Shown one piece after another: positions 1-43,065 of a DNA stretch of 43,065 nucleotides. Source of the stretch: Candidatus Omnitrophota bacterium. Its GTDB lineage: Bacteria; Omnitrophota; Gorgyraeia; Zapsychrales; Fredricksoniimonadaceae. The stretch covers positions 1 through 43,065 of the forward strand of contig JADFXW010000003.1 of assembly GCA_015233375.1 (NCBI GenBank), in the 5' to 3' direction. Each line of letters begins with the position of its first letter. Positions within the stretch are counted from its first letter, which is position 1. Below the pieces are notes generated by a model. The model saw only the letters and a list, made by a program, of their open reading frames with translations. It made no database searches and was not told the origin of the DNA. A program made the position numbers and the translations under genes.

Positions 1-759
1 CCTGCTTATTATCACCACACCTTGATGGCTATTTTATTGCTTGGCCAAAAACATGACGGCACTCGTTTTGATCAAGCTGAACTGGATTTCTTTTCTGCGT
101 TGGCCTCGGATGTGGCCATGGCCATTCGGAACGCTCAATTATTTGATGATTTAAAAAGAGAGGCAGACCGTAACCGTAATTTGTTTATCCAGACGACCAT
201 TGCTCTAGGATCCGCGATAGAGGCCAAGGACACCTATACGCATGGGCATACCGAGCGCGTGACTAAGTACGCCTTGGCTATAGGCCGTCAGATGGAAGCA
301 ACCAAGACGCATACCTTTCCTTATAAATTTTTTGAAAATTTATATATTGCAGGGCTTCTTCATGATATCGGCAAAATTGGCATCTCGGAGTCTATTTTAT
401 GCAAGCAGGACAAATTAACTACGGCTGAATATGAGATAATGAAAAGCCATACCATACGAGGCGCTGAAATCCTGGCACCCTTGACGGGATTTGAAGAAGT
501 TATTAATGGTGTTAAATACCATCATGAACGTTATGATGGAGGAGGGTATCCTGAAGGCTTAAAAGGTGAAGATGTGCCGATGATAGCTTCTATTATTGCA
601 GTGGCAGATGCCTTTGATGCCATGACCACAGACAGACCCTACCGCAAAAGTGTCCCCAAAGAACAAGCCCTTATTGAAATACAGTCTTGTATTAACAAAC
701 AGTTTAACCGTAAGCCAGTGGACGCCCTGGTTCAACTTTTTAATAAAAGTGAAATCTGA
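1..759 (+). CDS. GAF / HD-GYP domain signalling protein (c-di-GMP phosphodiesterase type), 5' end outside window
   Basis: Frame 1 is open from base 1, so the ATG at 22 is internal. Motifs GHTERV, LLHDIGKIG and HHERYDGGGYP plus DAFDAMTTDRPYRK match the HD-GYP family. The N-terminal part resembles the end of a GAF domain. Confidence 0.85.
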   Translation, partial: PAYYHHTLMAILLLGQKHDGTRFDQAELDFFSALASDVAMAIRNAQLFDDLKREADRNRNLFIQTTIALGSAIEAKDTYTHGHTERVTKYALAIGRQMEATKTHTFPYKFFENLYIAGLLHDIGKIGISESILCKQDKLTTAEYEIMKSHTIRGAEILAPLTGFEEVINGVKYHHERYDGGGYPEGLKGEDVPMIASIIAVADAFDAMTTDRPYRKSVPKEQALIEIQSCINKQFNRKPVDALVQLFNKSEI

Positions 760-763
760 TCCT

Positions 764-1312
764 TTATACAGCAACAGGGGTCAATACTGATAAGAATTTG
801 ACAACTCCTTTACCCACATTGCGAAAATAATGAGGGAGGGATGAGTCAAAATATAAGGTGTTGTATTTATGCAATAGAAAGGTCTTATCGTTAACCAGGA
901 TTTCTACGTGGCCTTCTAGGACATAAACAAATTTTTCAGAACCGCCTTGATCTTGTTCTTTGTTCGTTTTTCCGCCTTCTTCAATCCGAACCAAGGTAGG
1001 CATCATCTTCTTGTTCATGACATTCTTGGTCAATATTTCATAAGAGGTGTTGTCGCTATGCGTGAAGACGTCAGTGTTCTTTTCATTCTTGAGGTCCATG
1101 ATAGCGTTTTGACTAGTCAAGCCTTTATAAAATTCAGTGACATCAATCCCCAAGACCTTGGCAATTTGGATATGGGATTCTAAGGTCCCAATCATTTTCT
1201 TGTTTTCAATGCGGCTTAAGGTTGCCATTTGAACGCCGCTTCTTTCAGAAAGTTCAGTTAAAGATATTTTTTTTGCTTTACGGATAGAGTGAAGTAAGTC
1301 GCCTATATACAT
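764..1312 (-). CDS. XRE-family HTH transcriptional regulator with C-terminal cupin domain
   Basis: N-terminus LSLTELSERSGVQMATLSRIENKK is a typical HTH_3 motif. C-terminus FVYVLEGHVEILVNDKTFLLHKYNTLYFDSSLPHYFRNVG is cupin-like. Convergent with the HD-GYP gene. Confidence 0.8.
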   Translation of the reverse strand: MYIGDLLHSIRKAKKISLTELSERSGVQMATLSRIENKKMIGTLESHIQIAKVLGIDVTEFYKGLTSQNAIMDLKNEKNTDVFTHSDNTSYEILTKNVMNKKMMPTLVRIEEGGKTNKEQDQGGSEKFVYVLEGHVEILVNDKTFLLHKYNTLYFDSSLPHYFRNVGKGVVKFLSVLTPVAV

Positions 1313-1367
1313 AATTCCTTCCTTTTTTTTAAGTGTTATTTTAATGTTAGCATTCTTTGATTAATTT

Positions 1368-1395
1368 ACAACAAAATAATAAGAAAAATTGTTGT
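1368..1395. promoter_or_regulatory. Inverted repeat ACAACAA-N14-TTGTTGT in the divergent regulator/spoVG intergenic region (possible operator)
   Basis: 7-bp perfect arms read directly from the sequence. It lies between the XRE-cupin start and the spoVG promoter. Confidence 0.3.
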
Positions 1396-1417
1396 TATCT
1401 TAAAATCAATATTTAAT

Positions 1418-1446
1418 TTGACAAATAATCAAACATTTGTTAAGAT
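1418..1446 (+). promoter_or_regulatory. Sigma70-like promoter for spoVG (TTGACA - 17 nt - TAAGAT)
   Basis: TTGACA at 1418-1423, a 17-nt spacer, then TAAGAT at 1441-1446, about 38 nt upstream of the spoVG ATG. The TTG of the ORF-track start at 1418 is this -35 box. Confidence 0.45.
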
Positions 1447-1483
1447 TTTTGCAGTTAAAAACCAATATGAGGGAGACAGGGAT

Positions 1484-1747
1484 ATGCCTATAGACACCTT
1501 TGATGTTAAAGTAGTCAAAATACATCGTCTGCATCAAGAAAGTCGCATAAAGGCCTTTGTGGATTTAGGGGTCAATGATGCGTTGGTGATTAAGGGCTTG
1601 CGGGTTGTGCAAGGCAAAAAAGGCTTATTTGTCGCCATGCCCTCCGAGCAGGGCAAAAACGAACGCTGGTATGAACGGGTGCAGTGTGTTGATAAGGATG
1701 TGCGTTCTATGATTTCTTCCAAGGTCTTGGAATCGTATACCACTTAA
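1484..1747 (+). CDS. spoVG: SpoVG-family regulatory/septation protein
   Basis: IKAFVDLGVNDALVIKGLRVVQGKKGLFVAMPSEQ matches the SpoVG core (..hdirvi.g..GlFVAMPS..). The ATG at 1484 is preceded by GGGAGA. The upstream part of the ORF-track call is promoter sequence. Confidence 0.85.
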   Translation: MPIDTFDVKVVKIHRLHQESRIKAFVDLGVNDALVIKGLRVVQGKKGLFVAMPSEQGKNERWYERVQCVDKDVRSMISSKVLESYTT

Positions 1748-1880
1748 TATTATTCGTAGTGCCCTTAAGAAGGTCATAGGGTAAGGCTTTATCGTTTATC
1801 CGGAGAATGAAAGGCCAAGGGGGCCGTATGATTTTCATTGCTTACAAGCCGCTGGGCACAGCGAATAATATTTTTCTTTT
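1746..1880 (+). ncRNA. Candidate structured RNA or very long-stem terminator between spoVG and serS
   Basis: AATATTATTCG-TA-GTGCCC (1746-1764) pairs with GGGCAC-AG-CGAATAATATT (1854-1872). Nested helices lie inside (AATGAAA/TTTCATT and GGCC/GGCC). A T-run TTTTTCTTTT follows. Confidence 0.35.
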
Positions 1881-1940
1881 GACACCTTAAAAATGCTGCG
1901 TTAACATACTCTCTGTTTTTTAAAAGAGAGAGAGCATCTT

Positions 1941-3215
1941 ATGCATGATTTAAAATTGATCCGGGAAAATCCGCAAAGATTTAAAGAGGGCTTGGCTCTT
2001 AAACGGGCTACTATTGATTTGGACGCGCTCTTACAATTAGATGCACAAAGACGTCAATTGATTGTTAAAATCGATGAGCTCAAGGCCCGGAAGAATACGG
2101 CTAATGATGAAATCAGTCGTCTCATTAAAGAGAAACAAAATCCCAAAGACTGTATTGCTTCCATGAAGACCATTGCCTCCCGGATTGATGAGTTAGATCC
2201 TCAAGTGAAAGTCTTTGATGAGAAAATCCACCAAATCCTTTTAACGATACCGAATTTGCCTCATGAATCTGTTCCTCAAGGAGGGATGGAGGCCAATAAA
2301 ATTGTGGCTCATTGGGGGGATAAACCTGTTTTTGATTTCAAACCCAAAACCCACATTGAAATTGCCGAGGATTTGGATATTATTGATTTTAAACGGGGGA
2401 CCAAATTAAGCGGTTCCAATTTTATTCTTTATAAGGATCTTGGGGCCAGACTTGAGCGGGCTTTATATAATTTCATGCTTGATTTACACACCAGCCAGCA
2501 TGGTTATAGGGAAATGGCGCCTCCGGTTTTAGTTAATCCCGCTTCCATGACAGCCACAGGCCAGCTTCCTAAAATGAAAGAAGACATGTATCATGTCCAG
2601 GCTGATGACCTTTATTTAGTGCCCACGGCAGAGGTCCCTGTCACTAATATCCACCGTGATGAAATGCTCAATGAAGACCAGCTTCCGTTGTGTTATACCG
2701 CGTATACACCCTGTTTTAGAAGGGAAGCAGGTTCTTATGGTAAAGATACCCGCGGCTTGGTGCGTATCCATCAATTTGATAAGGTGGAGCTGGTTAAATT
2801 TGTCAGACCAGAGAGCTCGTACGCAGAGCTTGATTTCCTTTTAGATAATGCGCGCCATGTTTTTCAAATTTTAAATATCCCTCATCGCGTTTTGCTGTTG
2901 GCTTCAGGTGACCTGAGTTTTGCAGCGGCTAAATGCTATGATATTGAGGTTTATGCCGCAGGTCTGGATAAATGGCTTGAAGCCTCAAGCTGCTCTAATT
3001 TTGAAGATTTTCAAGCAAGGCGGGGCAATATTTCTTATAAGGCCAAGGATGGCAAGAAAAAAGGTTTTGTGCATACCTTAAACGGATCTGGAGTTGCTTT
3101 ACCGCGGACCATGGTGGCCTTACTTGAAAACAATCAAACACCTGAAGGTGAAGTGGTGATTCCTCAAGCGCTGCGCTCCTATATGGGAGGCTTGGAAAAA
3201 CTAACGCGGCGTTAA
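1941..3215 (+). CDS. serS: Seryl-tRNA synthetase
   Basis: 424 aa. It has the N-terminal coiled-coil arm followed by a class II core (TAEVPVTN, CFRREAGSYGKDTRGLVRIHQFDKVE, NGSGVALPRTMVALLEN). Confidence 0.97.
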   Translation: MHDLKLIRENPQRFKEGLALKRATIDLDALLQLDAQRRQLIVKIDELKARKNTANDEISRLIKEKQNPKDCIASMKTIASRIDELDPQVKVFDEKIHQILLTIPNLPHESVPQGGMEANKIVAHWGDKPVFDFKPKTHIEIAEDLDIIDFKRGTKLSGSNFILYKDLGARLERALYNFMLDLHTSQHGYREMAPPVLVNPASMTATGQLPKMKEDMYHVQADDLYLVPTAEVPVTNIHRDEMLNEDQLPLCYTAYTPCFRREAGSYGKDTRGLVRIHQFDKVELVKFVRPESSYAELDFLLDNARHVFQILNIPHRVLLLASGDLSFAAAKCYDIEVYAAGLDKWLEASSCSNFEDFQARRGNISYKAKDGKKKGFVHTLNGSGVALPRTMVALLENNQTPEGEVVIPQALRSYMGGLEKLTRR

Positions 3216-3233
3216 CCCCTGTTGTAAGGCTGT

Positions 3234-3270
3234 GTCATTGCGAGGCCGCTTTTTGGCCGAAGCAATCTTT
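3234..3270 (-). repeat. Hairpin repeat family C copy (reverse orientation), possibly doubling as the serS terminator
   Basis: Its reverse complement AAAGATTGCTTCG-GCCAAAAAGCGGCCT-CGCAATGACA shares both termini with the copies at 9444-9473 and 42768-42797. The stem ATTGC..GGCC/GGCC..GCAAT is followed by CTTTT. Confidence 0.6.
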
Positions 3271-3297
3271 TGCTACGCGCAAGATAAGGAATTTTTT

Positions 3298-3903
3298 GTG
3301 AAACAGGCTTTGATAGCAATTTTTAAATTAGTTTTTTTTATTCTTATCCTTCCTATTATTATTGCTATTGTAACGGCCTTTGGAAACCAAGTCGTATTAT
3401 TACCAGCCAAAAAAACAATCTGGATTTATTGGGGTGCTTTGGGGTATATCGTTCTATACCTTTTTGCTTACAATTTTCAAGAAGTCCATGCCTTTGGCCA
3501 ATCCATGATTGAAAAGTGTTTAGCTTTTTTTAAACCTGCGGTGTATATTTTTCCTATTTACGCAATTTTGTTAACCTTAGGCTATTTCATCACAACCTTG
3601 CTTGAGCATCACCATGCATTCCAGTCTTATTTTTTGTCAGCCATTGCTTTTTTTGCAGCCATGCACCTGGTTTTAACAGCAAGAGAAATCTATGAAGCTG
3701 ATAAGGGCCTTCTTAAAAGCCATTATCTGCTTTGTTTTGGTCTGATTGTGGTTGTCTTTTTGTCGATAGCTTCCTTATTGTTAGCTTGTGTGATGCCTGA
3801 GTTCTCATTAATAGAATTCTTCAAATCTGCCTATTATCAAATCATTTACCAATATCACTTCATCTATCAACGTCTTTTTATGGATACAGGAGTCTTACGT
3901 TAA
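3298..3903 (+). CDS. Multi-pass membrane protein, function unknown
   Basis: Several hydrophobic helices. I prefer the GTG at 3298, which is preceded by AAGGA, because the ORF-track start at 3232 lies inside the family C hairpin. The start is uncertain. Confidence 0.55.
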   Translation: MKQALIAIFKLVFFILILPIIIAIVTAFGNQVVLLPAKKTIWIYWGALGYIVLYLFAYNFQEVHAFGQSMIEKCLAFFKPAVYIFPIYAILLTLGYFITTLLEHHHAFQSYFLSAIAFFAAMHLVLTAREIYEADKGLLKSHYLLCFGLIVVVFLSIASLLLACVMPEFSLIEFFKSAYYQIIYQYHFIYQRLFMDTGVLR

Positions 3904-4129
3904 AATCAATTAACCTGTTGTAATTATTTACTTTATAACATCCCCATAATTCTTCCAAAAATATTTTTTTATAAAAATAAAATAAAATTTCTTATTTTTA
4001 TCTATTTGCAATCATGAAGGTTGGAAACGTTTTCTCAAAATTGTCGACGTAATATAAACATTTGCTTTTTAAAAAATATATGCTATTCTTTCAAAGAATC
4101 TTCCTATTAACTTTTTGACAAAATATACT

Positions 4130-7100
4130 ATGAAAACACTACAAAAAACCCTCTGTTGTTGTGTCATTGTTAGTTTCATTGTCACCTCGTTATTCAATCC
4201 TTCAGTATTTGCCCAAAATGTTTCTCAAGAAAATTTAACAAAATTATTGATTACCTTGCCTACGCCAGGCACAAGGGTAGATTTAAGCCCTGCATTTAAT
4301 CCTGTGGTTATCAGGGGTTTAAAAATCCATCCTGAAAACCCATTTTTATTCGATTTTATTGTTGATCCAGGTGATGACCATTTAAAGGGCGAGGGTTTAC
4401 GCACTCCTGTCCAACGCCTGGTTAATTATTTTTTGGCAGCCTTGGCTGTGCCTGAAAAAGACCTTTGGGTTAACTTGTCACCTGTGGAAAGAAACCGCAT
4501 TATCCCGGATTCTCTTAATAAAACAGAACTGGGAAGAGACCTTTTAGCAGAAGATTATATCCTCAAACAAGTAAGCGCTTCTTTAATATATCCTGAAAGC
4601 CATCTGGGGAAAGTTTTTTGGGCCAAGGTTTATGAGGAGGCTTATAAGAAATTTGGCAAAACCCAGGTGCCAGTCAATATTTTTAATAAAGTTTGGATAC
4701 TTCCTGAAAAAGCCTCAGTCTATGAAAAAGGCAACTCCGTTTATATTGTCAACGCGCATTTGAAGGTGATGCTGGATGATGATTTGATGGCCCAAGGTTT
4801 ATTGGGCAAGAAGGGGAGTTCAGGGTCAAAGGTTTCTGGGGTCAAGGATGTTTCAACAGATGTGATGCGCCAGGTGATTTTGCCGGCTATTGACAAAGAA
4901 ATTAATGAGGGGAAAAATTTTGCCCAGGTCAGACAATCTTTTTATTCATTGATATTGGCCCAATGGTACAGGGATGTATTCAAAGCCTCCATCCTTAATA
5001 AAGATTACGCGGGACGTAATAAGGTCGCGGGTATTGATTATAGTGATCCGAAGAATAAAAATGTTATTTACCAGAAATATTTAGCAGCCTATCGTAAAGG
5101 TGTTTTTAATTACATTAAAGACGAAACCAGCCTTTTGACTCAAAGTCCTTTACCAAGGAAGTATTTTTCGGGCGGGTTTGATGGTATGCACCGTGTAGAA
5201 CGCGACTCCGTGTCTTTGCCTGGCACAACAGCCGCAATGGCTTCTTCTGTGAATGTGCGGGTTAATATTGAGCCTTTGACGCAGCATGCATCAGCGGCCA
5301 TGATACCAGCTGAACTTCCACCTGATGACATATGGTTTTCTTTTCAGTTTCCACAAAAGGTTCTTCTCCCGCTATTAATAGATTGTTTAAGTAGTCCGCA
5401 TTATTTTAACAAGGACAAACTTTTTGCTTTTATAGAAAAATATTCACAAAAAGTGGCTGCTCAAAGAAAATCTCCTGTTGAAGGAGCATGGCCTGTGTTA
5501 AAAGCAATTACCCTGTTATCAAAAAGACAAGAAGCTGATTTGGTTGGAATTCTTCAAAAAAGATACCCTGATTTAAAAAATCGCCCTCTATTGGTTGATA
5601 AGATTCTATTAATGAATAATGTGGTTGATAAAGAAAATTGGTTAAAACAGAGGACTCCCCATTTGCAAGGCCGCAGGATATATCTGACCGCAGCAGAAAT
5701 TCATTATTGGTCAGGAGGTTTGGGTCCTGTCATGAAATTCCACGGCAAAGGCATGAAGGATTTAGGCGCAGATGTGTGTTATGTTGAGCCTCGTTATCAA
5801 TTAGGGAAGAATGTGCCAATAGCAAAATATAAAATTGCTGAGGCTTTAGGTTCTAACTATTTACAAAACTTGATAAGTGTGGGATTCTTGCACGAGGTGT
5901 CGTCTTTGGAAGTGAAGCCTAATTTACAAGGGGGAGTTCTTCAGGATTATGAACTGGAACAAGCTGTTGGTCTTGACATTGGTCGTCAGATAGTGGGAGT
6001 TTTGGTCAAGAGTCAATATGCCGAAATTATTGGACAAACTGAACTGCATCTTAGTAGGAATGTCAGTGAAAATGAGATTATATGGAACCTTGGTGAGCAT
6101 CATTTCCCAGAAGAAGTCAAAGTTGCTTTTCAAAAATTAATCCAGCGTTCTAAAAAAGTTTTACAAGATGATGAGGTCTTACGTGCATTAGGCTCTGATA
6201 AAGCCCGTAAATTTTGGAGTATTTTACCTCAAAAGCTTGATTATAGAAACGCTAATATCAAAATACACGATTTAGAGGAAGATGTGGATGAGTTTGTGAT
6301 TGAAATGGGAAACACCGATCCATGGGGAAATAAATTAGAAGGAATGGTTGTTAAAGAAGCTCTTTCATCTGATCCTAAAAAAGCTGAAACAATTTGGGAT
6401 GCTTTGCAAAGAGGTGGGATTATAGATTTCATGGGACAATATGCTGGACAAAGGATGTTTGATGAAACTACGATCAGGAATTTGCTTGATTTGCCGGGAA
6501 TTTCAGATCAAGAAAAGAAAGACGTTTCCGAAATGCTCTTACGAGTTGTGAGAGAAAATCTTAAGCAAGTTAGGGTCAAGGTTGCGAAGGGTGTGGATGA
6601 AAATGGAATCACGGTTTATTTATTTAAAGATGTAGGTTTTGATGGCGTATCATCCTATTACACCAAAATGCTTTATAGTTACCACAAACCTGATAATCCT
6701 ATTAGTCAAGAACAATCCATGGCTTTTATTAATATTGCAACCGCTGAATTGATAAATCGCCTTGAACGTCAAAGACAACAAGATGATCCTGATTGGAAAC
6801 CCGCCATAGTTCATGCCAATGATGGGCAATACGGTCCTTTACAAGCTGTTATGCAGAGCCGGCATGGCCATAATAACTGGATGGCTAATATTATTTACGC
6901 AGCAACAACACATACGTATCAAAATCGTGGTGGAAATGTTGTAGAATTTGGCATTAATACATTTTTGCGTTTTATGTTGAGGGTCAAAGAAAGATTCATT
7001 AGTGCCTTTCGACGTGGATTCAATTGGATTGATTTCACTAGTGGAGGCTTAAGGCTTGCTCATTGGGCTGGTGGTGTTAGTCAAAAACAAAGTAATGATG

Positions 7101-8629
7101 TTAACCCTTTAGACCCTCACACAAATGTGGTGGGGATTACGAATGGGGCTGTCCCTGAAGAAATGGCTGCTGTTTACCGTCAAACATTTAAAGAATTACA
7201 GAAAATTGGGGCTATCCCTCAAGATGCTGATTATGAAAGGCCAACATGGGAAGAAAATGCTAAAACGAAAGAAGCCTGCCGGGTAAAATTGAATAATGCT
7301 GACATTAGGACAGCTAATGGAGGGACATTAAGGGTTGGGAATGGGCCTATCATTGGTTATGCCAGAAGACTGGTTCCTGAGAAGGCAGGAAGAACAAGAA
7401 GAAATCTAGATCGTACTGTTGAGCCTGGGGCTTTTTCTGATACGAATATTAAGAGGATGGTTGCGTTAGGTTATGAAGTGGTTTTATTGGGTAATATTCA
7501 GGGTTCAGATGAAAGCGAGGATCTTGCCGCAGGGTTAAGGAGCTTAGAAAGGGAGATAAGAAGACTTAAACACAACGATCCCAATACATATAAAGGAAAT
7601 TTTCAATTTGTGGAGTCCTTTACCCCACAAGATAAGGTTTTGTTTGAAGCTGCTGTTAATATCCAAATCCAAGACTCTTGGCCTAGCACAGGAGCTTGTG
7701 AGTTTTCTGAGGAAGATTCCACTGCGACCGGGGGCGTTCAAGGCGGAACAGATGAAGGGGTTATTCAACGTCAAGGTATTCCGTTAAAATACCGAGAAAA
7801 AGACAAAGAACACGAACAGCCTGTAGGTCAAACTGTATTTCCTGCTGAGTATACCGAAGATTCATGGTATAACACGGTCTTTAAACCATTAAAGGAGTAT
7901 TGGGACAGAGACCGCGACCATAGAACATTTTATGAACATGCGGCTCTTTCTCCAAGATTAAACCGTATTCAAAACTATCTTTTAACATCAGCGGATTATT
8001 TAATGGAGTATCAAAAGGTTATTGAACTTCAGGAAAGAATTGCTGTTGAGGACACACAAGCGCTGAATGCTATCGTTAATGATCTTCAACAAAATCATGC
8101 AAGCGACATAAATGAAATTGTTTATAATTCGCACGGTATTGGTCCTTTTGGGTTTGATATTTATGGAGTCAGAGCTGAAAATGGGGGGTTACGATCTTTT
8201 CTTGATGCCCGGAATGGTTTAGAAAACACCGTTGGTTATGATGCTTTATTGCATTACACCCAGAGAGGCGATATTCAGAATTATTTAAAAGCTTTATTTC
8301 GCAATACTGGCCAATCTCAACAGATATTATCTCATTGGTTAGATAGAGTAGCAAGAGATGAAGATTTAAGCCTTGATCAAAAAAATCAACGTTTGGGGCA
8401 ATTTATTGAACAGCTGACATTGTCTCTGGAAGTCGCAGGGGTTAATCATGCCATGGCGCCTGGCGGTATCAAATTAGATAATATTGATATTGAAAAGCAT
8501 GGAAGCCTGACTGCCAATCTTGTTACAAATAAGACCCTTGAAGATATGCTTATTCAATCAGCAGGGGTTAGGGGAGATATTATGGCTATTACGGCTATCC
8601 CTAATCTCATGGAATTTATTGTTAAGTAA
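4130..8629 (+). CDS. P1: exported giant protein with conserved head, glycogen synthase/phosphorylase-like GT-B payload and conserved tail
   Basis: Signal peptide MKTLQKTLCCCVIVSFIVTSLFNPSVFAQ. Head motifs are shared with P2-P4 (HPENPFLFDFI, LWVNLSP, GRDLLAEDYILKQ, FNKVWILPEKA, INEGKNFA, PRKYFSGG). Middle motifs are SGGLGPV, IVHANDGQYGP, THTYQNRG, GITNGA and YARRLVPEKAG. Tail is GGIKLDN... An alternative TTG start lies at 4115. Confidence 0.85.
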   Translation: MKTLQKTLCCCVIVSFIVTSLFNPSVFAQNVSQENLTKLLITLPTPGTRVDLSPAFNPVVIRGLKIHPENPFLFDFIVDPGDDHLKGEGLRTPVQRLVNYFLAALAVPEKDLWVNLSPVERNRIIPDSLNKTELGRDLLAEDYILKQVSASLIYPESHLGKVFWAKVYEEAYKKFGKTQVPVNIFNKVWILPEKASVYEKGNSVYIVNAHLKVMLDDDLMAQGLLGKKGSSGSKVSGVKDVSTDVMRQVILPAIDKEINEGKNFAQVRQSFYSLILAQWYRDVFKASILNKDYAGRNKVAGIDYSDPKNKNVIYQKYLAAYRKGVFNYIKDETSLLTQSPLPRKYFSGGFDGMHRVERDSVSLPGTTAAMASSVNVRVNIEPLTQHASAAMIPAELPPDDIWFSFQFPQKVLLPLLIDCLSSPHYFNKDKLFAFIEKYSQKVAAQRKSPVEGAWPVLKAITLLSKRQEADLVGILQKRYPDLKNRPLLVDKILLMNNVVDKENWLKQRTPHLQGRRIYLTAAEIHYWSGGLGPVMKFHGKGMKDLGADVCYVEPRYQLGKNVPIAKYKIAEALGSNYLQNLISVGFLHEVSSLEVKPNLQGGVLQDYELEQAVGLDIGRQIVGVLVKSQYAEIIGQTELHLSRNVSENEIIWNLGEHHFPEEVKVAFQKLIQRSKKVLQDDEVLRALGSDKARKFWSILPQKLDYRNANIKIHDLEEDVDEFVIEMGNTDPWGNKLEGMVVKEALSSDPKKAETIWDALQRGGIIDFMGQYAGQRMFDETTIRNLLDLPGISDQEKKDVSEMLLRVVRENLKQVRVKVAKGVDENGITVYLFKDVGFDGVSSYYTKMLYSYHKPDNPISQEQSMAFINIATAELINRLERQRQQDDPDWKPAIVHANDGQYGPLQAVMQSRHGHNNWMANIIYAATTHTYQNRGGNVVEFGINTFLRFMLRVKERFISAFRRGFNWIDFTSGGLRLAHWAGGVSQKQSNDVNPLDPHTNVVGITNGAVPEEMAAVYRQTFKELQKIGAIPQDADYERPTWEENAKTKEACRVKLNNADIRTANGGTLRVGNGPIIGYARRLVPEKAGRTRRNLDRTVEPGAFSDTNIKRMVALGYEVVLLGNIQGSDESEDLAAGLRSLEREIRRLKHNDPNTYKGNFQFVESFTPQDKVLFEAAVNIQIQDSWPSTGACEFSEEDSTATGGVQGGTDEGVIQRQGIPLKYREKDKEHEQPVGQTVFPAEYTEDSWYNTVFKPLKEYWDRDRDHRTFYEHAALSPRLNRIQNYLLTSADYLMEYQKVIELQERIAVEDTQALNAIVNDLQQNHASDINEIVYNSHGIGPFGFDIYGVRAENGGLRSFLDARNGLENTVGYDALLHYTQRGDIQNYLKALFRNTGQSQQILSHWLDRVARDEDLSLDQKNQRLGQFIEQLTLSLEVAGVNHAMAPGGIKLDNIDIEKHGSLTANLVTNKTLEDMLIQSAGVRGDIMAITAIPNLMEFIVK

Positions 8630-8718
8630 AGAACTCCCCCTTACCCCCTCTTTAATCGCTTCGCAAAGAGGGGGTAAATAATTTTTCCCCCTCTTTAATG
8701 CTTCGTAAAGAGGGGGTA
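8630..8718. repeat. Hairpin repeat family A, double-hairpin copy (intergenic, after P1)
   Basis: GAACTCCCCCTTA, then CCCCCTCTTTAATCGCTTCGCAAAGAGGGGG (8644-8674), then CCCCCTCTTTAATGCTTCGTAAAGAGGGGG (8687-8718). The first hairpin is followed by an A/T-rich run and could terminate P1. Confidence 0.85.
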
Positions 8719-8783
8719 ATTTGAAGACCTTCATTTCCAAAATTTTCAATGCGATTTTGACTCCATAAGGGTATAATATCCAA

Positions 8784-10112
8784 ATGTATTTCCTTTATGA
8801 TATTATTTTATTTATATATGCCCTGATTTATTTGCCCTATCTTTTATTGACCCAAAGGGCTTATCCTGGATTTGGGATGCGGTTTGGCTTATTTCCAGGG
8901 TCTATTCAATCACAGATAAAGAACAAGGCCAATATTTGGATTCATGCGGTCAGTGTGGGTGAGGTTTTGGCTTTAGATGGGTTTATTGACCGTTTAGAAA
9001 CAGATTATCCTTCTTATCAGATAATTTTAACAGTTACAACCAAGACAGGGCTGGCTTTGGCGCGTCAACGCCTTAAGGATAAGGCCTTGGTTGTGCCTTC
9101 TCCCATAGATTTTAGCTTTGTTACCCGATATTTTGTCTCGTTCATTTCCCCTAAATGCTATATCGCTGTGGAAACTGAAATTTGGCCTAACCTTTACAGA
9201 CAGTTATCCCGCAAAAATATCCCTATGGTAGTCATTAACGGCAGAATTTCAGATGCTTCTTTTGGGAGGTATAAGGCCGTTTCTTTTCTTTTAAAAAGAT
9301 GCCTCAATCAGGTGACTAACTGGTGCATGCAAAGCCAGAAAGACGCTCAAAGAATCATTGATTTAGGGGCTAATCCTGATAGGGTGCGCGTTTGTGGGAA
9401 TTTAAAATTTGAGGCTGTGTCTCGTGGAGGAGGAAATTCTTTAAAAGATTGCTTCGCTTCGCTCGCAATGACAGAAGACAATGGGCGTTTACCTCATTAT
9501 CTTTGGTGGGTGGCGGGAAGCACGCATCCTGGTGAAGAGGAAATCGTTCTTGATACCTATAATCAAATGATTAAAGATAATCCCCAATGGCGTTTAATGA
9601 TAGCACCGCGGCATATTGAACGTGTGCCACAGATTGTTGATTTGGTGGGGCGTTTTGGATTTAGGGCTGTTAGGTTTTCTTCATTAGAACTGGATTCCTG
9701 CTTGTCGCGAAATGACAAAAAGGAAAACGGGGATGACCATGACAAGATTAAAGAGATACTCATTATAGATACGATAGGGCAATTGCGGTCGTTGTATGCG
9801 CTCGCAGATTTGGTTTTTGTGGGAAAAAGCCTGTGCGGTTTTGGCGGGCAAAATGTGATTGAACCTGCATTTTATGGTAAGGCTATTGTCATTGGACCTC
9901 GTTATGAAAATTTTCGGGATATTGTGGATTGTTTTAAAGAAGCTGGCGCTATTGTTCAAGTCGAAGATGTCCCTGCTTTTAAAACAACGGTGTTCAATTT
10001 ATCACAAGATGTTTCAAAACGTGAACAATTAGGCAAGGCTGCCCAAGGTGTCATTACGGCTAATCAAGGGGCAGTTGGACGGTGTTTAGAGATAATAAAG
10101 AAAATTATGTAA
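8784..10112 (+). CDS. waaA: 3-deoxy-D-manno-octulosonic acid (Kdo) transferase
   Basis: IWIHAVSVGEV near the N-terminus, STHPGEEE, and a C-terminal GT-B half typical of WaaA/KdtA. Carries two in-frame repeat relics (see findings). Confidence 0.92.
   Translation: MYFLYDIILFIYALIYLPYLLLTQRAYPGFGMRFGLFPGSIQSQIKNKANIWIHAVSVGEVLALDGFIDRLETDYPSYQIILTVTTKTGLALARQRLKDKALVVPSPIDFSFVTRYFVSFISPKCYIAVETEIWPNLYRQLSRKNIPMVVINGRISDASFGRYKAVSFLLKRCLNQVTNWCMQSQKDAQRIIDLGANPDRVRVCGNLKFEAVSRGGGNSLKDCFASLAMTEDNGRLPHYLWWVAGSTHPGEEEIVLDTYNQMIKDNPQWRLMIAPRHIERVPQIVDLVGRFGFRAVRFSSLELDSCLSRNDKKENGDDHDKIKEILIIDTIGQLRSLYALADLVFVGKSLCGFGGQNVIEPAFYGKAIVIGPRYENFRDIVDCFKEAGAIVQVEDVPAFKTTVFNLSQDVSKREQLGKAAQGVITANQGAVGRCLEIIKKIM
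9444..9473 (+). repeat. Hairpin repeat family C copy inside the waaA coding sequence, in frame
   Basis: AAAGATTGCTTCGCTTCGCTCGCAATGACA, translated as KDCFASLAMT. Matches 42768-42797 at 26 of 30 positions by hand alignment. Confidence 0.75.
9690..9723 (+). repeat. Degenerate CTGGATTCC...AATGACA-type repeat relic inside waaA, in frame
   Basis: CTGGATTCCTGCTTGTCGCGAAATGACAAAAAGG, translated as LDSCLSRNDKK. It shares CTGGAT(T/C)CC and ATGACAAA ends with the intergenic hairpin at 34203-34234. Confidence 0.45.
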
Positions 10113-10137
10113 GGGCAGACACAAGGTCCGCCCCTAC
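10113..10137. repeat. Hairpin repeat family D copy (GGGCAGACACAAGGTCCGCCCCTAC)
   Basis: Intergenic between waaA and lpxK. Same core as GGGCCGACACAAGGTCGGCCTCTGC at 36278-36302 inside P3. Confidence 0.6.
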
Positions 10138-10154
10138 GATTAGTTGGGATATCA

Positions 10155-11267
10155 ATGAGTCAATTTATGCTTTCAATCATGCAAGGTCAACGGCGGGATA
10201 TTATTGCTTGTTTGGTGATTGCTTTGCTTATGCCCTTGACCTTGCTTTATGCTTTAGGCGTTTTTTGTCATCGTTTATTTTATCGTTTCAAGGGTGTTTA
10301 TAAAGCGCCTTTGCCTGTGATTAGTATTGGGAATATCACCGTTGGAGGCACGGGTAAAACGCCTTTGGTGGTGTGGGTGGCCCAGGTTTTAAAGGATAAA
10401 GGGCTGAAAAGTGTTGTTTTAACACGTGGGCATATGCCTCAAGAGGGTCAACTCAGTGATGAGGCGCTTATGATGACGGAACAATTGCCTGATGTGCCTG
10501 TTTTATCAGGGGCGGATCGCATCAAGAATATAAAAAATAATAGTTTGTCTAGCAACGTCTATATTTTAGATGATGGCTTTCAACATTGGAAAATCCAGAG
10601 GGATTTGAATATACTGCTGATAAATGCGGCTAATCCATTTGGTAATGGGCATTTATTGCCTGCAGGTATTTTACGAGAAGGGCTTGGGGCTTTAAAGAGG
10701 GCGGATGTTATTGTCTTGACAAAAACTGATCAGGCAGGGGATATCAAAGCTTTATATAATAAGATACATCAAATAAATCCTTCTGTCCTTGTTATTGAAA
10801 GCTGTTATCAACAACCGCAAATAGTGGATGTTTTTTCTAGGGAACTCGTAAAAAAACTCCCCCTAACCCCCTCTTTAAAAAAAGAGGGGGGATTTATAGG
10901 GAAATCCTCTTTTTCAAAAATAGGGAGAAAAGGGATTTCCTATGGTACTGTATTAGCTTTTTGCGCTATTGCAGACCCTGCTTCTTTTGAATTTCAGCTA
11001 AGAAAAGTCTTCATCGCTCATGATATACAGATATTCAACTTTATGGATCATCATGTTTATACCAAGGAAGATGTTTTAAAAATCACTGAATCAGCAAGAG
11101 ATAATAACATAGCAACACTCGTTACAACACATAAAGATGCTGTTAAACTGTATCAATTCAAGGATATTTTTAAAGGATTTCGTTTGGTGTATATCTCTGC
11201 TCCAATAGAAATAACTAAAGGGTCGCATGAATTTGTTCAAAAAATCAATTCAATTTGCAGCTATTAA
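10155..11267 (+). CDS. lpxK: Tetraacyldisaccharide 4'-kinase
   Basis: ISIGNITVGGTGKTP (P-loop), LTRGH and ILDDGFQH are LpxK hallmarks. Contains an in-frame family A repeat insertion of about 100 nt. Confidence 0.9.
   Translation: MSQFMLSIMQGQRRDIIACLVIALLMPLTLLYALGVFCHRLFYRFKGVYKAPLPVISIGNITVGGTGKTPLVVWVAQVLKDKGLKSVVLTRGHMPQEGQLSDEALMMTEQLPDVPVLSGADRIKNIKNNSLSSNVYILDDGFQHWKIQRDLNILLINAANPFGNGHLLPAGILREGLGALKRADVIVLTKTDQAGDIKALYNKIHQINPSVLVIESCYQQPQIVDVFSRELVKKLPLTPSLKKEGGFIGKSSFSKIGRKGISYGTVLAFCAIADPASFEFQLRKVFIAHDIQIFNFMDHHVYTKEDVLKITESARDNNIATLVTTHKDAVKLYQFKDIFKGFRLVYISAPIEITKGSHEFVQKINSICSY
10841..10940. repeat. Hairpin repeat family A, double-hairpin copy inserted in frame in lpxK
   Basis: AACTCCCCCTAACCCCCTCTTTAAAAAAAGAGGGGGG, then GGAAATCC-TCTTTTTCAAAAATAGGGAGAAAAG-GGATTTCC. 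Translated as ELVKKLPLTPSLKKEGGFIGKSSFSKIGRKGIS with no stop codon. Confidence 0.8.
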
Positions 11268-13194
11268 ATCGATAGCTAACCTTTTTAATTGTCTGCCCAT
11301 GGGGCTTAACCTTTGGATAGGAAGATGTATAGGGCATCTTGTTTATTTTTTCCTTTCTCGTAAAAGAAGGGTGGTGTATGCCAATTTAAAGACCGTGTTT
11401 TCCCAGACCCATTCTCCTTCACAAATCCGTCGAATGACCAAGGAGGTGTCGGTCAACTTCTTTCAAAGTATTATAGAGTTTTTATGTTTGCCCAAAATCA
11501 AACGTTTAGGGTTTGAAAAATTTGTGACACTGGAGGGAAAAGAAAATATTGAACAAGCGCTGTCCAAAGGCAAGGGAGTCATCTTTTTGGCGGTCCATTC
11601 CGGGAGTTGGGAATTGGCGAGTATCATAGGCAGCCTGACAAACAGCACCTATCATATAGTCGCCAATGAACAACCTAAAATGCAGTCATTAGCCAAGATG
11701 CTTGATGAATACCGGACCATTGTTGGGGCGCATGTGATAAAAGCAGGAAGTGCCACCAAAGAAATCATTCAAGCCCTCAAAGCCAATGAGATAGTTTCTT
11801 TGGTTTTGGATCAAGGGGGAAGAACAGGGATGGTTTTGCCATTTTTAGGTAAAACAGCGTCCCTGTCAACAGGGGCCATTCGCCTTGCTTTAAAATATGG
11901 ATGTGCTGTTTGTCCCGTATGGATTGAGCGGCAGAATAATCGCAGGCATTTATTGCGTGTTTTTCCTGCCATGGATATGAGCGTTTCAGGTGATTTAAAA
12001 AAAGATTTACGAGATAACATGCTCAAGGCCACAGCCTTTTTCGAGAAAACTTTAAGAGAAAAACCTTTAGAATATATGTGGTTTTATAAGGTCTTTAAGT
12101 ATTCGACAAATAAAAGGATTGTGATTATTGATGATGGAAGAACCGGCCATTTAAGGCAATCCCAATCTGTGAGCAGGCATTTAACTGAAATTTTACAGAA
12201 AAAAGGAATAACTGTTGAAGAGAATACGGTATTTTTTGAATGGCGAAATCTTTGGGCTGCGCATTTATTTTCATTTTATTCCTTTTTAGCGCAATATTAC
12301 CCCTTATTAAGAAATGAAGACAATTTAAAACTGTTTCTGAAAAATCAGTCTTACAATAATTTGATAAAACAGAAAGCTGATTTTATCATTTCTTGCGGAT
12401 TTCAAGGGGCAGGGATCAATTTTATACTGAGTCAAAATCATTTGGCCCAATCTATTGGCATATTAACGTCTGGATTATTATCAAAGGACCATTTTAAGGC
12501 GCTTGTATGGCCTGCTCATCGCAAACCCTTTGCCTCAAAATGCACCTGTATTATTAGACCTAAGGTGTCACCAAATTTGATAAACCCATCCTACTTAAAA
12601 GAACAGGGAGAGGGTCTTATCAAACATTATTCACATCTAAGAGGCAATATGCGCCTGAAATTTGGCGTTTTGATAGGTGGGCATGCCAAAGGGATTAAAT
12701 TAAATGAAAAAGCAATACACGAATTATTAAGCCAGATCAAACAAGCTGCAGAGCATTATAACGCGGACATATTATTAACCACATCGAGGAGAACACCCAA
12801 ACCCATTGAACAATTAATACTCAGGGAATTAAAAAATTTCCAACGCCTCGGTCTTTGCATCATTGCGAATCAACGCAATGTGCCTCAAGCCGTAGGCGGC
12901 ATCTTGTATTTATCAGACCTTGTCATTGTTTCAGGAGAAAGCATATCCATGGTTTCAGAAGCGCTCAGTTCTAAGAAAAGGACCATTGTTTTTCATCCAC
13001 AGGGAGAATATGGGGTGAAACCAGCTAATAAATATGAAGATTTTGTATTGAAATTAAATGATGAAGGGTATCTAATGATTAGCTCAGTGGGCAATATAAA
13101 AACAACCATCGCGCAATTATTGGGTCAAAAATTCAAGTTAAAATCTTTGGATGATGAAAACATTATTAAAGAAGGATTGGCGCGGATTATTTAA
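11227..13194 (+). CDS. Fusion of an LpxL/HtrB-type lipid A late acyltransferase with an ELM1/GtrOC1-like putative glycosyltransferase domain
   Basis: The N-terminal ~295 aa resemble lauroyl/myristoyl acyltransferases (RKRRVVYANLKTVF, AVHSGSWE, DQGGR). The C-terminal part starts IVIIDDGRTGHLRQSQSV, typical of the Mito_fiss_Elm1-type family. Overlaps the lpxK end by 41 nt. Confidence 0.75.
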   Translation: MNLFKKSIQFAAIKSIANLFNCLPMGLNLWIGRCIGHLVYFFLSRKRRVVYANLKTVFSQTHSPSQIRRMTKEVSVNFFQSIIEFLCLPKIKRLGFEKFVTLEGKENIEQALSKGKGVIFLAVHSGSWELASIIGSLTNSTYHIVANEQPKMQSLAKMLDEYRTIVGAHVIKAGSATKEIIQALKANEIVSLVLDQGGRTGMVLPFLGKTASLSTGAIRLALKYGCAVCPVWIERQNNRRHLLRVFPAMDMSVSGDLKKDLRDNMLKATAFFEKTLREKPLEYMWFYKVFKYSTNKRIVIIDDGRTGHLRQSQSVSRHLTEILQKKGITVEENTVFFEWRNLWAAHLFSFYSFLAQYYPLLRNEDNLKLFLKNQSYNNLIKQKADFIISCGFQGAGINFILSQNHLAQSIGILTSGLLSKDHFKALVWPAHRKPFASKCTCIIRPKVSPNLINPSYLKEQGEGLIKHYSHLRGNMRLKFGVLIGGHAKGIKLNEKAIHELLSQIKQAAEHYNADILLTTSRRTPKPIEQLILRELKNFQRLGLCIIANQRNVPQAVGGILYLSDLVIVSGESISMVSEALSSKKRTIVFHPQGEYGVKPANKYEDFVLKLNDEGYLMISSVGNIKTTIAQLLGQKFKLKSLDDENIIKEGLARII

Positions 13195-13199
13195 GTGAG

Positions 13200-13383
13200 G
13201 TTTATGGACACTTTAAAAAGTTTTTTCCGAAACGGGATATTTTCGCCGTCGTCTACGGTTTGCGATAATTGTTTTCTAAAGCATCCTTAGTATATTTGGA
13301 AAACAATTATCGCAAAGCCTTGACGACTTTTGGCGAAAAATCCCTTAATGTTTCGGAAAAAACTTTTTAAAGTGTCCATAAAC
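13200..13383. repeat. 184-nt long palindromic element, family B, copy 1
   Basis: GTTTATGGACACTTTAAAAAG...CTTTTTAAAGTGTCCATAAAC is a near-perfect inverted repeat across its whole length. The second copy is at 25000-25183. Confidence 0.95.
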
Positions 13384-13409
13384 ACGCATCGCGTGAATTT
13401 AAAAAACAT

Positions 13410-15497
13410 ATGAATATCTTGCAAATTTTACCAGAATTAAATGTTGGCGGTGTTGAGACAGGCACTGTTGATTTGGCTAAATTTTTAGTGTTGGGTGGGC
13501 ATCAGTCTATTGTTGTTTCCAATGGCGGGGCCATGGTTGCCCAGTTGCAATCAGAAGGATCTAAACATTACACCTTGCCTGTAAATAAAAAGAATTTATT
13601 TTCCATGATTCATTGCGTTGGGAAATTAGTCGACATTATTAAAAAAGAGAAGATTGATATTGTGCATGCCCGTTCCCGCGTGCCTGCATGGATCGCATTT
13701 TTCGCTTGCCGTCAAACGGAAGCCCATTTTGTGACAACCTGTCATGGTTATTATTCGACCCATTTATTTAGCCGGGTGATGGGGTGGGGAAAGCTTATTA
13801 TTGCTATCAGTGAAATTATAGGCCGTCACATGGTCCAGGATTTAAAGACCCCAGCCCAAAATATCAGGGTCATCCCAAGAAGTGTTGATATAGACAAGTT
13901 TAATCTCCCGCATAAGGCAAAAACAGATAAAAATTCTTTTACAGTGGTCATGATAGGGCGTATCACGCCCCTTAAAGGCCATCCTTATTTTTTAAAAGCC
14001 ATGGCTCGTGTGATCGCCTACTTGCCAGGGGTCAAGGTTAAGATTATAGGGGATGCTCCTGTTAAAAAACAAACTTATAAAGAAGAACTCCAGTTACTAA
14101 CAAAACGTTTAGGAATCAGTTCAAATGTAGAATTCATGGGAAATCGCCGCGATATCCCTGAACTGTTAAGCAAGGCTGATTGTTTGGTCCTTTCCACTAT
14201 AACGCAGGAAGCCTTTGGAAGGGTTATTATTGAAGCCCAGGCCGCGGGTGTCCCGGTTGTGGCAACAAAGGTGGGAGGGGTTGTTGAGATTATTGACCAT
14301 GAAAAAACAGGCCTTTTGGTTGAGCCAAAAGAAATTGACGCGATGGCCAATGCGGTATTGCGTATTTTAAAAGATCCCCAATTGAGCGCCAATCTTGTTA
14401 AAGAAGCAAAAAAGAAAATAGAGGAAAAATACACCCTGGCGCAAATGGCCCGTTCTACTATTGCTGTTTATGACCAGGTTATGAAGTCTACAAAAATATT
14501 AATTATCAAAATGACGGCTTTAGGTGACGTTATTTTATCTACCGCTGCCTTTAAAGCGATCCGCCATCAATTTCCTGATGCTCAAATTGTTTGTTTAACC
14601 TCACCGCTGGCAAGGCCTGTGGTAGATACTTGCCCCTTTATCAATGAAGTTGTTACCTGTGACCCTCAAGATAAAAGTTTTAAGTCTATATGCCAAAAGG
14701 CCCAAGAACTTCGTCATTATCATTTTGATAAGGTCATTGATTTACAAAACAACCGTATCAGTCATTGGCTAAGCTTTTTAGCATTTCCTAAGGAATCCTA
14801 TGGTTACCATAACGGGAAATTTTCTTTCCTTTTATCAAAGAAAATAAAAAATAATATTAAAAATATTTCTCCTGTGGAACATCAATTCAGGATTTTACAG
14901 ATGACGGGTATTCATTATGATCCAGCCTTCAGGCTTGAATTAAAGACCCATCCTAAAGATGATTTGTATATCGATAAACTCCTTGATAGTGAGTGGCTTG
15001 GGGGAGGACAGGTTTTTGTGGGGATGAACATCAGTGCCTCAAACCTTTGGCCTTCAAAAAATTGGCCTTTGGAATATATGGCTAAACTTTGTGATATTTT
15101 AGGCCAAAAAAATGTTCGGGTCATTCTAACAGGAGAAAGTAAGGACAGCGTTTTGGGCAGAAAATTGTTGAGTATGGCCAAAGCAAAACCCGCTAATTTC
15201 ATTGGCAAAACCAATATTATGCAGTTGGCGGTACTCATCAAACGTTGTAAAGTCTTTATTTCACAAGATTCTGCGCCCTTGCATGTGGCGGCAAGTCAGC
15301 ATGTCCCTGTACTTGCTCTTTTTGGGCCTACAGATCCCAAACGGCACATGCCGCCAGTGGATAACAGCGCTATATTACATAGGTCTTTAAAGTGCGCGCC
15401 TTGCTATTCAGGTATTTGTAAAATCAATACGTATGCCTGCATGAAGGAAATATTACCTGAAGAGGTGGCTCAAAAGATTATGCAGTTGATTAAATAA
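13410..15497 (+). CDS. Fusion of a GT4 glycosyltransferase (N-terminal) with a GT9 heptosyltransferase-like domain (C-terminal)
   Basis: N-terminal half has MNILQILPELNVGGVETG, a STITQEAFGRVIIEAQAAG motif and EKTGLLV (GT4 E-x7-E type). C-terminal half has KILIIKMTALGDVILSTAAFKAI and ISQDSAPLHVAA (GT9). Confidence 0.85.
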   Translation: MNILQILPELNVGGVETGTVDLAKFLVLGGHQSIVVSNGGAMVAQLQSEGSKHYTLPVNKKNLFSMIHCVGKLVDIIKKEKIDIVHARSRVPAWIAFFACRQTEAHFVTTCHGYYSTHLFSRVMGWGKLIIAISEIIGRHMVQDLKTPAQNIRVIPRSVDIDKFNLPHKAKTDKNSFTVVMIGRITPLKGHPYFLKAMARVIAYLPGVKVKIIGDAPVKKQTYKEELQLLTKRLGISSNVEFMGNRRDIPELLSKADCLVLSTITQEAFGRVIIEAQAAGVPVVATKVGGVVEIIDHEKTGLLVEPKEIDAMANAVLRILKDPQLSANLVKEAKKKIEEKYTLAQMARSTIAVYDQVMKSTKILIIKMTALGDVILSTAAFKAIRHQFPDAQIVCLTSPLARPVVDTCPFINEVVTCDPQDKSFKSICQKAQELRHYHFDKVIDLQNNRISHWLSFLAFPKESYGYHNGKFSFLLSKKIKNNIKNISPVEHQFRILQMTGIHYDPAFRLELKTHPKDDLYIDKLLDSEWLGGGQVFVGMNISASNLWPSKNWPLEYMAKLCDILGQKNVRVILTGESKDSVLGRKLLSMAKAKPANFIGKTNIMQLAVLIKRCKVFISQDSAPLHVAASQHVPVLALFGPTDPKRHMPPVDNSAILHRSLKCAPCYSGICKINTYACMKEILPEEVAQKIMQLIK

Positions 15498-15596
15498 AAG
15501 GAACTCCCCCTAAACCCCCTCTTTAAACGCTTCGCAAAGAGGGGGAACGTGCCGTGGAAACTGCATGGCTCCCTCTTCAAAAAAAAGAGGGGGAAT
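15498..15596. repeat. Hairpin repeat family A, double-hairpin copy; the second hairpin contains the SD of the next gene
   Basis: GGAACTCCCCCTAAACCCCCTCTTTAAACGCTTCGCAAAGAGGGGG, then CTCCCTCTTCAAAAAAAAGAGGGGGAATAT, ending 7 nt before the ATG at 15603. Confidence 0.85.
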
Positions 15597-15602
15597 ATAG
15601 AG

Positions 15603-16700
15603 ATGAATATATTATTTCTAACAACACATCTGAACACCGGAGGCATTACCAGTTACCTTTTGACCTTGGGAGAAGATCTGGTCAAAGCGGGGCACCAGGT
15701 TTTTATTGTTTCCAGTGGCGGGGATTGTGAAGAAGGTTTTCTTCAGGCGGGGATGCACCATACCACTATTGATATACGGACCAAATCAGAAGCTTCATTA
15801 AAACTATGGTTAAATGCAGGTAAGATTCAAAATTTAATCCGTAAAGAAAATATCCATATCATTCATGCCCAAACGCGGGTGACCCAGGTGCTTGGGGCTT
15901 TTTTAAGTCAAATAACAGGTGTTAAAATGGTCACCACCTGCCATGGTTTTTTTAAGCCCCGTTGGTTTCGAAAGACATTCCCTTGCTGGGGACAAGGGGT
16001 CATTGCTATCAGTAAACCCGTCTATAATCATTTAAGAGGTGACTTCGGCATCTTGCCGGATCAAATACATCTTATCGCTAATGGTATTGATTTATCTCGT
16101 TTTTCTATGACTAAACCAGATCAAAAACGCCAATTAAGGCAAAAATGGCAGATGGATGATGCGCCTTTAATTGGTATCATCGCAAGGCTCTCTGACGTTA
16201 AAGGGATTGATGTTTTGCTAAAAGGCATGCCGCTTATTTTAAAAGTAATTCCTAAAGCCATGCTTATTATTGCCGGAGAAGGGCCTGATGAAGAGTATTT
16301 GCAAAGAATAACCCGAGATTTATTACTGGAAGATCATGTCCGCTTTATGCCAACAATCAATAAGACCCATGAATTATTAGGGGCCTTTGATGTGTTTGCC
16401 ATGCCCTCGATTATGGAAGGGCTTGGGCTTTCTGTGATTGAGGCTCAGGCGTGTGGGATTCCAGTCGTCGCTTCAAAAGTGGGAGGCTTGATTGATTTGA
16501 TTGAAGATGGGATAAACGGGTATTTGGTCCCAGTTAATGATCCTGAGGCGCTCGCAGGACGTATTATTGATGTTTTAAATACGCCTCAAAAAGCGCAATT
16601 AATGGCAGAAGCGGCCAGAGACGGGGTGGAACAAAATTTTTCAGCCCAACGCATGACTAAAGAAACGATTAAGGTTTATGAAAAATATTCTCGTTGTTAA
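15603..16700 (+). CDS. GT4-family glycosyltransferase
   Basis: MNILFLTTHLNTGGITSY, PSIMEGLGLSVIEAQACGIPVVASKVGG and DGINGYLV. The ATG at 15603 with GAGGGGG upstream is preferred over the GTG at 15549, which lies in the repeat. Confidence 0.85.
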   Translation: MNILFLTTHLNTGGITSYLLTLGEDLVKAGHQVFIVSSGGDCEEGFLQAGMHHTTIDIRTKSEASLKLWLNAGKIQNLIRKENIHIIHAQTRVTQVLGAFLSQITGVKMVTTCHGFFKPRWFRKTFPCWGQGVIAISKPVYNHLRGDFGILPDQIHLIANGIDLSRFSMTKPDQKRQLRQKWQMDDAPLIGIIARLSDVKGIDVLLKGMPLILKVIPKAMLIIAGEGPDEEYLQRITRDLLLEDHVRFMPTINKTHELLGAFDVFAMPSIMEGLGLSVIEAQACGIPVVASKVGGLIDLIEDGINGYLVPVNDPEALAGRIIDVLNTPQKAQLMAEAARDGVEQNFSAQRMTKETIKVYEKYSRC

Positions 16701-17685
16701 TGTTAACTGGCTGGGAGACGCGGTTTTTTCAACACCGGTTTTTCGCGCTCTTCAAGAAAACTATCCGCAAGCACGCTTGACCTGTTTATGTGTGCCAAGG
16801 GTCAAAGAGGTATTAGAACATTGTCCTTTTATTGATAACATGATGGTGTATGACGAAAAGGGAAAGGACCGTTTTTTGGGGCGGAAATTAAATTTGATTC
16901 AAAAACTAAGGAATGAGAAGTTTGATGCCGGTTTTTTGCTTCACCGATCTATGACAAGGGCCTTGATGGTTTATTTAGCAGGTATTCCTTTGAGGATTGG
17001 TTATAGTAAATCTAAAGGCCTGTTAACTCATCCTATAGCGATGAACGCAGAAGATATTCATCGTTCTGATTACTATTTAAAAATAGTAGAAGATTATGGG
17101 TTAAAAGTTCTTGATCGTTCTTGTGAATTAAAGGTCAAGCCTGATGATCTGACACTCCTCACAGATAAACTAAAAAATGCGGGTATGTCTTCTAATGGAA
17201 ATTACATCGTGCTTAATACGGGCGCGAATTGGGATCTCAAGCGTTGGCCAAATGAATTGTTTGCTTTATTAGCCAAAAGAGTTTCTCAAGAATATGGCCT
17301 CACCATTATTTTTCCCGGCGCCCCTAAAGATAAAGAAAATTGCCAGAAAATTATCCAGGAAGCAGGTATAAAGGCCATTAATCTTGCAGGACAAACCTCT
17401 TTAGGGGAATCACTCGCGCTTTATCAAAAAGCTTTGGTCGTTGTTTCAGGGGATTCCGGGCCGTTACATTTGGCCAATAGTGTTGGTTCTCCTGCGATTG
17501 GAATTTTTGGGCCCACCAGGCCTGAAATAACAGGGCCTAGAGGAAAAGCCAAAGCCGCCATTTTATTTAAAGATGTTAGCTGCAATAAAGCCCCTTGTTA
17601 TCACTTAACATGTTCTAATAATGTTTGTATGCAATCAGTGACGGTGGATGATGTGTGCCAAGCCATTAAAAAATTCATCACTTAA
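16678..17685 (+). CDS. GT9 heptosyltransferase-like LPS core glycosyltransferase
   Basis: ILVVNVNWLGDAVFSTPVFRAL, NTGANWDLKRWP and VSGDSGPLHLANSVG. Overlaps the upstream gene by 23 nt. Confidence 0.85.
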   Translation: MKNILVVNVNWLGDAVFSTPVFRALQENYPQARLTCLCVPRVKEVLEHCPFIDNMMVYDEKGKDRFLGRKLNLIQKLRNEKFDAGFLLHRSMTRALMVYLAGIPLRIGYSKSKGLLTHPIAMNAEDIHRSDYYLKIVEDYGLKVLDRSCELKVKPDDLTLLTDKLKNAGMSSNGNYIVLNTGANWDLKRWPNELFALLAKRVSQEYGLTIIFPGAPKDKENCQKIIQEAGIKAINLAGQTSLGESLALYQKALVVVSGDSGPLHLANSVGSPAIGIFGPTRPEITGPRGKAKAAILFKDVSCNKAPCYHLTCSNNVCMQSVTVDDVCQAIKKFIT

Positions 17686-18619
17686 GCGGATTTTGGTAGT
17701 CAGCATGACGAATATCGGGGATGCTGTCTTGACATGCCCTGTTATTGATATTTTACGTGAAGATTTTCCTGACGCTCGCATTGATGTGGTGACTGGGCCT
17801 AAAGCTGTTTCTCTTTTTAAAGATAATCCCCATATTCATGTTATAGAATACAATAAACACGCATGTTTAAAAGAACAATGGGCCTGGTTTTTGAGCTTAT
17901 GGAAAGCCCGTTATGATTGTGTGGTTGATTTAAGACGGACCATGTTAGGCCTCTTGTTGTGGCCTAAATTTGCAACACCTCTTTGGGGTCAAGATATCAA
18001 GGCGATTCATAAAAAAGAAATTCATTTAAACCGCCTGCGTCAGGTTTATGATTTTAAAGAAACGCCTAAAAAACGATACGCTATCCAAACAACTCCTGAA
18101 GACCAGGCTTTTTTTGAAAGAGAAATCCTTCCCTTTGTGAAGGGTCAAAAATTTGTAGTGATTGCTCCAGGAGCCGCGGATTTGGCGAAACGATGGAATC
18201 CTGACGGGTTTGCTGCTTTGGCGGAATATTTAAGTCATGATTATAAAATTGTTTTTGTAGGGGATTCTAAGGATGCCCTTATCATTCAAGAAATACAAAA
18301 GGGGCTAAAATGCTCAACACTTTCTTTAGCAGGTAAAACAAATTTAAGGACCTTGGGTTTAATTTTACAACAAGCCTCTTGGGCCATAGCTCATGATAGT
18401 GGTATTATGCATTTGGCTTCTTATTTTAATGTACCGTTGGTTGTCCTTTGGGGACCAACGGATATTCATAGATATGCCCCATGGGGTTCTCAATCAGTGG
18501 TGGTCAGGAAAAATGAGGGATGCGAGCGCTGCCGTAATCCTGAAATTAAGACCATACATAACTGTATGTCTTTTATTAAAGTTGAAGATGTGATCCATGC
18601 TTGCAAAAAACTTTCGTAA
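17648..18619 (+). CDS. GT9 heptosyltransferase-like LPS core glycosyltransferase
   Basis: ILVVSMTNIGDAVLTCPV, APGAADLAKRWNP and AHDSGIMHLA. The start is uncertain and overlaps the upstream gene. Confidence 0.8.
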   Translation: MMCAKPLKNSSLKRILVVSMTNIGDAVLTCPVIDILREDFPDARIDVVTGPKAVSLFKDNPHIHVIEYNKHACLKEQWAWFLSLWKARYDCVVDLRRTMLGLLLWPKFATPLWGQDIKAIHKKEIHLNRLRQVYDFKETPKKRYAIQTTPEDQAFFEREILPFVKGQKFVVIAPGAADLAKRWNPDGFAALAEYLSHDYKIVFVGDSKDALIIQEIQKGLKCSTLSLAGKTNLRTLGLILQQASWAIAHDSGIMHLASYFNVPLVVLWGPTDIHRYAPWGSQSVVVRKNEGCERCRNPEIKTIHNCMSFIKVEDVIHACKKLS

Positions 18620-19628
18620 TATTTTAATTGTTCGGACAGACCGCATGGGAGATGTGGTTTTAACCACCCCAGCCATCAAGGCCATTAAAAAAGCTTTTCC
18701 TATGAGCTGTATTAGTGTATTGGTCACCCCTGCCACCTATGATTTAGTGGATGGTAATCCTTATATTGACAAGATTTTGGTTGATGACCGAGGGGGCAAG
18801 CATCGGACCTTTATTGGTTTCTTACGGCTTATTTGCGAGCTTTATCGCCTAAGATTTGATTTAGCCATCATTTTTCATACCAAACGCCGGTATAACCTGG
18901 CTTGCTGGATGGCTGGTATCCCTCATCGCCTTGGGTTTAAAAATAATAAATTTGGTTTTCTCTTAAACCATCCTCTTCGAGATGAGCGTCATTTAGGCAT
19001 CAAACATGAAGCGGAATATTGCCTTGATGTTTTAAAAGCCTTAGGGATTGAAAAACGGGATTTAAGTGTTTTTGTACCTGTACAAAAAGCGGCCCAGGAA
19101 TGGGTAGGGCATTGGATGCAAGAAAATGGTTGCCGATCTCAAGAAATCATTGCCATACATCCAGGGGCCTCTGATCCGGCTAGATGGTGGAGTGTGGACA
19201 ATTTTGCCCAGTTAATGGAACGCCTCAGCAGTCGATACACCTTAAAAATTGTTTTGATAGGAGGAGAGGCTATTGCGCCTATTGCTCAACAAATATTAAG
19301 CCAGACACGTGTTCCTTCCATGTACCTGAATTTAACCGGGAAAACAACGATGGCCCAGATGGTTAGCCTTTTAAGGCATACCCGCTTATTGATTTCCAAT
19401 GATTCCGGCCCGGTGCATGTAGCAGCAGGGTTGGGGACGAGTGTCATTTCTCTGTTTTTGCGAGATATGCCTGGTGTTAATCCCAAACGTTGGAGCCCCT
19501 TGGGCCCTAAAGGGTTTATTTTAAAAACCACCTCAAAGCAAGGCCAACCGCCTGATATCAGTGTAGATGATGTCTTGGAATTAACTGAAAAAATATTCCG
19601 CAGAACAATCCAATATGAAATTTTTTAA
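18597..19628 (+). CDS. GT9 heptosyltransferase-like LPS core glycosyltransferase
   Basis: ILIVRTDRMGDVVLTTPAIKAI, HPGASDPARWW and ISNDSGPVHVAA. Confidence 0.85.
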   Translation: MLAKNFRNILIVRTDRMGDVVLTTPAIKAIKKAFPMSCISVLVTPATYDLVDGNPYIDKILVDDRGGKHRTFIGFLRLICELYRLRFDLAIIFHTKRRYNLACWMAGIPHRLGFKNNKFGFLLNHPLRDERHLGIKHEAEYCLDVLKALGIEKRDLSVFVPVQKAAQEWVGHWMQENGCRSQEIIAIHPGASDPARWWSVDNFAQLMERLSSRYTLKIVLIGGEAIAPIAQQILSQTRVPSMYLNLTGKTTMAQMVSLLRHTRLLISNDSGPVHVAAGLGTSVISLFLRDMPGVNPKRWSPLGPKGFILKTTSKQGQPPDISVDDVLELTEKIFRRTIQYEIF

Positions 19629-19731
19629 CCAACTGCCCCTAACGACTTTTTTCATGTTATCAAAATCCGGCTTAAAAAATTTTATTTACTCTTTTCTTAA
19701 TTTAACTACACGTTATAATAATAATTAAATT

Positions 19732-20211
19732 ATGAGGAATTTGAGCTTGCTTCCTACAGTTTATTTACTTGAAGGTGTTTTTATCGTTTTGACCTTATGT
19801 TCATGCGTTTATATTGTTTTTTTTCTTTTATTTAAGAACCACCCAGATATATTACCAGAAACCATAGTTCTTCCTAAAACAGATGTGGCACTTAATGCCA
19901 TGAGTTTTGCCCCAGAATTCGCATCGGTTAGTGGTGCGCAGACAAGGGATATATTTTCCCTGCCTGCCTCAACAACAACGGGTAATGCAGCCTTGCCGCC
20001 AAAAGGCCAATTGCCAGGCAATTTAAAAGTCGTAGGTATTGTGATAGCCTCTGGGGCTCAGGTTGTGATAGAAGACTCATCGAAGAATACCACTTATTTT
20101 ATTGACGAACGGCATCCTCAAGGTGGAATTAAAATTGTTAACGTACAGAAGGATAAGATAATTATTAATTATCAAGAACAAGACATTGCATTGCCTGTGA
20201 CTAAGAATTGA
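19732..20211 (+). CDS. GspC/PilP-like secretion-system inner-membrane component
   Basis: An N-terminal TM helix, a linker, then LKVVGIVIASGAQVVIEDSSKNTTYFIDERHPQGGIKIVNVQKDKIIINY, resembling the GspC HR / PilP beta domain. Sits directly upstream of the secretin gene. Confidence 0.55.
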   Translation: MRNLSLLPTVYLLEGVFIVLTLCSCVYIVFFLLFKNHPDILPETIVLPKTDVALNAMSFAPEFASVSGAQTRDIFSLPASTTTGNAALPPKGQLPGNLKVVGIVIASGAQVVIEDSSKNTTYFIDERHPQGGIKIVNVQKDKIIINYQEQDIALPVTKN

Positions 20212-20227
20212 AAGGGGTGGATATATT

Positions 20228-20268
20228 TAAGAACTCCCCCTAACCCCCTCTTTAACTAAAGAGGGGGG
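20228..20268. repeat. Hairpin repeat family A, single-hairpin copy containing the gspD SD
   Basis: AAGAACTCCCCCTAACCCCCTCTTTAACTAAAGAGGGGGG, ending 12 nt before the ATG at 20281. Confidence 0.85.
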
Positions 20269-20280
20269 AATATATTAATT

Positions 20281-22062
20281 ATGAAAAAATTTATCCATAA
20301 AATGATTGCAAAAGCACTACGGTCCCTCAGTATTTTTATTGTTATTTTTTTGTTATTGACTCCTGTGCACAGTGAAACAACAGATTCGCAAACCGTAAAA
20401 TCTACCGTTTTAGACACCCTGGAAATGAAGGACATGGACATTAATGATTGCCTGAAATTATTGGCCGCAAGGTCAGGCCTTAATATCATTGCTGGAAAAA
20501 GTATTACAGGCAGGGTCACTATTTTCTTACAAAATGTTGATGTGCGGGATGCCTTGACCATTATCCTTAAAGCCAATGACTTGGCCTTCATGGAAGCGCA
20601 TGGTGTTCTTCAGATCATGACCTCCTCAGAATATGAACAGATAACTGGCCATAAATTTGGTGTTCATATGGAAAGCACTATTGTTTCCCTTCAATCAGCG
20701 AAGGCGTCCGATGTGGCTGCTGTCCTAAACCAGATTAAAAGTGTTAATGGGAAGGTCATCCCTGACGAGGGATCAAATAGCTTGATTATTGATGATGTCC
20801 CTGAAAAAATCACTCAAATGCTCAATTATAGCCATACCCTGGACGCGCCAACCTTTGTCAGGGTTTTTAAGATCAAGCATATTGATGGTCAGGCTTTGGT
20901 TGCAAAATTACAGGAAATGGTAAGTCCTAAAATCAGTTATATTAAATTTGATTCCTTTTCCAATAAATTATTTATTAAGGATGTGGAGAAAAAATTGTTT
21001 GAAATCGAAAAATACCTTAAACAAATTGATGTGCCCATGGAAACAAAGGTTTTTAATGTTAATTACGCAAAAGCCGATGAATTAGCTAAAACCTTAGGTC
21101 CCATGCTGACTAAGGACGTGGGGAGCATTCAATATGATACACGTTCAAACACCTTGGTTGTTATCGATGTCCCTTCTAAAATGGATTCCATAACAACGAT
21201 GGTGAAAGCCCTGGATAAGGTGGATAAAGAGGTCTTTATTGAGGCGAAAATTATTCAGATTACTTTAGGTGATCAATATCAAATGGGCGTTAATTGGGAC
21301 AAGGTGATACCTAATCTTGGAAATACAAAGGTCAAATTGAGCAGCGATTTTAGTCTGCCTTCATCAAGCATTGCTCCTGGGGTTGGCAGCATGTCTATTG
21401 GAATGATGGGTAATGATACTTTTCACAATGTCTTGCAAATGTTAGATACCTTTGGCAAGTCACGCACCCTTTCAAGCCCCCAATTAGCGGTCATCAATAA
21501 TCAGGAGGCGAGCATTTTAATTGGGACCAGTGTCCCTTACGCGACCAGCACGACCACGGCCACCTCAACCACAACACCCATTACGTCGTATGCGGCGAAT
21601 TTTATTGATGTTGGTGTTAAATTACATGTAACGCCAACCATCCATGATGACGGTTATGTTACCATGAAAATAAAACCTGAAATTTCTTCTGAAGAAGCGA
21701 CCCAATATCCTGTTCCGAATAGCGGTTCAATCCCTATTGTGGATACAGATACGGTGCAGACCATTGTTCGTGTTAAGGATGGGGTGACGATTCTTTTAGG
21801 GGGATTGATGAAGGATGAGTTGAGCAACAGTAAAACTAAAATTCCTGTGTTAGGAGATATCCCATGGTTAGGAAAAGCTTTTAACACCGAGAACAGAAAT
21901 AGCCAGAAAACAGAAATTGTTATCTTTTTAACGCCGCATATTATTAATGGGGACGTGCATAGTGACCCCCAAGAATTTCTTGATAAAGAGGCAGCCATTA
22001 AAAGCCCAAAAACTTATTTCGACCCCTTACCCAAAGATGAATCTACTGTCCCTGTTCCATAA
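20281..22062 (+). CDS. gspD: Secretin (GspD/PilQ family)
   Basis: Signal peptide and N-terminal secretin_N-type repeats. C-terminal secretin core has LSSPQLAVINNQEASILIG, IPVLGDIPWLGKAF and TEIVIFLTPHII. Confidence 0.9.
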   Translation: MKKFIHKMIAKALRSLSIFIVIFLLLTPVHSETTDSQTVKSTVLDTLEMKDMDINDCLKLLAARSGLNIIAGKSITGRVTIFLQNVDVRDALTIILKANDLAFMEAHGVLQIMTSSEYEQITGHKFGVHMESTIVSLQSAKASDVAAVLNQIKSVNGKVIPDEGSNSLIIDDVPEKITQMLNYSHTLDAPTFVRVFKIKHIDGQALVAKLQEMVSPKISYIKFDSFSNKLFIKDVEKKLFEIEKYLKQIDVPMETKVFNVNYAKADELAKTLGPMLTKDVGSIQYDTRSNTLVVIDVPSKMDSITTMVKALDKVDKEVFIEAKIIQITLGDQYQMGVNWDKVIPNLGNTKVKLSSDFSLPSSSIAPGVGSMSIGMMGNDTFHNVLQMLDTFGKSRTLSSPQLAVINNQEASILIGTSVPYATSTTTATSTTTPITSYAANFIDVGVKLHVTPTIHDDGYVTMKIKPEISSEEATQYPVPNSGSIPIVDTDTVQTIVRVKDGVTILLGGLMKDELSNSKTKIPVLGDIPWLGKAFNTENRNSQKTEIVIFLTPHIINGDVHSDPQEFLDKEAAIKSPKTYFDPLPKDESTVPVP

Positions 22063-22076
22063 GGTCATCTAAAAAT

Positions 22077-23771
22077 ATGGAAAAAACACCTCTTTTTTTA
22101 GGTCAAATCCTTGTTCATCATAACATTATTAACTCAACACAGCTGGATCAAGCATTAGCTGAACAAAAAAAAACAGGTGAGTTATTAGGGCACGCATTGC
22201 TGCGTATGGGCTTTGTCAAAAAAGAACAAGCCTTTTTACCTTTATTGGCTGAAAAACTAAACGTTGAGTTAGTATTCTTAAAATCCATCGCTATTTCGCA
22301 AGAAGCTTTGAAACGTCTTTCCATCAAGGCATTAAACCATTATAAAGTTTTTCCTTTTAAATTTGAGAATGACACATTGACAGTGGCTATGTCCAAGCCT
22401 CAGGATATCGCTGTCTTGGATGACTTGAGTATGATGGCCCATGCCAGGATTAAGCCTGCCTTGGCCTCTGAGGCAGATATTATTGAAGCTATCCGTATCT
22501 ATTACGGGCTTGGGGCAGAGACCATTGAGAAAATGATGTCCGGCACTGAAATGATGGAGCAACAAACCCCGGTGATTCAGGCTATTGATGAACTTTCCTC
22601 TGAAGCTTCTATCAGCCAATTTTTAAATCAAATTTTATCTCAAGCTCATCGAGATTCAGCTACGGACATTCATATTGAGCCCTTTGGGGATGAATTACGT
22701 ATCCGTTACCGCATTGATGGAGAATTGTATGATGTTCAAGTGCCAGAAAATATTCGTTTCTTTCATGAAGCATTGATTTCTCGCATCAAGATATTGTCTA
22801 ATTTAAATATCGCTGAAAAACGCCTGCCGCAGGATGGACGTTTTAAGGTCAAGGTGTCTAATAGCGATTTGGATTTGCGTGTTTCTTTTTTACCAAGCGC
22901 TTTTGGCGAAAGCTGTGTTATCAGGCTTTTGAACACCTTTAGATTGTATGATTTTGATGATTTAGGAATTGTGGGGGATGAGCGAAAATTATTGAATATC
23001 TTAATAAATAAGCCGCATGGCATTATATTTCTGACAGGGCCTACAGGAAGCGGTAAGACAACGACGTTATATTCGTGTTTAGCACTTATCAACGCAGAAG
23101 ACACTAAAATCATCACGGTTGAGGATCCTATTGAATATCAACTCAAAGGCATCGTTCAAATCCAGGCCAATGCCAACATTGGGTTGACCTTTGCCACTGC
23201 TTTGCGTTCTATTTTACGCAATGATCCTGATGTTATCATGATAGGTGAGGTGCGAGATTTTGAAACCGCCCAGATTGCGATACAAATGTCTTTAACCGGG
23301 CATCTGGTGTTTTCTACATTACATACCAATGACGCTGTCTCAGGGATCACTCGTTTAATTGATATAGGCATTGAGCCTTATTTAATCTCAACCTCTGTGG
23401 ACTGCTTTATAGCCCAGCGATTAGTGAGATTATTATGCCCTGCGTGTAAAAGCAAAACACGCTTAACTGAAGAAATGAAAAAAGAATTTGATGTGACCAG
23501 CCAGATATCTGAAAATCATGTGATATATGAAGCCGTTGGATGTGAGGCTTGCCGGATGACAGGTTATAGCGGACGTCAGGCTATTTGTGAATTTTTAATT
23601 CTAGATGAAAAAGTTAAAGAGATGATAACACTTCGCTCAACAAGCCGGGAAATTAAACAGTATGTTGCTTCCAAAGGGATGAAGACATTAAGACAGCATG
23701 GATTAGAAAAGGTCCTTTTAGGGTTAACCAGCCCCAGTGAAGTTTTACGGGTTACTGGGGATATTGGATGA
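22077..23771 (+). CDS. gspE: Type II secretion / type IV pilus assembly ATPase (GspE/PilB family)
   Basis: N-terminal T2SSE_N/MshEN-like domain, Walker A GPTGSGKTTTLYS, Asp box, Walker B IMIGEVRD, His box, and a CxxC...CxxC zinc motif. Confidence 0.93.
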   Translation: MEKTPLFLGQILVHHNIINSTQLDQALAEQKKTGELLGHALLRMGFVKKEQAFLPLLAEKLNVELVFLKSIAISQEALKRLSIKALNHYKVFPFKFENDTLTVAMSKPQDIAVLDDLSMMAHARIKPALASEADIIEAIRIYYGLGAETIEKMMSGTEMMEQQTPVIQAIDELSSEASISQFLNQILSQAHRDSATDIHIEPFGDELRIRYRIDGELYDVQVPENIRFFHEALISRIKILSNLNIAEKRLPQDGRFKVKVSNSDLDLRVSFLPSAFGESCVIRLLNTFRLYDFDDLGIVGDERKLLNILINKPHGIIFLTGPTGSGKTTTLYSCLALINAEDTKIITVEDPIEYQLKGIVQIQANANIGLTFATALRSILRNDPDVIMIGEVRDFETAQIAIQMSLTGHLVFSTLHTNDAVSGITRLIDIGIEPYLISTSVDCFIAQRLVRLLCPACKSKTRLTEEMKKEFDVTSQISENHVIYEAVGCEACRMTGYSGRQAICEFLILDEKVKEMITLRSTSREIKQYVASKGMKTLRQHGLEKVLLGLTSPSEVLRVTGDIG

Positions 23772-23772
23772 T

Positions 23773-24990
23773 ATGCCACAATTCTCTTATAAAGCCAAGG
23801 CTGGTCCTCAAAATATAACAACTGGTTTTATTGAGGCTAATTCTGCGTCTGAAGCGGTGACAAAATTAATAAATGCAGGCAAGACACCTATTGATGTCAA
23901 ATTATCCACGATCTCAACAGGCTCCACATTAACAAAATCAAAGATTCCTAACATTAGTATCCCGCGCATGGCCTTATATCAATGGACAAGGCAATTGGCA
24001 GATTTGCAGGATGCAGGGGTCCCGTTAGCTCGATCCATGCAGTTATTGGGGCATCAGCGTCAATTTCCTGAAATGATTAAGATTATTGAGGCCATAAAGA
24101 TGGTTTTACAACAAGGTGGGAGTCTTTCAGCAGCCTTAACAGCCTATCCTCATGTTTTTCCCTCCATGTATGTTAATACAATTAAAGCAGCAGAAGCGAG
24201 CGGAAAAATGCCTTTGGTATTAAACCGATTAGCCCAGTTTCTTGAAGTGGACATGATACAAGAGTCAAAGGTCAAGTCCAGTTTACTGTATCCTGCTATC
24301 ATATTAATAGTCGGCTTTTTGACTATTTTTGTCCTTTTATCTTTTGTTTTACCACGAGTGACCTTAATGTTCGAAGATTTTGATACCCAACTTCCATTAT
24401 TAACACAAATCATCATTTCTGTGAGTCAAATATTTGCGCAGTTTTGGTGGTTAATGGCGCTTTCTGTGGCTGGGGCTATTGTTTGGATGCGTTGGTGGAT
24501 TAAAACAAATAATGGAAAAGCCCAGATGGATGCTTTCTTACTAAAAGTCCCATTATTAAAAACCTTTATTCAAAACACTCAGCTGAGCCGATTTGCGCGG
24601 ACACTGGCCATGTTATTAGAAAGTGGGGTGCCCATTGTGAATGCTCTTGAATCTGTAGTGCTTGTGGTGGATAATAAAGCGTTACAGCAAGAGGTCTATA
24701 AAATGACCGACAGGATAAAATCAGGGATGGGGCTTGCTGAGGCGGTTAAACAAAGTCCTCTTTTTCCTGAAATGACGGTTGATTTAATTGCTGTTGGTCA
24801 AGAAGCCGGGAAATTAGAAAAAGGGCTTTATAAATTAGCTGATTATAGTGAACGTCTAAGCCAGGATATGGCCCAAACTTTTACAACTATTTTAGGGCCT
24901 GCGGTTTTGGTTTTGGTTGTCGGTATAGTCGGATTTATGATTGTGGCTATGTTATTGCCTATGTTTCAGATGAATATGATCATTAAATAA
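23773..24990 (+). CDS. gspF: Type II secretion / type IV pilus platform protein (GspF/PilC family)
   Basis: Two GspF repeats and three TM helices. The ATG at 23773 lies 1 nt after the gspE stop, and the ORF-track start at 23737 overlaps gspE. Confidence 0.9.
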   Translation: MPQFSYKAKAGPQNITTGFIEANSASEAVTKLINAGKTPIDVKLSTISTGSTLTKSKIPNISIPRMALYQWTRQLADLQDAGVPLARSMQLLGHQRQFPEMIKIIEAIKMVLQQGGSLSAALTAYPHVFPSMYVNTIKAAEASGKMPLVLNRLAQFLEVDMIQESKVKSSLLYPAIILIVGFLTIFVLLSFVLPRVTLMFEDFDTQLPLLTQIIISVSQIFAQFWWLMALSVAGAIVWMRWWIKTNNGKAQMDAFLLKVPLLKTFIQNTQLSRFARTLAMLLESGVPIVNALESVVLVVDNKALQQEVYKMTDRIKSGMGLAEAVKQSPLFPEMTVDLIAVGQEAGKLEKGLYKLADYSERLSQDMAQTFTTILGPAVLVLVVGIVGFMIVAMLLPMFQMNMIIK

Positions 24991-24999
24991 GATGGTGAC

Positions 25000-25183
25000 G
25001 TTTATGGACACTTTAAAAGCTTTTTTCCGAAACGGGATATTTTTGCCGTCGTCTTCGGTTTACGACAATTGTTTTCTAAAGCATCCTTAGTATATTTAGA
25101 AAACAATTATCGTAAAGCCTTGACGACTTTTGGCAAAAAATCCCTTAATGTTTCGGAAAAAAGCTTTTAAAGTGTCCATAAAC
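25000..25183. repeat. 184-nt long palindromic element, family B, copy 2 (between gspF and gspG)
   Basis: Same length and orientation as 13200-13383, with 11 differences by hand alignment. Confidence 0.95.
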
Positions 25184-25208
25184 ACGAATCAATTGAAAGG
25201 AAATTTAT

Positions 25209-25646
25209 ATGATTAAAAATTATCGATATGGTTTTACGTTAATTGAAATAATGCTTGTTGTCATTATTATTGGCATATTGGCAGCCATGCTTGTTCCTAA
25301 TATAGCAGGGAGGAGCGACCAGGCTCGGAAAATCGCAGCCCGGACAGACATAGAGTCAAACTTGTCAACAGCGCTTGATTTATTTCATATGGATACCAGC
25401 CATTATCCAACAACAGAACAAGGGTTAAATGCCTTGTTAACAAAACCCACAGCGTCCCCAATTCCGGATCAATGGAATGGCCCTTATTTAAAGAAAAAGA
25501 AAATTTTTAAAGATCCGTGGGGACATAACTATGTGTACGTCTCTCCAGGCACGCATAATACTGAAACCTATGACCTTTCTTCCTTGGGTCCTGATGGGGT
25601 GGAAAGCAGCGATGATATTACGAATTGGGGAAATGAAGAAAAATAA
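25209..25646 (+). CDS. gspG: Major pseudopilin (GspG family)
   Basis: Prepilin leader and GFTLIEIMLVVIIIGILAAM, followed by DPWGHNYVYVSPG...YDLSSLGPDG, typical of GspG. Confidence 0.9.
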   Translation: MIKNYRYGFTLIEIMLVVIIIGILAAMLVPNIAGRSDQARKIAARTDIESNLSTALDLFHMDTSHYPTTEQGLNALLTKPTASPIPDQWNGPYLKKKKIFKDPWGHNYVYVSPGTHNTETYDLSSLGPDGVESSDDITNWGNEEK

Positions 25647-26010
25647 GACGGGTTTCATGCTTCTGGAAGCTTTGCTTTCAGTGGTGATTGTCAGCGTTTC
25701 CTTGACCTTGATAGCGGAATCTTTATTGACAAATCTAAAAACTACTGAACGTTTTCAAGAGATGACAACAGCCTTTATGGGGCTTGAAAACAGATTAGGG
25801 CTTTTATACGCAACCAATGCTTCTCCAGAAGATTTTAATCAGTATCCTAAAGATTTAGGAAAGCCATTTGGTTCAATGACAAGCCTGTCAAGGACAGAAA
25901 ACATTAATGATAATTTAAAAACAGTGGATCTTGAAATTAATTGGCCATCAGGCAAACATAAGGCAGGTTTAGACATCACCACGATGGTCTATATTCCAGA
26001 TGAAAAATAG
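25633..26010 (+). CDS. Minor pseudopilin (GspI/H-like)
   Basis: MKKNKTGFMLLEALLSVVIVSV is a prepilin-type N-terminus. The start at 25633 overlaps the gspG end. The ORF-track start at 25531 lies inside gspG. Confidence 0.65.
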   Translation: MKKNKTGFMLLEALLSVVIVSVSLTLIAESLLTNLKTTERFQEMTTAFMGLENRLGLLYATNASPEDFNQYPKDLGKPFGSMTSLSRTENINDNLKTVDLEINWPSGKHKAGLDITTMVYIPDEK

Positions 26011-26719
26011 ATTACATAGTGATGGATTTACGGTTATTGAACTTTTATTAGGTTTGACTATTGGAGCCATTATTGGTTTATGTGTATCTAATATGTTTTG
26101 GCTGGGGCTTAAACTTAATGATAAGATGCAGTATGTTCACAAAGATTACGTGTCTGAACTAAGGGTTGATGCGACCCTTTCCCGTGATTTAGAAAATGCT
26201 GTTTTTATTGATTTATCCAACAGCTACCCTGATGCTAAAATTTTTGAAGGGAACCTTACAGAATTTTCATTTTTAACGCAAACATCAACAGGATTAAAGC
26301 GTGTGCGGTATTTTACAGGATCACCAGAAGGTGTCAAAGGCTTAACATCCATGATAGGGCGGGTTGTTAATCCTTCAAACATTGATTCCAAGGGCAGACT
26401 AGATCAGGAGTCCTTGTTCCGTCAGGAAAGCAGCTTGGGGGATTGGCTTACGGGCAGCAATCAAGATACCCGCTTCCAAATTATTGCAGGGGGCTTAAAA
26501 AAACAAAGTTTCCATTGCCAGTATGCTCCTTTTGTGAAAAATCTAGATAAGAGTTCTTCCAAAGAAATAAATTATAAAGATGTGTGGGATGATAAAAAAC
26601 TACCCCTTAGCGTATCATGTGGATTTGTCTTATATAACCTTAAAAATCCGTCAGCAAGCCTGATATTTAAACGAAATTTTTTCTTAGCACCGGTAAATGC
26701 CTATTATAATGAACAATAA
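26000..26719 (+). CDS. Minor pseudopilin (GspJ-like)
   Basis: DGFTVIELLLGLTIGAIIG is a prepilin-type N-terminus. Size and position fit GspJ. Confidence 0.6.
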   Translation: MKNRLHSDGFTVIELLLGLTIGAIIGLCVSNMFWLGLKLNDKMQYVHKDYVSELRVDATLSRDLENAVFIDLSNSYPDAKIFEGNLTEFSFLTQTSTGLKRVRYFTGSPEGVKGLTSMIGRVVNPSNIDSKGRLDQESLFRQESSLGDWLTGSNQDTRFQIIAGGLKKQSFHCQYAPFVKNLDKSSSKEINYKDVWDDKKLPLSVSCGFVLYNLKNPSASLIFKRNFFLAPVNAYYNEQ

Positions 26720-27731
26720 AGGGGTTGTTTTACTTATGATATTATGGGTGTTATGCGTTTTAGCCTTGATTGCTTGGGGTTTAGGACGCCGATCATCCCA
26801 GGATATTAATTTATTAACACACTACCGGGGAAAATTGCGCAGTTATGCGGCAGCTCGGGCTGGAATCAATAAAGCGCTGGATCTTTTGCGTCAATCCAAA
26901 TCGCAGAAAGACACCTTATATACATCCGGCATTAATATAGAAATGACACAAAATCCTAAAACCTTATTTTCTCATATTGATATTGGAAAGAATGCCTATA
27001 CCTCTATTGAATGGAAGGCTCGGCATTTTAACACCACTGAACAAGATCCGATTGAATATGGGCTCAGGGATGAATCAGGCCGTATCAATATCAACGCGCT
27101 TGGCATCGCTAATTATCCTATCCTCAGCGCGCTTTTAGAACTCAAAGGGGTGACGAAAGCCCAAGCAGATCATTTGGCCCAAGCGATAATTAATTATACA
27201 GGGGGCACCAATCAAACTGGCAGTAGATCATCATTTTTGGATTTAAATGAGTCTCGTTTAAAACAAAAAAATAAGCCTTATGAAAACATCCTTGAATTGC
27301 TCCAAGTCGAAGGCATGACCCAAGAAATTTTCAATAAAATCAAGGATGATGTGACTGTTTTTGGTAACCCTCTTAATGGGGTGTGGATAAACGTCTTCAC
27401 GGCTAATAATGATGTCATTGCAGCAGTGGCGCAAGCGGCTGTTAGGCTTAACCCTTCCATTAGTCCAGAAACAATTAAAACCAAGGCCTATGCTCTTAGG
27501 GATGGGGCTGATGGACGTTCTTTTACTTTAGATGATGGGGCGGTTTCTATCAATACCATTAACAGTCCTGACTGGCCGCCTGTTTTTCAAGAAGGCCAGT
27601 CCAATTATTATAATGCAAGGGTTGTCGGTGTTGATCAAGACTCCCAAGTGCGTACTGTTTTGGAAGCGGTCATCCACTATACTCCAGGATCTAAGAGCGA
27701 GATCCTTTCATGGAAAGAGGCCGGTGAATGA
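26697..27731 (+). CDS. gspK: Minor pseudopilin GspK-like
   Basis: Hydrophobic N-terminus GVVLLMILWVLCVLALIA, GLRDESGRININAL (GspK DE..K.N.N motif), and a helix-hairpin-helix-like ILELLQVEGMTQEIFNKI. Confidence 0.7.
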   Translation: MPIIMNNKGVVLLMILWVLCVLALIAWGLGRRSSQDINLLTHYRGKLRSYAAARAGINKALDLLRQSKSQKDTLYTSGINIEMTQNPKTLFSHIDIGKNAYTSIEWKARHFNTTEQDPIEYGLRDESGRININALGIANYPILSALLELKGVTKAQADHLAQAIINYTGGTNQTGSRSSFLDLNESRLKQKNKPYENILELLQVEGMTQEIFNKIKDDVTVFGNPLNGVWINVFTANNDVIAAVAQAAVRLNPSISPETIKTKAYALRDGADGRSFTLDDGAVSINTINSPDWPPVFQEGQSNYYNARVVGVDQDSQVRTVLEAVIHYTPGSKSEILSWKEAGE

Positions 27732-29167
27732 AAACAAGCACTGTTTTTCATATCAATGAAGGAAAAATAAAATTTCTTCAGATGGCCAATGGCCATAAAA
27801 AACTTGTTACAGCGCTTGATGTGCTTGACATTGCCCAACAAGGTGATGAGGCCATCATTCAGACCTTGGTTTCTTTTCTTAAACAGAAGAAAATAAATTT
27901 CAACAATGGCCAGGTTTCGATTGTGGTTCCGCGTTCCTGGGTCATTTTAAGATTGCTTCATTTGCCATCCCACCAGGAAGATGAAATTCGTTCGATGATT
28001 GATTTGCAAATTGGAGAGTATATTCCTTACGCCAGAGAGGATGTTGAGCTTGATTTTCAGATACTTTCTAAAACACCCGACGGTTACTCTAAAGTAGCCG
28101 TGGTCATTATTCCGCAAGAAATTGCCATGCGTTATTGGACTATTTTTAATCAGGCTAAAATCCCCGTCCATCGCATGACTATTTCCTCAGTGGGTTTATG
28201 GTTATGGTACCAACAACAGCCTGGCCTTTCTGATAAACCAGCAGCGGTTTTTGATTTAGATATGAATAGCAGCGAAATATGCCTGTGTTGTAAAACTCAT
28301 ATGATGGCATCAAGAGAAATTCCCATAGGTTTTGATCAGATACAAAAAGATGGTTATGAGGAAATTTTAAAACAATGGGAATTAACTCAAAACACTATCA
28401 GTGATAAGGTGTTTGAAAAAAACACTTCTGTTTATCTGATGATGACAACGGATAAAAACAGTGGCTTAAGCAATGAGTTGAAAAGGTTAAATGAGGGATT
28501 ATTAGTCAAAGAGATATATTTAACAAAAGAATTGACCTTAAAGAAAGGCTTGCAATGGCCTCAAGCTATCATAGAAGAAGGGATATCATTAGCGGCATTA
28601 GCCGGGATTGCTTGTTGTTCAATGAATATACCTGTTGATTTAGTCCCTAAATCTATTAAGGAATCAAAAAATAAACGTTTATTGAAACGTCAGTTAATTG
28701 TTTTAAGTATTTGGTTTACAACAGGTTTAATTTCTTTAGGCTTTGCATTAGGAATGGGGTATTTTAAGAAGAATATGGAATTAGCAAGACTCGAGGAAGC
28801 CCTCGCCGAAACCAAACATGAATCAGCGTCTGTTAAGAAACAATTACAAAAAATTCATGATATTGAGGATATCATTAAAAAAAGATTGATTTTCTCAAAT
28901 TTGGTTGAAAAAATAACGCCTTTGCTTGCGCCTGAAATGTATTTGGTCAATATTTCCATCAGTGAGAAGAATACGTTGTCCTTCCAAGGGTTGACTCAAA
29001 AATCAACCGCCATTAATCAATTTCAGAGTGATTTGGTAAACACTCATGATTTTTCTGATGTAAAGCTTGAATATGTTAATAAAAGAATGACTCAACAAGG
29101 TGAAATTGATTATTTTAAGATGACGTGCATTATTAATTCCTCAGGTGATAAAAATGAAAAAACTTAA
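27728..29167 (+). CDS. PilM-like actin-fold domain fused to a TM helix and PilN-like domain (GspL-equivalent)
   Basis: The N-terminal ~300 aa are PilM-like. Then VDLVPKSIKE (PilN INLLP-like), a TM helix LIVLSIWFTTGLISLGFALGMGY and a coiled coil. Confidence 0.6.
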   Translation: MKTSTVFHINEGKIKFLQMANGHKKLVTALDVLDIAQQGDEAIIQTLVSFLKQKKINFNNGQVSIVVPRSWVILRLLHLPSHQEDEIRSMIDLQIGEYIPYAREDVELDFQILSKTPDGYSKVAVVIIPQEIAMRYWTIFNQAKIPVHRMTISSVGLWLWYQQQPGLSDKPAAVFDLDMNSSEICLCCKTHMMASREIPIGFDQIQKDGYEEILKQWELTQNTISDKVFEKNTSVYLMMTTDKNSGLSNELKRLNEGLLVKEIYLTKELTLKKGLQWPQAIIEEGISLAALAGIACCSMNIPVDLVPKSIKESKNKRLLKRQLIVLSIWFTTGLISLGFALGMGYFKKNMELARLEEALAETKHESASVKKQLQKIHDIEDIIKKRLIFSNLVEKITPLLAPEMYLVNISISEKNTLSFQGLTQKSTAINQFQSDLVNTHDFSDVKLEYVNKRMTQQGEIDYFKMTCIINSSGDKNEKT

Positions 29168-29684
29168 AAATAGTGAAACAGTCATATTAATTATTGCAGT
29201 CGTGTTATTTATTTGTTTTTTGGTCATGCAGTTTATTATTAAACCTATCCGTGAAGGAGATGTGGATATCAATGACAGGTTACGGGTTTCTAAAACGAGA
29301 TTAATCAAAGAACAGCAGACAGCGGCTCAAAAATCTTTGGTTGAATCAAGATATGAAAATTTAGTGAATCTGGTTGGGGTAGATGATTCCGAAGAGGCTC
29401 AAATGACCGTGATTGTTTCAAAGATTGAGAATTCTGCCCATGAAAGCAATGTGCATATCGCTAACATCAGGCCCTTGCCTTCTGTAAAAGAAAAAGAGGC
29501 GGTGTTCTTAAAGGTTGAGTTAGAATTAGATGGCCAATGGCTGGATATTGTTCACTTTTTAAATCTTCTTCAAGCCCAGCCCAATTTTTATTTTATCAAT
29601 GATTTGAATTTAGAAAAAAGTGCGGAAGGATCCAGTGTGTTACGCGGCGATATTGTGGTTTCGAGGATGTGTTTGGTTCATTGA
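29145..29684 (+). CDS. PilO/GspM-like secretion-system component
   Basis: Single N-terminal TM helix, a coiled coil, and a C-terminal alpha/beta domain. Last gene of the operon. Assignment rests on architecture and position only. Confidence 0.5.
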   Translation: MIKMKKLKNSETVILIIAVVLFICFLVMQFIIKPIREGDVDINDRLRVSKTRLIKEQQTAAQKSLVESRYENLVNLVGVDDSEEAQMTVIVSKIENSAHESNVHIANIRPLPSVKEKEAVFLKVELELDGQWLDIVHFLNLLQAQPNFYFINDLNLEKSAEGSSVLRGDIVVSRMCLVH

Positions 29685-29715
29685 TATTATATCTAATTTA
29701 GAAAGCGTTTTCTTA

Positions 29716-29741
29716 AAACAAGCCAAATAGGCTTGTTTTTG
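29716..29741 (+). terminator. Rho-independent terminator closing the secretion operon
   Basis: AACAAGCC-AAATA-GGCTTGTT followed by TTT, 32 nt after the stop at 29684. Confidence 0.6.
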
Positions 29742-29796
29742 AATTTTTATATGGCATACTTTTCTTAGGGGGTTGTTATAGGGAGGGAGAAGCCCT

Positions 29797-32700
29797 ATGT
29801 GCCATATAAGAAGAAAGACAAGCCGTAAGATTATTGCACAGATTATTTTTTTTACTTTTATTTATATTTCTGTTATTCCTCCTGTTTTAGCCCAATCTGT
29901 TGACCCAATACCTTATATGCCTCAAGCAGGCCTCATGGTGCGCTTAAGCCAGAGGTTTACACCTGCCTACTTAACAGGGATAGTCATTCATCCTGAGAAT
30001 GCCCTGAAATTTGATTTTATTATTTATAAAGGAGATAAGAAGCTTAGTGACTCCCAAAAACGCATAGAATATACAAAATTAGCTAAATACTTTTTAGCCT
30101 CTTTAGCCATTCCAGATGAAGACCAGTGGGTCAACCTGTCTCCTTATGAAAAAAACAGGCTCATCCAGGATGATTTTGGCAAGACTGAAATGGGCCGTGA
30201 TTTATTAACACAGGATTATATGCTCAAACAAATAACAGCTTCTTTGATATATCCAGAAGATAATTTAGGCAAGAAATTCTGGGGGAAGATTTATACAGAG
30301 GCCCAGAGGCGATATGGGACCAGTGATGTGCCGGTCGATACCTTTAATAAGGTTTGGATACTCCCAGACAGCGCCGTAATTTTTGAAAAGGGTAATGCAG
30401 CGTATATTTTAAAGAATCATTTAAAGGTGATGTTGGAAGAAGACTATTTATCCTTGCAAAAACACTCTGCCATTTCCCTCTCTTTAAACAACAAAACACA
30501 CAGCATCGCCTCTAAAATTATCAAAGAGATAGTCCTTCCCGCCTTACAGCGCGAAGTCAACGAAGGCAAGAATTTCGCGCCATTAAGGCAAGTTTACAGC
30601 GGCATGTTGTTAGCGGCCTGGTATAAACGAGCTCTTAAGGATTCATTATTAGGGAAGATATACGCGAATAGGGCCAAGGTCAAAGGTATAGACCAGGACC
30701 CAAGAATGAATGAACGGATTTATCGTCAATACTTAAAGGCTTATAAAAAAGGTGTTTTTAATTTTATTAAGGAAGATGTTGATAGATATACACATGAAAT
30801 GATTCCAAGAAAATATTTTTCTGGCGGGACAATGGGTTTTGGTGCAACGCCAGCGACCTTTGCGCAGGTTGTCGAACGCACATCTAGTCCTACCAAAATT
30901 ACCCAAGCTAATGCGTTAATACCTGAATCAGATTTGGTATCAGCAGCTATGCAAGCGCCATCAGAAAAAATACCAACAAAAGAAAATCATGCTATGCAAT
31001 CATCACTACGGAATATTTTAAATGAAATGAAAGTAGAGGGTTCTAGACAAGAAGAATATGCATTAAATCAGGCTTTTCAACTTATTGAACTTTCAAAACT
31101 TAAGCCGCAAAAAATCGAAGATAAAGATCTTAACATATTAATTGAAGGATTATCAGGAAAGCATGGACTAGCGTCTTTTTTGTTAGGTAGGATTTCTATG
31201 TCAGGTGTTTTATTACATTTTTTAAAAGATTTTGTTCCTGCTTATCTAAGTTATAAACAAGCAACAGATATTGTTCAGGCTCTGAAGGCTTTCTGGGGAA
31301 TGGGTACAAAAGGGGATGCTCAATTGAAAGAACTGATAGGAACACCATTAGATCATAGTGAACAGGTCAATGAGGCTGAAAAGATGGTTGAGTCAGTTTA
31401 TCAAAGGTCGCCAGTTGCTCAGAAAGTGCGTTTAGGTGGCAATCGTCAAGGTGGAAGCAAGAAAATACCTTTTAGAGGTCCTGTGTGGATTACAGCAGGA
31501 AATTTTTCTTATAAGGTATGGGAAGAAAATGGGTTGGTGAAATTCCAAAGGTATGACGCAAAAGATGGGAAAGAACAAGGAGGAGAATACGTGGTTCCCC
31601 CTGGGAACGCATGGAATGTTGGTAGAGTTCGAGAATATAATAATTATGTAATGAAAGATGAAGCCTTATCTAGCCAGCATTTTTCTTTTAAGGTGATTAA
31701 TGGAGAAATATTAATAAATGATTTAAAGTCTTTCAATGGTACTGTGGTTCAATGGGATGCTGCGATGACTCATCTGACGGAGAAGGACACTAACTTTATT
31801 GATAGAGGGATGATTGCGAATGCTTCAGTCGCTGAGAGAAAGTCTGTCATTGAAGAAATTAATCAGAGTGGGAATTTGCGAGATGCTGAAATAGCCCGAA
31901 GGCTTAAAGAATTAGGGTATCATCCTTCGGGTGAGTTTGATTTTGATGAAAATGGCCATGGACACCCTATTATAATGGGATATCACCAGTTTCGTAATGT
32001 GGAAGACACCATGCTTGTTGACCCCGAAATAGATAAAATATTTGATGAAGTCTATAAGGAATTTTTTCAAAAATTAAGAGAGAAGTTTCAAGGCGTTGAT
32101 TTGGATCATTTGCTAGGAGGAGACAAACATGAAGCTATAGTAGCTATATATCAAATTTTATATCAGAATTTTGAATATGAAATTCTTTCACAACATAGAC
32201 AGGGAAGAGTGGTTTTAATTGGTGACACCTATAGTAGAGGGGCAGACGGAAAGGGTGTCTGCCGTCACATGGGGCTTTTTATTGCTGCTATCTTACGTCG
32301 ATTAATTGAGGCTAACGTATTGCACGGGAGTGTCTATTTGGTTGGAAGAAATGGTCATGCTTGGGCTGTTTATCAAACTAGCGGTAAAACAGAACAAACG
32401 AGAGGGAGATACGTCTTTGATCTGGCGCAAAAAAAGTTTTTGCAACCAGGCCAAGTGGGAAAATATAAGGGAAATGGGGAACAGATGTATAATTATGATG
32501 ATGCTTTTGATGAATTGAAACAACAAGAAGCATCAAATCAAGCGGCAGGAGAAATCAGACCTTCGCCAGAGATAGATTTAAGTATACTACATACTTCACC
32601 ACATGGCGCTCGAGCTAAGCACAACGATCAGTATTTAGAAAGAGAAAATGATATTGTTCTTCGCAATACGACGGTGTTGACGGAATTTATGAAGATGCAT

Positions 32701-34167
32701 CATAGTACAAAATCCCCAGGGCCTATGAAAGCATTTCTTCAAGTTGAAGATGGATTAATTTCAAATATTAATATCTTCCCAAGTACAGGAGCTATTCCAA
32801 TTACAATTGATAGTAAAGGGAAAATTTCTTTAAACGAAGATGAGGATAGAATAACTAATGAATATTCTCTTATCAAAAGGGCATGTGACAGGTTTAGTAT
32901 GCTTTATAAAGGAAATTCGCAAGAACCGATAGAGTATAAAGGTCCTTTGACTTTGATCTTGGCTAAAAATATTGAATTGACAATTGTGGAAGAAGCGCCT
33001 GGTCAATTTTTTATTAAGGGCAATTTAGGTTTGATATCTGAGGTGTCTATCCCCTTATTAGATAAGGCTACTAACCCCGAAGAAAATCCAGTTCAGATAG
33101 GAAGAAACGCTGCAGACAATTTACAGATCGGGTCGAATAAGATGCTGGCGTCGACAGACCAGGGAATTAAGAAAATTTCTTCAAGTCATCTTACTATCTC
33201 ACGAGTTGGTAGAACAATATATTTCAGGGATGGAAATGGCAACGATAAACCTTCGACCAATGGGACCATGATCATTGACGCGGATGCCGTGGCCCCTGAA
33301 GCAATCATTGAGAAAAATATGAAGACCCTCAATTCTGATGCAATTAATGATGCAATTAATGATGCAATTAATAAGGCGAGGGCTGAACATAGAAGAGTTT
33401 CTCGCAGAATTGAGATTCCTGTTAATGTCGATAAATATGGACAGATAATAACTTTTGGAAATCCTGACGACACTACTAGGGAATTATATTCGTTTACCCT
33501 ATCTGTAAGAGCAGCGTGGGATAGGCAGGATAATCCATTTCAGATATCGGAATTTGAATATTGGCCCGACGAAGGCGTATTGCGTGATGCGGTAGGCTTA
33601 CAAGATGCTCAAGTGTTACAAAATATAAAAAAGATGCTTGATGATACAATCGATAGAATAAATAAGGAATTCATTAGTCAAGAACTTGAAGATGATGAAA
33701 CGAGGTTAATTTTAGCATTTCGTTTATTTGCACAAGGAAAGGAGGAGTCGGCAAAAAAAATGCTAAAAACTACAGATCCACCTCAACTTACTCGTAGGTT
33801 TGCTCAGGATTTCCTGCAATGTCAAAATTTTGATACAACTTACAAAGCGTTCAAAAAAAAGAATTGGGTTAAGGGTGATAGATTCGCATTGTTGGTGCAC
33901 AATCTTCAAACTACAGAATTAAGGGGTATCGTAAAGGGAATTGCTGACAGTGCTATGGTGGGACAAGTTAATAATCATCAATACGGTGGTATTGATTTTA
34001 ATTCTGCTAATTTGGCCATGATAATTAAACGGGATGCTCATGGGGGCAGCTTCCCGTTGTCAAAGCAAGAAATGGCTATTTTAAATAAAATTGAAGGCTT
34101 GGAACCAAAAGTCCTTTCCATCATACCTGCTATCGAATCATCTCTTGTTTCAGATCTTGTGAGTTAA
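29797..34167 (+). CDS. P2: exported giant protein with conserved head, FHA - transglutaminase-like - FHA payload and conserved tail
   Basis: RBS GGGAGGGAG. Signal peptide ends VLAQ. Head is shared with P1/P3/P4. FHA1 has VGRVRE..SSQH..SFNGT. Cys-His-Asp core is GVCRHMG / GHAWAV / VFDLA. FHA2 has IGRNA..SSSH..STNGT. Tail is YGGIDFNSANL... Confidence 0.85.
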   Translation: MCHIRRKTSRKIIAQIIFFTFIYISVIPPVLAQSVDPIPYMPQAGLMVRLSQRFTPAYLTGIVIHPENALKFDFIIYKGDKKLSDSQKRIEYTKLAKYFLASLAIPDEDQWVNLSPYEKNRLIQDDFGKTEMGRDLLTQDYMLKQITASLIYPEDNLGKKFWGKIYTEAQRRYGTSDVPVDTFNKVWILPDSAVIFEKGNAAYILKNHLKVMLEEDYLSLQKHSAISLSLNNKTHSIASKIIKEIVLPALQREVNEGKNFAPLRQVYSGMLLAAWYKRALKDSLLGKIYANRAKVKGIDQDPRMNERIYRQYLKAYKKGVFNFIKEDVDRYTHEMIPRKYFSGGTMGFGATPATFAQVVERTSSPTKITQANALIPESDLVSAAMQAPSEKIPTKENHAMQSSLRNILNEMKVEGSRQEEYALNQAFQLIELSKLKPQKIEDKDLNILIEGLSGKHGLASFLLGRISMSGVLLHFLKDFVPAYLSYKQATDIVQALKAFWGMGTKGDAQLKELIGTPLDHSEQVNEAEKMVESVYQRSPVAQKVRLGGNRQGGSKKIPFRGPVWITAGNFSYKVWEENGLVKFQRYDAKDGKEQGGEYVVPPGNAWNVGRVREYNNYVMKDEALSSQHFSFKVINGEILINDLKSFNGTVVQWDAAMTHLTEKDTNFIDRGMIANASVAERKSVIEEINQSGNLRDAEIARRLKELGYHPSGEFDFDENGHGHPIIMGYHQFRNVEDTMLVDPEIDKIFDEVYKEFFQKLREKFQGVDLDHLLGGDKHEAIVAIYQILYQNFEYEILSQHRQGRVVLIGDTYSRGADGKGVCRHMGLFIAAILRRLIEANVLHGSVYLVGRNGHAWAVYQTSGKTEQTRGRYVFDLAQKKFLQPGQVGKYKGNGEQMYNYDDAFDELKQQEASNQAAGEIRPSPEIDLSILHTSPHGARAKHNDQYLERENDIVLRNTTVLTEFMKMHHSTKSPGPMKAFLQVEDGLISNINIFPSTGAIPITIDSKGKISLNEDEDRITNEYSLIKRACDRFSMLYKGNSQEPIEYKGPLTLILAKNIELTIVEEAPGQFFIKGNLGLISEVSIPLLDKATNPEENPVQIGRNAADNLQIGSNKMLASTDQGIKKISSSHLTISRVGRTIYFRDGNGNDKPSTNGTMIIDADAVAPEAIIEKNMKTLNSDAINDAINDAINKARAEHRRVSRRIEIPVNVDKYGQIITFGNPDDTTRELYSFTLSVRAAWDRQDNPFQISEFEYWPDEGVLRDAVGLQDAQVLQNIKKMLDDTIDRINKEFISQELEDDETRLILAFRLFAQGKEESAKKMLKTTDPPQLTRRFAQDFLQCQNFDTTYKAFKKKNWVKGDRFALLVHNLQTTELRGIVKGIADSAMVGQVNNHQYGGIDFNSANLAMIIKRDAHGGSFPLSKQEMAILNKIEGLEPKVLSIIPAIESSLVSDLVS
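33337..33372 (+). repeat. Perfect 12-nt tandem repeat x3 (GATGCAATTAAT) inside P2
   Basis: Read directly from the sequence. Encodes DAIN-DAIN-DAIN. Confidence 0.95.
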
Positions 34168-34202
34168 AACTAGTAAGGCTGATATGATACAGCTCTGATA
34201 AC

Positions 34203-34234
34203 TGGATCCCCGAGTAAAGCTTTCGGGGATGACA
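34203..34234. repeat. Hairpin repeat GGATCCCCGA-GTAAAGCTT-TCGGGGATGACA (intergenic, after P2)
   Basis: 8-bp stem ATCCCCGA/TCGGGGAT. The ATGACA tail also ends family C repeats. Confidence 0.6.
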
Positions 34235-34264
34235 AAGAACGTATCAAAAAACAAATAATGAATA

Positions 34265-34293
34265 TTGCGCATATGTGTAATATGTGTTATATT
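34265..34293 (+). promoter_or_regulatory. Sigma70-like promoter of the toxin-antitoxin pair, with a tandem ATATGTGT repeat in the spacer
   Basis: TTGCGC, a 17-nt spacer (ATATGTGTAATATGTGT), then TATATT. RBS GGGAGGA lies before the ATG at 34314. Confidence 0.5.
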
Positions 34294-34313
34294 AAGTCAG
34301 GGAGGACAAGGTT

Positions 34314-34538
34314 ATGCCTAACATTACATTATCAATACCACAACAACTTTTAAAAGAAGGAAGGGATTATGCTAAGAAGAACAATACAACTTTAAATGCG
34401 CTTGTAAGAGACTTATTGAGTCATGTTTCTTGGAAGAGCAAAGAAGGCTGTATGAAAGATTTTTTTGCCTTGGCGGATCGTCATCCTGTTTCATCTAAGG
34501 GCAAGAAATGGAAACGTGAGGATTTGTATGATATCTAG
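34314..34538 (+). CDS. Ribbon-helix-helix (CopG/VapB-like) antitoxin
   Basis: The N-terminus ITLSIPQQLLKEGRDYAKKNNTTLNALVRDLL fits an RHH fold. Overlaps the PIN gene start by 11 nt. Confidence 0.6.
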   Translation: MPNITLSIPQQLLKEGRDYAKKNNTTLNALVRDLLSHVSWKSKEGCMKDFFALADRHPVSSKGKKWKREDLYDI

Positions 34539-34953
34539 ATATTTTATTGATACTAATATTCTTGTTTATTCTGTTGATTCCCATGACAAACACAAACAAA
34601 AAATGAGCAGGATGAAATTAATTGAACTTGAAAAAAATCGTAACGGAATTATTTCAACCCAGATTATCCAAGAATTTTATATAACATCTGTAAAAAAACT
34701 TAAAACAAACCCTGTTATTGCAAAGCAACAAGTTGAAAGATTGTCTTCTTTTGAAGTCATTGAGATCGATGTGCCTCTAATTAAAGAGGCTATTGATTTA
34801 AGCATTGTCAACCAATTTAACTTTTGGGACGCGCTGGTCATGTGTTGCGCTTTGAAATCACAATGTGATTTTTTATTGACCGAAGATTTAAGCCATGGTC
34901 AAATGATTAAAAATGTTAAGGTTGAAAATATTTTTAGGACAAGGGACTCTTAA
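34528..34953 (+). CDS. vapC: PIN-domain toxin (VapC family)
   Basis: YFIDTNILVY (first acidic residue), E in IQEFY, FWDALVMCCA and LLTEDL. The ATG at 34528 overlaps the antitoxin stop. Confidence 0.8.
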   Translation: MISRYFIDTNILVYSVDSHDKHKQKMSRMKLIELEKNRNGIISTQIIQEFYITSVKKLKTNPVIAKQQVERLSSFEVIEIDVPLIKEAIDLSIVNQFNFWDALVMCCALKSQCDFLLTEDLSHGQMIKNVKVENIFRTRDS

Positions 34954-34961
34954 TAAATCCT

Positions 34962-35918
34962 CTAACCCTTTTTGTATATTTCCAGTTTTTCAACGACTTG
35001 ATCTAATTGGGTCAATTTCATCAGATCAGATCTGACCTTTGAAATATTGGGTAAGCCTTTAAGGTATCCTACATAATATTTACGAAAAGTTTGTACCCCG
35101 TATTTTTCCCCTCTTGATTCGACATTTAATTTTAAATGCTCTATACATAATTTTATCTTTTCTAAAATATCAGGCTCAGGCAAATGAGCGCCTGTGTTTA
35201 AGAAATGTTTGATTTGCTTAAAAATCCAGGGATTTGCTATAGCGCCCCGGCCTATCATGAGTCCATCGCAGCCTGTCTCAAGCATGGCTTTGGCGTCATC
35301 AGCAGAGGTAATGTCCCCGTTTCCAATAAGAGGAATGCTGATAATTTTCTTTATTTTTTCAAGCCATGACCAGTCCGCAAAACCGCTATGAGCCTGGGAT
35401 CTGGTGCGGCAATGAAGGGTCAATGCTTTGGCGCCTGCAGCCTCAACCATTTTAGCAACATCTTCGATGACAATGCTTTTATCGTCCCAGCCTAAACGTG
35501 TCTTGACGGTCACGGGAAGGTTTGTGGCTTGGACTGTATTTTTGACCACATCTTCAAAGAGCTTTAAGTCCCGTAAAAGTCCAGCGCCCTCATTGCGGGA
35601 AACATGATTTTTGACCCAGCAGCCGCAATTAATATCAATAAAATCAGGTTTTAATTTTTCTATGGCCTGGGCGGCACGGGCCATGCTTTCTGGTTTTCCG
35701 CCAAAAATTTGAATACCAACAGGGCGTTCTTCTTCAGAAATTCTCATTTTTTCCATAATGCGGGGAATATCTCTAATAATGCCTTCTGAAGAGGTAAATT
35801 CAGTGTAGGTGATGTCTGCTCCTAGCCGTTTACAAATCAAACGAAAAGGAAGATCAGTCACATCTTCCATAGGGGCAAGACAAAGAGGGTGTTGAATATC
35901 AAAAGATCCGATTTTCAT
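34962..35918 (-). CDS. dus: tRNA-dihydrouridine synthase
   Basis: LCLAPMEDVTDLPFRLICKRLGADITYTEF, IDINCGC, a TVKTRLGWD motif and the C-terminal helical domain. Confidence 0.92.
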   Translation of the reverse strand: MKIGSFDIQHPLCLAPMEDVTDLPFRLICKRLGADITYTEFTSSEGIIRDIPRIMEKMRISEEERPVGIQIFGGKPESMARAAQAIEKLKPDFIDINCGCWVKNHVSRNEGAGLLRDLKLFEDVVKNTVQATNLPVTVKTRLGWDDKSIVIEDVAKMVEAAGAKALTLHCRTRSQAHSGFADWSWLEKIKKIISIPLIGNGDITSADDAKAMLETGCDGLMIGRGAIANPWIFKQIKHFLNTGAHLPEPDILEKIKLCIEHLKLNVESRGEKYGVQTFRKYYVGYLKGLPNISKVRSDLMKLTQLDQVVEKLEIYKKG

Positions 35919-36022
35919 AGGTTGATTATTATATCTAAAATAATTTGTTTTTTAAGCTAATTTTAATGAAAACTTCAAGATATGTATGTTATACTTTAGA
36001 AGCAATCATTTCAAAAGGATAC

Positions 36023-38503
36023 ATGATAAATTTATCTAAAAATCATCCTTTTTTTATCTGCATTACCGTATTCATTTTTTTATCTTTGAATATTAATCTA
36101 CCTTATCCAGCTTTTGCTCAAGACGTCTATTATCTTCCTGAACCAGGGACCATGGTCCATGTAAGCCAGGCCTTTGATTCACCTGTCTTAAAAGGTATTA
36201 AAGTTTATCCTGATAACCCTTTGCGGTTTGATTTTATTATGGATGTAGGGTCGGACTTTATGTCCGACCGAAATCATGGGCCGACACAAGGTCGGCCTCT
36301 GCGAATGGAAGCAGGCAAGCTCATCAAATATTTTCTCGCAAGCCTTACTGTTCCTGAAAAAGACCTTTGGGTTAATTTAAGTCCCTATGAGAAAAACCGC
36401 ATTATTCCTCATAGCTTTGGATTAACTCAAATGGGCCGTGACTTGTTAGGGGAAGATTATGTATTAAAACAAATCACAGCTTCGCTAATTTATCCAGAAG
36501 ATGCCATAGGTAAAAATTTTTGGAAAAGAATATATGAACAAGCAGTTATAAAATATGGAACAACGAATATTCCAGTCAACACTTTTAATAAGGTATGGAT
36601 AGTGCCAGAGAAGGCGATTGTGTATGAAAACACTAAGGCCGGGACAGCGTATGTGATGGAAAGCAAATTAAAGGTGATGCTGGAGCAGGATTATTTGGCA
36701 TTAGAGAAAACCCAGCGGCCTACCAGGGGACATGTTCAAAGCAGAACATCAAAGAACGTGTCCCCAAGCACGTTGCCAAGCGAAGTAGCATTGAATATGA
36801 AAGCGCCCCAAGGAAATCCCCGTACGCCAAACAAAGACATCAACGCTCTTGGTTCTAAAATTATCCGTGAAATCGTCATTCCACAACTAACAAAAGAGGT
36901 GAATGATAATAAAAATTTCGCCAAATTACGACAGGTGTACAATTCACTCATATTAGCTACATGGTATAAACAAAAAATTAAAGACAGTCTATTAGAAGCG
37001 GTATATGCAGATAAAAATAAAGTTGCTGGAATAGGTTATGAGAAGGGGACAGGGTCCTTGAAAGCCAGGGCCCTGTCTTCTTCAACACCTAACGATATCG
37101 AATTTATCTATCAGCGCTACCTTCAAGCCTTCAAAAAAGGCGTTTATAACTATATTAAGGAAACTCAAGACCCTGTCACAAGGCAAAATATTCCAAGAAA
37201 ATATTTCTCAGGCGGGATTAAATGGGAGATTACTCGAGCCATGGTTGTAACTCATCAATTAGATAAAAATATGAAAAGCCTGCCTAACAGGCTATATGAG
37301 GTTGAGGCTAATTTGATCATGTCTGAAGATGAGGCTATTGAAAGGGCAGGTATTGCGGTACGCAGAATTCTTCTACATGATTCAAGTCTAAGACAAACGC
37401 CGCTTGAGATACAAAATTTAAGAAGATTCTTAATAGATTGTGAAGAAGAATTGACTGATTTGCATTATCAGGAGCAGGCGGTGTTTTATTATCATAAATT
37501 GGATGAAGCGTTTCATGTGTTAATGGAGGCGCGTCCATTTGCTATTTCTTCTAAAGAGGGTAAAGCTGATCTTGAAGGATCTATGCTTGCTATTTCGCAA
37601 CTAGAGAAGTGCTTATTGATAGTTCAGGACCTGTACGAAAAATTCAAGAATGAAAATTTTCTGGATGCCAGATCCTATGAATCGTGTTTGATGTTCTTTA
37701 ATCTTATCTTAGATGGGCTTAAATCCAGCTTAGAAATTGCCCGTAGAAAGCTGTTTTCAGAAACAACAAACGTGAAAGAAGTTATTGAGGCATTTCATAA
37801 ACTTCATTCCTATGTGCGTATTATAGACAATTCACCTCAACAACCATTGATTATAAAAGGTGACTCAATGGCCTTAATATGCGCTCTTCACAATTTAGCT
37901 TATAATGCCATTTCTGCACTAAATGGAATAAAAAAGAAAGCAGAAATTGTCTTAACAGTTTCTGTGGATAGTGGAAATTTGGTTTTATCGGTTTCTGATA
38001 ACGGTCCAGGTTTTGATAATCCGCCGGTTCCTGGTCGTCCGCCAGCTCTTGATTGGGACCCTGTTACAAATAGACAACGGATATTCAATTTAAATGTTAC
38101 CTCAGGAGCAATCAGTAAAAGCACGGGCTTGGGAACTACCGAAGTGTATTATGTGGTCAAAGACCATTTTGGAGAAATAACGGCAAACAATAGACTAGAT
38201 GATCAAAATTCAATCATTGGAGCTAACTTCACTATCAGAATACCTTTATCTATTGAGGCCGTAGACACAGCTATTATAAAGAATTCCAAAGTTATTCCGC
38301 AGCAAAAGATAGATGTAAAATATGGAGGTATTGATTTAACTAATTCAAAAGTTCTAGAGACAAAAAAAGACAATAAAGGGATTAATTTTAAGTTTGATCC
38401 AATATTATTTCAGGAATGGAAGAACGCAAGAGGCTTTTCTGCGGCAGTCACAAGCGTTAAACTCATCAAAAGCGTTCAAGAATTTGTGCAAAATCCTACT
38501 TGA
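36023..38503 (+). CDS. P3: exported protein with conserved head, histidine-kinase-like (HATPase_c) payload and conserved tail
   Basis: ATG at 36023 preceded by AAGGA. Signal peptide ends AFAQ. The head closely resembles P4. Payload has an H-box-like LHDSSLRQTPL, N box LHNLAYNAISA, G1 DNGPGF and G2 TGLGT. Tail is YGGIDLTNSKVL... Confidence 0.85.
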   Translation: MINLSKNHPFFICITVFIFLSLNINLPYPAFAQDVYYLPEPGTMVHVSQAFDSPVLKGIKVYPDNPLRFDFIMDVGSDFMSDRNHGPTQGRPLRMEAGKLIKYFLASLTVPEKDLWVNLSPYEKNRIIPHSFGLTQMGRDLLGEDYVLKQITASLIYPEDAIGKNFWKRIYEQAVIKYGTTNIPVNTFNKVWIVPEKAIVYENTKAGTAYVMESKLKVMLEQDYLALEKTQRPTRGHVQSRTSKNVSPSTLPSEVALNMKAPQGNPRTPNKDINALGSKIIREIVIPQLTKEVNDNKNFAKLRQVYNSLILATWYKQKIKDSLLEAVYADKNKVAGIGYEKGTGSLKARALSSSTPNDIEFIYQRYLQAFKKGVYNYIKETQDPVTRQNIPRKYFSGGIKWEITRAMVVTHQLDKNMKSLPNRLYEVEANLIMSEDEAIERAGIAVRRILLHDSSLRQTPLEIQNLRRFLIDCEEELTDLHYQEQAVFYYHKLDEAFHVLMEARPFAISSKEGKADLEGSMLAISQLEKCLLIVQDLYEKFKNENFLDARSYESCLMFFNLILDGLKSSLEIARRKLFSETTNVKEVIEAFHKLHSYVRIIDNSPQQPLIIKGDSMALICALHNLAYNAISALNGIKKKAEIVLTVSVDSGNLVLSVSDNGPGFDNPPVPGRPPALDWDPVTNRQRIFNLNVTSGAISKSTGLGTTEVYYVVKDHFGEITANNRLDDQNSIIGANFTIRIPLSIEAVDTAIIKNSKVIPQQKIDVKYGGIDLTNSKVLETKKDNKGINFKFDPILFQEWKNARGFSAAVTSVKLIKSVQEFVQNPT
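36247..36302. repeat. Two adjacent perfect hairpins inside the P3 head (GGTCGGAC-TTTAT-GTCCGACC, plus a family D copy GGCCGAC-ACAAG-GTCGGCC), in frame
   Basis: Read directly from the sequence. Translated as VGSDFMSDRNHGPTQGRPL. The site is a length-variable loop in the four-way protein alignment. Confidence 0.75.
36726..36765. repeat. Hairpin repeat family E inside the P3 head, in frame
   Basis: GGGGACATGT...ACGTGTCCCC. The homologous site in P4 is 42288-42321. Confidence 0.6.
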
Positions 38504-38528
38504 TTTTGAATAAATCCCCATATATAAT

Positions 38529-38556
38529 ATTTCCTGTAATAAAGATTACAGGAAAT
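38529..38556. promoter_or_regulatory. Perfect 12-4-12 palindrome ATTTCCTGTAAT-AAAG-ATTACAGGAAAT between P3 and the recombinase gene
   Basis: Read directly from the sequence, 39 nt upstream of the recombinase ATG. Could be a P3 terminator hairpin, an operator or a recombinase site. Confidence 0.4.
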
Positions 38557-38594
38557 AGATAGTCTTATTTTAACCCATTGGATACAAACTCTTT

Positions 38595-39773
38595 ATGGAA
38601 CAAATCATCCCTCTTTTTAACTCTGTTGAACGCTTAGAAGCGCAATTAAAACTAGGCAAAGAATCAGGCGATTATTCTAAAGATTTAGAATTTTATATGA
38701 CCGTTGAATTCCTGCTTAGCTATAAAGGCAGCAAAGACACGGTTGCCTCCTATCGCCGTGAATTGGAAAAACTTCTTCTTTGGTCCAGGATGATATTTAA
38801 GAAACCTATAAAAAGTATTACCCGTTCAGACATTGAAGAATTTATTGAATTTTGTAAGAAACCGCCCCTTTCCTGGATTGGCTTAGAAGTGGCTGATCGT
38901 TTCATTCAACAAAATGGAAAAGAAATCCCTAACCCTAAATGGCGCCCCTTTGTGAATAAAACAGGAAATGTTTACAAGCTCTCTGATTCTGGTGTCAGGG
39001 CCCTTTTTGCTGTTTTAAACAGTTATTTTGGCTTTTTAATCCAACAAGAATACATATTTGTAAATCCGGTGGCCCTTATTAGGCAAAAAAAGAGATTTTT
39101 GCGCACAACACAAGAACTTCCAAGGATTCGTAGAATTTCTAATGTTGCCAAGGAATATTTAATAGCTGAAGCTGAAAGAATGGCGCAAGAAAACCCACAT
39201 ATTCATGAAAGAACCCTTTTTATTATTAAGGCCTTGCTAGCCATGTATCTGCGTATTTCTGAATTAACTGAAAATGACCGTTGGCAGCCTAAGATGAATG
39301 ATTTCCATAAAGACACGGATGGACGCTGGTGGTTTTATACCATTGGTAAAGGTAATAAGGAAGGGGAAATATCAGTCAGCGATCAGATGCTGGATGCCTT
39401 AAAAAGATACAGGACACATTTAGGCTTATCCCCCCTGCCTTCAATTGATGATGACTCCCCTCTTATTTTTAAATACCGTAAAGGCCATGGCGGCATCACA
39501 AGCACCAGGCAAATAAGAGGCATTGTTCAAGAATGTTTTGATAGGACGGTCAATATTTTATTGAAAGAAGGCAAGGAAGAAGACGCTCATGAATTAAGAC
39601 ACGCCACTGTCCATTGGCTAAGACACACCGGTATTTCAGAAGATATTAAAAGCGGCCGCCCCAGAGAACACGTGCGCGATGACGCCAGACACAGCTCGAG
39701 CGTCATCACAGACCGGTATATAGACGTCTCAAAAGCTGAGCGCCACGACTCTGCAAAAGATAAGAAAATATAA
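38595..39773 (+). CDS. Tyrosine recombinase / phage-integrase-family protein
   Basis: N-terminal SAM-like core-binding region. Catalytic-domain motifs are LRISEL (Arg), HWLRHTG (His-x-x-Arg), ARHSS and TDRYI (Tyr). Confidence 0.88.
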   Translation: MEQIIPLFNSVERLEAQLKLGKESGDYSKDLEFYMTVEFLLSYKGSKDTVASYRRELEKLLLWSRMIFKKPIKSITRSDIEEFIEFCKKPPLSWIGLEVADRFIQQNGKEIPNPKWRPFVNKTGNVYKLSDSGVRALFAVLNSYFGFLIQQEYIFVNPVALIRQKKRFLRTTQELPRIRRISNVAKEYLIAEAERMAQENPHIHERTLFIIKALLAMYLRISELTENDRWQPKMNDFHKDTDGRWWFYTIGKGNKEGEISVSDQMLDALKRYRTHLGLSPLPSIDDDSPLIFKYRKGHGGITSTRQIRGIVQECFDRTVNILLKEGKEEDAHELRHATVHWLRHTGISEDIKSGRPREHVRDDARHSSSVITDRYIDVSKAERHDSAKDKKI

Positions 39774-39799
39774 ACTAATACTTCAATGCATTCCATTTC

Positions 39800-42700
39800 T
39801 TATGGCTTATCTAAAAATTCACGTAAATTGCCCACTAAATGCCAGCCAGTAACCATGGGCTCAAACCCTACAGACTTCTCTAATGCCGCAAGCTGGGCTT
39901 GATTGAATTGAAGTTTTATGGCTCGGCCAGAATGCTGGATTTCCAAGAGCACCTTGCCAGCGGTCAAATCAATACCACCTTTATCCAGATCATGATGTTG
40001 GGTCATGGCAAACGAGGCCATTGCCGGCGTTTTTCCTGCAATTTTCTTAGGATCATCTGTTGAAATAAAATTTATTATGACTGTTTTTCTTGTCCCACGC
40101 TCATATCTTGCCACAATTCTTCTGTCTTCAGCGATGATGACTGTCATATCCTCATAAACAGGTAAATCCCAAAACAATATAACAGGTTTATTAGTAGGAG
40201 CCGCCCATCCAACAATCCTATGAGTTTGGTCATCATATAAAAATGTACCTGGAACAAAATACTTCAATGTATCATCAATACTATGCTCAAATTCAATAGC
40301 TGACCAGGGTAAAGTGATATCAGTTGTTCCGTCAATCCCATCCGTTTCAACATGATCGATAACATTTGCGACCTGTTTAGCTATACAATCATGGGATTGA
40401 CCACCAATGATAACAACATGTTTTCGACTACCATGCATAAACCACCGATGCATTAAAAAGCTTTCTAAATCAAAAAATTTATGATGCTCGGCTTGGAAAG
40501 TATGATTGATATTATCAAGCGCTGTTAATTTTATTTCTTCAGCGAGCTTATCCTTTGTGTTATCAAAAAACCAAGAATGCCTTTTTCGAAAATCTTTAAT
40601 ATATATTAAATGTGTCATAATAGAAGCTGGTTCAATGAACGCGGGATAGCTTGACGGATGTGTTTTAGTTTCATGATAAAAATTCACAGCATAGTCGAGC
40701 AAATATTTTGAAAACCGAATTGTTACAGTTTCTTGAAAAGAATCCAATCTTTTTCTTAGGCCTGTTAGATAATGAATATCTTTTTCTTCAATCAAATCTG
40801 GCCTTTTCTTCATGATTTCAATAAATAATATAGCAATAATCCCTTCATGTCGGTCATAAAATTCTAAATCCCTCCCAGTTTGATATCGACTAATAATTCT
40901 CACAGTGTCTGCAGTGAGAATATGACAACCTGAAGGCGATAACCTTACCATATTAGCCAATGTCAAGGTCACAATTTGAGATATTTGTCTTGTCATAAGC
41001 GTAACTATAGAATCTTGAGAAGTTCCTTGAACTTTAAAGCACAAATCGGATAGTTCCTCTAAAAGCAAAACAAAATCCCTTGATCTATACTCAGGATTTA
41101 ACGCCACCGCTGTTAACACATGTTGCAATAAATAGATACCATTCAAGTTGTCTAAATTCTGTTCAACAAATTTAATAATTTTCCTAAAAACTTCTCTGGC
41201 TTCAACTTGCTTGGCACCATACATTTCATGAACGAGAAAAACCGCTCTCTTTTTTAAAATTTCGTCTTTTTTCTCCTTTACGCTCAAGGAGCTAATTTTT
41301 TTAAGAATATACTCTATCAATTCATAATTTTGACCCATCACAGGATATGCTGTTTCAAATAATTCACCATCATCCTCTACTCCTTGTAATTGAAGGGATA
41401 AAAAATGTCTATACGCCTTGATGAATTTTTGTGTTTTGTTATCCCCTATACGCTGACTAGCCTGAGGTAAAAATTCTTCAATAAATTCATTTATCACAGC
41501 AGAGTATGGATCTATTTCAAAAACATGACTCATCACAGCCATCGTCTCTAATATAACAATTCGAATATCCTTTTCATCTAAATTAAATAACAAAAGATGT
41601 CTGGCCTGTTCAAGAATCCTTATGGATTGCGCCATTCTCACAGTAACGGGTCGAGATCGAAACTGTTGTGATTCATTCTTAAAATCTTCTATACCTATCA
41701 CCCCCAAATCGATAGGCTGATTTGATTTATCTATACTATCAGGATCTCCTGTTTTTATCGTCATGGCGGTGTTGACAATAATATTCGATGATGCCCCTGC
41801 CTTATCGATATCATGACGCAACCCCGCAGGAATATTTTCCGTATTGAAAACTGTCATTGTAGGACTCATCAGCGTGACCCCGCCTGAAAAATATTTCTTT
41901 GGCATCATCTCTTGGGTAACGGGATCGATTTCTTCTTTGATATAGTTATAAACGCCTTTCTTAAAAGCCTTTAAGTATTGCTGATAAATCTTCTCCTTCT
42001 CGTTAGGGTCATCGATATTGACACCAACGATTTTGCTCTTGTCGGCATAGTTCGAAAAGAAGATACTGTCCTTTATTTTTTTCTTGTACCATATCGCAAG
42101 AATCACGCTATTGTAAACCTGCCTAAGCGATGCAAAATTCCTATTTTCATTAACTTCCTTGGTTAATTCTGGAATAACAATTTCCCGAATAATTTTAGAG
42201 CCAAGGGCGTTGATGTCTCTGATTGGCGTACGGGGGTTTCCCTGGGGTGCTTTCATATTCAATGCTACTTCGCTTGGCCACCTGCTTGGGGACACGTCCC
42301 TAAAAAACGGGACATGTCCCCTGGTTGGCATTAGGGTTTCGCCGTGTTTAAACATCGCCACATAATCTTCTTCCAACATCACCTTTAATTTGCTTTCAAC
42401 CACATACGCTGTTTTGACCGTAGTGTTTTCATAAACAACCGCTTTCTCTGGCACTATCCATACCTTATTAAAAGTGTTGACCAGCACATCCGTTGTTCCA
42501 TATTTCTTGGCCGTTTCTTCATATATCTTTTTCCAAAACCTTTTACCTACTTCATCTTCAGGATAAATTAAAGAAGCCGTGATTTGCTTGAGGATATAGT
42601 CAAGAGCCAGGAGGTCGCGGCCCATTTGGGTTAAACCAAAAGATTGGGGGATAATACGATATTTTTCATACGGGCTTAAATTCACCCATAAATCTTTTTC

Positions 42701-43015
42701 TGGGATTGTTATACTGGCCAGAAAATATTTGATGAGTTTCGTGGCTTCGGTTTTAAGTTGTTCTTGCAAAGATTGCTTCGCTCTGCCCGCAATGACACTA
42801 GGAGAGTCACCTTTGTCTAAAATAAAATCAAAATAGAATGGGTTTTCTGGATGGACCTTGATTCCTTTAAGTATTGGTGGATTAAACGGCAGGCTTAAAT
42901 GGACCATGACACCAGGTGCCGGCAATCTATAATCATAAGCATTAACAGGCATAGGACCTATACCTGTTAACAGAAAACTTGCCAAAGTTAAAACAACTAA
43001 TGGAGACCTGAGCAT
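39800..43015 (-). CDS. P4: exported protein with conserved head, helical-repeat/unknown payload and conserved tail
   Basis: SD GAGGGGGA lies 5 nt before the ATG. Signal peptide ends VNAY. In the stretches aligned by hand the head is roughly 85-90 percent identical to P3 at the nucleotide level. The middle is helical and unassigned. Tail is KGGIDLTAGKVL... Confidence 0.85.
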   Translation of the reverse strand: MLRSPLVVLTLASFLLTGIGPMPVNAYDYRLPAPGVMVHLSLPFNPPILKGIKVHPENPFYFDFILDKGDSPSVIAGRAKQSLQEQLKTEATKLIKYFLASITIPEKDLWVNLSPYEKYRIIPQSFGLTQMGRDLLALDYILKQITASLIYPEDEVGKRFWKKIYEETAKKYGTTDVLVNTFNKVWIVPEKAVVYENTTVKTAYVVESKLKVMLEEDYVAMFKHGETLMPTRGHVPFFRDVSPSRWPSEVALNMKAPQGNPRTPIRDINALGSKIIREIVIPELTKEVNENRNFASLRQVYNSVILAIWYKKKIKDSIFFSNYADKSKIVGVNIDDPNEKEKIYQQYLKAFKKGVYNYIKEEIDPVTQEMMPKKYFSGGVTLMSPTMTVFNTENIPAGLRHDIDKAGASSNIIVNTAMTIKTGDPDSIDKSNQPIDLGVIGIEDFKNESQQFRSRPVTVRMAQSIRILEQARHLLLFNLDEKDIRIVILETMAVMSHVFEIDPYSAVINEFIEEFLPQASQRIGDNKTQKFIKAYRHFLSLQLQGVEDDGELFETAYPVMGQNYELIEYILKKISSLSVKEKKDEILKKRAVFLVHEMYGAKQVEAREVFRKIIKFVEQNLDNLNGIYLLQHVLTAVALNPEYRSRDFVLLLEELSDLCFKVQGTSQDSIVTLMTRQISQIVTLTLANMVRLSPSGCHILTADTVRIISRYQTGRDLEFYDRHEGIIAILFIEIMKKRPDLIEEKDIHYLTGLRKRLDSFQETVTIRFSKYLLDYAVNFYHETKTHPSSYPAFIEPASIMTHLIYIKDFRKRHSWFFDNTKDKLAEEIKLTALDNINHTFQAEHHKFFDLESFLMHRWFMHGSRKHVVIIGGQSHDCIAKQVANVIDHVETDGIDGTTDITLPWSAIEFEHSIDDTLKYFVPGTFLYDDQTHRIVGWAAPTNKPVILFWDLPVYEDMTVIIAEDRRIVARYERGTRKTVIINFISTDDPKKIAGKTPAMASFAMTQHHDLDKGGIDLTAGKVLLEIQHSGRAIKLQFNQAQLAALEKSVGFEPMVTGWHLVGNLREFLDKP
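42288..42321. repeat. Hairpin repeat family E inside the P4 head, in frame
   Basis: GGGGACACGTCCC-TAAAAAAC-GGGACATGTCCCC, with 13-nt arms and one mismatch. Confidence 0.65.
42768..42797 (+). repeat. Hairpin repeat family C copy inside the P4 head, in frame on the minus strand
   Basis: AAAGATTGCTTCGCTCTGCCCGCAATGACA. Translated on the minus strand as VIAGRAKQSL. Confidence 0.75.
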
Positions 43016-43065
43016 ATCATCCCCCTCTCTTTTAAAGTATACAATGGGGCTGTTGCAAAATCCAG

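Follow-up and report, generated by a model that had tools for sequence, protein, structure and literature searches.

Four long genes found in one stretch of Candidatus Omnitrophota DNA (contig JADFXW010000003.1, 43,065 nucleotides, hereafter the window) raise the question of why a bacterium should preserve both ends of a protein and vary nearly everything between them. Members of this phylum are ultra-small, occur widely and seem to depend on hosts or to live as predators. A preliminary description had noticed that the products of these genes, P1–P4, have a common N-terminal head and a common C-terminal tail placed around unrelated middle parts, which are called here cargo or payload.

Architecture of P1–P4

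The list of open reading frames (ORFs) and their translations placed all four genes where they had been described, and the following parts were delimited in them (the tail HMM is specified below).

4130..8629, plus strand: P1 gene, 1,499 aa (ORF with translation, domain boundaries); signal peptide, head, starch-synthase-like cargo, divergent tail
4130..4213, plus strand: P1 predicted Sec signal peptide, aa 1–28, cleavage between …SVFA and QN (sole hydrophobic segment; small-x-small site upstream of LPxPG)
4214..5176, plus strand: P1 head, aa 29–349, ending …KYFSGG (BLASTP E ~1e-95 to P2, P3, P4)
5177..8461, plus strand: P1 cargo, aa 350–1444
6521–7099, within P1 cargo: Glyco_transf_5 (starch-synthase catalytic), aa 798–990 (Pfam E 4e-11)
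8462..8626, plus strand: P1 tail, aa 1445–1499, GGIKLDNIDIEKHG…IPNLMEFIVK (divergent subtype)
29797..34167, plus strand: P2 gene, 1,456 aa; signal peptide aa 1–32/34, head, FHA-containing cargo, tail
29899..30828, plus strand: P2 head, aa 35–344 (BLASTP E 1e-95 to 1e-103)
30829..33984, plus strand: P2 cargo, aa 345–1396
31612–31749, within P2 cargo: FHA domain, aa 606–651 (Pfam E 3.7e-9; FHA-like match to PDB 1uht)
33985..34164, plus strand: P2 tail, aa 1397–1456, GGIDFNSANLAMIIKRD… (independent tail HMM 23.7 bits, E 2e-9)
36023..38503, plus strand: P3 gene, 826 aa; signal peptide, head, HATPase_c cargo, tail
36023–36118, plus strand: P3 predicted signal peptide, aa 1–32
36119..37216, plus strand: P3 head, aa 33–398 (64% identity to P4 head, E 1e-158)
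37217..38323, plus strand: P3 cargo, aa 399–767
37859–38251, within P3 cargo: HATPase_c, aa 613–743 (Pfam E 1.9e-8; weak histidine-kinase NCBIfam matches)
38324..38500, plus strand: P3 tail, aa 768–826, GGIDLTNSKVLETKKDNKGINFKFDP… (independent tail HMM 50 bits)
39800..43015, minus strand: P4 gene, 1,071 aa
42938–43015, minus strand: P4 predicted signal peptide, aa 1–26
41879–42937, minus strand: P4 head, aa 27–379
39980–41878, minus strand: P4 cargo, aa 380–1012 (without Pfam or PDB match)
39803–39979, minus strand: P4 tail, aa 1013–1071 (independent tail HMM 49 bits)

Translation of P3 may start from TTG at 35945, but ATG at 36023 yields an N-terminus resembling a signal peptide.

The common head is evident from pairwise BLASTP comparisons (40–64% identity over ~340–420 aa, E 1e-95 to 1e-158), and every motif quoted for it in the preliminary description was found in the alignment of P1–P4. 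Past the predicted cleavage site the head takes 321, 310, 366 and 353 aa in P1, P2, P3 and P4, respectively. A low-complexity loop insertion is common to the heads of P3 and P4, and at the DNA level these genes are 76–78% identical across 392 and 274 nt. AlphaFold2 modelled the P1 head with pLDDT 80 and pTM 0.74, predicting an α/β fold of two β-hairpins and seven helices, which are long. The first impression that head and tail belong to no named family held true: neither of them matched Pfam, NCBIfam or PDB sequences, and no fold match was registered in PDB or BFVD.

The common tail, estimated earlier at roughly 65 aa, is clear in P2–P4, but its actual length is 55–60 aa and the copy of P1 is divergent. 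Pairwise BLAST similarity of the tails is weak (E 1e-5 for P3–P4 and 0.004 for P2–P4), and the P1 tail gave no BLAST match to the other three. With the independent HMM, made solely from unrelated members of the family, it scored a non-significant −0.1 bits. The P1 tail follows the subtype GGID(A/V)RNIxVxRxG…ALExxL…PGLxGxIxxIxPI, also present in the orthologues from loci L001, L002, L003, L006 and L007. The general tail model does detect the tails of two of these orthologues (L002 and L007), so that homology of the P1 tail is transitive. The cargo parts (1,095, 1,052, 369 and 633 aa in P1–P4) are indeed unrelated to each other, with the best BLASTP E-value of ~0.3 or worse.

A family with coupled ends and diverse cargo

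Judged by sequence, P1–P4 are paralogues within a very large, previously undescribed family extending over the whole of Omnitrophota. An exhaustive HMMER search for the head, ~320 aa long in the family, collected 8,365 clusters (50% identity) at E ≤ 1e-3 and 6,763 at E ≤ 1e-30, while more than 590 loci with the head were found in species-representative genomes. In 150/150 matches listed the head was single-copy and began at residue 1–51. Nearly all informative record names point to Omnitrophota or Omnitrophica, the few other labels, e.g. Elusimicrobia (L010) and Minisyncoccia (P0063), belonging to short or fragmentary records.

Loci of the relatives were taken with 10 kb flanks. Among the 80 loci kept, up to 8 copies fell into one metagenome-assembled genome (MAG). 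Head-bearing ORFs reached more than 3,690 aa, running off loci L022, L053 and L074. The tail occupies the C-terminus in 64/71 complete head ORFs of the loci and in 124/142 representatives (~90%); where a head ORF is devoid of it, the gene is mostly truncated or split and the tail is encoded in an ORF immediately following, and no tail without a head was found in the loci and representatives examined. One member, P0071 (438 aa), is naturally cargo-less and is a real internal gene. Across the 218 complete members compared, identities of head and tail co-vary with a Spearman coefficient of 0.82. Head and tail are inherited and diverge as a pair.

Such covariation, as well as the existence of a cargo-less member, would also be expected if head and tail made up one biochemically active domain, and the middle were an insertion linking its activity to partners. 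Many polar residues are invariant in the predicted loop and helices of the head (WVNLSPYEKxR, GRDLL, DYxLKQ, EVNEGxNF and LRQ), and its conservation between the organism of the window and that of L029 (47–54%) is comparable to that of SerRS (61%). However, no catalytic family or fold was detectable for head or tail. In the AlphaFold2 model of P0071 (pTM 0.70) the tail is mixed α/β with pLDDT 75–89, and the modelled tail strands pair mutually rather than clearly completing the head sheet, PVIINI being without a DSSP strand. A domain split in this way would also leave the signal peptide and the junction motif described below unexplained, and seems to us unlikely.

The preliminary view of conserved ends with a swappable payload, drawn from four proteins, was extended to the family: 23,490 of the 23,641 pairs formed by the 218 complete members (99.4%) are BLAST-unrelated in cargo, and their heads average 69% identity. 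The architecture is not fixed in the sense that cargo varies, 68 complete proteins giving 61 payload clusters, with cargo length across the family ranging from 13 to more than 3,300 aa. By content it is of the cytoplasmic type and includes a full-length PGK domain (360 bits), PEPCK, Glu/Leu dehydrogenase, AlaDH, PPDK_N/GWD, UDPGP and GT5, as well as receiver, HATPase_c, FHA, protein kinase, HAD, GNAT, methyltransferase, HEAT and TPR domains. Since motifs of the PGK-like cargo are altered (HLGRP to HLGDP and GGGDS to GGEDT), some cargo may be inactive as an enzyme. Each of P1–P4 has orthologues elsewhere, with the payload about as conserved as the head (46% and 50% identity, respectively, for P1 and L007). 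The cargo of P1 is orthologous to that of L007, L003, L002 and L006, and L068 carries cargo related to that of P3. With the payload retained between orthologues, these are old and stable genes rather than fast-swapping cassettes.

These data bear on the polymorphic effector or toxin logic initially proposed for the locus, in which a conserved delivery part would carry exchangeable toxins against competitors, each with its immunity protein. The modular layout fits this proposal, as do the conserved N-terminal part and variable cargo; a Zeta-toxin Pfam domain was registered in one of ~120 listed relatives, and a PIN-domain gene lies ~300 bp downstream of P2. At the same time, the extreme C-terminus in ~90% of complete members is the conserved tail rather than a variable part, and the cargo domains are overwhelmingly metabolic and signalling, not toxic, and conserved between orthologues. 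Trafficking domains of the TPS, RHS, LXG or PAAR types were not found with Pfam and NCBIfam, and a small immunity-like gene is missing behind P1 (followed by kdtA), P3 (by a tyrosine recombinase gene) and P4 (by nothing small). The modular half of the proposal is, therefore, retained, but its toxin/immunity half looks highly improbable.

Predicted export, junctions and candidate secretion route

Hydrophobicity and cleavage-site heuristics supported the earlier assignment of a Sec-type signal peptide to each of P1–P4: every protein has one hydrophobic segment, which is N-terminal and bears a small-x-small site right ahead of LPxPG. Among 262 family N-termini, 92% have a positively charged n-region, and the median length of the uncharged core is 12 residues (IQR 11–16), which is too short for a membrane anchor. 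A small-x-small site is present in 96% of them and stands exactly 4 residues ahead of LPxPG in 63%. No second hydrophobic segment was found in 73% of members, P1–P4 included. From these N-termini P1–P4 and their relatives are predicted to be Sec-exported.

An uncleaved N-terminal anchor, tethering enzymes to the inner membrane so that they face the cytoplasm, would suit the typical cytoplasmic biochemistry of the cargo. Such a “TM-only” arrangement has been suggested for many long proteins of Omnitrophota and is preferred for giant proteins without signal peptides in the 2026 preprint (bioRxiv 10.64898/2026.06.07.730766). Yet the positive charge ahead of the hydrophobic core predicts the N-in, C-out orientation, behind the short core come Pro/Gly and, at a constant spacing, an AxA-type site, and those 73% of members have no further segment to bring the chain back into the cytoplasm. 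A tether of this kind appears quite improbable.

Both cargo junctions are marked by an invariant Gly-Gly, in …KYFSGG at the end of the head and in GGIDL… at the start of the tail. A motif [DN]xAM is found ≤40 aa past the head in 145/228 members and ≤40 aa ahead of the tail in 114/228, as compared with ~2 (maximum 6) in shuffled sequences. It is also 6.7-fold enriched within cargo, where in the cases checked it sits between Pfam domains rather than inside them. In the cargo of P1 xAM motifs are located at aa 367, 388 and 1439; in that of P2, [DN]xAM motifs occur at aa 397, 654 (immediately past FHA) and 1384. Recognition or proteolytic release would most likely take place at these Gly-Gly/[DN]xAM junctions.

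A possible route beyond the inner membrane is encoded in the same window:

19732..29684, plus strand: complete type II secretion operon, immediately upstream of P2 (Pfam)

It comprises GspC-like, secretin GspD, GspE, GspF, a pseudopilin region, GspK, PilM/N-type GspL and GspM/PilO, and is separated from P2 by a terminator-like hairpin (29715–29739). Upstream GspK/L was found in 1/78 related loci, and a PilT/GspE-like ATPase in 3/78. Conserved neighbours that might encode a dedicated transporter or protease were not found, the recurrent neighbours being only generic GAF and TPR proteins. Two features of type II substrates are in place, namely the predicted Sec signal and the machinery in the same organism, and the operon is a candidate outer-membrane route for the family, weakly linked to it.

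With a probability of about one half, P1–P4 and their relatives are Sec-exported modular proteins, in which head and tail serve as shared handles for export, targeting or processing. The signal peptide would then be removed as the protein passes the inner membrane by Sec, while head and tail would act as common handling modules providing recognition beyond this membrane, targeting and/or processing. Any cargo might thus leave the cytoplasm of the producer for its own surface, or be brought into or onto a host or prey cell, and could be released proteolytically at the Gly-Gly/[DN]xAM junctions. We infer in this way the export of family proteins, their outer-membrane route, cleavage at the junctions and destination. 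Since ATP-, NDP-sugar- and SAM-dependent cargo has no obvious substrates outside the cytoplasm, the export model needs delivery into another cell or action on prey lysate. The head–cargo–tail family points to a new way for Omnitrophota to send proteins out.

Signal-peptide features fit equally well another arrangement, in which head and tail keep the exported enzymes and binding modules anchored to the producer, at its surface or in its periplasm. Such a scaffold would recall, on a smaller scale, the proposed extracellular “coat” of giant proteins, suggested in the literature as a surface coat for the V. archaeovorus giant protein (PMC10066038), and cargo would act on material of lysed prey. 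Coupling and co-divergence of head and tail suit a single assembly unit; the fairly confident tail in the P0071 model (with the pLDDT and pTM given above) and the lack of a dedicated transporter gene near family loci also speak for it. However, no lipobox, known cell-wall- or outer-membrane-binding Pfam domain or β-barrel was found, ATP, SAM and NDP-sugars would still be missing outside the cell, and the enriched junction motif reads more easily as a processing or recognition site. We consider the scaffold rather unlikely.

Comparison with known exported proteins

As putative exported proteins with two handles, members of the family resemble several known systems in part. Type IX secretion cargo, whose C-terminal domain is removed after transport, likewise combines a Sec signal with a small conserved domain at the extreme C-terminus of very diverse proteins, but in this Bacteroidota/FCB system there is no conserved N-terminal domain; the family tail (~58 aa) is shorter and has no match to Por_Secre_tail or TIGR04183 in Pfam and NCBIfam. 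Two-partner secretion (TPS) and CdiA proteins have a signal peptide and a conserved N-terminal secretion handle of ~250–300 aa with the variable functional part downstream. Their handle is, however, a β-helix, whereas the family head is predicted to be α/β with long helices, and their variable part is C-terminal rather than internal; no POTRA/ShlB gene for a TpsB partner was found in the window and no TPS Pfam match on the head. Mycobacterial PE/PPE proteins are also lineage-specific expanded paralogues with a conserved N-terminal secretion handle and variable C-terminal parts, some of which are enzymes, and they are processed at the surface, but they use type VII secretion, lack a Sec signal and a conserved tail and have unrelated folds. 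In MARTX toxins conserved ends bracket exchangeable effector modules freed by cleavage at inter-module linkers. These toxins are, nevertheless, secreted by type I systems without a signal peptide and have glycine-rich repeat flanks and a cysteine protease domain, while P1–P4 gave no Pfam match to RtxA glycine-rich repeats, the cysteine protease domain or type I secretion and have a Sec-type N-terminus instead. Autotransporters carry at their C-terminus either a β-barrel translocator of at least ~250 aa or, in the trimeric form, an anchor of ~70 aa whose last residue is aromatic. This type of export was rejected for the family, as its 55–60-aa tail is modelled as mixed α/β and has neither the terminal aromatic signature nor a Pfam match.

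The same phylum harbours giant proteins, “Archaeovorins”, for which an action on prey has been proposed (West-Roberts et al. 2023, bioRxiv 10.1101/2023.11.21.568195; 2026, bioRxiv 10.64898/2026.06.07.730766). The debate has so far dealt with these giants, whose “cytoplasmic” domains clash with predicted export, and the family poses this paradox in a tractable form, with thousands of members of ordinary size, each having a clean signal peptide, two defined handles, one cargo and a marked junction. With profiles of head, tail and junction, exported cargo can be catalogued for any Omnitrophota genome, and cargo-less P0071 is a natural subject for structural work. If the handles suffice for export, they would represent a generic two-ended secretion tag.

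Archaeovorins are 10–150 times longer than family members and mostly have many transmembrane helices, so that P1–P4 (826–1,499 aa, no internal hydrophobic segment) are unlike these chains of many thousands to more than 100,000 aa; the shared head, shared tail and junction motif are described in neither Archaeovorin paper. Many Archaeovorins bear a signal peptide, and their genes often neighbour type II-like secretion loci; the N-terminal regions of these giants were described as having no identifiable domains. It is conceivable, although we would propose it only tentatively, that head and tail are cleavable handles of a novel phylum-specific delivery pathway, that cargo of metabolic enzymes and signalling proteins, severed from them at the Gly-Gly/[DN]xAM junctions and brought into a host or prey, re-wires the metabolism of the victim, and that Archaeovorins follow the same design with several cargoes strung together. 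The head might then be a membrane-active module of a helical bundle and β-hairpins, and head and tail together would carry cargo across the outer membrane. Domains occurring both in Archaeovorins and in the cargo of the family are starch synthase, HATPase_c, methyltransferase, GNAT, HAD, receiver, PPDK_N and HEAT.

Composition of the four window proteins

The open reading frames of the four paralogues lie exactly where the preliminary description placed them, and their translations share one layout, in which a predicted signal peptide is followed by a head, a variable cargo and a C-terminal tail with a predicted length of 55–60 aa.

P1, 4130-8629: predicted signal peptide 28 aa, head 321 aa, cargo 1,095 aa
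P2, 29797-34167: predicted signal peptide 32–34 aa, head 310 aa, cargo 1,052 aa
P3, 36023-38503: predicted signal peptide 32 aa, head 366 aa, cargo 369 aa
P4, 39800-43015, minus strand: predicted signal peptide 26 aa, head 353 aa, cargo 633 aa

In BLASTP comparisons 40–64% identity was registered over about 340–420 residues of the head region (E 1e-95 to 1e-158), every head motif listed in the preliminary description was found in the alignment of P1-P4, and the middle parts, described there as unrelated, showed no significant mutual similarity. The common tail, expected at roughly 65 aa, turned out to be somewhat shorter and was recognized directly in only three of the proteins. BLASTP connected the tail of P3 with that of P4 (E 1e-5) and the tail of P2 with that of P4 (E 0.004), and gave no match between P1 and the other window tails. 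A tail model built solely from unrelated members of the family assigned 50 bits to P3, 49 bits to P4 and 23.7 bits to P2, and did not score P1. The latter and its orthologues have a divergent tail subtype; since two of these orthologues are still matched by the general tail model, the tail of P1 is homologous to the others by transitivity. Recent gene conversion among the paralogues was not evident (DNA identity at most 78%, without near-identical tracts), and comparison of the DNA upstream of the four genes revealed no common motif.

The N-termini of P1-P4 and their relatives fit a cleaved Sec signal, as had been proposed. In 92% of 262 N-termini of the family, positive charge precedes the hydrophobic core, whose uncharged stretch is 12 residues long at the median; a small-x-small site is present in 96%, being located exactly four residues before the conserved LPxPG in 63%. 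No second hydrophobic segment was found in P1-P4, nor in 73% of complete members. Taken together, the charge, the short core, the small-x-small site and the lone hydrophobic segment point to a cleaved signal peptide rather than to a membrane anchor. The first three of these features, the site being conserved and of the cleavage type, contradict a membrane tether that would hold the proteins facing the cytoplasm, which makes this alternative quite improbable.

Neither head nor tail had been recognized as a named family at first, and the searches performed revealed none for them. Full proteins compared with Pfam and NCBIfam gave matches only in the cargo, the precomputed Pfam annotation of head-only relatives was empty, and the head profile had no match among PDB sequences. 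DUF896, the only family to reach Pfam E ≤ 1 (in 20 of 56 heads, best E 0.006), remained below threshold and was rejected as a compositional match to a K/E-rich helix. AlphaFold2 modelled the P1 head (pLDDT 80, pTM 0.74) as two β-hairpins and seven helices, with the best conserved head motif, WVNLSPYEKxRIIP, in a loop of lower confidence. In the model of P0071, a short relative, the tail forms a small α/β unit (pLDDT 75–89). The Foldseek check recommended earlier was run with the head against PDB and BFVD and with head plus tail against PDB, and yielded nothing below E 1e-3 (TM ≤ 0.15). Head and tail might also constitute one functional domain that carries insertions, but neither a catalytic family nor a fold is detectable for it, and we consider this unlikely. 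ClyA-family toxins (NheA, MakA, MakB), which are pore-forming proteins built of a helical bundle plus a β-hairpin, recur among the matches of the P1 head and P0071 models; with E 0.1–0.9 and TM of about 0.1 these matches are not significant, and the possible resemblance of the head may serve only as a lead.

Distribution of the family and diversity of its cargo

The family is very large, phylum-wide and strict in its architecture. A word-indexed protein search gave 1,245 relatives of the P4 head. As its listing is confined to proteins no longer than about 1.75 query lengths, the members listed for the head were all short or truncated, and those listed for the tail were C-terminal fragments. 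Nearly all informative source names of the P4-head relatives were Candidatus Omnitrophica or Omnitrophota, and one match from a short contig (P0063) was labelled Minisyncoccia. A scan in which each species was represented by a single genome yielded more than 590 confirmed family loci, which is a lower bound; within the 80 loci that were retained, a MAG has as many as 8 copies. When 1.84 billion representatives were searched exhaustively with HMMER, the head was registered in 8,365 clusters at E ≤ 1e-3, of which 6,763 reached E ≤ 1e-30. Each of the top 150 matches has one head, which begins at residue 1–51, and protein lengths range there from 435 to 2,915 aa.

Head and tail are tightly coupled. 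With an iterated model, a C-terminal tail was found in 64 of 71 complete head-bearing ORFs of the loci and in 124 of 142 representatives, ending within 28 residues of the C-terminus in the latter. Complete members without it are mostly truncated or split genes with a tail ORF directly downstream, and no tail without a head was found in loci or representatives, except in N-terminally cut ORFs. Across 218 complete members identities of head and tail co-vary with a Spearman coefficient of 0.82. P0071 (438 aa), a natural minimal member whose gene lies inside contigs of 32–44 kb, is made of signal peptide, head, a linker of 13–15 residues and tail. At the other extreme, more than 3,690 aa are reached by head-bearing ORFs that extend past the ends of the fetched loci. 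Very long members also stand in tandem in the loci L022, L053 and L074 (0-9804 and 9877-20935). Here one ORF, longer than 3,268 aa, ends in a tail, and 70 bp on there follows another that bears a head, is longer than 3,686 aa and leaves the locus. Such tandems suggest continuity with the giant genes of the phylum. In L044 (9865-12883 / 12855-13686), L038 (5856-7176 / 7179-10323), L018 (6088-7678 / 7687-9664) and L043, loci of several genomes, a head-bearing ORF is immediately followed by a tail-bearing one; a frameshift, in-frame stop, assembly error or decay could account for these splits.

Between these constant ends the cargo varies almost without limit. Sixty-eight complete proteins fell into 61 cargo clusters; in 99.4% of pairs among the 218 complete members the cargos were unrelated by BLAST, at a mean head identity of 69%, and heads more than 80% identical may yet enclose unrelated cargos of 192 versus 1,774 aa. 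Pfam detected a starch-synthase-like Glyco_transf_5 match in P1, an FHA domain in P2, HATPase_c in P3 and nothing recognizable in P4, and comparison of the P1, P2 and P4 cargos with PDB sequences added nothing beyond a weak FHA match for P2. Pfam annotation of 59 cargos, together with that of the listed relatives, revealed domains of carbohydrate and central metabolism (Glyco_transf_5, UDPGP, a full-length PGK domain with 360 bits in locus L009, both N- and C-domains of PEPCK in L077, PPDK_N with the phospho-His domain of glucan-water dikinase in L021), dehydrogenases (Glu/Leu and alanine), signalling modules (receiver domains in L064, HATPase_c, protein kinases), other enzymes (methyltransferases, HAD, HD, GNAT, CofD), HEAT and TPR repeats, and a single Zeta toxin; most short cargos had no Pfam match. 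The PGK-like domain of L009 (3526-9226) can be aligned with bacterial PGKs over its whole length; about 30 aa are inserted in it, and canonical motifs are altered (HLGRP→HLGDP, GGGD(S/T)→GGEDT, STGGGA→STAGGA). PGK activity should therefore not be assumed, and judging by its sequence the domain may be a neofunctionalized or inactive enzyme. The cargo of P1 is preserved in orthologues (46% identity versus 50% for the head in the pair compared), which indicates stable genes rather than rapidly shuffled cassettes.

Junction motif and the putative role of head and tail

The head terminates with an invariant …KYFSGG and the tail starts with an invariant GGI(D)L. A short motif [DN]xAM, which the preliminary description had not noticed, is concentrated at both junctions. 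It occurs within 40 aa past the head in 145 of 228 complete members and within 40 aa ahead of the tail in 114 of 228, with about 2 (maximum 6) expected from shuffles in either position. Inside cargos 234 occurrences were observed versus 35 from shuffles (6.7-fold enrichment), and in the examples checked internal copies lie between Pfam domains, not within them; one in P2 directly follows the FHA domain. Motifs of the xAM type are present near the junctions of all four window proteins, in P3 only after the head, with DTAI ahead of the tail.

On the best-supported reading, with a probability of about 0.5, the family consists of Sec-exported modular proteins, the head and tail of which serve as common handles that would promote further export, direct the protein to its target or allow its processing. 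The layout, the head–tail coupling, the varied cargo, the signal-peptide features and the junction motif are established by the analysis; export itself, the outer-membrane route, cleavage at the junctions and the destination are inferred. Export via Sec would come first, and the two handles would then guide the protein further, possibly across the outer membrane, so that the cargo would act outside the producer cytoplasm, be it at the producer's own surface or with a host or prey cell, on or within it. Recognition or cleavage may take place at the Gly-Gly/[DN]xAM junctions, which are candidate sites for both. The proteins might instead remain in the envelope as a scaffold or surface display without being released, but no anchoring feature was found, and this option seems rather unlikely. 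The polymorphic effector/toxin logic, initially suggested for P1-P4, is right in its modular layout and unsupported in its toxin flavour: the family does not pass the tests for a variable C-terminus, for immunity genes and for toxin domains, all expected of a polymorphic toxin system, which leaves such a system very improbable.

As Sec-exported modular proteins the family falls under the general kind of a conserved secretion handle plus variable cargo. It resembles type IX cargo in having a signal peptide and a C-terminal sorting domain, TpsA/CdiA and PE/PPE proteins in the conserved N-terminal secretion handle and expanded families, and MARTX toxins in conserved flanks around releasable modules, but is filed apart from all of them because the defining features of each are absent. 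Unusual are the two handles, both with unmatched folds, and the cytoplasm-type cargo. Giant proteins of Omnitrophota share this odd repertoire of domains; their N-terminal regions have none that could be identified, and a type II-like locus frequently lies upstream (Seymour 2023, PMC10066038; West-Roberts 2023, bioRxiv 10.1101/2023.11.21.568195; 2026 complete-genome preprint, bioRxiv 10.64898/2026.06.07.730766). Head, tail and junction motif are not described in these papers, and no description of the family was found in the literature searched. With this family, the puzzle of “exported cytoplasmic domains” in Omnitrophota becomes testable with proteins of ordinary size.

Genomic surroundings

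One long same-strand block (8784-29684) joins lipid A/core-LPS genes directly to a complete type II secretion (T2SS) operon. Its LPS part includes KdtA, LpxK and, besides two fusions, three further heptosyltransferase-like genes.

8784–19628: lipid A/core-LPS genes, upstream of the T2SS operon
11227–13194: LpxL–ELM1-like fusion
13410–15497: GT4–GT9 fusion
19732–29684: complete type II secretion operon, ending 113 bp before P2
29715-29739: terminator-like hairpin with a 10-bp stem and a T-run, located after the last T2SS gene and before P2
34465-34953: PIN-domain gene downstream of P2
38595-39773: tyrosine-recombinase (phage-integrase family) gene between P3 and P4

Since the terminator-like hairpin separates P2 from the operon, its transcription apart from the T2SS genes is suggested. 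Linkage to T2SS is mostly absent across the family, with GspK/L nearby in 1 of 78 loci and a PilT/GspE-like ATPase in 3 of 78. Clustering of 766 neighbouring ORFs of the 78 loci disclosed no dedicated neighbour gene, only generic GAF and TPR proteins being recurrent. The PIN-domain gene near P2 is likely the toxin of a toxin–antitoxin pair.

Two types of repeats were also registered in this region. A 203-nt element is present in two copies (13195-13397 and 24995-25197, 92% identical), both intergenic, after the lpxL-like gene and after gspF. It is an almost perfect nested palindrome with 34-nt arms of 100% complementarity and a predicted RNA fold of −108.7 kcal/mol (z = −18). Rfam gave no match in the window, this element included, which looks like a MITE-like or structured repeat. 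A G/C hairpin repeat, CCCCCTCTTTAA…AAAGAGGGGG, recurs between genes of the LPS/T2SS region (8629-8716, 10852-10918, 15507-15621 and 20229-20269) and looks like a REP-like element or a common intrinsic terminator.

Follow-up and report, generated by a model that had tools for sequence, protein, structure and literature searches.

An apparent in-frame insertion of a dispersed palindromic repeat in the lipid A kinase gene lpxK of an Omnitrophota bacterium

The lpxK gene of a Candidatus Omnitrophota bacterium carries, in its coding frame, a copy of a palindromic repeat that also lies between genes of the same contig. We consider it likely that this copy is a selfish passenger repeat, similar in behaviour to a Rickettsia palindromic element (RPE), which the protein tolerates as a surface loop. 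The stretch of DNA analysed here (the window) is a whole contig of 43,065 bp with a G+C content of 39%. A reading made from the letters of the window had proposed that an intergenic repeat was inserted in frame in lpxK, and this proposal is borne out by the identity of the repeat, the stop-free ORF and the absence of the segment from orthologues.

The gene lpxK, encoding tetraacyldisaccharide 4'-kinase, occupies positions 10155-11267 of the plus strand and is a single uninterrupted ORF of 370 amino acids that carries the insertion. It belongs to an LPS-core operon (8.8-19.6 kb, plus strand), together with waaA (8784-10112, plus strand) and a gene for a fusion of a lipid A acyltransferase with an ELM1-like domain (11227-13194, plus strand); five plus-strand glycosyltransferase genes of the GT4 or GT9 type make up the rest of the operon, which is followed by genes for a secretin, T2SS-E and T2SS-F. 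The lpxK product matches the Pfam LpxK profile (PF02606) over residues 23-364, on both sides of the insert, with E=1.8e-68 and a score of 231.5 bits (cut-off 27), and it also matches the A. aeolicus LpxK structures in sequence (E ~6e-29). The invariant LpxK motifs are all kept, namely GGTGKTP at residues 64-70, DDGFQH at 139-144, LPAGILRE at 168-175, DHH at 298-300 and TTHKD at 324-328. The window protein is therefore an LpxK by Pfam profile, by P-loop and catalytic motifs and by the predicted fold described below. Those of its homologues that carry an organism name come from Candidatus Omnitrophica. No near relative was found among 5.8 billion proteins, the best match being 53-57% identical, and none of the matches shares the insert. 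An empty-site lpxK allele was not found in the databases searched, because they hold no closely related genome; likewise, no public sequencing runs were listed as holding window positions 10400-11400, the region that would serve to check the assembly and to look for insert-free alleles.

Positions 10839-10940 of the window translate in the lpxK frame as R-ELVKKLPLTPSLKKEGGFIGKSSFSKIGRKGIS, without a stop and directly upstream of YGTVLAFCAIADPASF. Within this stretch, positions 10855-10895 of the plus strand (AACTCCCCCTAACCCCCTCTTTAAAAAAAGAGGGGGGATTT, encoding (K)LPLTPSLKKEGGF) match exactly the consensus of a repeat family, here called family A, in its truncated single-hairpin form (nhmmer E=1.6e-14). 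The unit opens with the 5' outer arm AACTCCCCC (10855-10863), which is followed by TAA and by the inner hairpin CCCCCTCTTT/AAAGAGGGGG, whose 10-bp stem pairs 10867-10876 with 10881-10890 and has an energy of -18.1 kcal/mol. Its 33-nt core (10859-10891) recurs at 20236 with two mismatches, while the number of matches expected from shuffled sequence is zero. Downstream lies a second hairpin (10899-10941, plus strand), which encodes GKSSFSKIGRKGI and has a 16-bp interrupted stem; its energy of -18.2 kcal/mol (z=-3.1) was equalled by none of 200 shuffles.

The 24/25-nt arm of the family, AACTCCCCCTWA(N)CCCCCTCTTTAA, has four occurrences in the window, at 8632, 10855, 15502 and 20232, each of them on the plus strand; none is expected by chance. 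Apart from the lpxK copy, these arms belong to intergenic copies. One double-hairpin copy (8629-8717, plus strand) starts at the stop codon of the ORF at 4115-8629, folds with -42.6 kcal/mol (z=-6.8) and lacks a 3' outer arm. Another double-hairpin copy (15498-15596, plus strand) lies between the stop at 15497 and the ATG at 15603, with its 3' arm GAGGGGG lying 9 nt before that ATG. The third, a single-hairpin copy (20229-20269, plus strand), lies between the stop at 20211 and the ATG of the secretin gene at 20281 and shares 93% identity with the copy in lpxK. Measured against the full form of the family, every copy in the window, that in lpxK included, lacks the 3' outer arm GGGGGAGTT, and the lpxK copy is thus not the 'complete' one that it had been taken for.

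The sequence-only reading had also equated the lpxK insert with the double-hairpin element at 8630-8718 and 15498-15596. Its coordinates, its translation and the presence of two hairpins stood, but by sequence comparison only the first lpxK hairpin (10855-10895) can be equated clearly with the intergenic element. Hairpin 2 probably represents the second hairpin of the double ('D') form in a diverged state, its homology being likely rather than established. A profile of 15 full double-hairpin members aligns window positions 10855-10934 to model positions 1-89 of 94, and scores the lpxK copy at 49.2 bits, the copy at 20232 with its single hairpin reaching 42.1 bits; the second half of the lpxK copy contributes just ~7 bits of its score. 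Local alignment of this half with the second half of a copy in an apolipoprotein N-acyltransferase (Lnt) gene, at locus L005, scored 25 (shuffles 12.5±2.2, with 0 of 2000 reaching 25), and alignment with the window copy at 15546 scored 18, a value reached by 39 of 2000 shuffles; the sequences compared are of low complexity, and the L005 match falls partly within native Lnt codons. The outer stem of hairpin 2, GGGAAATCC/GGATTTCC, has no counterpart beside any of the other copies that lie in 775 kb of related loci.

The comparison with orthologues supports an insertion in lpxK over an ancestral loop. In an alignment of 115 LpxK sequences from Omnitrophota, 108 orthologues have 17 residues between VDVF and FCAI and four further sequences have 16-18, but the window protein has 41. 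Only two other long variants occur at this place, P0107 (28 aa) and P0120 (20 aa), and their segments are unrelated to that of the window protein; together with the 17-residue norm, this argues that the window segment is not an ancestral loop. A homologous segment in orthologues, which had been named as the observation that would make the loop ancestral, was found in none of the 115. The net gain relative to orthologues is 72 nt, or 24 codons, at about 10854-10925 of the plus strand, with limits uncertain by several codons. LpxK is therefore longer than typical, as had been noticed, although by 24 residues net and not by the 33 implied. The junction peptides read …VDVFSRELVK/KLPLTPSLK… and …IGRKGISYGTVLAF…. 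The element-like DNA in lpxK (10855 to ~10941, ~87 nt) exceeds the net gain of 72 nt. One explanation is the loss of a few native codons, ~9 element-encoded residues having replaced residues of the native loop; the other is that hairpin 2 is partly native lpxK sequence, namely in its 3' arm. This arm, GAGAAAAGGGATTTCC, encodes RKGIS, which aligns with xNFLN of the orthologues; if it is native, the 5' arm would be an inverted copy of it. In favour of the passenger reading, two different palindromic repeats occupy two other loops, again in frame, of a further LpxK from Omnitrophota (P0077).

An AlphaFold2 model of the window LpxK, built on the 115-sequence alignment, has the LpxK fold intact (mean pLDDT 90.7, pTM 0.88). 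Its best Foldseek matches are the A. aeolicus LpxK structures 4lkv, 4ehy and 4ehx, with E=6e-22 and a target-normalised TM of 0.76 for 4lkv_B. A low-confidence loop spans residues of about 231-262; pLDDT averages 72 over residues 231-240, 51 over 241-250 and 46 over 251-260, without secondary structure. The strands on either side of the loop (222-225 and 266-270) lie in blocks averaging 95 and 82. In the alignment with 4EHX, the insert precedes the strand that corresponds to residues 229-233. On the primary sequence of the A. aeolicus enzyme it falls between R206 and Q240, both of which contact adenine (residue roles are from PMC6286764). The insert peptide is basic, having 8 K/R versus 2 D/E in 33 residues. 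Judged by pLDDT and secondary structure, the insert is thus predicted to be a surface loop away from the core fold, which is what the suggested structural check had looked for, and the model would mark the loop equivalent to about residues 212-228 of A. aeolicus LpxK as one that tolerates a 24-residue insertion.

Family A is built of an outer arm GAACTCCCCC, TAA and an inner hairpin CCCCCTCTTT-loop-AAAGAGGGGG, followed optionally by a spacer with a second hairpin and then by an outer arm GGGGGAGTTC. The S form (47-48 nt) is a full single palindrome, (G)AACTCCCCC-TAA-CCCCCTCTTTAA-loop-AAAGAGGGGG-TTA-GGGGGAGTT(C). In the D form (75-125 nt) there are two inner hairpins with a spacer between them, closed together by the outer arms. 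The truncated T form (39-42 nt), which lacks one outer arm, is the commonest (70 of 133 copies) and could arise from the S form via slippage between two G5 runs. At one locus (L109) the array enclosed by the outer arms is 355 nt long and comprises three hairpins. The sample comes from exact-match scans for the 24/25-nt arm, which undercount decayed copies and are biased to well-preserved ones. These scans gave 40 loci in GTDB species-representative genomes and 86 metagenome loci (80 of the 86 listed), on 126 public contigs in all. The window contains four copies of this dispersed dyad repeat, and 133 copies were counted in 127 sources.

The contigs bearing the arm are mostly from Omnitrophota. 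As deposited, the labels of the MAGs at the genome loci are Omnitrophota, 'Planctomycetales', Delta- and Gammaproteobacteria, Elusimicrobia and Dehalococcoidia, and the 24-nt arm is identical across MAGs so labelled as several phyla. The exact arm was absent from plasmids and from IMG/VR contigs, phages gave three weak partial matches only, and no Rfam family was matched in the window. Of the 118 evaluable copies (those not at a contig end), 42 lie at the 3' end of an ORF, 47 elsewhere outside long ORFs, and 29 (25%) in frame inside ORFs, with at least 60 stop-free codons on each side. The family normally occupies intercistronic gaps at the 3' ends of genes. For example, two D elements at locus L094 fill the purS-purQ and purQ-purL gaps, and place GGGGGAG 6-13 nt upstream of the next ATG.

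A stop-free reading was discounted as evidence in itself, since the T form has no stop in 4 of its 6 frames. In-frame host genes were confirmed by Pfam matches, whose domains flank the insert on each side or extend across it. These hosts encode Lnt (L005), an ABC-transporter ATPase (LolD-like; L006/L036), a thioredoxin-reductase-like (TrxB-like) flavoprotein of the pyridine-nucleotide disulphide reductases (L027), anthranilate synthase I (TrpE; L047), a HemC-HemD fusion (L072) and an RluD-like pseudouridine synthase (L108). The same family thus recurs in frame in at least six verified and unrelated housekeeping gene families besides lpxK. In two Lnt orthologues that are 83% identical, the element sits at the same site, in double form in one and in single form in the other; in-frame copies can thus outlast speciation and change form. 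The element also follows the motif LKVMLEEDYLALQK in a large Omnitrophota protein family, on at least 12 contigs. This family has three paralogues in the window, two of which retain no more than decayed remnants of the element (at about 4808-4820 and 30476-30487). Two apparent orientations of the element at that one site were considered as a sign of independent insertions, but decay of either half of the palindrome explains them. Intragenic copies do decay, and the second hairpin of the L005 copy has just -8.5 kcal/mol.

The in-frame copies are translated in four frame/strand readings, LPLTPSL… (13 copies, that in lpxK included), TPPNPLF… (2), SPS(L/F)VKEGVRGS (10) and SPSFLKRGLGGV (4), and therefore share no single conserved peptide. 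The S form encodes ELPLTPSL.KEGVRGS on both strands. Such varied frames argue against a protein-level function of the element itself.

The element probably is, or was, mobile, which we infer only from its dispersed distribution, the loci searched having yielded neither a target-site duplication nor a parent transposon or transposase. The sequences flanking 29 full copies lack the consistent direct repeat that would be expected of a MITE; a G is preferred before the element and a C after it, extending the palindrome. In 775 kb of loci, no pair of inverted arms 0.3-5 kb apart encloses a transposase, and the only such pairs belong to L109/L119 (the 355-nt hairpin array) and L094 (the two elements flanking purQ). 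An IS origin was considered for the copies in the Gammaproteobacteria-labelled MAG, which share 368-bp flanks with 91% identity, and rejected, as these flanks look like paralogous gene ends.

Three other explanations of the lpxK insert were weighed. The insert might have been co-opted at the protein level, either as a basic loop that helps the kinase to bind substrate or anionic membrane, or as a loop that is regulatory or open to proteases. The strongly basic character of the peptide would suit such a role, as would the action of LpxK at the membrane interface via an amphipathic helix and a basic patch (PMC6286764), and the in-frame Lnt copies do persist across speciation. Against this, other hosts translate the DNA of the element in four different frames, 108 of the 115 orthologues work without such a loop, and the loop is predicted to be disordered, which leaves co-option improbable. 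We hold it to be similarly improbable that the hairpins act in the lpxK mRNA or the operon transcript, by ribosome pausing before the C-terminal domain, by RNase processing or stability, or by partial attenuation of the downstream LPS genes. Two adjacent stems of about -18 kcal/mol each would be suited to this, and hairpin 2 has kept its pairing despite sequence divergence; the intergenic members, moreover, resemble REP elements in their placement between cistrons and at the 3' ends of genes. A perfect hairpin 1 and a diverged yet folding hairpin 2 would also fit selection for DNA or RNA structure. However, no T-run follows the lpxK element and a terminator scan makes no call there, no Rfam family was matched, and intragenic copies elsewhere decay (the L005 hairpin and the remnants in the large paralogues). 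Nothing found calls for an mRNA role of the lpxK hairpins.

A repeat-caused assembly artefact, or decay of lpxK as a pseudogene, is the least probable explanation, with very little likelihood left to it. The contig does come from a metagenome assembly, in which repeats can cause misjoins, but the flanks of the insert are consecutive, same-frame parts of one gene, which a misjoin would not yield. A pseudogene is opposed by the absence of stops and frameshifts, by the catalytic motifs, all of them intact, and by the confident model. Between the two possibilities that the earlier reading had left standing, a repeat-encoded loop tolerated by the protein and a hairpin with a function in the mRNA, the first is favoured by the loop in the AlphaFold2 model, by the six or more other host families and by the four readings.

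The tolerated passenger would have arisen when a copy of the dispersed palindromic repeat inserted into lpxK, within the codons of a loop that joins two beta-strands of the C-terminal domain. The insertion would have survived because its net length of 72 nt is a multiple of three and because the element is stop-free in that frame. The resulting flexible peptide, rich in Lys, Gly, Ser and Pro (LPLTPSLKKEGG...), is predicted to loop out at the surface, leaving the kinase fold undisturbed. The insert would then be a neutral or nearly neutral passenger and not a functional module of LpxK.

A broader reading joins these observations into one claim, which we put forward tentatively and which, taken as a whole, is somewhat more likely to fail than to hold. 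Family A would be an RPE-like repeat found mainly in Omnitrophota, but also in MAGs labelled as Delta- and Gammaproteobacteria, Elusimicrobia and Dehalococcoidia, which fills both intercistronic gaps, where it supplies an SD-like GGGGGAG, and surface loops of essential enzymes. If this is true, identity across phyla would point to an actively and horizontally spreading element, or to a site conserved because a protein of the host or of a mobile element binds it, and the lpxK copy would be a recent event in a continuing colonisation of coding sequence. For annotation, inserts of this kind would matter in that they lengthen proteins, make spurious 'novel' loops and can mislead homology and structure pipelines in uncultured phyla.

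No published description of the element was found in open-access full text, whether by sequence, by peptide or by topic. In-frame insertion of palindromic repeats is known, and it is the family and its occurrence in Omnitrophota that appear to be new. Several known classes of repeat resemble family A in part. The REP/BIME elements of proteobacteria, which are tagged with GTAG/CGTC (PMC3733652), are likewise short G+C-rich hairpins; they, too, are placed between cistrons and at the 3' ends of genes, and some occur as pairs. Family A, in contrast, starts with (G)AACTCCCCC and ends with GGGGGAGTT(C), without a GTAG/CGTC tag and with an extra outer arm, and whereas REPs are extragenic by definition, a quarter of the evaluable copies sampled here lie inside ORFs. 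MITEs that overlap ORFs, such as QMITE1 of Coxiella (PMC5896051) and intragenic ERIC/RU elements (PMC2759123), share with family A terminal inverted repeats around a variable interior, in-frame fusions and basic peptides. In family A, termini of ~24 nt are inverted in the S and D forms and around the 355-nt array at L109, while the lpxK copy is without the 3' terminus; moreover, family A showed no target-site duplication and no parent IS in the loci searched, and most of its copies are far smaller than MITEs typically are. The PARCELs are also coding sequences with dyad symmetry that are patchy across phyla. Unlike family A, however, they form protein repeats of 25 residues, arranged in tandem within uncharacterised ORFs of the surface or membrane, and are neither single insertions in conserved enzymes nor intergenic hairpins.

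The closest parallel is with the RPEs. Most documented cases in which palindromic repeats colonise genes in frame come from Rickettsia, with a few from elsewhere, and Omnitrophota are thought to be host-dependent, as is the lineage that bears RPEs. We know of no transposase for either RPE or family A. A summary of Ogata et al. 2000 (Science 290:347) in PMC10969869 describes RPEs as inserting into metabolic genes that are unrelated to one another, with the frame kept. As far as that summary describes them, RPEs and family A are both dispersed palindromic repeats with a substantial share of copies in frame inside unrelated housekeeping genes, and both add a peptide without destroying the host fold, which for family A is a prediction. 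The two come from unrelated phyla and are probably unrelated in sequence, and family A is shorter, at about 40, 48 or 75-125 nt, versus about 100-150 nt given there for RPEs. Its different phylum, G+C-rich arms and shorter length make it very unlikely that family A belongs to the RPE-1 to RPE-10 families. Also unlike RPEs, it has modular forms (one or two inner hairpins, with optional outer arms), a full single form that encodes the same peptide on both strands, and an exact 24-nt arm in MAGs labelled as several phyla. A case in Omnitrophota that involves a different and much shorter element suggests that in-frame colonisation is a general outcome under weak selection against insertions, and family A would provide, beside the RPEs, a second system in which to study the insertion of such elements and the way in which proteins accommodate them.

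The window encodes three paralogous members of a family of very large Omnitrophota proteins (ORFs 4115-8629, 29797-34167 and 35945-38503), each with a variable segment C-terminal to the motif LKVML(E/D)xDYL. At this variable site intact family-A elements, the dispersed palindromic repeats that also occur within lpxK, lie in frame in at least 12 public contigs; two of the three paralogues in the window retain decayed remnants only (4808-4820 and 30476-30487).

In intergenic copies of family A, the G-rich 3' arms (GAGGGGG, GGGGGAG) lie 6-13 nt 5' of the ATG of the next gene, as seen at 15584-15593 (ATG at 15603) and 20258-20268 (ATG at 20281) of the window, and at 340-372 and 1140-1185 of the public contig L094. 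These arms may double as Shine-Dalgarno sequences sequestered in the hairpin.

The outer arms of family A also surround a 355-nt array between hsdS and a DUF559/hsdR pair in the public contig L109 (1494-1844), and likewise in L119. The L109 array, a composite form of the element, comprises three hairpins and, between them, a pair of related 110-130-nt spacers. In the MAG CAXNEI01 (labelled Gammaproteobacteria), longer shared segments (368 bp with 91% identity and 164 bp with 88%) end at family-A copies (loci L008/L031 and L016/L017), while the flanks on the other side diverge. This pattern suggests either that sequences recombined or were duplicated at the element, or that the contigs break at repeats.

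The window also contains a long near-perfect palindrome of ~190 nt, with the ends GTTTATGGACACTTTAAAAAG … CTTTTTAAAGTGTCCATAAAC, in two copies of 92% identity (13198-13385 and 24998-25185). Both copies are intergenic, each shortly 5' of an ORF (13410 and 25209, respectively), and the stem changes between them are compensatory (AAAAAGT/ACTTTTT versus AAAAGCT/AGCTTTT). Neither copy had a match in Rfam; the palindrome may represent a MITE or else a structured leader.

Within waaA, directly upstream of lpxK, we observed a palindromic repeat distinct from family A, GATTGCTTCGCTTCGCTCGCAATGAC (9446-9473), which is in frame and translated as CFASLAMT, and a related piece (9697-9716) translated as CLSRNDKK. 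A further copy of this repeat is found at 42771-42797. The 42-nt gap between waaA and lpxK holds a G+C-rich 12-bp hairpin (10109-10137), which a terminator scan found to be terminator-like on the minus strand.

Repeats akin to the one in waaA are also present in frame in LpxK of another Omnitrophota (locus L127), as IASSLRNAPRNDT and FRGNDKEGSGNDK. In the LpxK orthologues P0021, P0067 and P0077, repeat-derived inserts lie at the site that corresponds to residues about 93-101 of the window LpxK (10431-10457), where its clade lacks ~16 residues that LpxK of A. aeolicus has between the RGY motif and SDE.

Follow-up and report, generated by a model that had tools for sequence, protein, structure and literature searches.

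The window, that is, the whole stretch of 43,065 nucleotides of Omnitrophota DNA analysed here, harbours two copies of a long palindromic element which is best explained, with a probability of roughly 0.6, as a small non-coding, MITE-like foldback repeat of Omnitrophota, whose hairpin is kept by template switching from one arm to the other, by selection, or by both, and which is probably co-transcribed with the neighbouring genes. The feature is real rather than a product of chance, and it belongs with the known hairpin-forming repeats of bacteria, not with a new kind of RNA gene. A mutational mechanism together with mobility accounts for most of the pattern described below. The evidence comes from five loci, the window being a single assembly, and several of the probabilities given are our own post hoc estimates.

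Extent and folding of the two window copies

The two palindromes have the same length (184 nt) and the same orientation and can be aligned without gaps, as the original prediction had stated, and they are 94% identical. The repeated unit, however, is more than the palindrome, since it consists of a 5-nt left piece, the 184-nt palindrome and a one-sided tail of 14–19 nt. The full unit amounts to ∼203 nt and is 92% identical between the copies. The features of the window discussed in the text are as follows.

11227–13194, + strand: lipid A acyltransferase/Elm1-like fusion gene (Pfam PF03279, PF06258), upstream of copy A
13190–13194, + strand: TTTAA left of copy A, containing the upstream gene's stop codon and found again at 13398–13402; candidate 5-bp target duplication
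13195–13397, + strand: full unit of copy A (GTGAG, palindrome, ACGCATCGCGTGAA; direct-repeat family D1), with flanks common to two copies from metagenome contigs (L024 and L010, see below)
13200–13383, + strand: palindrome of copy A (inverted repeats I8 and I13; covariance-model score 217 bits)
13384–13402, + strand: one-sided 3′ tail of copy A, ACGCATCGCGTGAATTTAA, with a possible mini-hairpin ACGC-atc-GCGT
13410–15497, + strand: GT4-GT9 glycosyltransferase fusion gene (Pfam PF00534, PF01075), downstream of copy A
23737–24990, + strand: type II secretion protein F gene, gspF (Pfam PF00482; the homologues are Omnitrophota GspF), upstream of copy B
24995–25197, + strand: full unit of copy B (GTGAC, palindrome, ACGAATCAATTGAA; family D1 and pairwise alignment)
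25000–25183, + strand: palindrome of copy B (inverted repeats I7 and I15; covariance-model score 212 bits)
25209–25646, + strand: type II secretion major pseudopilin gene, gspG (Pfam PF08334, PF07963), downstream of copy B

Each copy had been proposed to form one long imperfect hairpin, and the calculated folds are in full agreement with this. Copy A folds with −104.2 kcal/mol (z −19.9 relative to dinucleotide shuffles) and copy B with −98.8 kcal/mol (z −18.6), and for either copy none of the 200 shuffles was found to be as stable. The fold represents a single continuous stem of 76 pairs (∼75 bp) with a 14-nt apical loop and a GC content of 34–35%, in which the outer 34 bp are perfectly paired and the 3′ arm carries two bulges, TTTT and TTAAT. 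The termini read GTTTATG...CATAAAC, GTTTATGGACACTTTAAAAG being the terminal sequence in inverted orientation, and the polar ends of the unit are GTGAG...GTGAATTTAA. The tail of copy A is identical at all 19 positions to that of a collapsed copy at locus L010 and at 16 of 19 positions to that of L024. The one-sided tail is thus shared with other genomes, and the element is therefore polar. All six reading frames of the unit are broken by stop codons, the longest open stretch (59 codons) having no start codon.

A script-based comparison of copy A with copy B revealed 11 differences, at positions 13219, 13220, 13244, 13255, 13262, 13266, 13298, 13313, 13335, 13363 and 13364. Eight of these constitute four compensated pairs in the minimum-free-energy fold (13219/13364, 13220/13363, 13244/13335 and 13262/13313), with both sides changed and Watson-Crick pairing kept. 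Among the remaining three, position 13255 lies in the internal loop, the difference at 13298 turns U.G into U-A, and the change of T to C at 13266 results in a C.A mismatch with 13309 in copy B. The hand alignment from which the original prediction had been derived was thereby reproduced exactly, both in the count of paired changes and in the character of the other three. The pair 13266/13309 is T-A in copy A and C-G in the copies L115, L139 and L024 described below, and the C.A of copy B is an intermediate between the two states. When 11 substitutions were placed at random 2,000,000 times with the observed mix of transitions and transversions retained, four or more compensated pairs were obtained with a frequency of 5e-7.

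Gene context of the window copies

Both copies occupy short spacers. The stop codon of the lipid A acyltransferase/Elm1-like gene ends 5 nt before the palindrome of copy A, and the GT4-GT9 fusion gene starts 26 nt past it; the corresponding distances for copy B are 9 nt from the gspF stop codon and 25 nt to the start of gspG. As the genes flanking the two copies are all located on the + strand, both copies would be sense-transcribed inside operons. No exact-protein record was retrieved for the GspG or GspF of the window, and the named homologues of GspF come from Candidatus Omnitrophica/Omnitrophota MAGs, the best non-self match being 69% identical.

Neither a transposase nor a RAYT (Y1 transposase) gene was detected among the ORFs of the window, which covers only 43 kb of the genome. 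A larger element with the same termini, or a transposase accompanying them, was not found either in the window or in scans of genome and metagenome collections with the 19-mer terminus, which, like those of viral contigs, yielded short elements or chance matches only.

Several functional readings of the hairpin itself were tried and rejected. The three asymmetries of the 3′ arm can be aligned as a promoter, TTGACG-18-CTTAAT (13320–13349), but the −10 hexamer then lacks its conserved second-position A, and no sigma-70-like promoter was reported in copy A by the promoter scan. An intrinsic terminator would require a U-tract, whereas the hairpin is followed by ACGCATCG in copy A and by ACGAATCA in copy B, and the terminator scan returned a weak internal hairpin of 5 bp only. 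The search of Rfam, which had been suggested as a check, yielded no family at gathering thresholds in the window; in the E-value mode, generic long-hairpin models of plant microRNA precursors alone were matched, with 30–51 bits as against thresholds of 80–211.

Further copies in other Omnitrophota

Collection of further copies had likewise been suggested. A search of metagenome contigs with the invariant 19-mer terminus gave real copies at three further loci of other Omnitrophota (L115, L024 and L010), which brings the total to five loci together with those of the window and extends the pattern of paired changes. The copies are listed below.

L115, 9781–9961 (same contig as L018): full copy between a radical-SAM/BATS gene (stop codon 5 nt upstream) and trxB (39 nt downstream)
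L024, 7163–7343, minus strand: full copy, 49 nt downstream of tRNA-Arg(CCT)
L010, 6320–6366: collapsed copy, 7 nt downstream of tRNA-Arg(TCG), reduced to the outermost ∼12 bp of the stem plus the complete tail
L009, at the contig end: partial copy at the same radical-SAM/trxB locus as L115

The contigs L114 and L115 originate from ENA ERZ27248448 and JGI 3300014839, and L139, which also carries a full copy at the radical-SAM/trxB locus, from JGI 3300021182. The copies of L028 were not counted as independent, since that contig as a whole repeats the L024 locus in the form of a noisy palindrome. Pairwise identity of the full copies ranges from 92 to 96%, and copies from different hosts (93–96%) are no more divergent than the two copies of the window. 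The copy in L010 illustrates the collapse of the palindrome by internal deletion. All five loci are either short spacers between co-directional genes or sites following a tRNA gene, and at all five the element is co-oriented with the flanking genes or the tRNA, a uniformity that hints at a bias but is weak as evidence (about 0.06 for five loci all alike).

The hosts are not the same organism. The GC content of the window is 38.9% (37.8–40.3% across its parts) as compared with 45.5–46.1% in L115, L024 and L010; the tetranucleotide correlation of the window with L115 and L024 is 0.88, while it reaches 0.95–0.98 within the window and 0.94 between L115 and L024; and a C-rich hairpin repeat, abundant in the window, is absent from L115 and L024. 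A common origin of the window and L115/L024 in one organism was rejected because of these differences, and the element is present in at least three compositionally distinct genomes.

Other searches revealed no additional copies. The 19-mer terminus gave only eight single chance matches in the collection of species-representative genomes, a 16-mer scan of viral contigs gave 74 chance matches and no copy, and BLASTN with the whole unit produced no match in plasmids and phages. A composite query of the open six-frame peptides of the element, used in a protein search for further copies, scored nothing. A covariance model derived from four copies was searched against 486 kb of Omnitrophota and other loci; it recovered the known copies and the L010 remnant (E = 0.08) and no diverged extra ones. 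No repeat of this kind described for Omnitrophota was encountered in the literature search.

Filled and empty orthologous sites

Comparison of orthologous spacers indicates how the element is distributed among relatives. Between GspF and GspG, it is absent from three relatives of the window (L104, L130 and L134), whose spacers measure 12, 21 or 116 nt. At the radical-SAM/trxB locus, L115, L139/L140 and L009 carry the element and share the left junction …GCTATTTAATCRAG|, whereas the spacers of L118 and L138, of 19 and 12 nt, are empty and contain nothing of it. Such presence or absence at corresponding sites marks the element as a dispersed insertion. The TrxB of L117, where the palindrome is absent, is 93% identical to that of L115, as against 88% for the TrxB of L139, where the site is filled.

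The palindrome-free spacer of L117 deserves special attention. It reads …GGTGAC|ACGCATTC…, i.e. the motifs that surround the palindrome in copies A and B and in L024 directly adjoin each other here, and the match of 11 of the 12 flank-motif positions has a chance of about 4e-4 over the positions examined, according to our own post hoc estimate. This junction may be a specific target that is unoccupied, or else a footprint from the loss of the entire palindrome. The latter reading is perhaps favoured, since the collapsed copy of L010 demonstrates that deletion of the palindrome does happen, although the left flank of L115 is different (TCAAG).

As for a target-site duplication, the sequence TTTAA is a candidate. 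Apart from copy A, it stands directly left of the copies in L115, L139 and L009 and is present in the empty site of L118 as well; it also ends the right-hand tail in copy A, L024 and L010, and further to the left TTTAA or TTTTA is found in L024 and L010. Consequently, TTTAA occurs on both sides at copy A and L024, TTTTA and TTTAA flank the copy in L010, and L115, L139 and L009 have TTTAA on the left only. Copy B displays no clear flanking duplication, and in L115 there is an alternative, TCAAG…TCAAG. No single clean target-site duplication fitted all loci in the scan for flanking direct repeats, and a 5-bp duplication of TTTAA is no more than a candidate.

Mirrored and one-arm changes among the copies

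In the five full copies (copies A and B, L115, L139 and L024), five of the 76 pairs (21/165, 25/161, 45/137, 63/114 and 67/110) are changed on both sides. None of 500 column shuffles reached this number, and sliding the partners by 1–3 columns abolished the signal. The copies from outside the window add further mirrored changes, namely one transversion pair and three mirrored indels, which are located in the zone of an A-run and a T-run. Past position 19, this zone reads as follows.

Copy A: AAAAAG TTTTTT
Copy B: AAAAGC TTTTTT
L115: AAAAG TTTTTT
L139: AAAAG TTTATT
L024: AAAAG TTTTT

No two of these sequences are alike, and yet four of them face an exactly complementary 3′ arm. This implies mirrored +A/+T, +C/+G and −T/−A indels and a mirrored T>A/A>T transversion. 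L115 is the only copy without the partner C in this zone, and a G bulge results.

Changes confined to one arm were also observed. Within the stem they comprise A.C mismatches in L115 (11/175) and L024 (65/112) and the C.A of copy B, and at the terminal pair G.A and G.U in L139 and L024, together with a T bulge in L024. Random loss of pairing in additional copies had been named as evidence that would speak against selection on structure, and this came true by half: one-arm breaks, spread over L115, L024, L139 and copy B, are about as numerous as the mirrored events. Pairing is nevertheless kept far more often than chance allows, though not strictly. The large asymmetries, namely the internal loop and the bulges TTTT and TTAAT, remain untouched in every copy, which fits short conversion tracts, or selection for these very features.

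One might suspect that the agreement of the arms was created by the assembly, in that a de Bruijn assembler merging a k-mer with its reverse complement made them alike. The window is indeed a single metagenome contig, and palindromes evidently disturb assembly, as the contig L028 is wholly palindromic, L009 breaks off in the loop, and both L116 and L140 begin within the element. The assembled copies, however, retain their asymmetries, bulges and A.C mismatches included, so that no agreement was imposed on the arms; for the L115 copy, the independent JGI and ENA assemblies give the same sequence, and a Logan assembly gives the same 3′ part. In addition, the longest perfectly complementary run (≤39 nt) and the longest run common to copies A and B (31 nt) are both below the usual final k, which we infer rather than know for these data. 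An artefact of this sort is hardly credible.

The original prediction regarded the paired changes as a sign of selection on the folded structure, as RNA or as cruciform DNA, instead of simple repeat decay. The latter half of this statement holds, for the non-random retention of pairing (5e-7 for the window copies; none of the 500 shuffles) and the mirrored indels are more than decay alone can produce. It would be hard to obtain mirrored indels and a mirrored transversion by independent mutation combined with weak selection against one bulge in a stem of 76 pairs. Multibase compensated changes are, on the other hand, produced by template switching (PMC8794818), and mirrored changes, most of all the mirrored indels and the mirrored transversion, can arise in a single step by replication template switching from arm to arm, without selection on each substitution (PMC8794818). 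The former half, selection on RNA or cruciform DNA, went beyond the evidence, as template switching can produce such changes and the two strands are not distinguished. They fold about equally: in four copies the plus strand is ahead by 2–5 kcal/mol, in the remaining one the minus strand by 4 kcal/mol. The G.U and A.C departures are balanced, with no signature of a transcribed strand.

Equal folding of both strands is expected of a feature that acts as DNA, such as a site recognised as a cruciform or a folded strand by a recombinase or another DNA-binding protein (attC-like, dif-like or replication-related). The near-perfect palindrome with extrahelical bases in one arm only, as in folded attC sites, is compatible with this view, and so are the presence of a tyrosine recombinase gene in the window (38595–39773) and the direct contact of GTGAS and ACGCAT in the palindrome-free spacer of L117, which looks like an unoccupied specific target. 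This gene, however, lies 13 kb away from copy B and is matched by generic Xer-type models only, far below the cut-offs, whereas no integron integrase model was matched at all. Moreover, the flanking genes are syntenic core operon genes and not cassettes, and the copies, being 11.8 kb apart or on separate contigs, form no arrays. The core consensus of attC is RYYYAAC/GTTRRRY, to which the termini of the element do not conform. An integron attC site in the strict sense was rejected, there being no adjacent integron integrase and the flanks representing a syntenic type II secretion operon and an LPS operon. A role as a DNA-level site thus seems very unlikely.

Unexpected conservation at the trxB locus

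The radical-SAM/trxB locus offers the opportunity to compare the element with its surroundings. Between L115 and L139, the element is identical at 175 of 181 positions (96.7%), as compared with 83.5% nucleotide identity for trxB (65% at third codon positions, and 72 of 136, or 53%, at 4-fold sites) and 81% for the upstream gene. For L115 and L009, 99 of 101 positions agree in the 5′ half of the element (98%), while the flank reaches ∼77–89% per 200-nt window in its well-aligned part. A resident selfish copy should decay neutrally, so the identity at this locus needs a host-level constraint, conversion from other copies, or a recent exchange of alleles.

The sequence immediately left of the element lends some support to the last of these possibilities. 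Over 52 nt, L115 and L139 differ at a single position, and at the 16 third codon positions of this stretch there is one difference where ∼5.5 would be expected (binomial probability about 0.01, our own calculation). L117 departs freely at these codons, and similarity is not raised over the initial 150 nt of trxB. The left flank thus suggests a recently exchanged tract rather than a long-term constraint.

These data bear directly on the view that the element is a cis-acting structured RNA selected by the host, perhaps mobile in origin and now an intercistronic hairpin which, in one orientation, sets the processing, stability or translation of the neighbouring cistrons. The high identity of the element at an orthologous locus (97–98% among L115, L139 and L009, with flanking genes at ∼80–84%) would be well explained in this way, as would an identity of at least 94% between hosts whose GspF proteins are at most 69% identical. 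Conservation extends beyond the pairs to the loop, the bulges and the one-sided tail, pairing is retained non-randomly, and the orientation relative to transcription is the same at all five loci. The orientation bias, however, is weak, as noted above, and the exchanged tract to the left offers another source of the identity. Furthermore, the nearest relatives do not have the element in the same spacers, and among them is L117, which is closer to L115 in TrxB than L139 is; the element resides in unrelated gene contexts (LPS synthesis, type II secretion, trxB, tRNA-Arg); and it has neither a strand-specific signature, as the equal folds and the balanced departures demonstrate, nor a promoter, terminator or Rfam match. 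Selection of the element as a host RNA is accordingly a tentative alternative, and a somewhat doubtful one.

A more unusual possibility combines both aspects, in that the element might be a polar, orientation-specific RNA or DNA module of ∼200 nt, the whole sequence of which is under purifying selection in Omnitrophota, given its identity across hosts and at the trxB locus, where neighbouring 4-fold sites are saturated, and which spreads between lineages as mobile DNA and inserts without a classical duplication at a site resembling GTGAS^ACGCAT. We consider this unlikely; if true, it would represent a mobile, self-symmetrising regulatory hairpin of an undescribed kind. It should be borne in mind that the conserved bulges, loop and polar tail, which count against the reading of the element as a mobile repeat, are not explained by the need for a hairpin alone.

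Relationship to known bacterial repeats

In size and lack of coding capacity (203 nt), the unit falls within the class of MITEs (about 50–500 bp). The termini of the palindrome are perfectly complementary over 34 nt (I7 and I8), as terminal inverted repeats of a MITE should be, although the outer ends of the full unit (5 nt to the left and 14–19 nt to the right of the palindrome) are not inverted repeats. Dispersal and presence/absence variation, which are also typical of MITEs, are evident from the five loci in at least three genomes and from the empty sites in L104, L130, L134, L117, L118 and L138.

Among the described families, bcr1 of the Bacillus cereus group (about 155 bp) is transcribed, adopts a long double-stranded fold and displays compensatory changes among its copies (Delihas 2011, PMC3184786). 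Like the present element, it is a small non-coding dispersed repeat with a distribution not conserved between relatives, a long fold and compensatory changes; it differs in belonging to another phylum. It is transcribed and has 5-bp direct repeats (PMC3184786); transcription of the Omnitrophota element is probable, its TTTAA duplication is a candidate, and it carries a one-sided tail.

In REPIN hairpins, compensatory changes are common (PMC3116915). REPINs are likewise hairpin-forming, non-autonomous extragenic repeats, which persist in lineages and are more conserved than expected. Their architecture, however, is that of two short REP palindromes and a spacer, with ∼71 bp between invariant 16-mers, and they are mobilised by RAYTs, whereas the element described here is one continuous AT-rich stem of ∼75 bp with no REP-like sub-hairpins.

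QMITE2 of Coxiella burnetii is predicted to form a full-transcript hairpin of −113 kcal/mol and is found mainly in the 3′ untranslated regions of ORFs (PMC10969869). It is of similar size and, with terminal inverted repeats of 23–29 bp and a core of 113–145 bp, is likewise predicted to pair over its whole length, but it has clear direct repeats of 7–9 bp, where the element of Omnitrophota has a duplication candidate, and there is neither sequence similarity nor a relationship of the hosts.

The paired inverted repeats of the Correia elements of Neisseria (CREE/NEMIS) are cut by RNase III, and ERIC alters the access of RNase E and thereby mRNA decay (PMC10969869, PMC3184786, PMC2649163). Both are intergenic repeats of 100–160 bp co-transcribed with neighbouring genes, as the present element probably is. 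They duplicate TA and occur in both orientations, and Correia elements pair at the termini only, in contrast to the whole-length pairing and the single orientation at five of five loci observed here.

On the basis of these comparisons, the architecture and behaviour of the element match those of MITE-like foldback repeats of bacteria. For REPINs (PMC3116915) and bcr1 (PMC3184786), both of them mobile repeats that form hairpins, compensated changes between copies have been described before.

Proposed mode of spread and maintenance

According to the preferred reading of the element as a MITE-like foldback repeat, it would spread, or would have spread in the past, as mobile DNA by means of a putative transposase or recombinase supplied in trans. 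Changes in one arm would be copied to the opposite arm by short template-switch events at the palindrome during replication; alternatively or additionally, the copies that pair well may be those that propagate or persist. Resident copies would meanwhile gather one-arm mismatches and bulges. Co-transcription with the neighbouring genes is most likely because the element sits inside operons in the sense orientation, and the resulting stem of ∼75 bp could be cut by enzymes of the RNase III type. Such cleavage would separate the cistrons or alter the stability of those upstream or downstream, as has been reported for Correia elements and ERIC.

In Omnitrophota, a candidate phylum represented by metagenomes alone, the element provides a marker for strain typing and for breaks in assemblies. 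It is also a clean case, found in nature, of coordinated change in the two arms of a long hairpin, mirrored insertions and deletions included. This bears on the interpretation of covariation: in palindromic DNA, compensated changes alone do not prove a selected RNA structure, because template switching from arm to arm can make them. If, on the other hand, the conservation at the trxB locus does reflect a constraint at the level of the host, a mobile hairpin would here have been recruited for the regulation of operons.

The palindromic element at other loci

A collapsed copy of the element, an imperfect palindrome followed by a one-sided tail, was found in metagenome contig L010:
6320-6366, minus strand, collapsed element copy
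6374-6449, adjoining tRNA-Arg(TCG) gene
This copy retains the outermost stem alone of the palindrome (ATGGACAC…GTGTCCAT), fused to a tail identical to positions 13384-13402 of the window, an arrangement consistent with loss of the sequence between short direct ACTTT repeats, one in each arm.

In the radical-SAM/trxB spacer of contig L117 (183-205), which reads GGTGAC followed immediately by ACGCATTC, the palindrome is absent and the element's two flank motifs, left and right, abut directly. This site is either the footprint of a palindrome that was lost completely or a specific target that is unoccupied. The gene upstream of the spacer in L117 carries a repeated GAATTAAGR at its 3' end. The radical-SAM gene of L139, one of the contigs in which the same spacer is filled by the element, has a 30-nt in-frame insertion (∼449-478; RPTIAPGMRV) directly before its last five codons, the sequence of which is the same in L139 and in L115, another contig with a filled spacer.

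Two short sequences are shared by L115 and L024, the latter being the locus of a full copy near tRNA-Arg(CCT):
L115 9966-9979 and L024 7355-7368, 14-mer CTGTCAAGGCGTGG
L115 9771-9780 and L024 7378-7387, 10-mer TTTAATCAAG
In L115 the 14-mer is located to the right of the palindrome; in L024 it is found on the left side. The 10-mer abuts the left side of the palindrome in L115, and in L024 it lies 43 nt upstream of the palindrome. The two may represent another short repeat, with the palindrome inserted into it or next to it.

The two element copies of L028 are non-independent evidence. The entire 4.3-kb contig (1-4275) repeats itself in inverted orientation, interrupted by numerous small indels, and is an assembly or amplification artefact; its symmetry centre is the TPR-protein gene, which at the L024 locus is situated ∼0.65 kb upstream of the element.

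Gene fusions and paralogous genes of the window

According to Pfam, both neighbours of the window copy termed copy A are fusion genes:
11227-13194, lipid A acyltransferase and Elm1-like domains
13410-15497, GT4 glycosyltransferase and GT9 heptosyltransferase domains

A tyrosine recombinase gene, generic Xer-like and scoring under every curated cut-off, lies between two large paralogues of inverted orientation (region 35945-43015):
35945-38503, plus strand, large paralogous gene
38595-39773, tyrosine recombinase gene
39800-43015, minus strand, large paralogous gene
4115-8629 and 29797-34167, two more paralogues (direct-repeat families D2, D4, D6)
The 5' regions of the flanking pair form inverted repeats (I1-I5) that are 74-78% complementary, and the pair is possibly invertible or recombining.

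A second repeat family

A further family of repeats is present in the window. Its members are C-rich hairpins with the structure AACTCCCCCT(A/T)ACCCCCTCTTTAA…AAAGAGGGGG, and it corresponds to direct-repeat families D3, D5 and D7 of the window repeat scan:
8629-8716, C-rich hairpin repeat
10852-10918, C-rich hairpin repeat, within the lpxK ORF (10155-11267)
15507-15621, C-rich hairpin repeat
20229-20269, C-rich hairpin repeat
A pattern count of the window gave nine occurrences of CCCCCTCTTTAA with at most one mismatch, against 0.46 expected. The repeat was not found in 31 kb of L115 and L024, nor in the other Omnitrophota loci tested. The lpxK frame runs through the copy at 10852-10918, which is read in frame (…KKLPLTPSLKKEGGFIGKSSFSK…), and in the LpxK Pfam match 342 residues cover 321 profile positions. 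This copy appears to be a repeat that was inserted in frame, as is known for Rickettsia palindromic elements.

Follow-up and report, generated by a model that had tools for sequence, protein, structure and literature searches.

A putatively exported FHA and transglutaminase-like protein is one member of a large modular family in Omnitrophota

Introduction

[quoted passage not shown] Among exported enzymes with a transglutaminase-like (TG-like) fold, the bacterial cysteine protease LapG works in the periplasm of its producer and cleaves its substrate at a di-alanine motif (PMC10990149).

Omnitrophota are described in passages of one study as ultra-small, host-dependent nanobacteria (PMC10066038). 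Passages of a preprint cite a 2022 study for one experimentally supported predator in the phylum and report that secretion loci adjoin giant multi-domain genes (10.1101/2023.11.21.568195). In the relevant part of a 2026 preprint, long Omnitrophota proteins are described that have signal peptides or transmembrane helices alongside Pfam content of signalling and metabolic kinds (10.64898/2026.06.07.730766). Here we analyse an Omnitrophota protein that a sequence-only reading had taken for a Sec-exported protein with two FHA domains around a TG-like core.

Gene context

The target gene lies in a window of 43,065 nt, the whole stretch of DNA analysed, and has an AGGGAGG-type ribosome-binding site at its 5′ side. 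It is one of four genes of the same family in the window, which together occupy 34% of it.

4115..8629, plus strand: paralogue with the same signal peptide and N-domain and a C-terminal 'GGIK' variant; the cargo includes a GT5 glycogen/starch-synthase-like domain
19732..29684, plus strand: type II secretion (T2SS) operon 5′ of the target, encoding GspC-like, D, E, F, G, pseudopilins, K, L-like and M
29715..29739, plus strand: terminator-like hairpin between gspM and the target gene, 10-bp stem and T-run
29797..34167, plus strand: target, a single open reading frame of 1,456 aa, stop included
35945..38503, plus strand: paralogue with signal peptide, N-domain, HATPase_c cargo and C-domain variant
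39800..43015, minus strand: paralogue with signal peptide, N-domain and C-domain; the cargo has no Pfam match

The target is the first gene after a complete, co-directional gspC–M operon. Sec-dependent export is the usual first step for T2SS substrates, and giant Omnitrophota genes have been reported beside T2SS-like loci in passages of 10.1101/2023.11.21.568195. The protein could be a T2SS substrate released to the medium by this operon to act extracellularly, but we consider this distinctly unlikely. The hairpin parts the operon from the target gene, and it is not obvious what an FHA protein with a thiol enzyme would act on in free solution. The operon is not a family-wide neighbour, with a T2SS-like gene found at only 3 of 80 family loci (flanks of up to 6 kb on each side), and adjacency is expected by chance because there are four family genes in 43 kb. 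We treat the operon as genomic context only.

A carrier family with variable cargo

The protein is organized as follows.

29797..29892, plus strand: Sec-type signal peptide, aa 1–32, predicted cleavage VLA32/Q33
29902..30834, plus strand: conserved N-domain, aa ~36–346 (~310 aa), DPxPxMPxPGxMV ... PRKYFSGG; carrier module
30943..30999, plus strand: linker; x-x-A-M junction motifs SAAM (383–386) and NHAM (398–401)
31045..31407, plus strand: Module A, aa ~417–537, helical, with two homologues
31387..31770, plus strand: FHA1, an extended FHA domain, aa 531–658; GR609–610, S625-x-x-H628, N647-G-T; ends in DAAM (654–657)
31933..32544, plus strand: TG-like/papain-like module, aa 713–916; C822, H824, H854, D875
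33085..33282, plus strand: FHA2, a divergent FHA-like module, aa ~1097–1162; GR1102–1103, S1128-x-x-H1131, N1155-G-T
33946..33957, plus strand: DSAM junction motif, aa 1384–1387, 8 residues before the C-domain
33982..34158, plus strand: conserved C-domain, aa 1396–1454 (~60 aa), GGIDFNxANL..IKRD..G..PL..Q......I.GL.P.........

The two ends of the protein are conserved across the family. At least 3,772 proteins match the target, all on the N-domain only, and over this part Omnitrophota proteins are 60–81% identical to it (E = 1.6e-189 against the family HMM). The C-domain ('GGIDxN') ends 115 of 120 homologues and matches its family HMM with E = 4e-26. As far as sampled, all members are from Omnitrophota, with at least 578 family loci in metagenome-assembled genomes and many per genome; two homologues of more than 4,000 aa (P0135 and P0153) bear the same N-domain. 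The N-domain had no Pfam match at E ≤ 10 and no PDB profile match, the C-domain had no Pfam or NCBIfam match, and neither domain matched any Pfam, NCBIfam or PDB entry. The AF2 model of the N-domain has a pLDDT of 65 and gave no Foldseek match.

The common layout is signal peptide, N-domain, variable cargo and C-domain. The target is thus one member of a huge Omnitrophota family, apparently undescribed, in which conserved ends bracket variable cargo, and we hold this anatomy and family membership to be very likely correct. What could have passed for a one-off combination of FHA and TG-like domains is instead one cargo cassette among those of a modular family. The N- and C-domains may serve as a common carrier that sorts, anchors or further translocates the protein.

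In the target, the cargo runs from a helical module through the extended FHA, the TG-like module and the divergent FHA to a helical stretch; 22 aa within Module A resemble the beginning of the N-domain. Elsewhere in the family the cargo comprises CheY, HTH, DnaJ, HATPase_c, SAM methyltransferase, 2-hydroxyacid (NAD) dehydrogenase, PP-binding, PP2C-like and cNMP-binding domains, besides the GT5 domain encoded in the same window. These cargoes are overwhelmingly cytoplasmic in type and often depend on ATP, NAD or SAM.

The variable regions are punctuated by the motif [DN]-x-A-M, which is present in 117 of 120 homologues. Its DAAM form occurs 110 times against 1.0 expected, a 105-fold enrichment, and is found where modules join and immediately ahead of the C-domain. 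The DSAM of the target falls in a low-confidence linker of the AF2 model.

The FHA and transglutaminase-like modules

Over the whole protein, Pfam FHA (PF00498) scores 37.3 bits (E = 3.7e-9) in two stretches, and the two proposed FHA modules fared differently. FHA1 is significant by itself (26.9 bits against a cut-off of 20.7) and matches the PDB FHA chain 1uht_A (E = 7e-4). It belongs to an extended type with about 45 homologues that conserve the signature residues, with which FHA domains bind phosphothreonine; all FHA1-type rows in the alignment with the target have the G, S, H and T of GR / SxxH / NGT. The domain lies where it had been placed (about 31475–31760) but is larger than had been proposed. 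FHA2 is the second stretch of the whole-protein match and has all three motifs, but alone it scores 16.1 bits (E = 0.015), below the cut-off. It aligns to the FHA1-family HMM solely at these motifs, and its region of the AF2 model is unreliable (pLDDT < 50). From its sequence, FHA2 is probably a true FHA domain.

The proposed Cys-His-Asp core, at about 32240–32430, is exactly where it was expected (C822 at nt 32260, H854 at nt 32356, D875 at nt 32419), and the triad is conserved in about 40 homologues. The module has 39 homologous domains. When the target is aligned with 27 homologous segments, C822, H824 and D875 are the same in every row and H854 is at least 90% conserved. These residues fall within a conserved signature GVCRHxG...GHGWAVY...vlDvAQ, in which the Cys is followed two residues later by an additional invariant His. 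Among 117 further relatives, all keep G-x-C-x-[HQ].

The fold assignment rests on remote similarity. The target matches Pfam Transglut_core below the cut-off (E = 0.0024; 18.6 bits against 23). Among the 28 TG members, 8 match DUF553 and 6 match Transglut_core at sub-threshold to threshold levels, and an intermediate sequence, P0204, passes the DUF553 cut-off and links the module to that family, which by sequence appears to be the nearest in Pfam. The fold searches that had been proposed were uninformative: Foldseek with a 797-aa model matched neither a transglutaminase nor a papain structure, and PDB profile searches gave no match. In the AF2 model (pLDDT ~85–94 over the module) the Cys is at a helix N-terminus and the His and Asp are on successive strands. 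As modelled, the module has a papain/transglutaminase core topology.

The pairing with FHA recurs. An FHA domain is also present in 13 of 39 TG-bearing proteins, which puts the FHA-TG(-FHA) cassette in at least 13 proteins besides the target. In four of those 13 the FHA lies 4–14 residues upstream of the TG module and in five ~50–100 residues downstream; one is FHA-TG-FHA, as in the target. The FHA, TG and signal-peptide features are more than a chance pattern.

Export and site of action

The N-terminus has a positive n-region (HIRRKTSRK), a hydrophobic core of ~16 aa and a c-region PPVLA32/Q33 with V at −3 and A at −1, as judged from the sequence and a Kyte–Doolittle profile, which showed no other convincing transmembrane segment in the whole protein. 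This bears out the earlier proposal of a cleavable signal peptide ending VLAQ. The n/h/c layout ending A-x-A/Q is kept across the family; the hydrophobic core is present in 106 of 120 homologues, and 99 of 120 have no further transmembrane-like segment. Export is well supported by sequence, and the target probably passes the inner membrane through Sec, after which the signal peptide would be removed.

It could be argued that this N-terminus is no export signal in vivo, or that it targets an internal compartment, such that the FHA-TG protein serves the Ser/Thr phospho-signalling of its producer in a cytoplasm-like space. Every identifiable type of family cargo is cytoplasmic in other bacteria, the stand-alone TG homologues (mostly from Patescibacteria) have a hydrophobic N-terminus in 0 of 117 cases and lack signal peptides, and the same tension is discussed for long Omnitrophota proteins in part of a 2026 preprint (10.64898/2026.06.07.730766). 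We find this reading very doubtful. Hundreds of paralogues share the canonical layout, in which a positive n-region leads to a short h-region and then to small residues at −3 and −1 ahead of Q. With ~13–16 aa, the h-region is not long enough to form a stable anchor, and the positive-inside rule puts the mature chain outside. Internal compartments in Omnitrophota find no support in this analysis.

Export through Sec could also end in the producer's own periplasm or at its surface, where the protein would act as a LapG-like processing protease and its FHA domains would bind partners in the envelope, whether or not these are phosphorylated. LapG, which acts in the periplasm of its producer (PMC10990149), is a precedent: export of a TG-like Cys protease need not mean that its target is foreign. 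Beside its Sec signal, the target shows no identifiable retention signal, and with DAAM enriched at module junctions and ahead of the C-domain, sibling family proteins might even be cut at their [DN]-x-A-M (often D-A-A-M) junctions. We nevertheless consider a periplasmic or surface role unlikely. The LapG family PF06035 was unmatched at E ≤ 0.1 in the target and 27 homologues (Pfam), and TG modules occur in a small minority of members whereas the motif occurs in 117 of 120. The stand-alone TG relatives look cytoplasmic, phosphothreonine signalling has no established basis in the periplasm, and ATP-, NAD- and SAM-dependent cargo on the same carrier would be left unexplained.

We favour a model in which the FHA domains would bring the enzyme to proteins phosphorylated on Thr, and its Cys-His-Asp centre would then cleave, deamidate or cross-link them. 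For the whole chain, from export to FHA-guided enzyme action, we put the chances at about even. The most likely site of action would be host or prey cytoplasm, because the family's cargo is of cytoplasmic type and published work describes Omnitrophota as ultra-small and host-dependent, with one experimentally supported predator. The argument that FHA is a phosphothreonine reader of cytoplasmic type, such that its export with an enzyme would point to action in another cell, is reasonable. It is strengthened because the same signal peptide and N-domain bear other cytoplasm-type, cofactor-dependent cargoes and because the stand-alone TG relatives have no signal peptide. Delivery itself did not emerge from the analysis; this is the weakest step of the model, and we propose action inside another cell only tentatively. 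The family architecture is consistent with such delivery, short of proof.

Comparison with known systems

The target resembles LapG and other bacterial transglutaminase-like cysteine proteinases (BTLCP, PF06035) as an exported TG-like Cys-His-Asp enzyme, and the D-A-A-M junctions that abound in the Omnitrophota family recall the di-alanine at which LapG cuts (PMC10990149). It differs in having no PF06035 match, in that its module sits flanked by FHA domains inside a 1,456-aa multi-domain chain, and in that no LapD- or LapA-type partners were seen for it. With DUF553 (PF04473) and Transglut_core (PF01841), both annotated as transglutaminase-like, the module shares the Cys at a helix N-terminus and the His and Asp on successive strands, as well as sub-threshold to threshold HMM matches in 14 of 28 TG members and one intermediate. 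The target itself falls below the cut-off, however, and the module forms its own family with its own signature.

Like polymorphic toxins, the Omnitrophota family combines one conserved delivery module with diverse payloads and has many paralogues per genome. In contrast to them, it has both ends conserved around a variable middle, uses a Sec signal peptide, and carries payloads that are mostly signalling or metabolic domains in place of recognisable toxins, with no immunity gene evident. T9SS cargo likewise has diverse passengers, preceded by a Sec signal at the N-terminus and followed by a short, conserved domain at the C-terminus, but the target matched no T9SS C-terminal domain model and the Omnitrophota family has a large conserved N-domain in addition.

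Within the phylum, the giant proteins ('Archaeovorins') are also multi-module, with signalling Pfam domains, signal peptides or transmembrane helices, and secretion genes nearby, according to passages of 10.1101/2023.11.21.568195 and 10.64898/2026.06.07.730766, whereas the target is mid-sized. The N-domain, the C-domain and the [DN]xAM motif are not described in the searched passages of these two preprints.

Finally, the FHA fold is shared with secretion machines, namely the cytoplasmic domain of YscD/SctD in type III secretion and Fha in type VI secretion, and the target weakly matches the Yop-YscD_cpl model (30.6 bits, cut-off 33.2). Those domains belong to the cytoplasmic face of a machine of the producer itself, whereas in the target the FHA comes after a signal peptide predicted to be cleaved and has an enzyme as its partner.

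A single ORF for a probably exported protein with FHA and transglutaminase-like modules

The target is a single unbroken ORF (29797..34167, + strand) of 1456 aa, with a ribosome-binding site of the AGGGAGG type a few bases 5' of its ATG. Its N-terminus, read from the sequence as M-C-H-I-RRKTSRK / IIAQIIFFTFIYISVI / PPVLA|QS, comprises a positive n-region, a hydrophobic core of about 16 residues, and V at -3 and A at -1 ahead of Q33. This is the pattern of a Sec substrate cleaved by SPase I, with its positive n-region, h-region of 10-16 aa and small residues at -3/-1. The same layout recurs in the homologues, in agreement with the sequence-only reading, which had described a signal peptide ending VLAQ. 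We infer that the target is exported by Sec and cleaved at A32|Q33. There is no second TM-like segment, the sole other hydrophobic window (around aa 458) containing Arg and Ser, and a re-entrant topology placing the cargo in the cytoplasm is therefore ruled out. The alternatives that the N-terminus does not export, or that the destination is an internal compartment, seem quite improbable beside this signal-peptide layout.

The whole target matches the Pfam FHA model (PF00498) in two stretches, with E=3.7e-9 and 37.3 bits (gathering threshold 20.7). As separate pieces, FHA1 (aa 531-658) scores 26.9 bits, above this cut-off, and FHA2 (aa ~1097-1162) scores 16.1 bits (E=0.015), below it. A solved FHA domain, PDB chain 1uht_A, matches aa 591-656 (E=7e-4). 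The FHA signature residues G-R, S-x-x-H and N-G-(T/S), which contact the phosphothreonine peptide, are found in FHA1 at GR609-610, S625/H628 and N647-G-T, and in FHA2 at GR1102-1103, S1128/H1131 and N1155-G-T. All of the motifs that had been quoted for FHA1, FHA2 and the enzymatic core between them were recovered at their positions. The earlier observation of two FHA domains is thus confirmed, for FHA1 by the Pfam threshold and the 1uht_A match, and at the level of its motifs for FHA2, which alone is sub-threshold and whose region has a pLDDT <50 in an AF2 model. Among the rows of the extended FHA type that align to the target, the G of GR, the S and H of SxxH and the T of NGT are invariant, which makes retained phosphopeptide binding the natural reading.

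The module between the FHA domains (the TG module, aa 713-916) falls below the cut-off of the Pfam Transglut_core model (PF01841), which the middle piece of the target matches at aa 776-857 with E=0.0024 and 18.6 bits (cut-off 23). In an alignment of the target with homologous segments, C822, H824 and D875 never vary and conservation of H854 reaches at least 90%, within a signature GVCRHxG ... GHGWAVY ... vlDvAQ. When 28 members were scanned with Pfam, DUF553 was found in 8, Transglut_core in 6 and the EDR1/CTR1/ARMC3 peptidase-like model in 1, the DUF553 and Transglut_core matches (14/28) all being sub-threshold. DUF553 (PF04473) is annotated by Pfam as a 'transglutaminase-like domain'. Used as a profile query, the module retrieved 190 proteins, mostly stand-alone proteins of ~250 aa, one of them carrying the name 'transglutaminase domain-containing protein'; the named ones come mostly from Patescibacteria, another ultra-small, host-dependent group. 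One of these proteins, P0204, has an E-value of 7.9e-39 with the TG profile and scores 24.4 bits against DUF553, above the gathering score of 20.5. On these profile scores the module of the target, itself below threshold, is joined to DUF553 transitively.

The predicted structure agrees, in the order of its elements, with the Cys-His-Asp triad that the sequence-only reading had proposed. An AF2 model of the 797-aa payload was built with the TG alignment; the query is multi-domain and the model mostly of low confidence, with pLDDT ~85-94 over aa 679-919. C822 lies at the N-terminus of helix 822-838, H854 starts strand 854-861 and D875 ends strand 871-875 (pLDDT 81-94 around these elements), which in the model is the element order of the papain/transglutaminase core. 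Foldseek searches of PDB and BFVD with the whole, mostly low-confidence model gave no significant match, and PDB profile searches with the TG profiles gave only noise; support for membership of the transglutaminase-like group comes from sequence and topology rather than from a structure match. Membership of the LapG/BTLCP family (PF06035) was rejected, since neither the target piece (searched to E<=10) nor any of the 28 members (to E<=0.1) matched it.

A hydrophobic N-terminus is found in 0/117 of the stand-alone relatives, which indicates that the TG module is natively cytoplasmic and that Omnitrophota have put it behind a signal peptide, as they have the other cargo types. These ~250-aa proteins (P0203-P0319) lack a signal peptide, and almost none is annotated by Pfam.

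FHA and the TG module recur as a cassette

With only the payload (aa 403-1385) as query, a word-indexed search for homologues gave no match at E<=1e-3, and an exhaustive HMMER search was required to find module-level relatives. Among 1.84 billion representatives, 82 proteins matched, and only in three segments: aa ~417-537 (two proteins), aa ~527-658, the extended FHA type (about 45), and aa ~709-920, the TG segment (39). The same search found no match to aa 930-1385. When family HMMs were mapped onto the 82 proteins, 13/39 TG-bearing proteins also carried FHA, a fraction that is only indicative because retrieval favoured proteins with either module and many sequences are contig fragments. In four homologues (P0154, P0159, P0163 and P0199) FHA ends 4-14 residues before the TG module, and in five (P0131, P0152, P0162, P0175 and P0185) FHA follows it by ~50-100 residues; P0159 has the target-like order FHA-TG-FHA. 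This tight spacing argues for a functional unit in which FHA would serve as the targeting module of the Cys-His-Asp enzyme. Many of the FHA- or TG-bearing proteins also have the conserved N- and C-domains described below, including chains of 4041 and 6562 aa.

A 22-residue stretch in the target cargo (…SGVLLHFLKDFVPAYL…; aa ~463-484, nt ~31183-31248) resembles the start of the N-domain (PGVMVxLSPEFTPAYLKG) of many homologues and may be a remnant of past recombination among family genes.

A carrier family with conserved ends and variable cargo

Searching 5.8 billion proteins with the target gave 3772 matches. Among the best 120, identity ranges from 46 to 81% (>=53% except in one) over 21-30% of the target (one 44%), the matched part being its first ~350 residues, and where named they belong to Candidatus Omnitrophica. 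Outside this part, the Pfam domains of these 120 are very diverse, among them response-regulator receivers (several), XRE HTH, SAM methyltransferases, DnaJ, HATPase_c, cNMP-binding, PP-binding, 2-hydroxyacid dehydrogenase, LMW phosphatase, PP2C-like, peptidase M3 and LysM. The proteins share a plan: a signal peptide ending A-x-A|Q, an N-domain running from 'DPMPFMPxPGxMV' to 'PRKYFSGG', a variable middle and a conserved tail, the C-domain ('GGID[FLM]NxANLxLQIKRDGxGVPLP..QQD...I.GL.P.I..I.P'). Among the best 120 matches the tail is present at the end of 115, an N-terminal hydrophobic core in 106, and 99 have no further TM-like segment. The target belongs to this family, with matches to the N-domain HMM (E=1.6e-189) and the C-domain HMM (E=4e-26) and with the junction motif [DN]xAM at aa 398, 654 and 1384.

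When one genome per species was scanned, family loci numbered at least 578, several genomes having many. The best 80 of these all lie in Omnitrophota MAGs, some default-labelled 'Planctomycetales' and one Elulimicrobium. In 57 complete ORFs the stretch between N-domain and C-domain measures 163-1623 aa (median 663). Several MAGs are tagged 'uncultured Planctomycetales' despite matches that agree with the Omnitrophota set. One N-domain locus (L022, DYOU01000045.1) lies in a MAG that bears the label Candidatus Elulimicrobium, a member of the Patescibacteria group according to NCBI taxonomy; mis-binning, mislabelling or transfer could account for this.

Three paralogues share the window with the target, each with a signal peptide, an N-domain and a C-domain variant. 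Their N-domains are 46-48% identical to that of the target, and with the target these genes cover 34% of the window.

Family paralogues in the window
4115-8629, + strand: cargo GT5 glycogen-synthase-like
35945-38503, + strand: cargo HATPase_c
39800-43015, - strand: cargo without Pfam match

The first 402 aa of the target match nothing in Pfam even at E<=10, the N-domain profile found nothing in PDB, and sequence and profile searches of PDB with the whole protein returned the FHA match only. The C-terminal 288 aa gave only an insignificant PSD4 match in Pfam and NCBIfam; no T9SS C-terminal domain model matched there, and we rejected the target as a Type IX secretion cargo. An AF2 model of the N-domain from 21 sequences is mediocre (pLDDT 65, pTM 0.58), with long helices and two beta-hairpins; in the model of aa 1-368 one hairpin, aa 186-213, is conserved. 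Foldseek gave no significant match to the N-domain model, the top rows being the alpha-pore-forming toxins ClyA, NheA, SmhA and MakB (probability <=0.12, TM ~0.13), which we take only as a lead towards a possible role of the N-domain in membrane insertion or translocation.

No prior description of this family was found in the openly searchable literature, and the terms looked for are absent from Seymour et al. 2023. The passages searched in two studies of long Omnitrophota proteins (10.1101/2023.11.21.568195 and 10.64898/2026.06.07.730766) do not mention the N-domain, the C-domain or the DAAM motif. According to the latter, a 2026 preprint, 94% of 916 long proteins in its Omnitrophota catalogue have a signal peptide or TM helices together with signalling and metabolic Pfam modules.

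A short motif punctuates the variable regions

The variable regions of the family are punctuated by a short linear motif, [DN]-x-A-M-[T/A]. In 105 kaa, DAAM occurs 110 times against 1.0 expected (105-fold enrichment), and [DN]xAM is present in 117/120 proteins. Its favoured places are the region that follows the N-domain (at a median of 52 aa), the borders of modules and the residues immediately ahead of the C-domain. Per 1000 aa it occurs 4.3 times in variable parts, compared with 0.46 times in N-domains and 0.11 times in those ORFs of the window that are outside the family.

Junction motifs in the target
aa 383-386 and 398-401 (nt 30943-30999), + strand: SAAM and NHAM
aa 654-657 (nt 31756-31767), + strand: DAAM, directly after FHA1
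aa 1384-1387 (nt 33946-33957), + strand: DSAM, 8 residues before GGIDFN

The motif is written with all four Ala codons and both Asp codons, which gives no support to a repeat at the DNA level alone, though GCG is over-used at the motif Ala (21-23/38, about 55-60%, against ~23% of background Ala codons). The motif may be a processing site or a recombination scar. In one alternative, which we hold to be unlikely, the target would work as LapG does, within the envelope of the producer, where it might cut at DAAM junctions. LapG, an exported TGase-like protease (PMC10990149), provides the precedent.

Genomic surroundings

A complete, co-directional T2SS operon lies 5' of the target, encoding a GspC-like protein, secretin, GspE, GspF, GspG, pseudopilins, GspK, a PilM/PilN-type GspL and GspM. 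A terminator-like hairpin with a 10-bp stem and a T-run (29715-29739) separates gspM from the target, which makes it probable that operon and target are transcribed separately. In other genomes, a T2SS-like gene was found near the family locus (flanks <=6 kb on each side) at 3/80 loci, which rules out T2SS linkage as a family-wide rule within such flanks. Passages of one study report T2SS-like loci upstream of Omnitrophota giant genes (10.1101/2023.11.21.568195). Plain secretion through this T2SS into the medium is unlikely in our view: the target adjoins the operon, but the hairpin intervenes and conserved linkage of the family with a T2SS was not found within these flanks. The 43 kb hold four family genes, and at that density the target may adjoin the operon by coincidence.

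The mechanical ORF 3' of gspG overlaps it by 116 nt (ORFs 25209-25646 and 25531-26010), and probably begins, in truth, at a later start codon; Pfam gives nothing convincing for it, whereas the ORF that follows matches the prepilin N-methylation motif weakly, below the cut-off.

Further 5', at 8784-19628, are genes for lipid A and LPS core: KdtA, LpxK, a fused lipid A acyltransferase/ELM1-like protein, GT4/GT9 fusions and four heptosyltransferase-like proteins. On gene content these mark the organism as a diderm with LPS, which bears on any two-membrane export model. Between the family paralogues sit a PIN-domain gene (34465-34953, + strand) and a tyrosine-recombinase gene of the phage integrase family (38595-39773, + strand), and at a family locus in another genome (L043) a close PIN homologue (E=2.6e-54) lies just upstream of the family gene. 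These neighbours hint at mobility or a toxin-antitoxin association.

A proposed route for the target

The steps that we propose follow in order of decreasing confidence. The target would cross via Sec, its signal peptide being cut at A32|Q33. FHA would then steer the thiol enzyme onto Thr-phosphorylated proteins, resulting in proteolysis, deamidation or cross-linking, all of which are known chemistries of the transglutaminase-like/papain-like group. The N- and C-domains could act as shared sorting, anchoring or translocation modules. Finally, the site of action might be the cytoplasm of another cell, as the sequence-only reading had suggested; this is favoured by the cytoplasmic, cofactor-dependent nature of the family cargo, by the cytoplasmic character of the stand-alone TG relatives and by the host-dependent or predatory habit of the phylum. 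Published work describes a host-dependent lifestyle in Omnitrophota (PMC10066038) and a predatory one (Kizina et al. 2022, as cited in 10.1101/2023.11.21.568195).

In the most far-reaching reading, which we hold to be rather unlikely, the N-domain and the GGIDxN C-domain would constitute an undescribed Omnitrophota route that exports chains of cytoplasm-type enzymes and signalling modules into a host or prey cell, the chains would be processed like polyproteins at [DN]-x-A-M to free individual modules, and the FHA–Cys-His-Asp cassette would be an effector seeking Thr-phosphorylated proteins of the victim. The anatomy of the target is solid, and the conserved catalytic and phospho-binding residues, the recurring cassette and the carrier architecture are seen directly in the sequences; delivery into another cell, the key functional claim, is put forward as a possibility.

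The Omnitrophota, ultra-small bacteria that are widespread but uncultured, seem to live at the expense of other microbes. The target points to a very abundant toolkit, a single exported carrier that bears hundreds of different payloads such as are usually found inside cells. Should these be delivered to another cell, the family would amount to a newly designed arsenal of effectors, and the FHA–thiol-enzyme cassette an example of an effector against phosphothreonine-marked proteins. If they stay with the producer, its extracytoplasmic space would hold working ATP-, NAD- and SAM-dependent domains, which would be equally unexpected. The conservation of the N-domain, the C-domain and the DAAM motif makes both ideas directly testable.

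Relation to known systems

The FHA domain and the transglutaminase-like module are of known kinds. New relative to the literature searched are their pairing as a recurring cassette, the position of this cassette behind a Sec signal and, above all, the family of signal peptide, N-domain, cargo and C-domain, punctuated by [DN]xAM junctions. Neither conserved end is represented by a Pfam or NCBIfam model, and no solved structure matches the N-domain. LapG is a precedent for an exported TGase-like protease, although the target has no PF06035 match. Polymorphic effector systems and T9SS cargo follow a similar logic, but the family differs from both in its layout and in the type of its payloads.

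Follow-up and report, generated by a model that had tools for sequence, protein, structure and literature searches.

The tyrosine recombinase gene located between two convergent secreted-protein genes in a 43,065-nt stretch of an Omnitrophota contig (hereafter the window) codes for a homologue of XerL, and a perfect palindrome with the form of an XerL dif site lies just upstream of it. It is probable that this protein is an XerL-type single tyrosine recombinase, that the upstream palindrome is its substrate and that it takes part in dimer resolution at the terminus rather than in the inversion of the neighbouring genes. The dif/XerL system accounts for single-recombinase chromosome dimer resolution in Legionellales, and XerL, so far described in that order only, has been considered restricted to it (Nicholson, Deecker & Ensminger 2022, PMC9765430). 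Judging from its sequence, the window extends XerL/dif to Omnitrophota, outside the order of its first description.

The genes are arranged as initially described. P3 (36023-38503, plus strand; ORF 35945/36023-38503, with the ATG at 36023 as the most likely start) and P4 (39800-43015, minus strand) face each other, and the gene of the 392-residue xerL-like recombinase (38595-39773, plus strand) sits between their 3' ends. P3 and P4 are both complete genes that have a start codon and a signal peptide of their own; beyond the P4 start codon, 50 nt remain before the contig end. In P3, the signal peptide is followed by a family head of ~400 residues, a HATPase_c payload and a conserved 'GGIDL' tail of ~60 residues. 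P4 similarly has a signal peptide, the head and the conserved tail, and its orphan payload gave no Pfam match and no homologue. The window codes for four paralogues of this head family, as the same head and tail are also found in P1 (4115-8629, plus strand), with a glycogen-synthase-like payload, and in P2 (29797-34167, plus strand), with an FHA payload. They are part of a large family, specific to Omnitrophota, whose secreted members have a modular build of head, variable payload and short tail. A search of the PDB with the AlphaFold model of the head (pLDDT 72) yielded no match with an E value below 0.001.

A preprint describes large secreted proteins of Omnitrophota whose genes come after loci resembling type II secretion operons (West-Roberts et al. 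2023, 10.1101/2023.11.21.568195). Similarly, the P2 gene is directly 3' of a T2SS-like operon (gspC-to-K-like), and the payload types HATPase_c, HAD, methyltransferase and HEAT overlap with those of the 'Dockerin-type' proteins in that work. Unlike the proteins presented there, P1-P4 are not giant, with lengths of 0.8-1.5 kaa, and the searched parts of the preprint contain no description of the shared ~400-residue head and ~60-residue tail.

The recombinase is 53% identical (194/368 residues, E = 8e-136) to the XerL protein of Legionella pneumophila, Lpg1867, whose sequence was taken from Table S3 of PMC9765430. Its Y375 aligns with the catalytic Y387 of that protein, and both proteins are about 390-400 residues long. 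It also shares 53.5% identity over 99% of its length with the Coxiella burnetii plasmid recombinase CBUA0010, the N-terminus of which agrees with the C. burnetii XerL of PMC9765430. The catalytic residues R220, H340-x-x-R343, H366 and Y375 are kept, and they are invariant in 12 relatives. By pairwise identity, the protein is hence an XerL homologue. The NCBIfam profiles gave only weak, sub-threshold matches to XerC, XerD, XerA and XerS, the latter with an E value of 0.0016 that is far under the cut-off, and no invertase model, FimB/E-type included, matched. Thousands of gammaproteobacterial proteins are 50-57% identical to the recombinase, which implies horizontal transfer and suggests that XerL proteins may also be present in SAR86, Pseudohongiellaceae and other Gammaproteobacteria. 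The exact protein is not on record, a PDB sequence search found no match, and a scan of a genome collection returned two loci only, both gammaproteobacterial.

Other types of integrases were considered. A typical phage integrase was rejected because viral contigs gave just three weak loci; the matches in a phage collection were at most 27% identical. We also rejected a tRNA-linked integrase, as the window is devoid of tRNA and tmRNA genes. In the 48 related loci scanned, the sole tmRNA or tRNA gene adjoining a recombinase gene is a tmRNA gene in locus L059, whose recombinase is 45% identical to that of the window. There is no other recombinase gene within the 43 kb.

The palindrome, TATTTCCTGTAAT-AAAG-ATTACAGGAAATA, has perfect arms in a 13-4-13 arrangement (38528-38557) and can alternatively be read as 11-6-11, ATTTCCTGTAA-TAAAGA-TTACAGGAAAT (38529-38556). 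It is intergenic, 25 nt past the P3 stop codon and 38 nt ahead of the ATG of the recombinase gene, and has no second copy in the window. According to PMC9765430, the feature that distinguishes XerL dif sites from the remaining dif sites is their perfect arms of 10-12 bp, free of interruptions. With its ~30 nt, AT-rich composition, intergenic location and perfect arms, the palindrome fits this description. The likeness is one of form; its arms are 13 nt long and apparently of another sequence than those of the Legionella site. The arms are also unlike the candidate site that we located by eye beside C. burnetii xerL.

About 25 related Omnitrophota loci code for recombinases that are 73-83% identical to that of the window. 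Among related loci, a similar palindrome precedes the gene by 20-70 nt in L003, L004, L005, L008, L009, L010, L012 and L020 and by approximately 340 nt in L016 and L021; palindromes of this type are found even beside recombinase relatives of 37-44% identity. The central base of the arms varies symmetrically (CCTG/CAGG, CCAG/CTGG, CCGG/CCGG), such that paired changes keep the symmetry in the relatives. We infer that the recombinase binds and cuts this palindrome, in which case a homodimer would bind its two identical arms. Where the palindrome is present twice, as in a chromosome dimer or an integrated element, the enzyme would recombine the two copies in the way that XerL recombines the dif sites of L. 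pneumophila and C. burnetii. A promoter-like sequence, TTGATT-17-TATAAT (38500-38528, plus strand), precedes the palindrome, and its -10 hexamer abuts it, which suggests that the palindrome may also serve as an operator. We also considered that the palindrome might be the terminator of P3. The hairpin is stable (z = -3.6), yet no T-run follows it on the plus strand, and the palindrome travels with the recombinase gene and not with the gene upstream. In addition, the half-site TTTCCTGTAAT has eight matches with at most one mismatch in the window, vs 1.6 expected. The six extra half-sites are scattered within coding regions and have no partner arm; they were not counted as sites.

Having a single recombinase gene adjoining its putative site is reminiscent of XerS/difSL in streptococci and lactococci and of XerH/difH in Helicobacter and Campylobacter, in which the recombinase gene lies beside dif in one terminus module (PMC9765430). 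However, those recombinases belong to another Xer clade, and the dyad symmetry of their dif sites is only partial. The distance of 38 nt also differs from the situation in L. pneumophila, where more than 400 kb separate the site from the gene, and is rather like that of the C. burnetii plasmid copy, whose site is beside the recombinase gene. Such a gene-adjacent site provides a directly testable recombinase/site pair.

Sites of dif/XerL systems lie at the cumulative GC-skew maximum, at the replication terminus. In the 43-kb window, the plateau of the cumulative G-C maximum, at 38392-39780, spans the palindrome-recombinase module. The genes upstream of the module are almost all on the plus strand, and the downstream gene is on the minus strand. 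The same switch of skew and orientation occurs at the module in six related loci, L003, L010, L012, L016, L020 and L021. Since the strand bias of the genes and the GC skew both reverse there, the module probably lies at the terminus of replication in this Omnitrophota chromosome. The region to the right of the module amounts to 3.3 kb with one gene, and the skew switch is inseparable from the orientation of P4. An XerL-type module would resolve chromosome dimers at the terminus, and P3 and P4 would merely happen to face each other across that point. The putative site could then be used as a terminus marker in Omnitrophota genome assemblies.

Several features of the related loci argue against the terminus reading. 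Two copies of the recombinase gene are found within 6-7 kb in L001, L002 and L005, and other recombinase subtypes are coded inside co-directional blocks with cargo in L013, L017 and L022. Toxin-antitoxin or defence genes frequently adjoin the recombinase genes. Mobile elements would account for these features better than one housekeeping locus does. The horizontal transfer implied by the gammaproteobacterial homologues and the unlikeness of the arms to the candidate C. burnetii site also speak against the preferred reading. The two gene copies of several related contigs, and the elements that seem to carry a copy of their own, are likewise differences from the dif/XerL system of Legionellales.

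An alternative to a housekeeping role is that the enzyme serves a small integrative, IMEX-like element as its integrase or resolvase, the element being made up of the palindrome, the recombinase gene and P4 as minus-strand cargo. Its right end would be past the contig end, P3 would be a chromosomal neighbour, and the inverted layout would be a by-product of insertion. This alternative, which we find rather unlikely for the window, is in line with the layout of the relatives, in which the palindrome is followed by the recombinase gene on the plus strand, by 0 to 4.2 kb of cargo on the minus strand and by a modified site. The latter is an exact 18-mer, AATGTTATTACAGGAAAT, which consists of a degenerate arm, a spacer and a perfect arm, and it bounds the variable cargo 35 nt downstream in L016, 650 nt downstream in L010 and 4.2 kb downstream in L003. 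In L003, L010 and L012, a palindrome of this type is also retained upstream, perfect in L003 and L012 and degenerate in L010. IMEXs such as LME-1, the gonococcal genetic island and the CTX phage leave one intact and one degenerate site when they integrate at dif. L003, L010 and L016 have this pattern, their elements being bounded by an intact site and a modified one, as described for LME-1. In contrast with classical IMEXs, which borrow the Xer proteins of the host, the units found here seem to carry an xerL-like gene and a variant palindrome. A gene coding for an XerD-like protein (173 bits vs a cut-off of 330) is present beside the sites in L003.

The cargo of the relatives, defence or toxin-antitoxin genes, also fits an IMEX-like element, as does the comparison of L003 with L004, whose sequences agree at 100% once the left edge of the palindrome is reached but show no relationship before it, so that the two loci share an element and differ in the left flank. 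This breakpoint and the sites that bound the cargo also count as natural evidence of site-specific exchange, in favour of our preferred reading. In L005, a minus-strand gene of the head family lies between the two recombinase gene copies, in the manner of P4, and both the orphan payload of P4 and the contig break 50 nt past it are compatible with cargo at the edge of an element. However, the window holds one intact site only, whose two perfect 13-nt arms resemble an unoccupied site and not a hybrid junction, and the modified second site is absent from the 3.3 kb on its right side. In addition, most related loci of this subtype have the module at the point where skew and orientation switch.

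A further, tentative reading is that the lineage resolves dimers with a horizontally acquired XerL module, the dif site directly upstream of xerL doubling as an operator, and that the terminus has in turn become a landing pad for small IMEX-like islands. Each island would come with an xerL variant and a palindrome that co-varies with it, and the cargo of the islands would consist of defence genes, toxin-antitoxin genes or genes for secreted proteins of the head family such as P4. The locus would then illustrate a possible route of entry for accessory genes at the terminus, which would be an exchange point for cassettes of the secreted-protein repertoire.

The head-coding regions of P3 (36110-37264, plus strand) and P4 (41756-42940, minus strand) are inverted repeats, as the original prediction had it, with a similarity far above chance (blastn, 76% across 681 nt, E = 5e-144) and gap-free blocks at 36308-36699/42357-42748 (392 nt, 78%) and 36756-37029/42024-42297 (274 nt, 76%). 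The mismatches counted by hand were also reproduced, with exactly 14 in 120 positions between 36575-36694 and 42362-42481 and a still closer match, five in 75, between 36756-36830 and 42223-42297. The heads had been called highly similar on this basis, which is correct locally, in one tract, but not overall. Over 419 aligned codons, their identity amounts to 63% at the protein level and 66% at the DNA level, and P3 has only rank 21 of 35 family heads by similarity to P4 when the tract is left out, many heads of other metagenomes being nearer to P4.

Analysis of identity along the heads revealed one sharp tract of 348 nt (36497-36844, plus strand; P4 counterpart 42209-42559, minus strand). This P3/P4-specific tract contains the two longest exact matches, of 38 nt (36575-36612 and 42444-42481) and 30 nt (36775-36804 and 42249-42278). 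Identical codons are used there at 69 of 79 identical residues, compared with 59% overall, a sharp increase in synonymous identity that was reached in none of 20,000 permutations. The third codon positions are near saturation in all pairs of family heads but P3/P4. A constraint acting on the DNA was rejected as the source of the tract because third positions are saturated there in the other paralogue pairs. The tract thus supports a gene-conversion event, as had been suggested, but an old one, since its DNA identity is only 82%. As part of our preferred explanation, P3 and P4 are probably old, diverged paralogues that exchanged ~350 nt long ago by homologous gene conversion.

It is improbable that RecA-dependent recombination still takes place occasionally between the heads, causing conversion and rare inversion independently of the recombinase. 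The tract is statistically clear and limited to the P3/P4 pair, and the exact matches, 38 and 30 nt long, come close to the minimal length that RecA-mediated exchange requires in E. coli. Furthermore, the L003/L005 heads represent a second mosaic pair. However, the 18% divergence of the tract indicates an old event, and identity is 66% beyond the tract.

Finally, a shufflon-like inversion, in which the recombinase would act inside the head repeats, invert ~5 kb and swap payload-plus-tail cassettes between two expression sites, is very improbable, even though the geometry permits it, with inverted in-frame repeats flanking a tyrosine recombinase gene and exact matches of 38 and 30 nt. The Rci/sfx shufflons of IncI plasmids and the inverting hsdS or surface-protein systems also have a tyrosine recombinase gene adjoining inverted repeats in coding regions, but the recombinase of the window is of neither the Rci nor the FimB/E type; it belongs to the XerL family, with a putative cognate palindrome elsewhere. 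The heads of P3 and P4 harbour no XerL-type site, the best match having seven mismatches in 22 positions, as in shuffled sequence. Shufflons have short conserved sfx cores in each cassette and pair a single expression site with silent 3' cassettes; P3/P4 have none of these features. No short inverted core or other conserved DNA segment is common to the heads of P1-P4 and L003/L005. The actively inverting repeats of such systems are near-identical, in contrast to the 66% found here. As P3 and P4 are both complete expression units, a swap would gain little, and a recombinase gene between inverted head genes recurs in none of the ~25 related loci. This indirect evidence does not support a shufflon-type switch for secreted proteins in this uncultured phylum of predators or symbionts, and it guards against a wrong annotation.

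The tyrosine recombinase gene located between the convergent P3 and P4 genes (38595-39773, plus strand) codes for a 392-residue protein with matches to Phage_integrase and a SAM-like N-domain. NCBIfam gave weak Xer-type matches and no match to an invertase model. The homologues number in the thousands and include a small group, 74-83% identical, from Omnitrophota-like contigs, and a very large group, 50-57% identical, labelled as Gammaproteobacteria. The labels in the latter, which comprises thousands of proteins, include SAR86, Pseudohongiellaceae and Pseudomonadales. Of the annotated matches, the best is to the sole integrase gene of Coxiella burnetii QpH1-type plasmids (53.5% identity over 99% of the length), an orthologue of XerL (Nicholson, Deecker & Ensminger 2022, PMC9765430). 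In Legionellales, XerL acts at dif as a single tyrosine recombinase and resolves chromosome dimers there (PMC9765430). With Legionella pneumophila XerL, whose reference sequence was taken from Table S3 of PMC9765430, the recombinase shares 53% identity across 368 residues (E 8e-136). The catalytic Y387 of XerL corresponds in the alignment to Y375 of the recombinase, and the other catalytic residues are invariant across 12 close relatives. Judging from these comparisons, the XerL family seems to extend far beyond Legionellales. The original XerL paper searched only Legionellales (PMC9765430), and XerL outside this group was not found in the searchable literature. The XerL/dif system of Legionellales being known, the novelty would be a predicted XerL/dif-type module in Omnitrophota, with the site adjoining the gene.

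This putative site is a perfect palindrome, TATTTCCTGTAAT-AAAG-ATTACAGGAAATA (38528-38557), found once in the window, 25 nt past the P3 stop codon and 38 nt before the recombinase ATG; a promoter-like TTGATT-17-TATAAT sequence adjoins it. Palindromes of the same kind are present 20-70 nt upstream of the gene in eight related loci (L003, L004, L005, L008, L009, L010, L012 and L020), ~340 nt upstream in L016 and L021, and also in relatives of only 37-44% identity. The central arm base varies symmetrically among loci (CCTG/CAGG, CCAG/CTGG, CCGG/CCGG). The palindrome can alternatively be read as 11-6-11, i.e. the dif layout. XerL dif differs from other dif sites in having long perfect arms without interruption (10 and 12 bp), and a 30-nt dif adjoins xerL on the C. 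burnetii plasmid (PMC9765430).

The half-site TTTCCTGTAAT (≤1 mismatch) occurs eight times in the window vs 1.6 expected; the six copies outside the palindrome (7195, 20907, 24064, 24763, 33810 and 40032) all have no partner arm. Two palindromes of differing arm type are found 45 nt apart before one recombinase gene in L003 (9910-9972) and L012 (2417-2479). An XerD-like gene of 316 codons (173 bits, below the cut-off) just precedes the pair in L003, and a 150-residue ORF at the counterpart position in L012 may be a truncated form of it. The upstream palindrome is absent from a second recombinase subtype (L013, L015, L024, L032, L068 and L001 3394-5138), in which a conserved 182-residue ORF overlaps the gene start and the setting consists of co-directional gene blocks. 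In L022 (359-4451), three ORFs of ~400 residues follow in tandem after the recombinase match, of which the first alone matches the query; the trio could be a multi-recombinase element.

Cumulative G-C rises over 38 kb of the window, reaches a plateau at 38392-39780 (palindrome and gene) and then falls. Upstream of the module almost all genes are on the plus strand, and P4 is on the minus strand. The same switch of skew and orientation coincides with the module in L003, L010, L012, L016, L020 and L021; in L020, seven plus-strand ORFs precede the module, and seven minus-strand ORFs with one short plus-strand ORF follow it. The switch is 1.7 kb from the module in L001 and absent from L005, from other gene subtypes (L013, L017 and L022) and from distant relatives. 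A location at the replication terminus, as reported for dif/XerL, fits this pattern, the evidence in the window being one 3.3-kb gene and a skew confounded with gene orientation. The two perfect arms of the site and the recurrence of the skew switch among loci argue for a module that would serve the chromosome itself in dimer resolution at its terminus.

In the other candidate reading, an IMEX-like island that carries P4 has the module as its left end. This is favoured by a doubling of the recombinase gene in L001, L002 and L005 (both copies within 6-7 kb), by accessory neighbours, by the orphan payload of P4 and by the contig breaking off 50 nt past P4. In both readings, an XerL-type enzyme is predicted to act at its own palindrome and not at the heads.

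Related loci give evidence of exchange at the site. The sequences of L003 and L004 are unrelated upstream of the palindrome and show 100% identity from its left edge through the gene. In 0.9 Mb of fetched sequence, the exact 18-mer AATGTTATTACAGGAAAT, in which a 6-nt spacer separates a degenerate arm from a perfect one of the window's type, was found in four independent loci. It is located 35 nt downstream of the recombinase gene in L016 (7050-7067), 650 nt downstream in L010 (6568-6585) and 4.2 kb downstream in L003 (15379-15396), bounding zero, one and three minus-strand cargo genes, respectively; in L001 (9309-9326), as in L002, it is inverted and upstream of the gene. A palindrome of this kind is kept just upstream of the unit in L003 and L012 (perfect) and in L010 (degenerate). 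The Legionella element LME-1 leaves such a pattern at dif, with one flanking site intact and the other modified (PMC9765430). Cargo and neighbouring genes in these loci are toxin-antitoxin and defence genes (HigA, ParE/Phd, retron-type reverse transcriptase, PHP/AAA_21, RmuC and DUF4238). This organization points to putative IMEX-like islands, seemingly with their own xerL variant.

The four paralogous secreted proteins P1-P4 share a signal peptide, a ~400-residue head ending with an RKYFSGG motif, differing payloads and a ~60-residue tail starting with GGID(L/F). The payloads are glycogen-synthase-like in P1 (4115-8629), FHA in P2 (29797-34167) and HATPase_c in P3; that of P4 has no recognisable domain. 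No Pfam family describes the head, and an AlphaFold model of it (pLDDT 72) had no significant neighbour in the PDB. There are at least 1278 head relatives, those with a named source nearly all labelled Omnitrophica/Omnitrophota, and their payloads are highly varied (HAD, methyltransferase, HEAT, protein kinase, HD). The P4 payload and tail (39800-41815, residues 400-1071) matched only themselves among 5.8 billion proteins; by this search, P4 has an orphan payload joined to a common head. The remaining window genes are chromosomal; among them are the seryl-tRNA synthetase gene, genes for lipid A and the LPS core, and those of a type II secretion-like operon (19732-29684; gspC, D, E, F, G and K-like) that ends 113 nt before P2. 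The same layout, a secretion operon upstream of large Omnitrophota proteins, has been reported (10.1101/2023.11.21.568195). Head-family proteins may be substrates of this operon. A PIN-domain toxin gene and a small overlapping upstream ORF (34314-34953), found between P2 and dus at a distance of 3.6 kb from the recombinase, are likely a toxin-antitoxin pair.

According to the ORF map, P3 (ORF 35945-38503, probable ATG at 36023) is on the plus strand and P4 (39800-43015) on the minus strand. Their head-coding parts do form inverted repeats around the recombinase, as shown by gap-free blocks (392 nt at 78% and 274 nt at 76%) and by blastn (681 nt, 76% identity), and the mismatches counted by hand in the original prediction (14/120 and 5/75) are exact. 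The high similarity that it described holds for local blocks but not for the whole head (419 aligned codons; 66% DNA and 63% protein identity). The longest exact matches are 38 nt (36575-36612/42444-42481) and 30 nt (36775-36804/42249-42278). Occasional RecA-dependent exchange between the heads appears unlikely. The proposed shufflon-like inversion of the intervening ~5 kb by the recombinase is highly improbable: the heads lack an XerL-type site (best match, seven mismatches among the 22 specified bases, as in shuffled heads), the search for conserved core sites found no DNA core common to the family heads, tblastn with four heads and tails found no recombinase between inverted head genes in ~25 loci with a 73-83% identical recombinase, and P3 and P4 are both complete, hence there is no silent cassette. 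Most of these loci have no head or tail gene; where one is present, it precedes the recombinase in the same orientation (L003/L012 and L010) or, in L005, occupies the minus strand between two copies of the recombinase gene.

Identity at third codon positions between P3 and P4 is 0.35-0.45 across most of the head, even where protein identity is 85-90%, and it reaches 0.65-0.89 at ~36480-36870. There, 76/93 identical residues have the same codon, compared with 66/146 in the flanks (Fisher p = 2e-8). A scan statistic without preset boundaries selected 36497-36844 (69/79 codons identical), a score equalled in 0/20,000 permutations. The five other P1-P4 pairings are near saturation there, as are pairings with two heads from other metagenomes; the rise is thus specific to the P3/P4 pair, which rules out constraint at the DNA level. 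When similarity to P4 is ranked outside the tract, P3 comes 21st among 35 heads. The raised codon identity within the tract and this low rank therefore indicate, at the sequence level, that P3 and P4 are old paralogues between which ~350 nt were exchanged. Of the ongoing gene conversion suggested initially, the permutation test thus upholds an exchange, but as a past event, the tract having diverged to 82% DNA identity. Heads of L003 and L005, from different metagenomes, also have local tracts with third-position identity of 0.77-0.86, so that mosaic exchange seems to be frequent in this head family.
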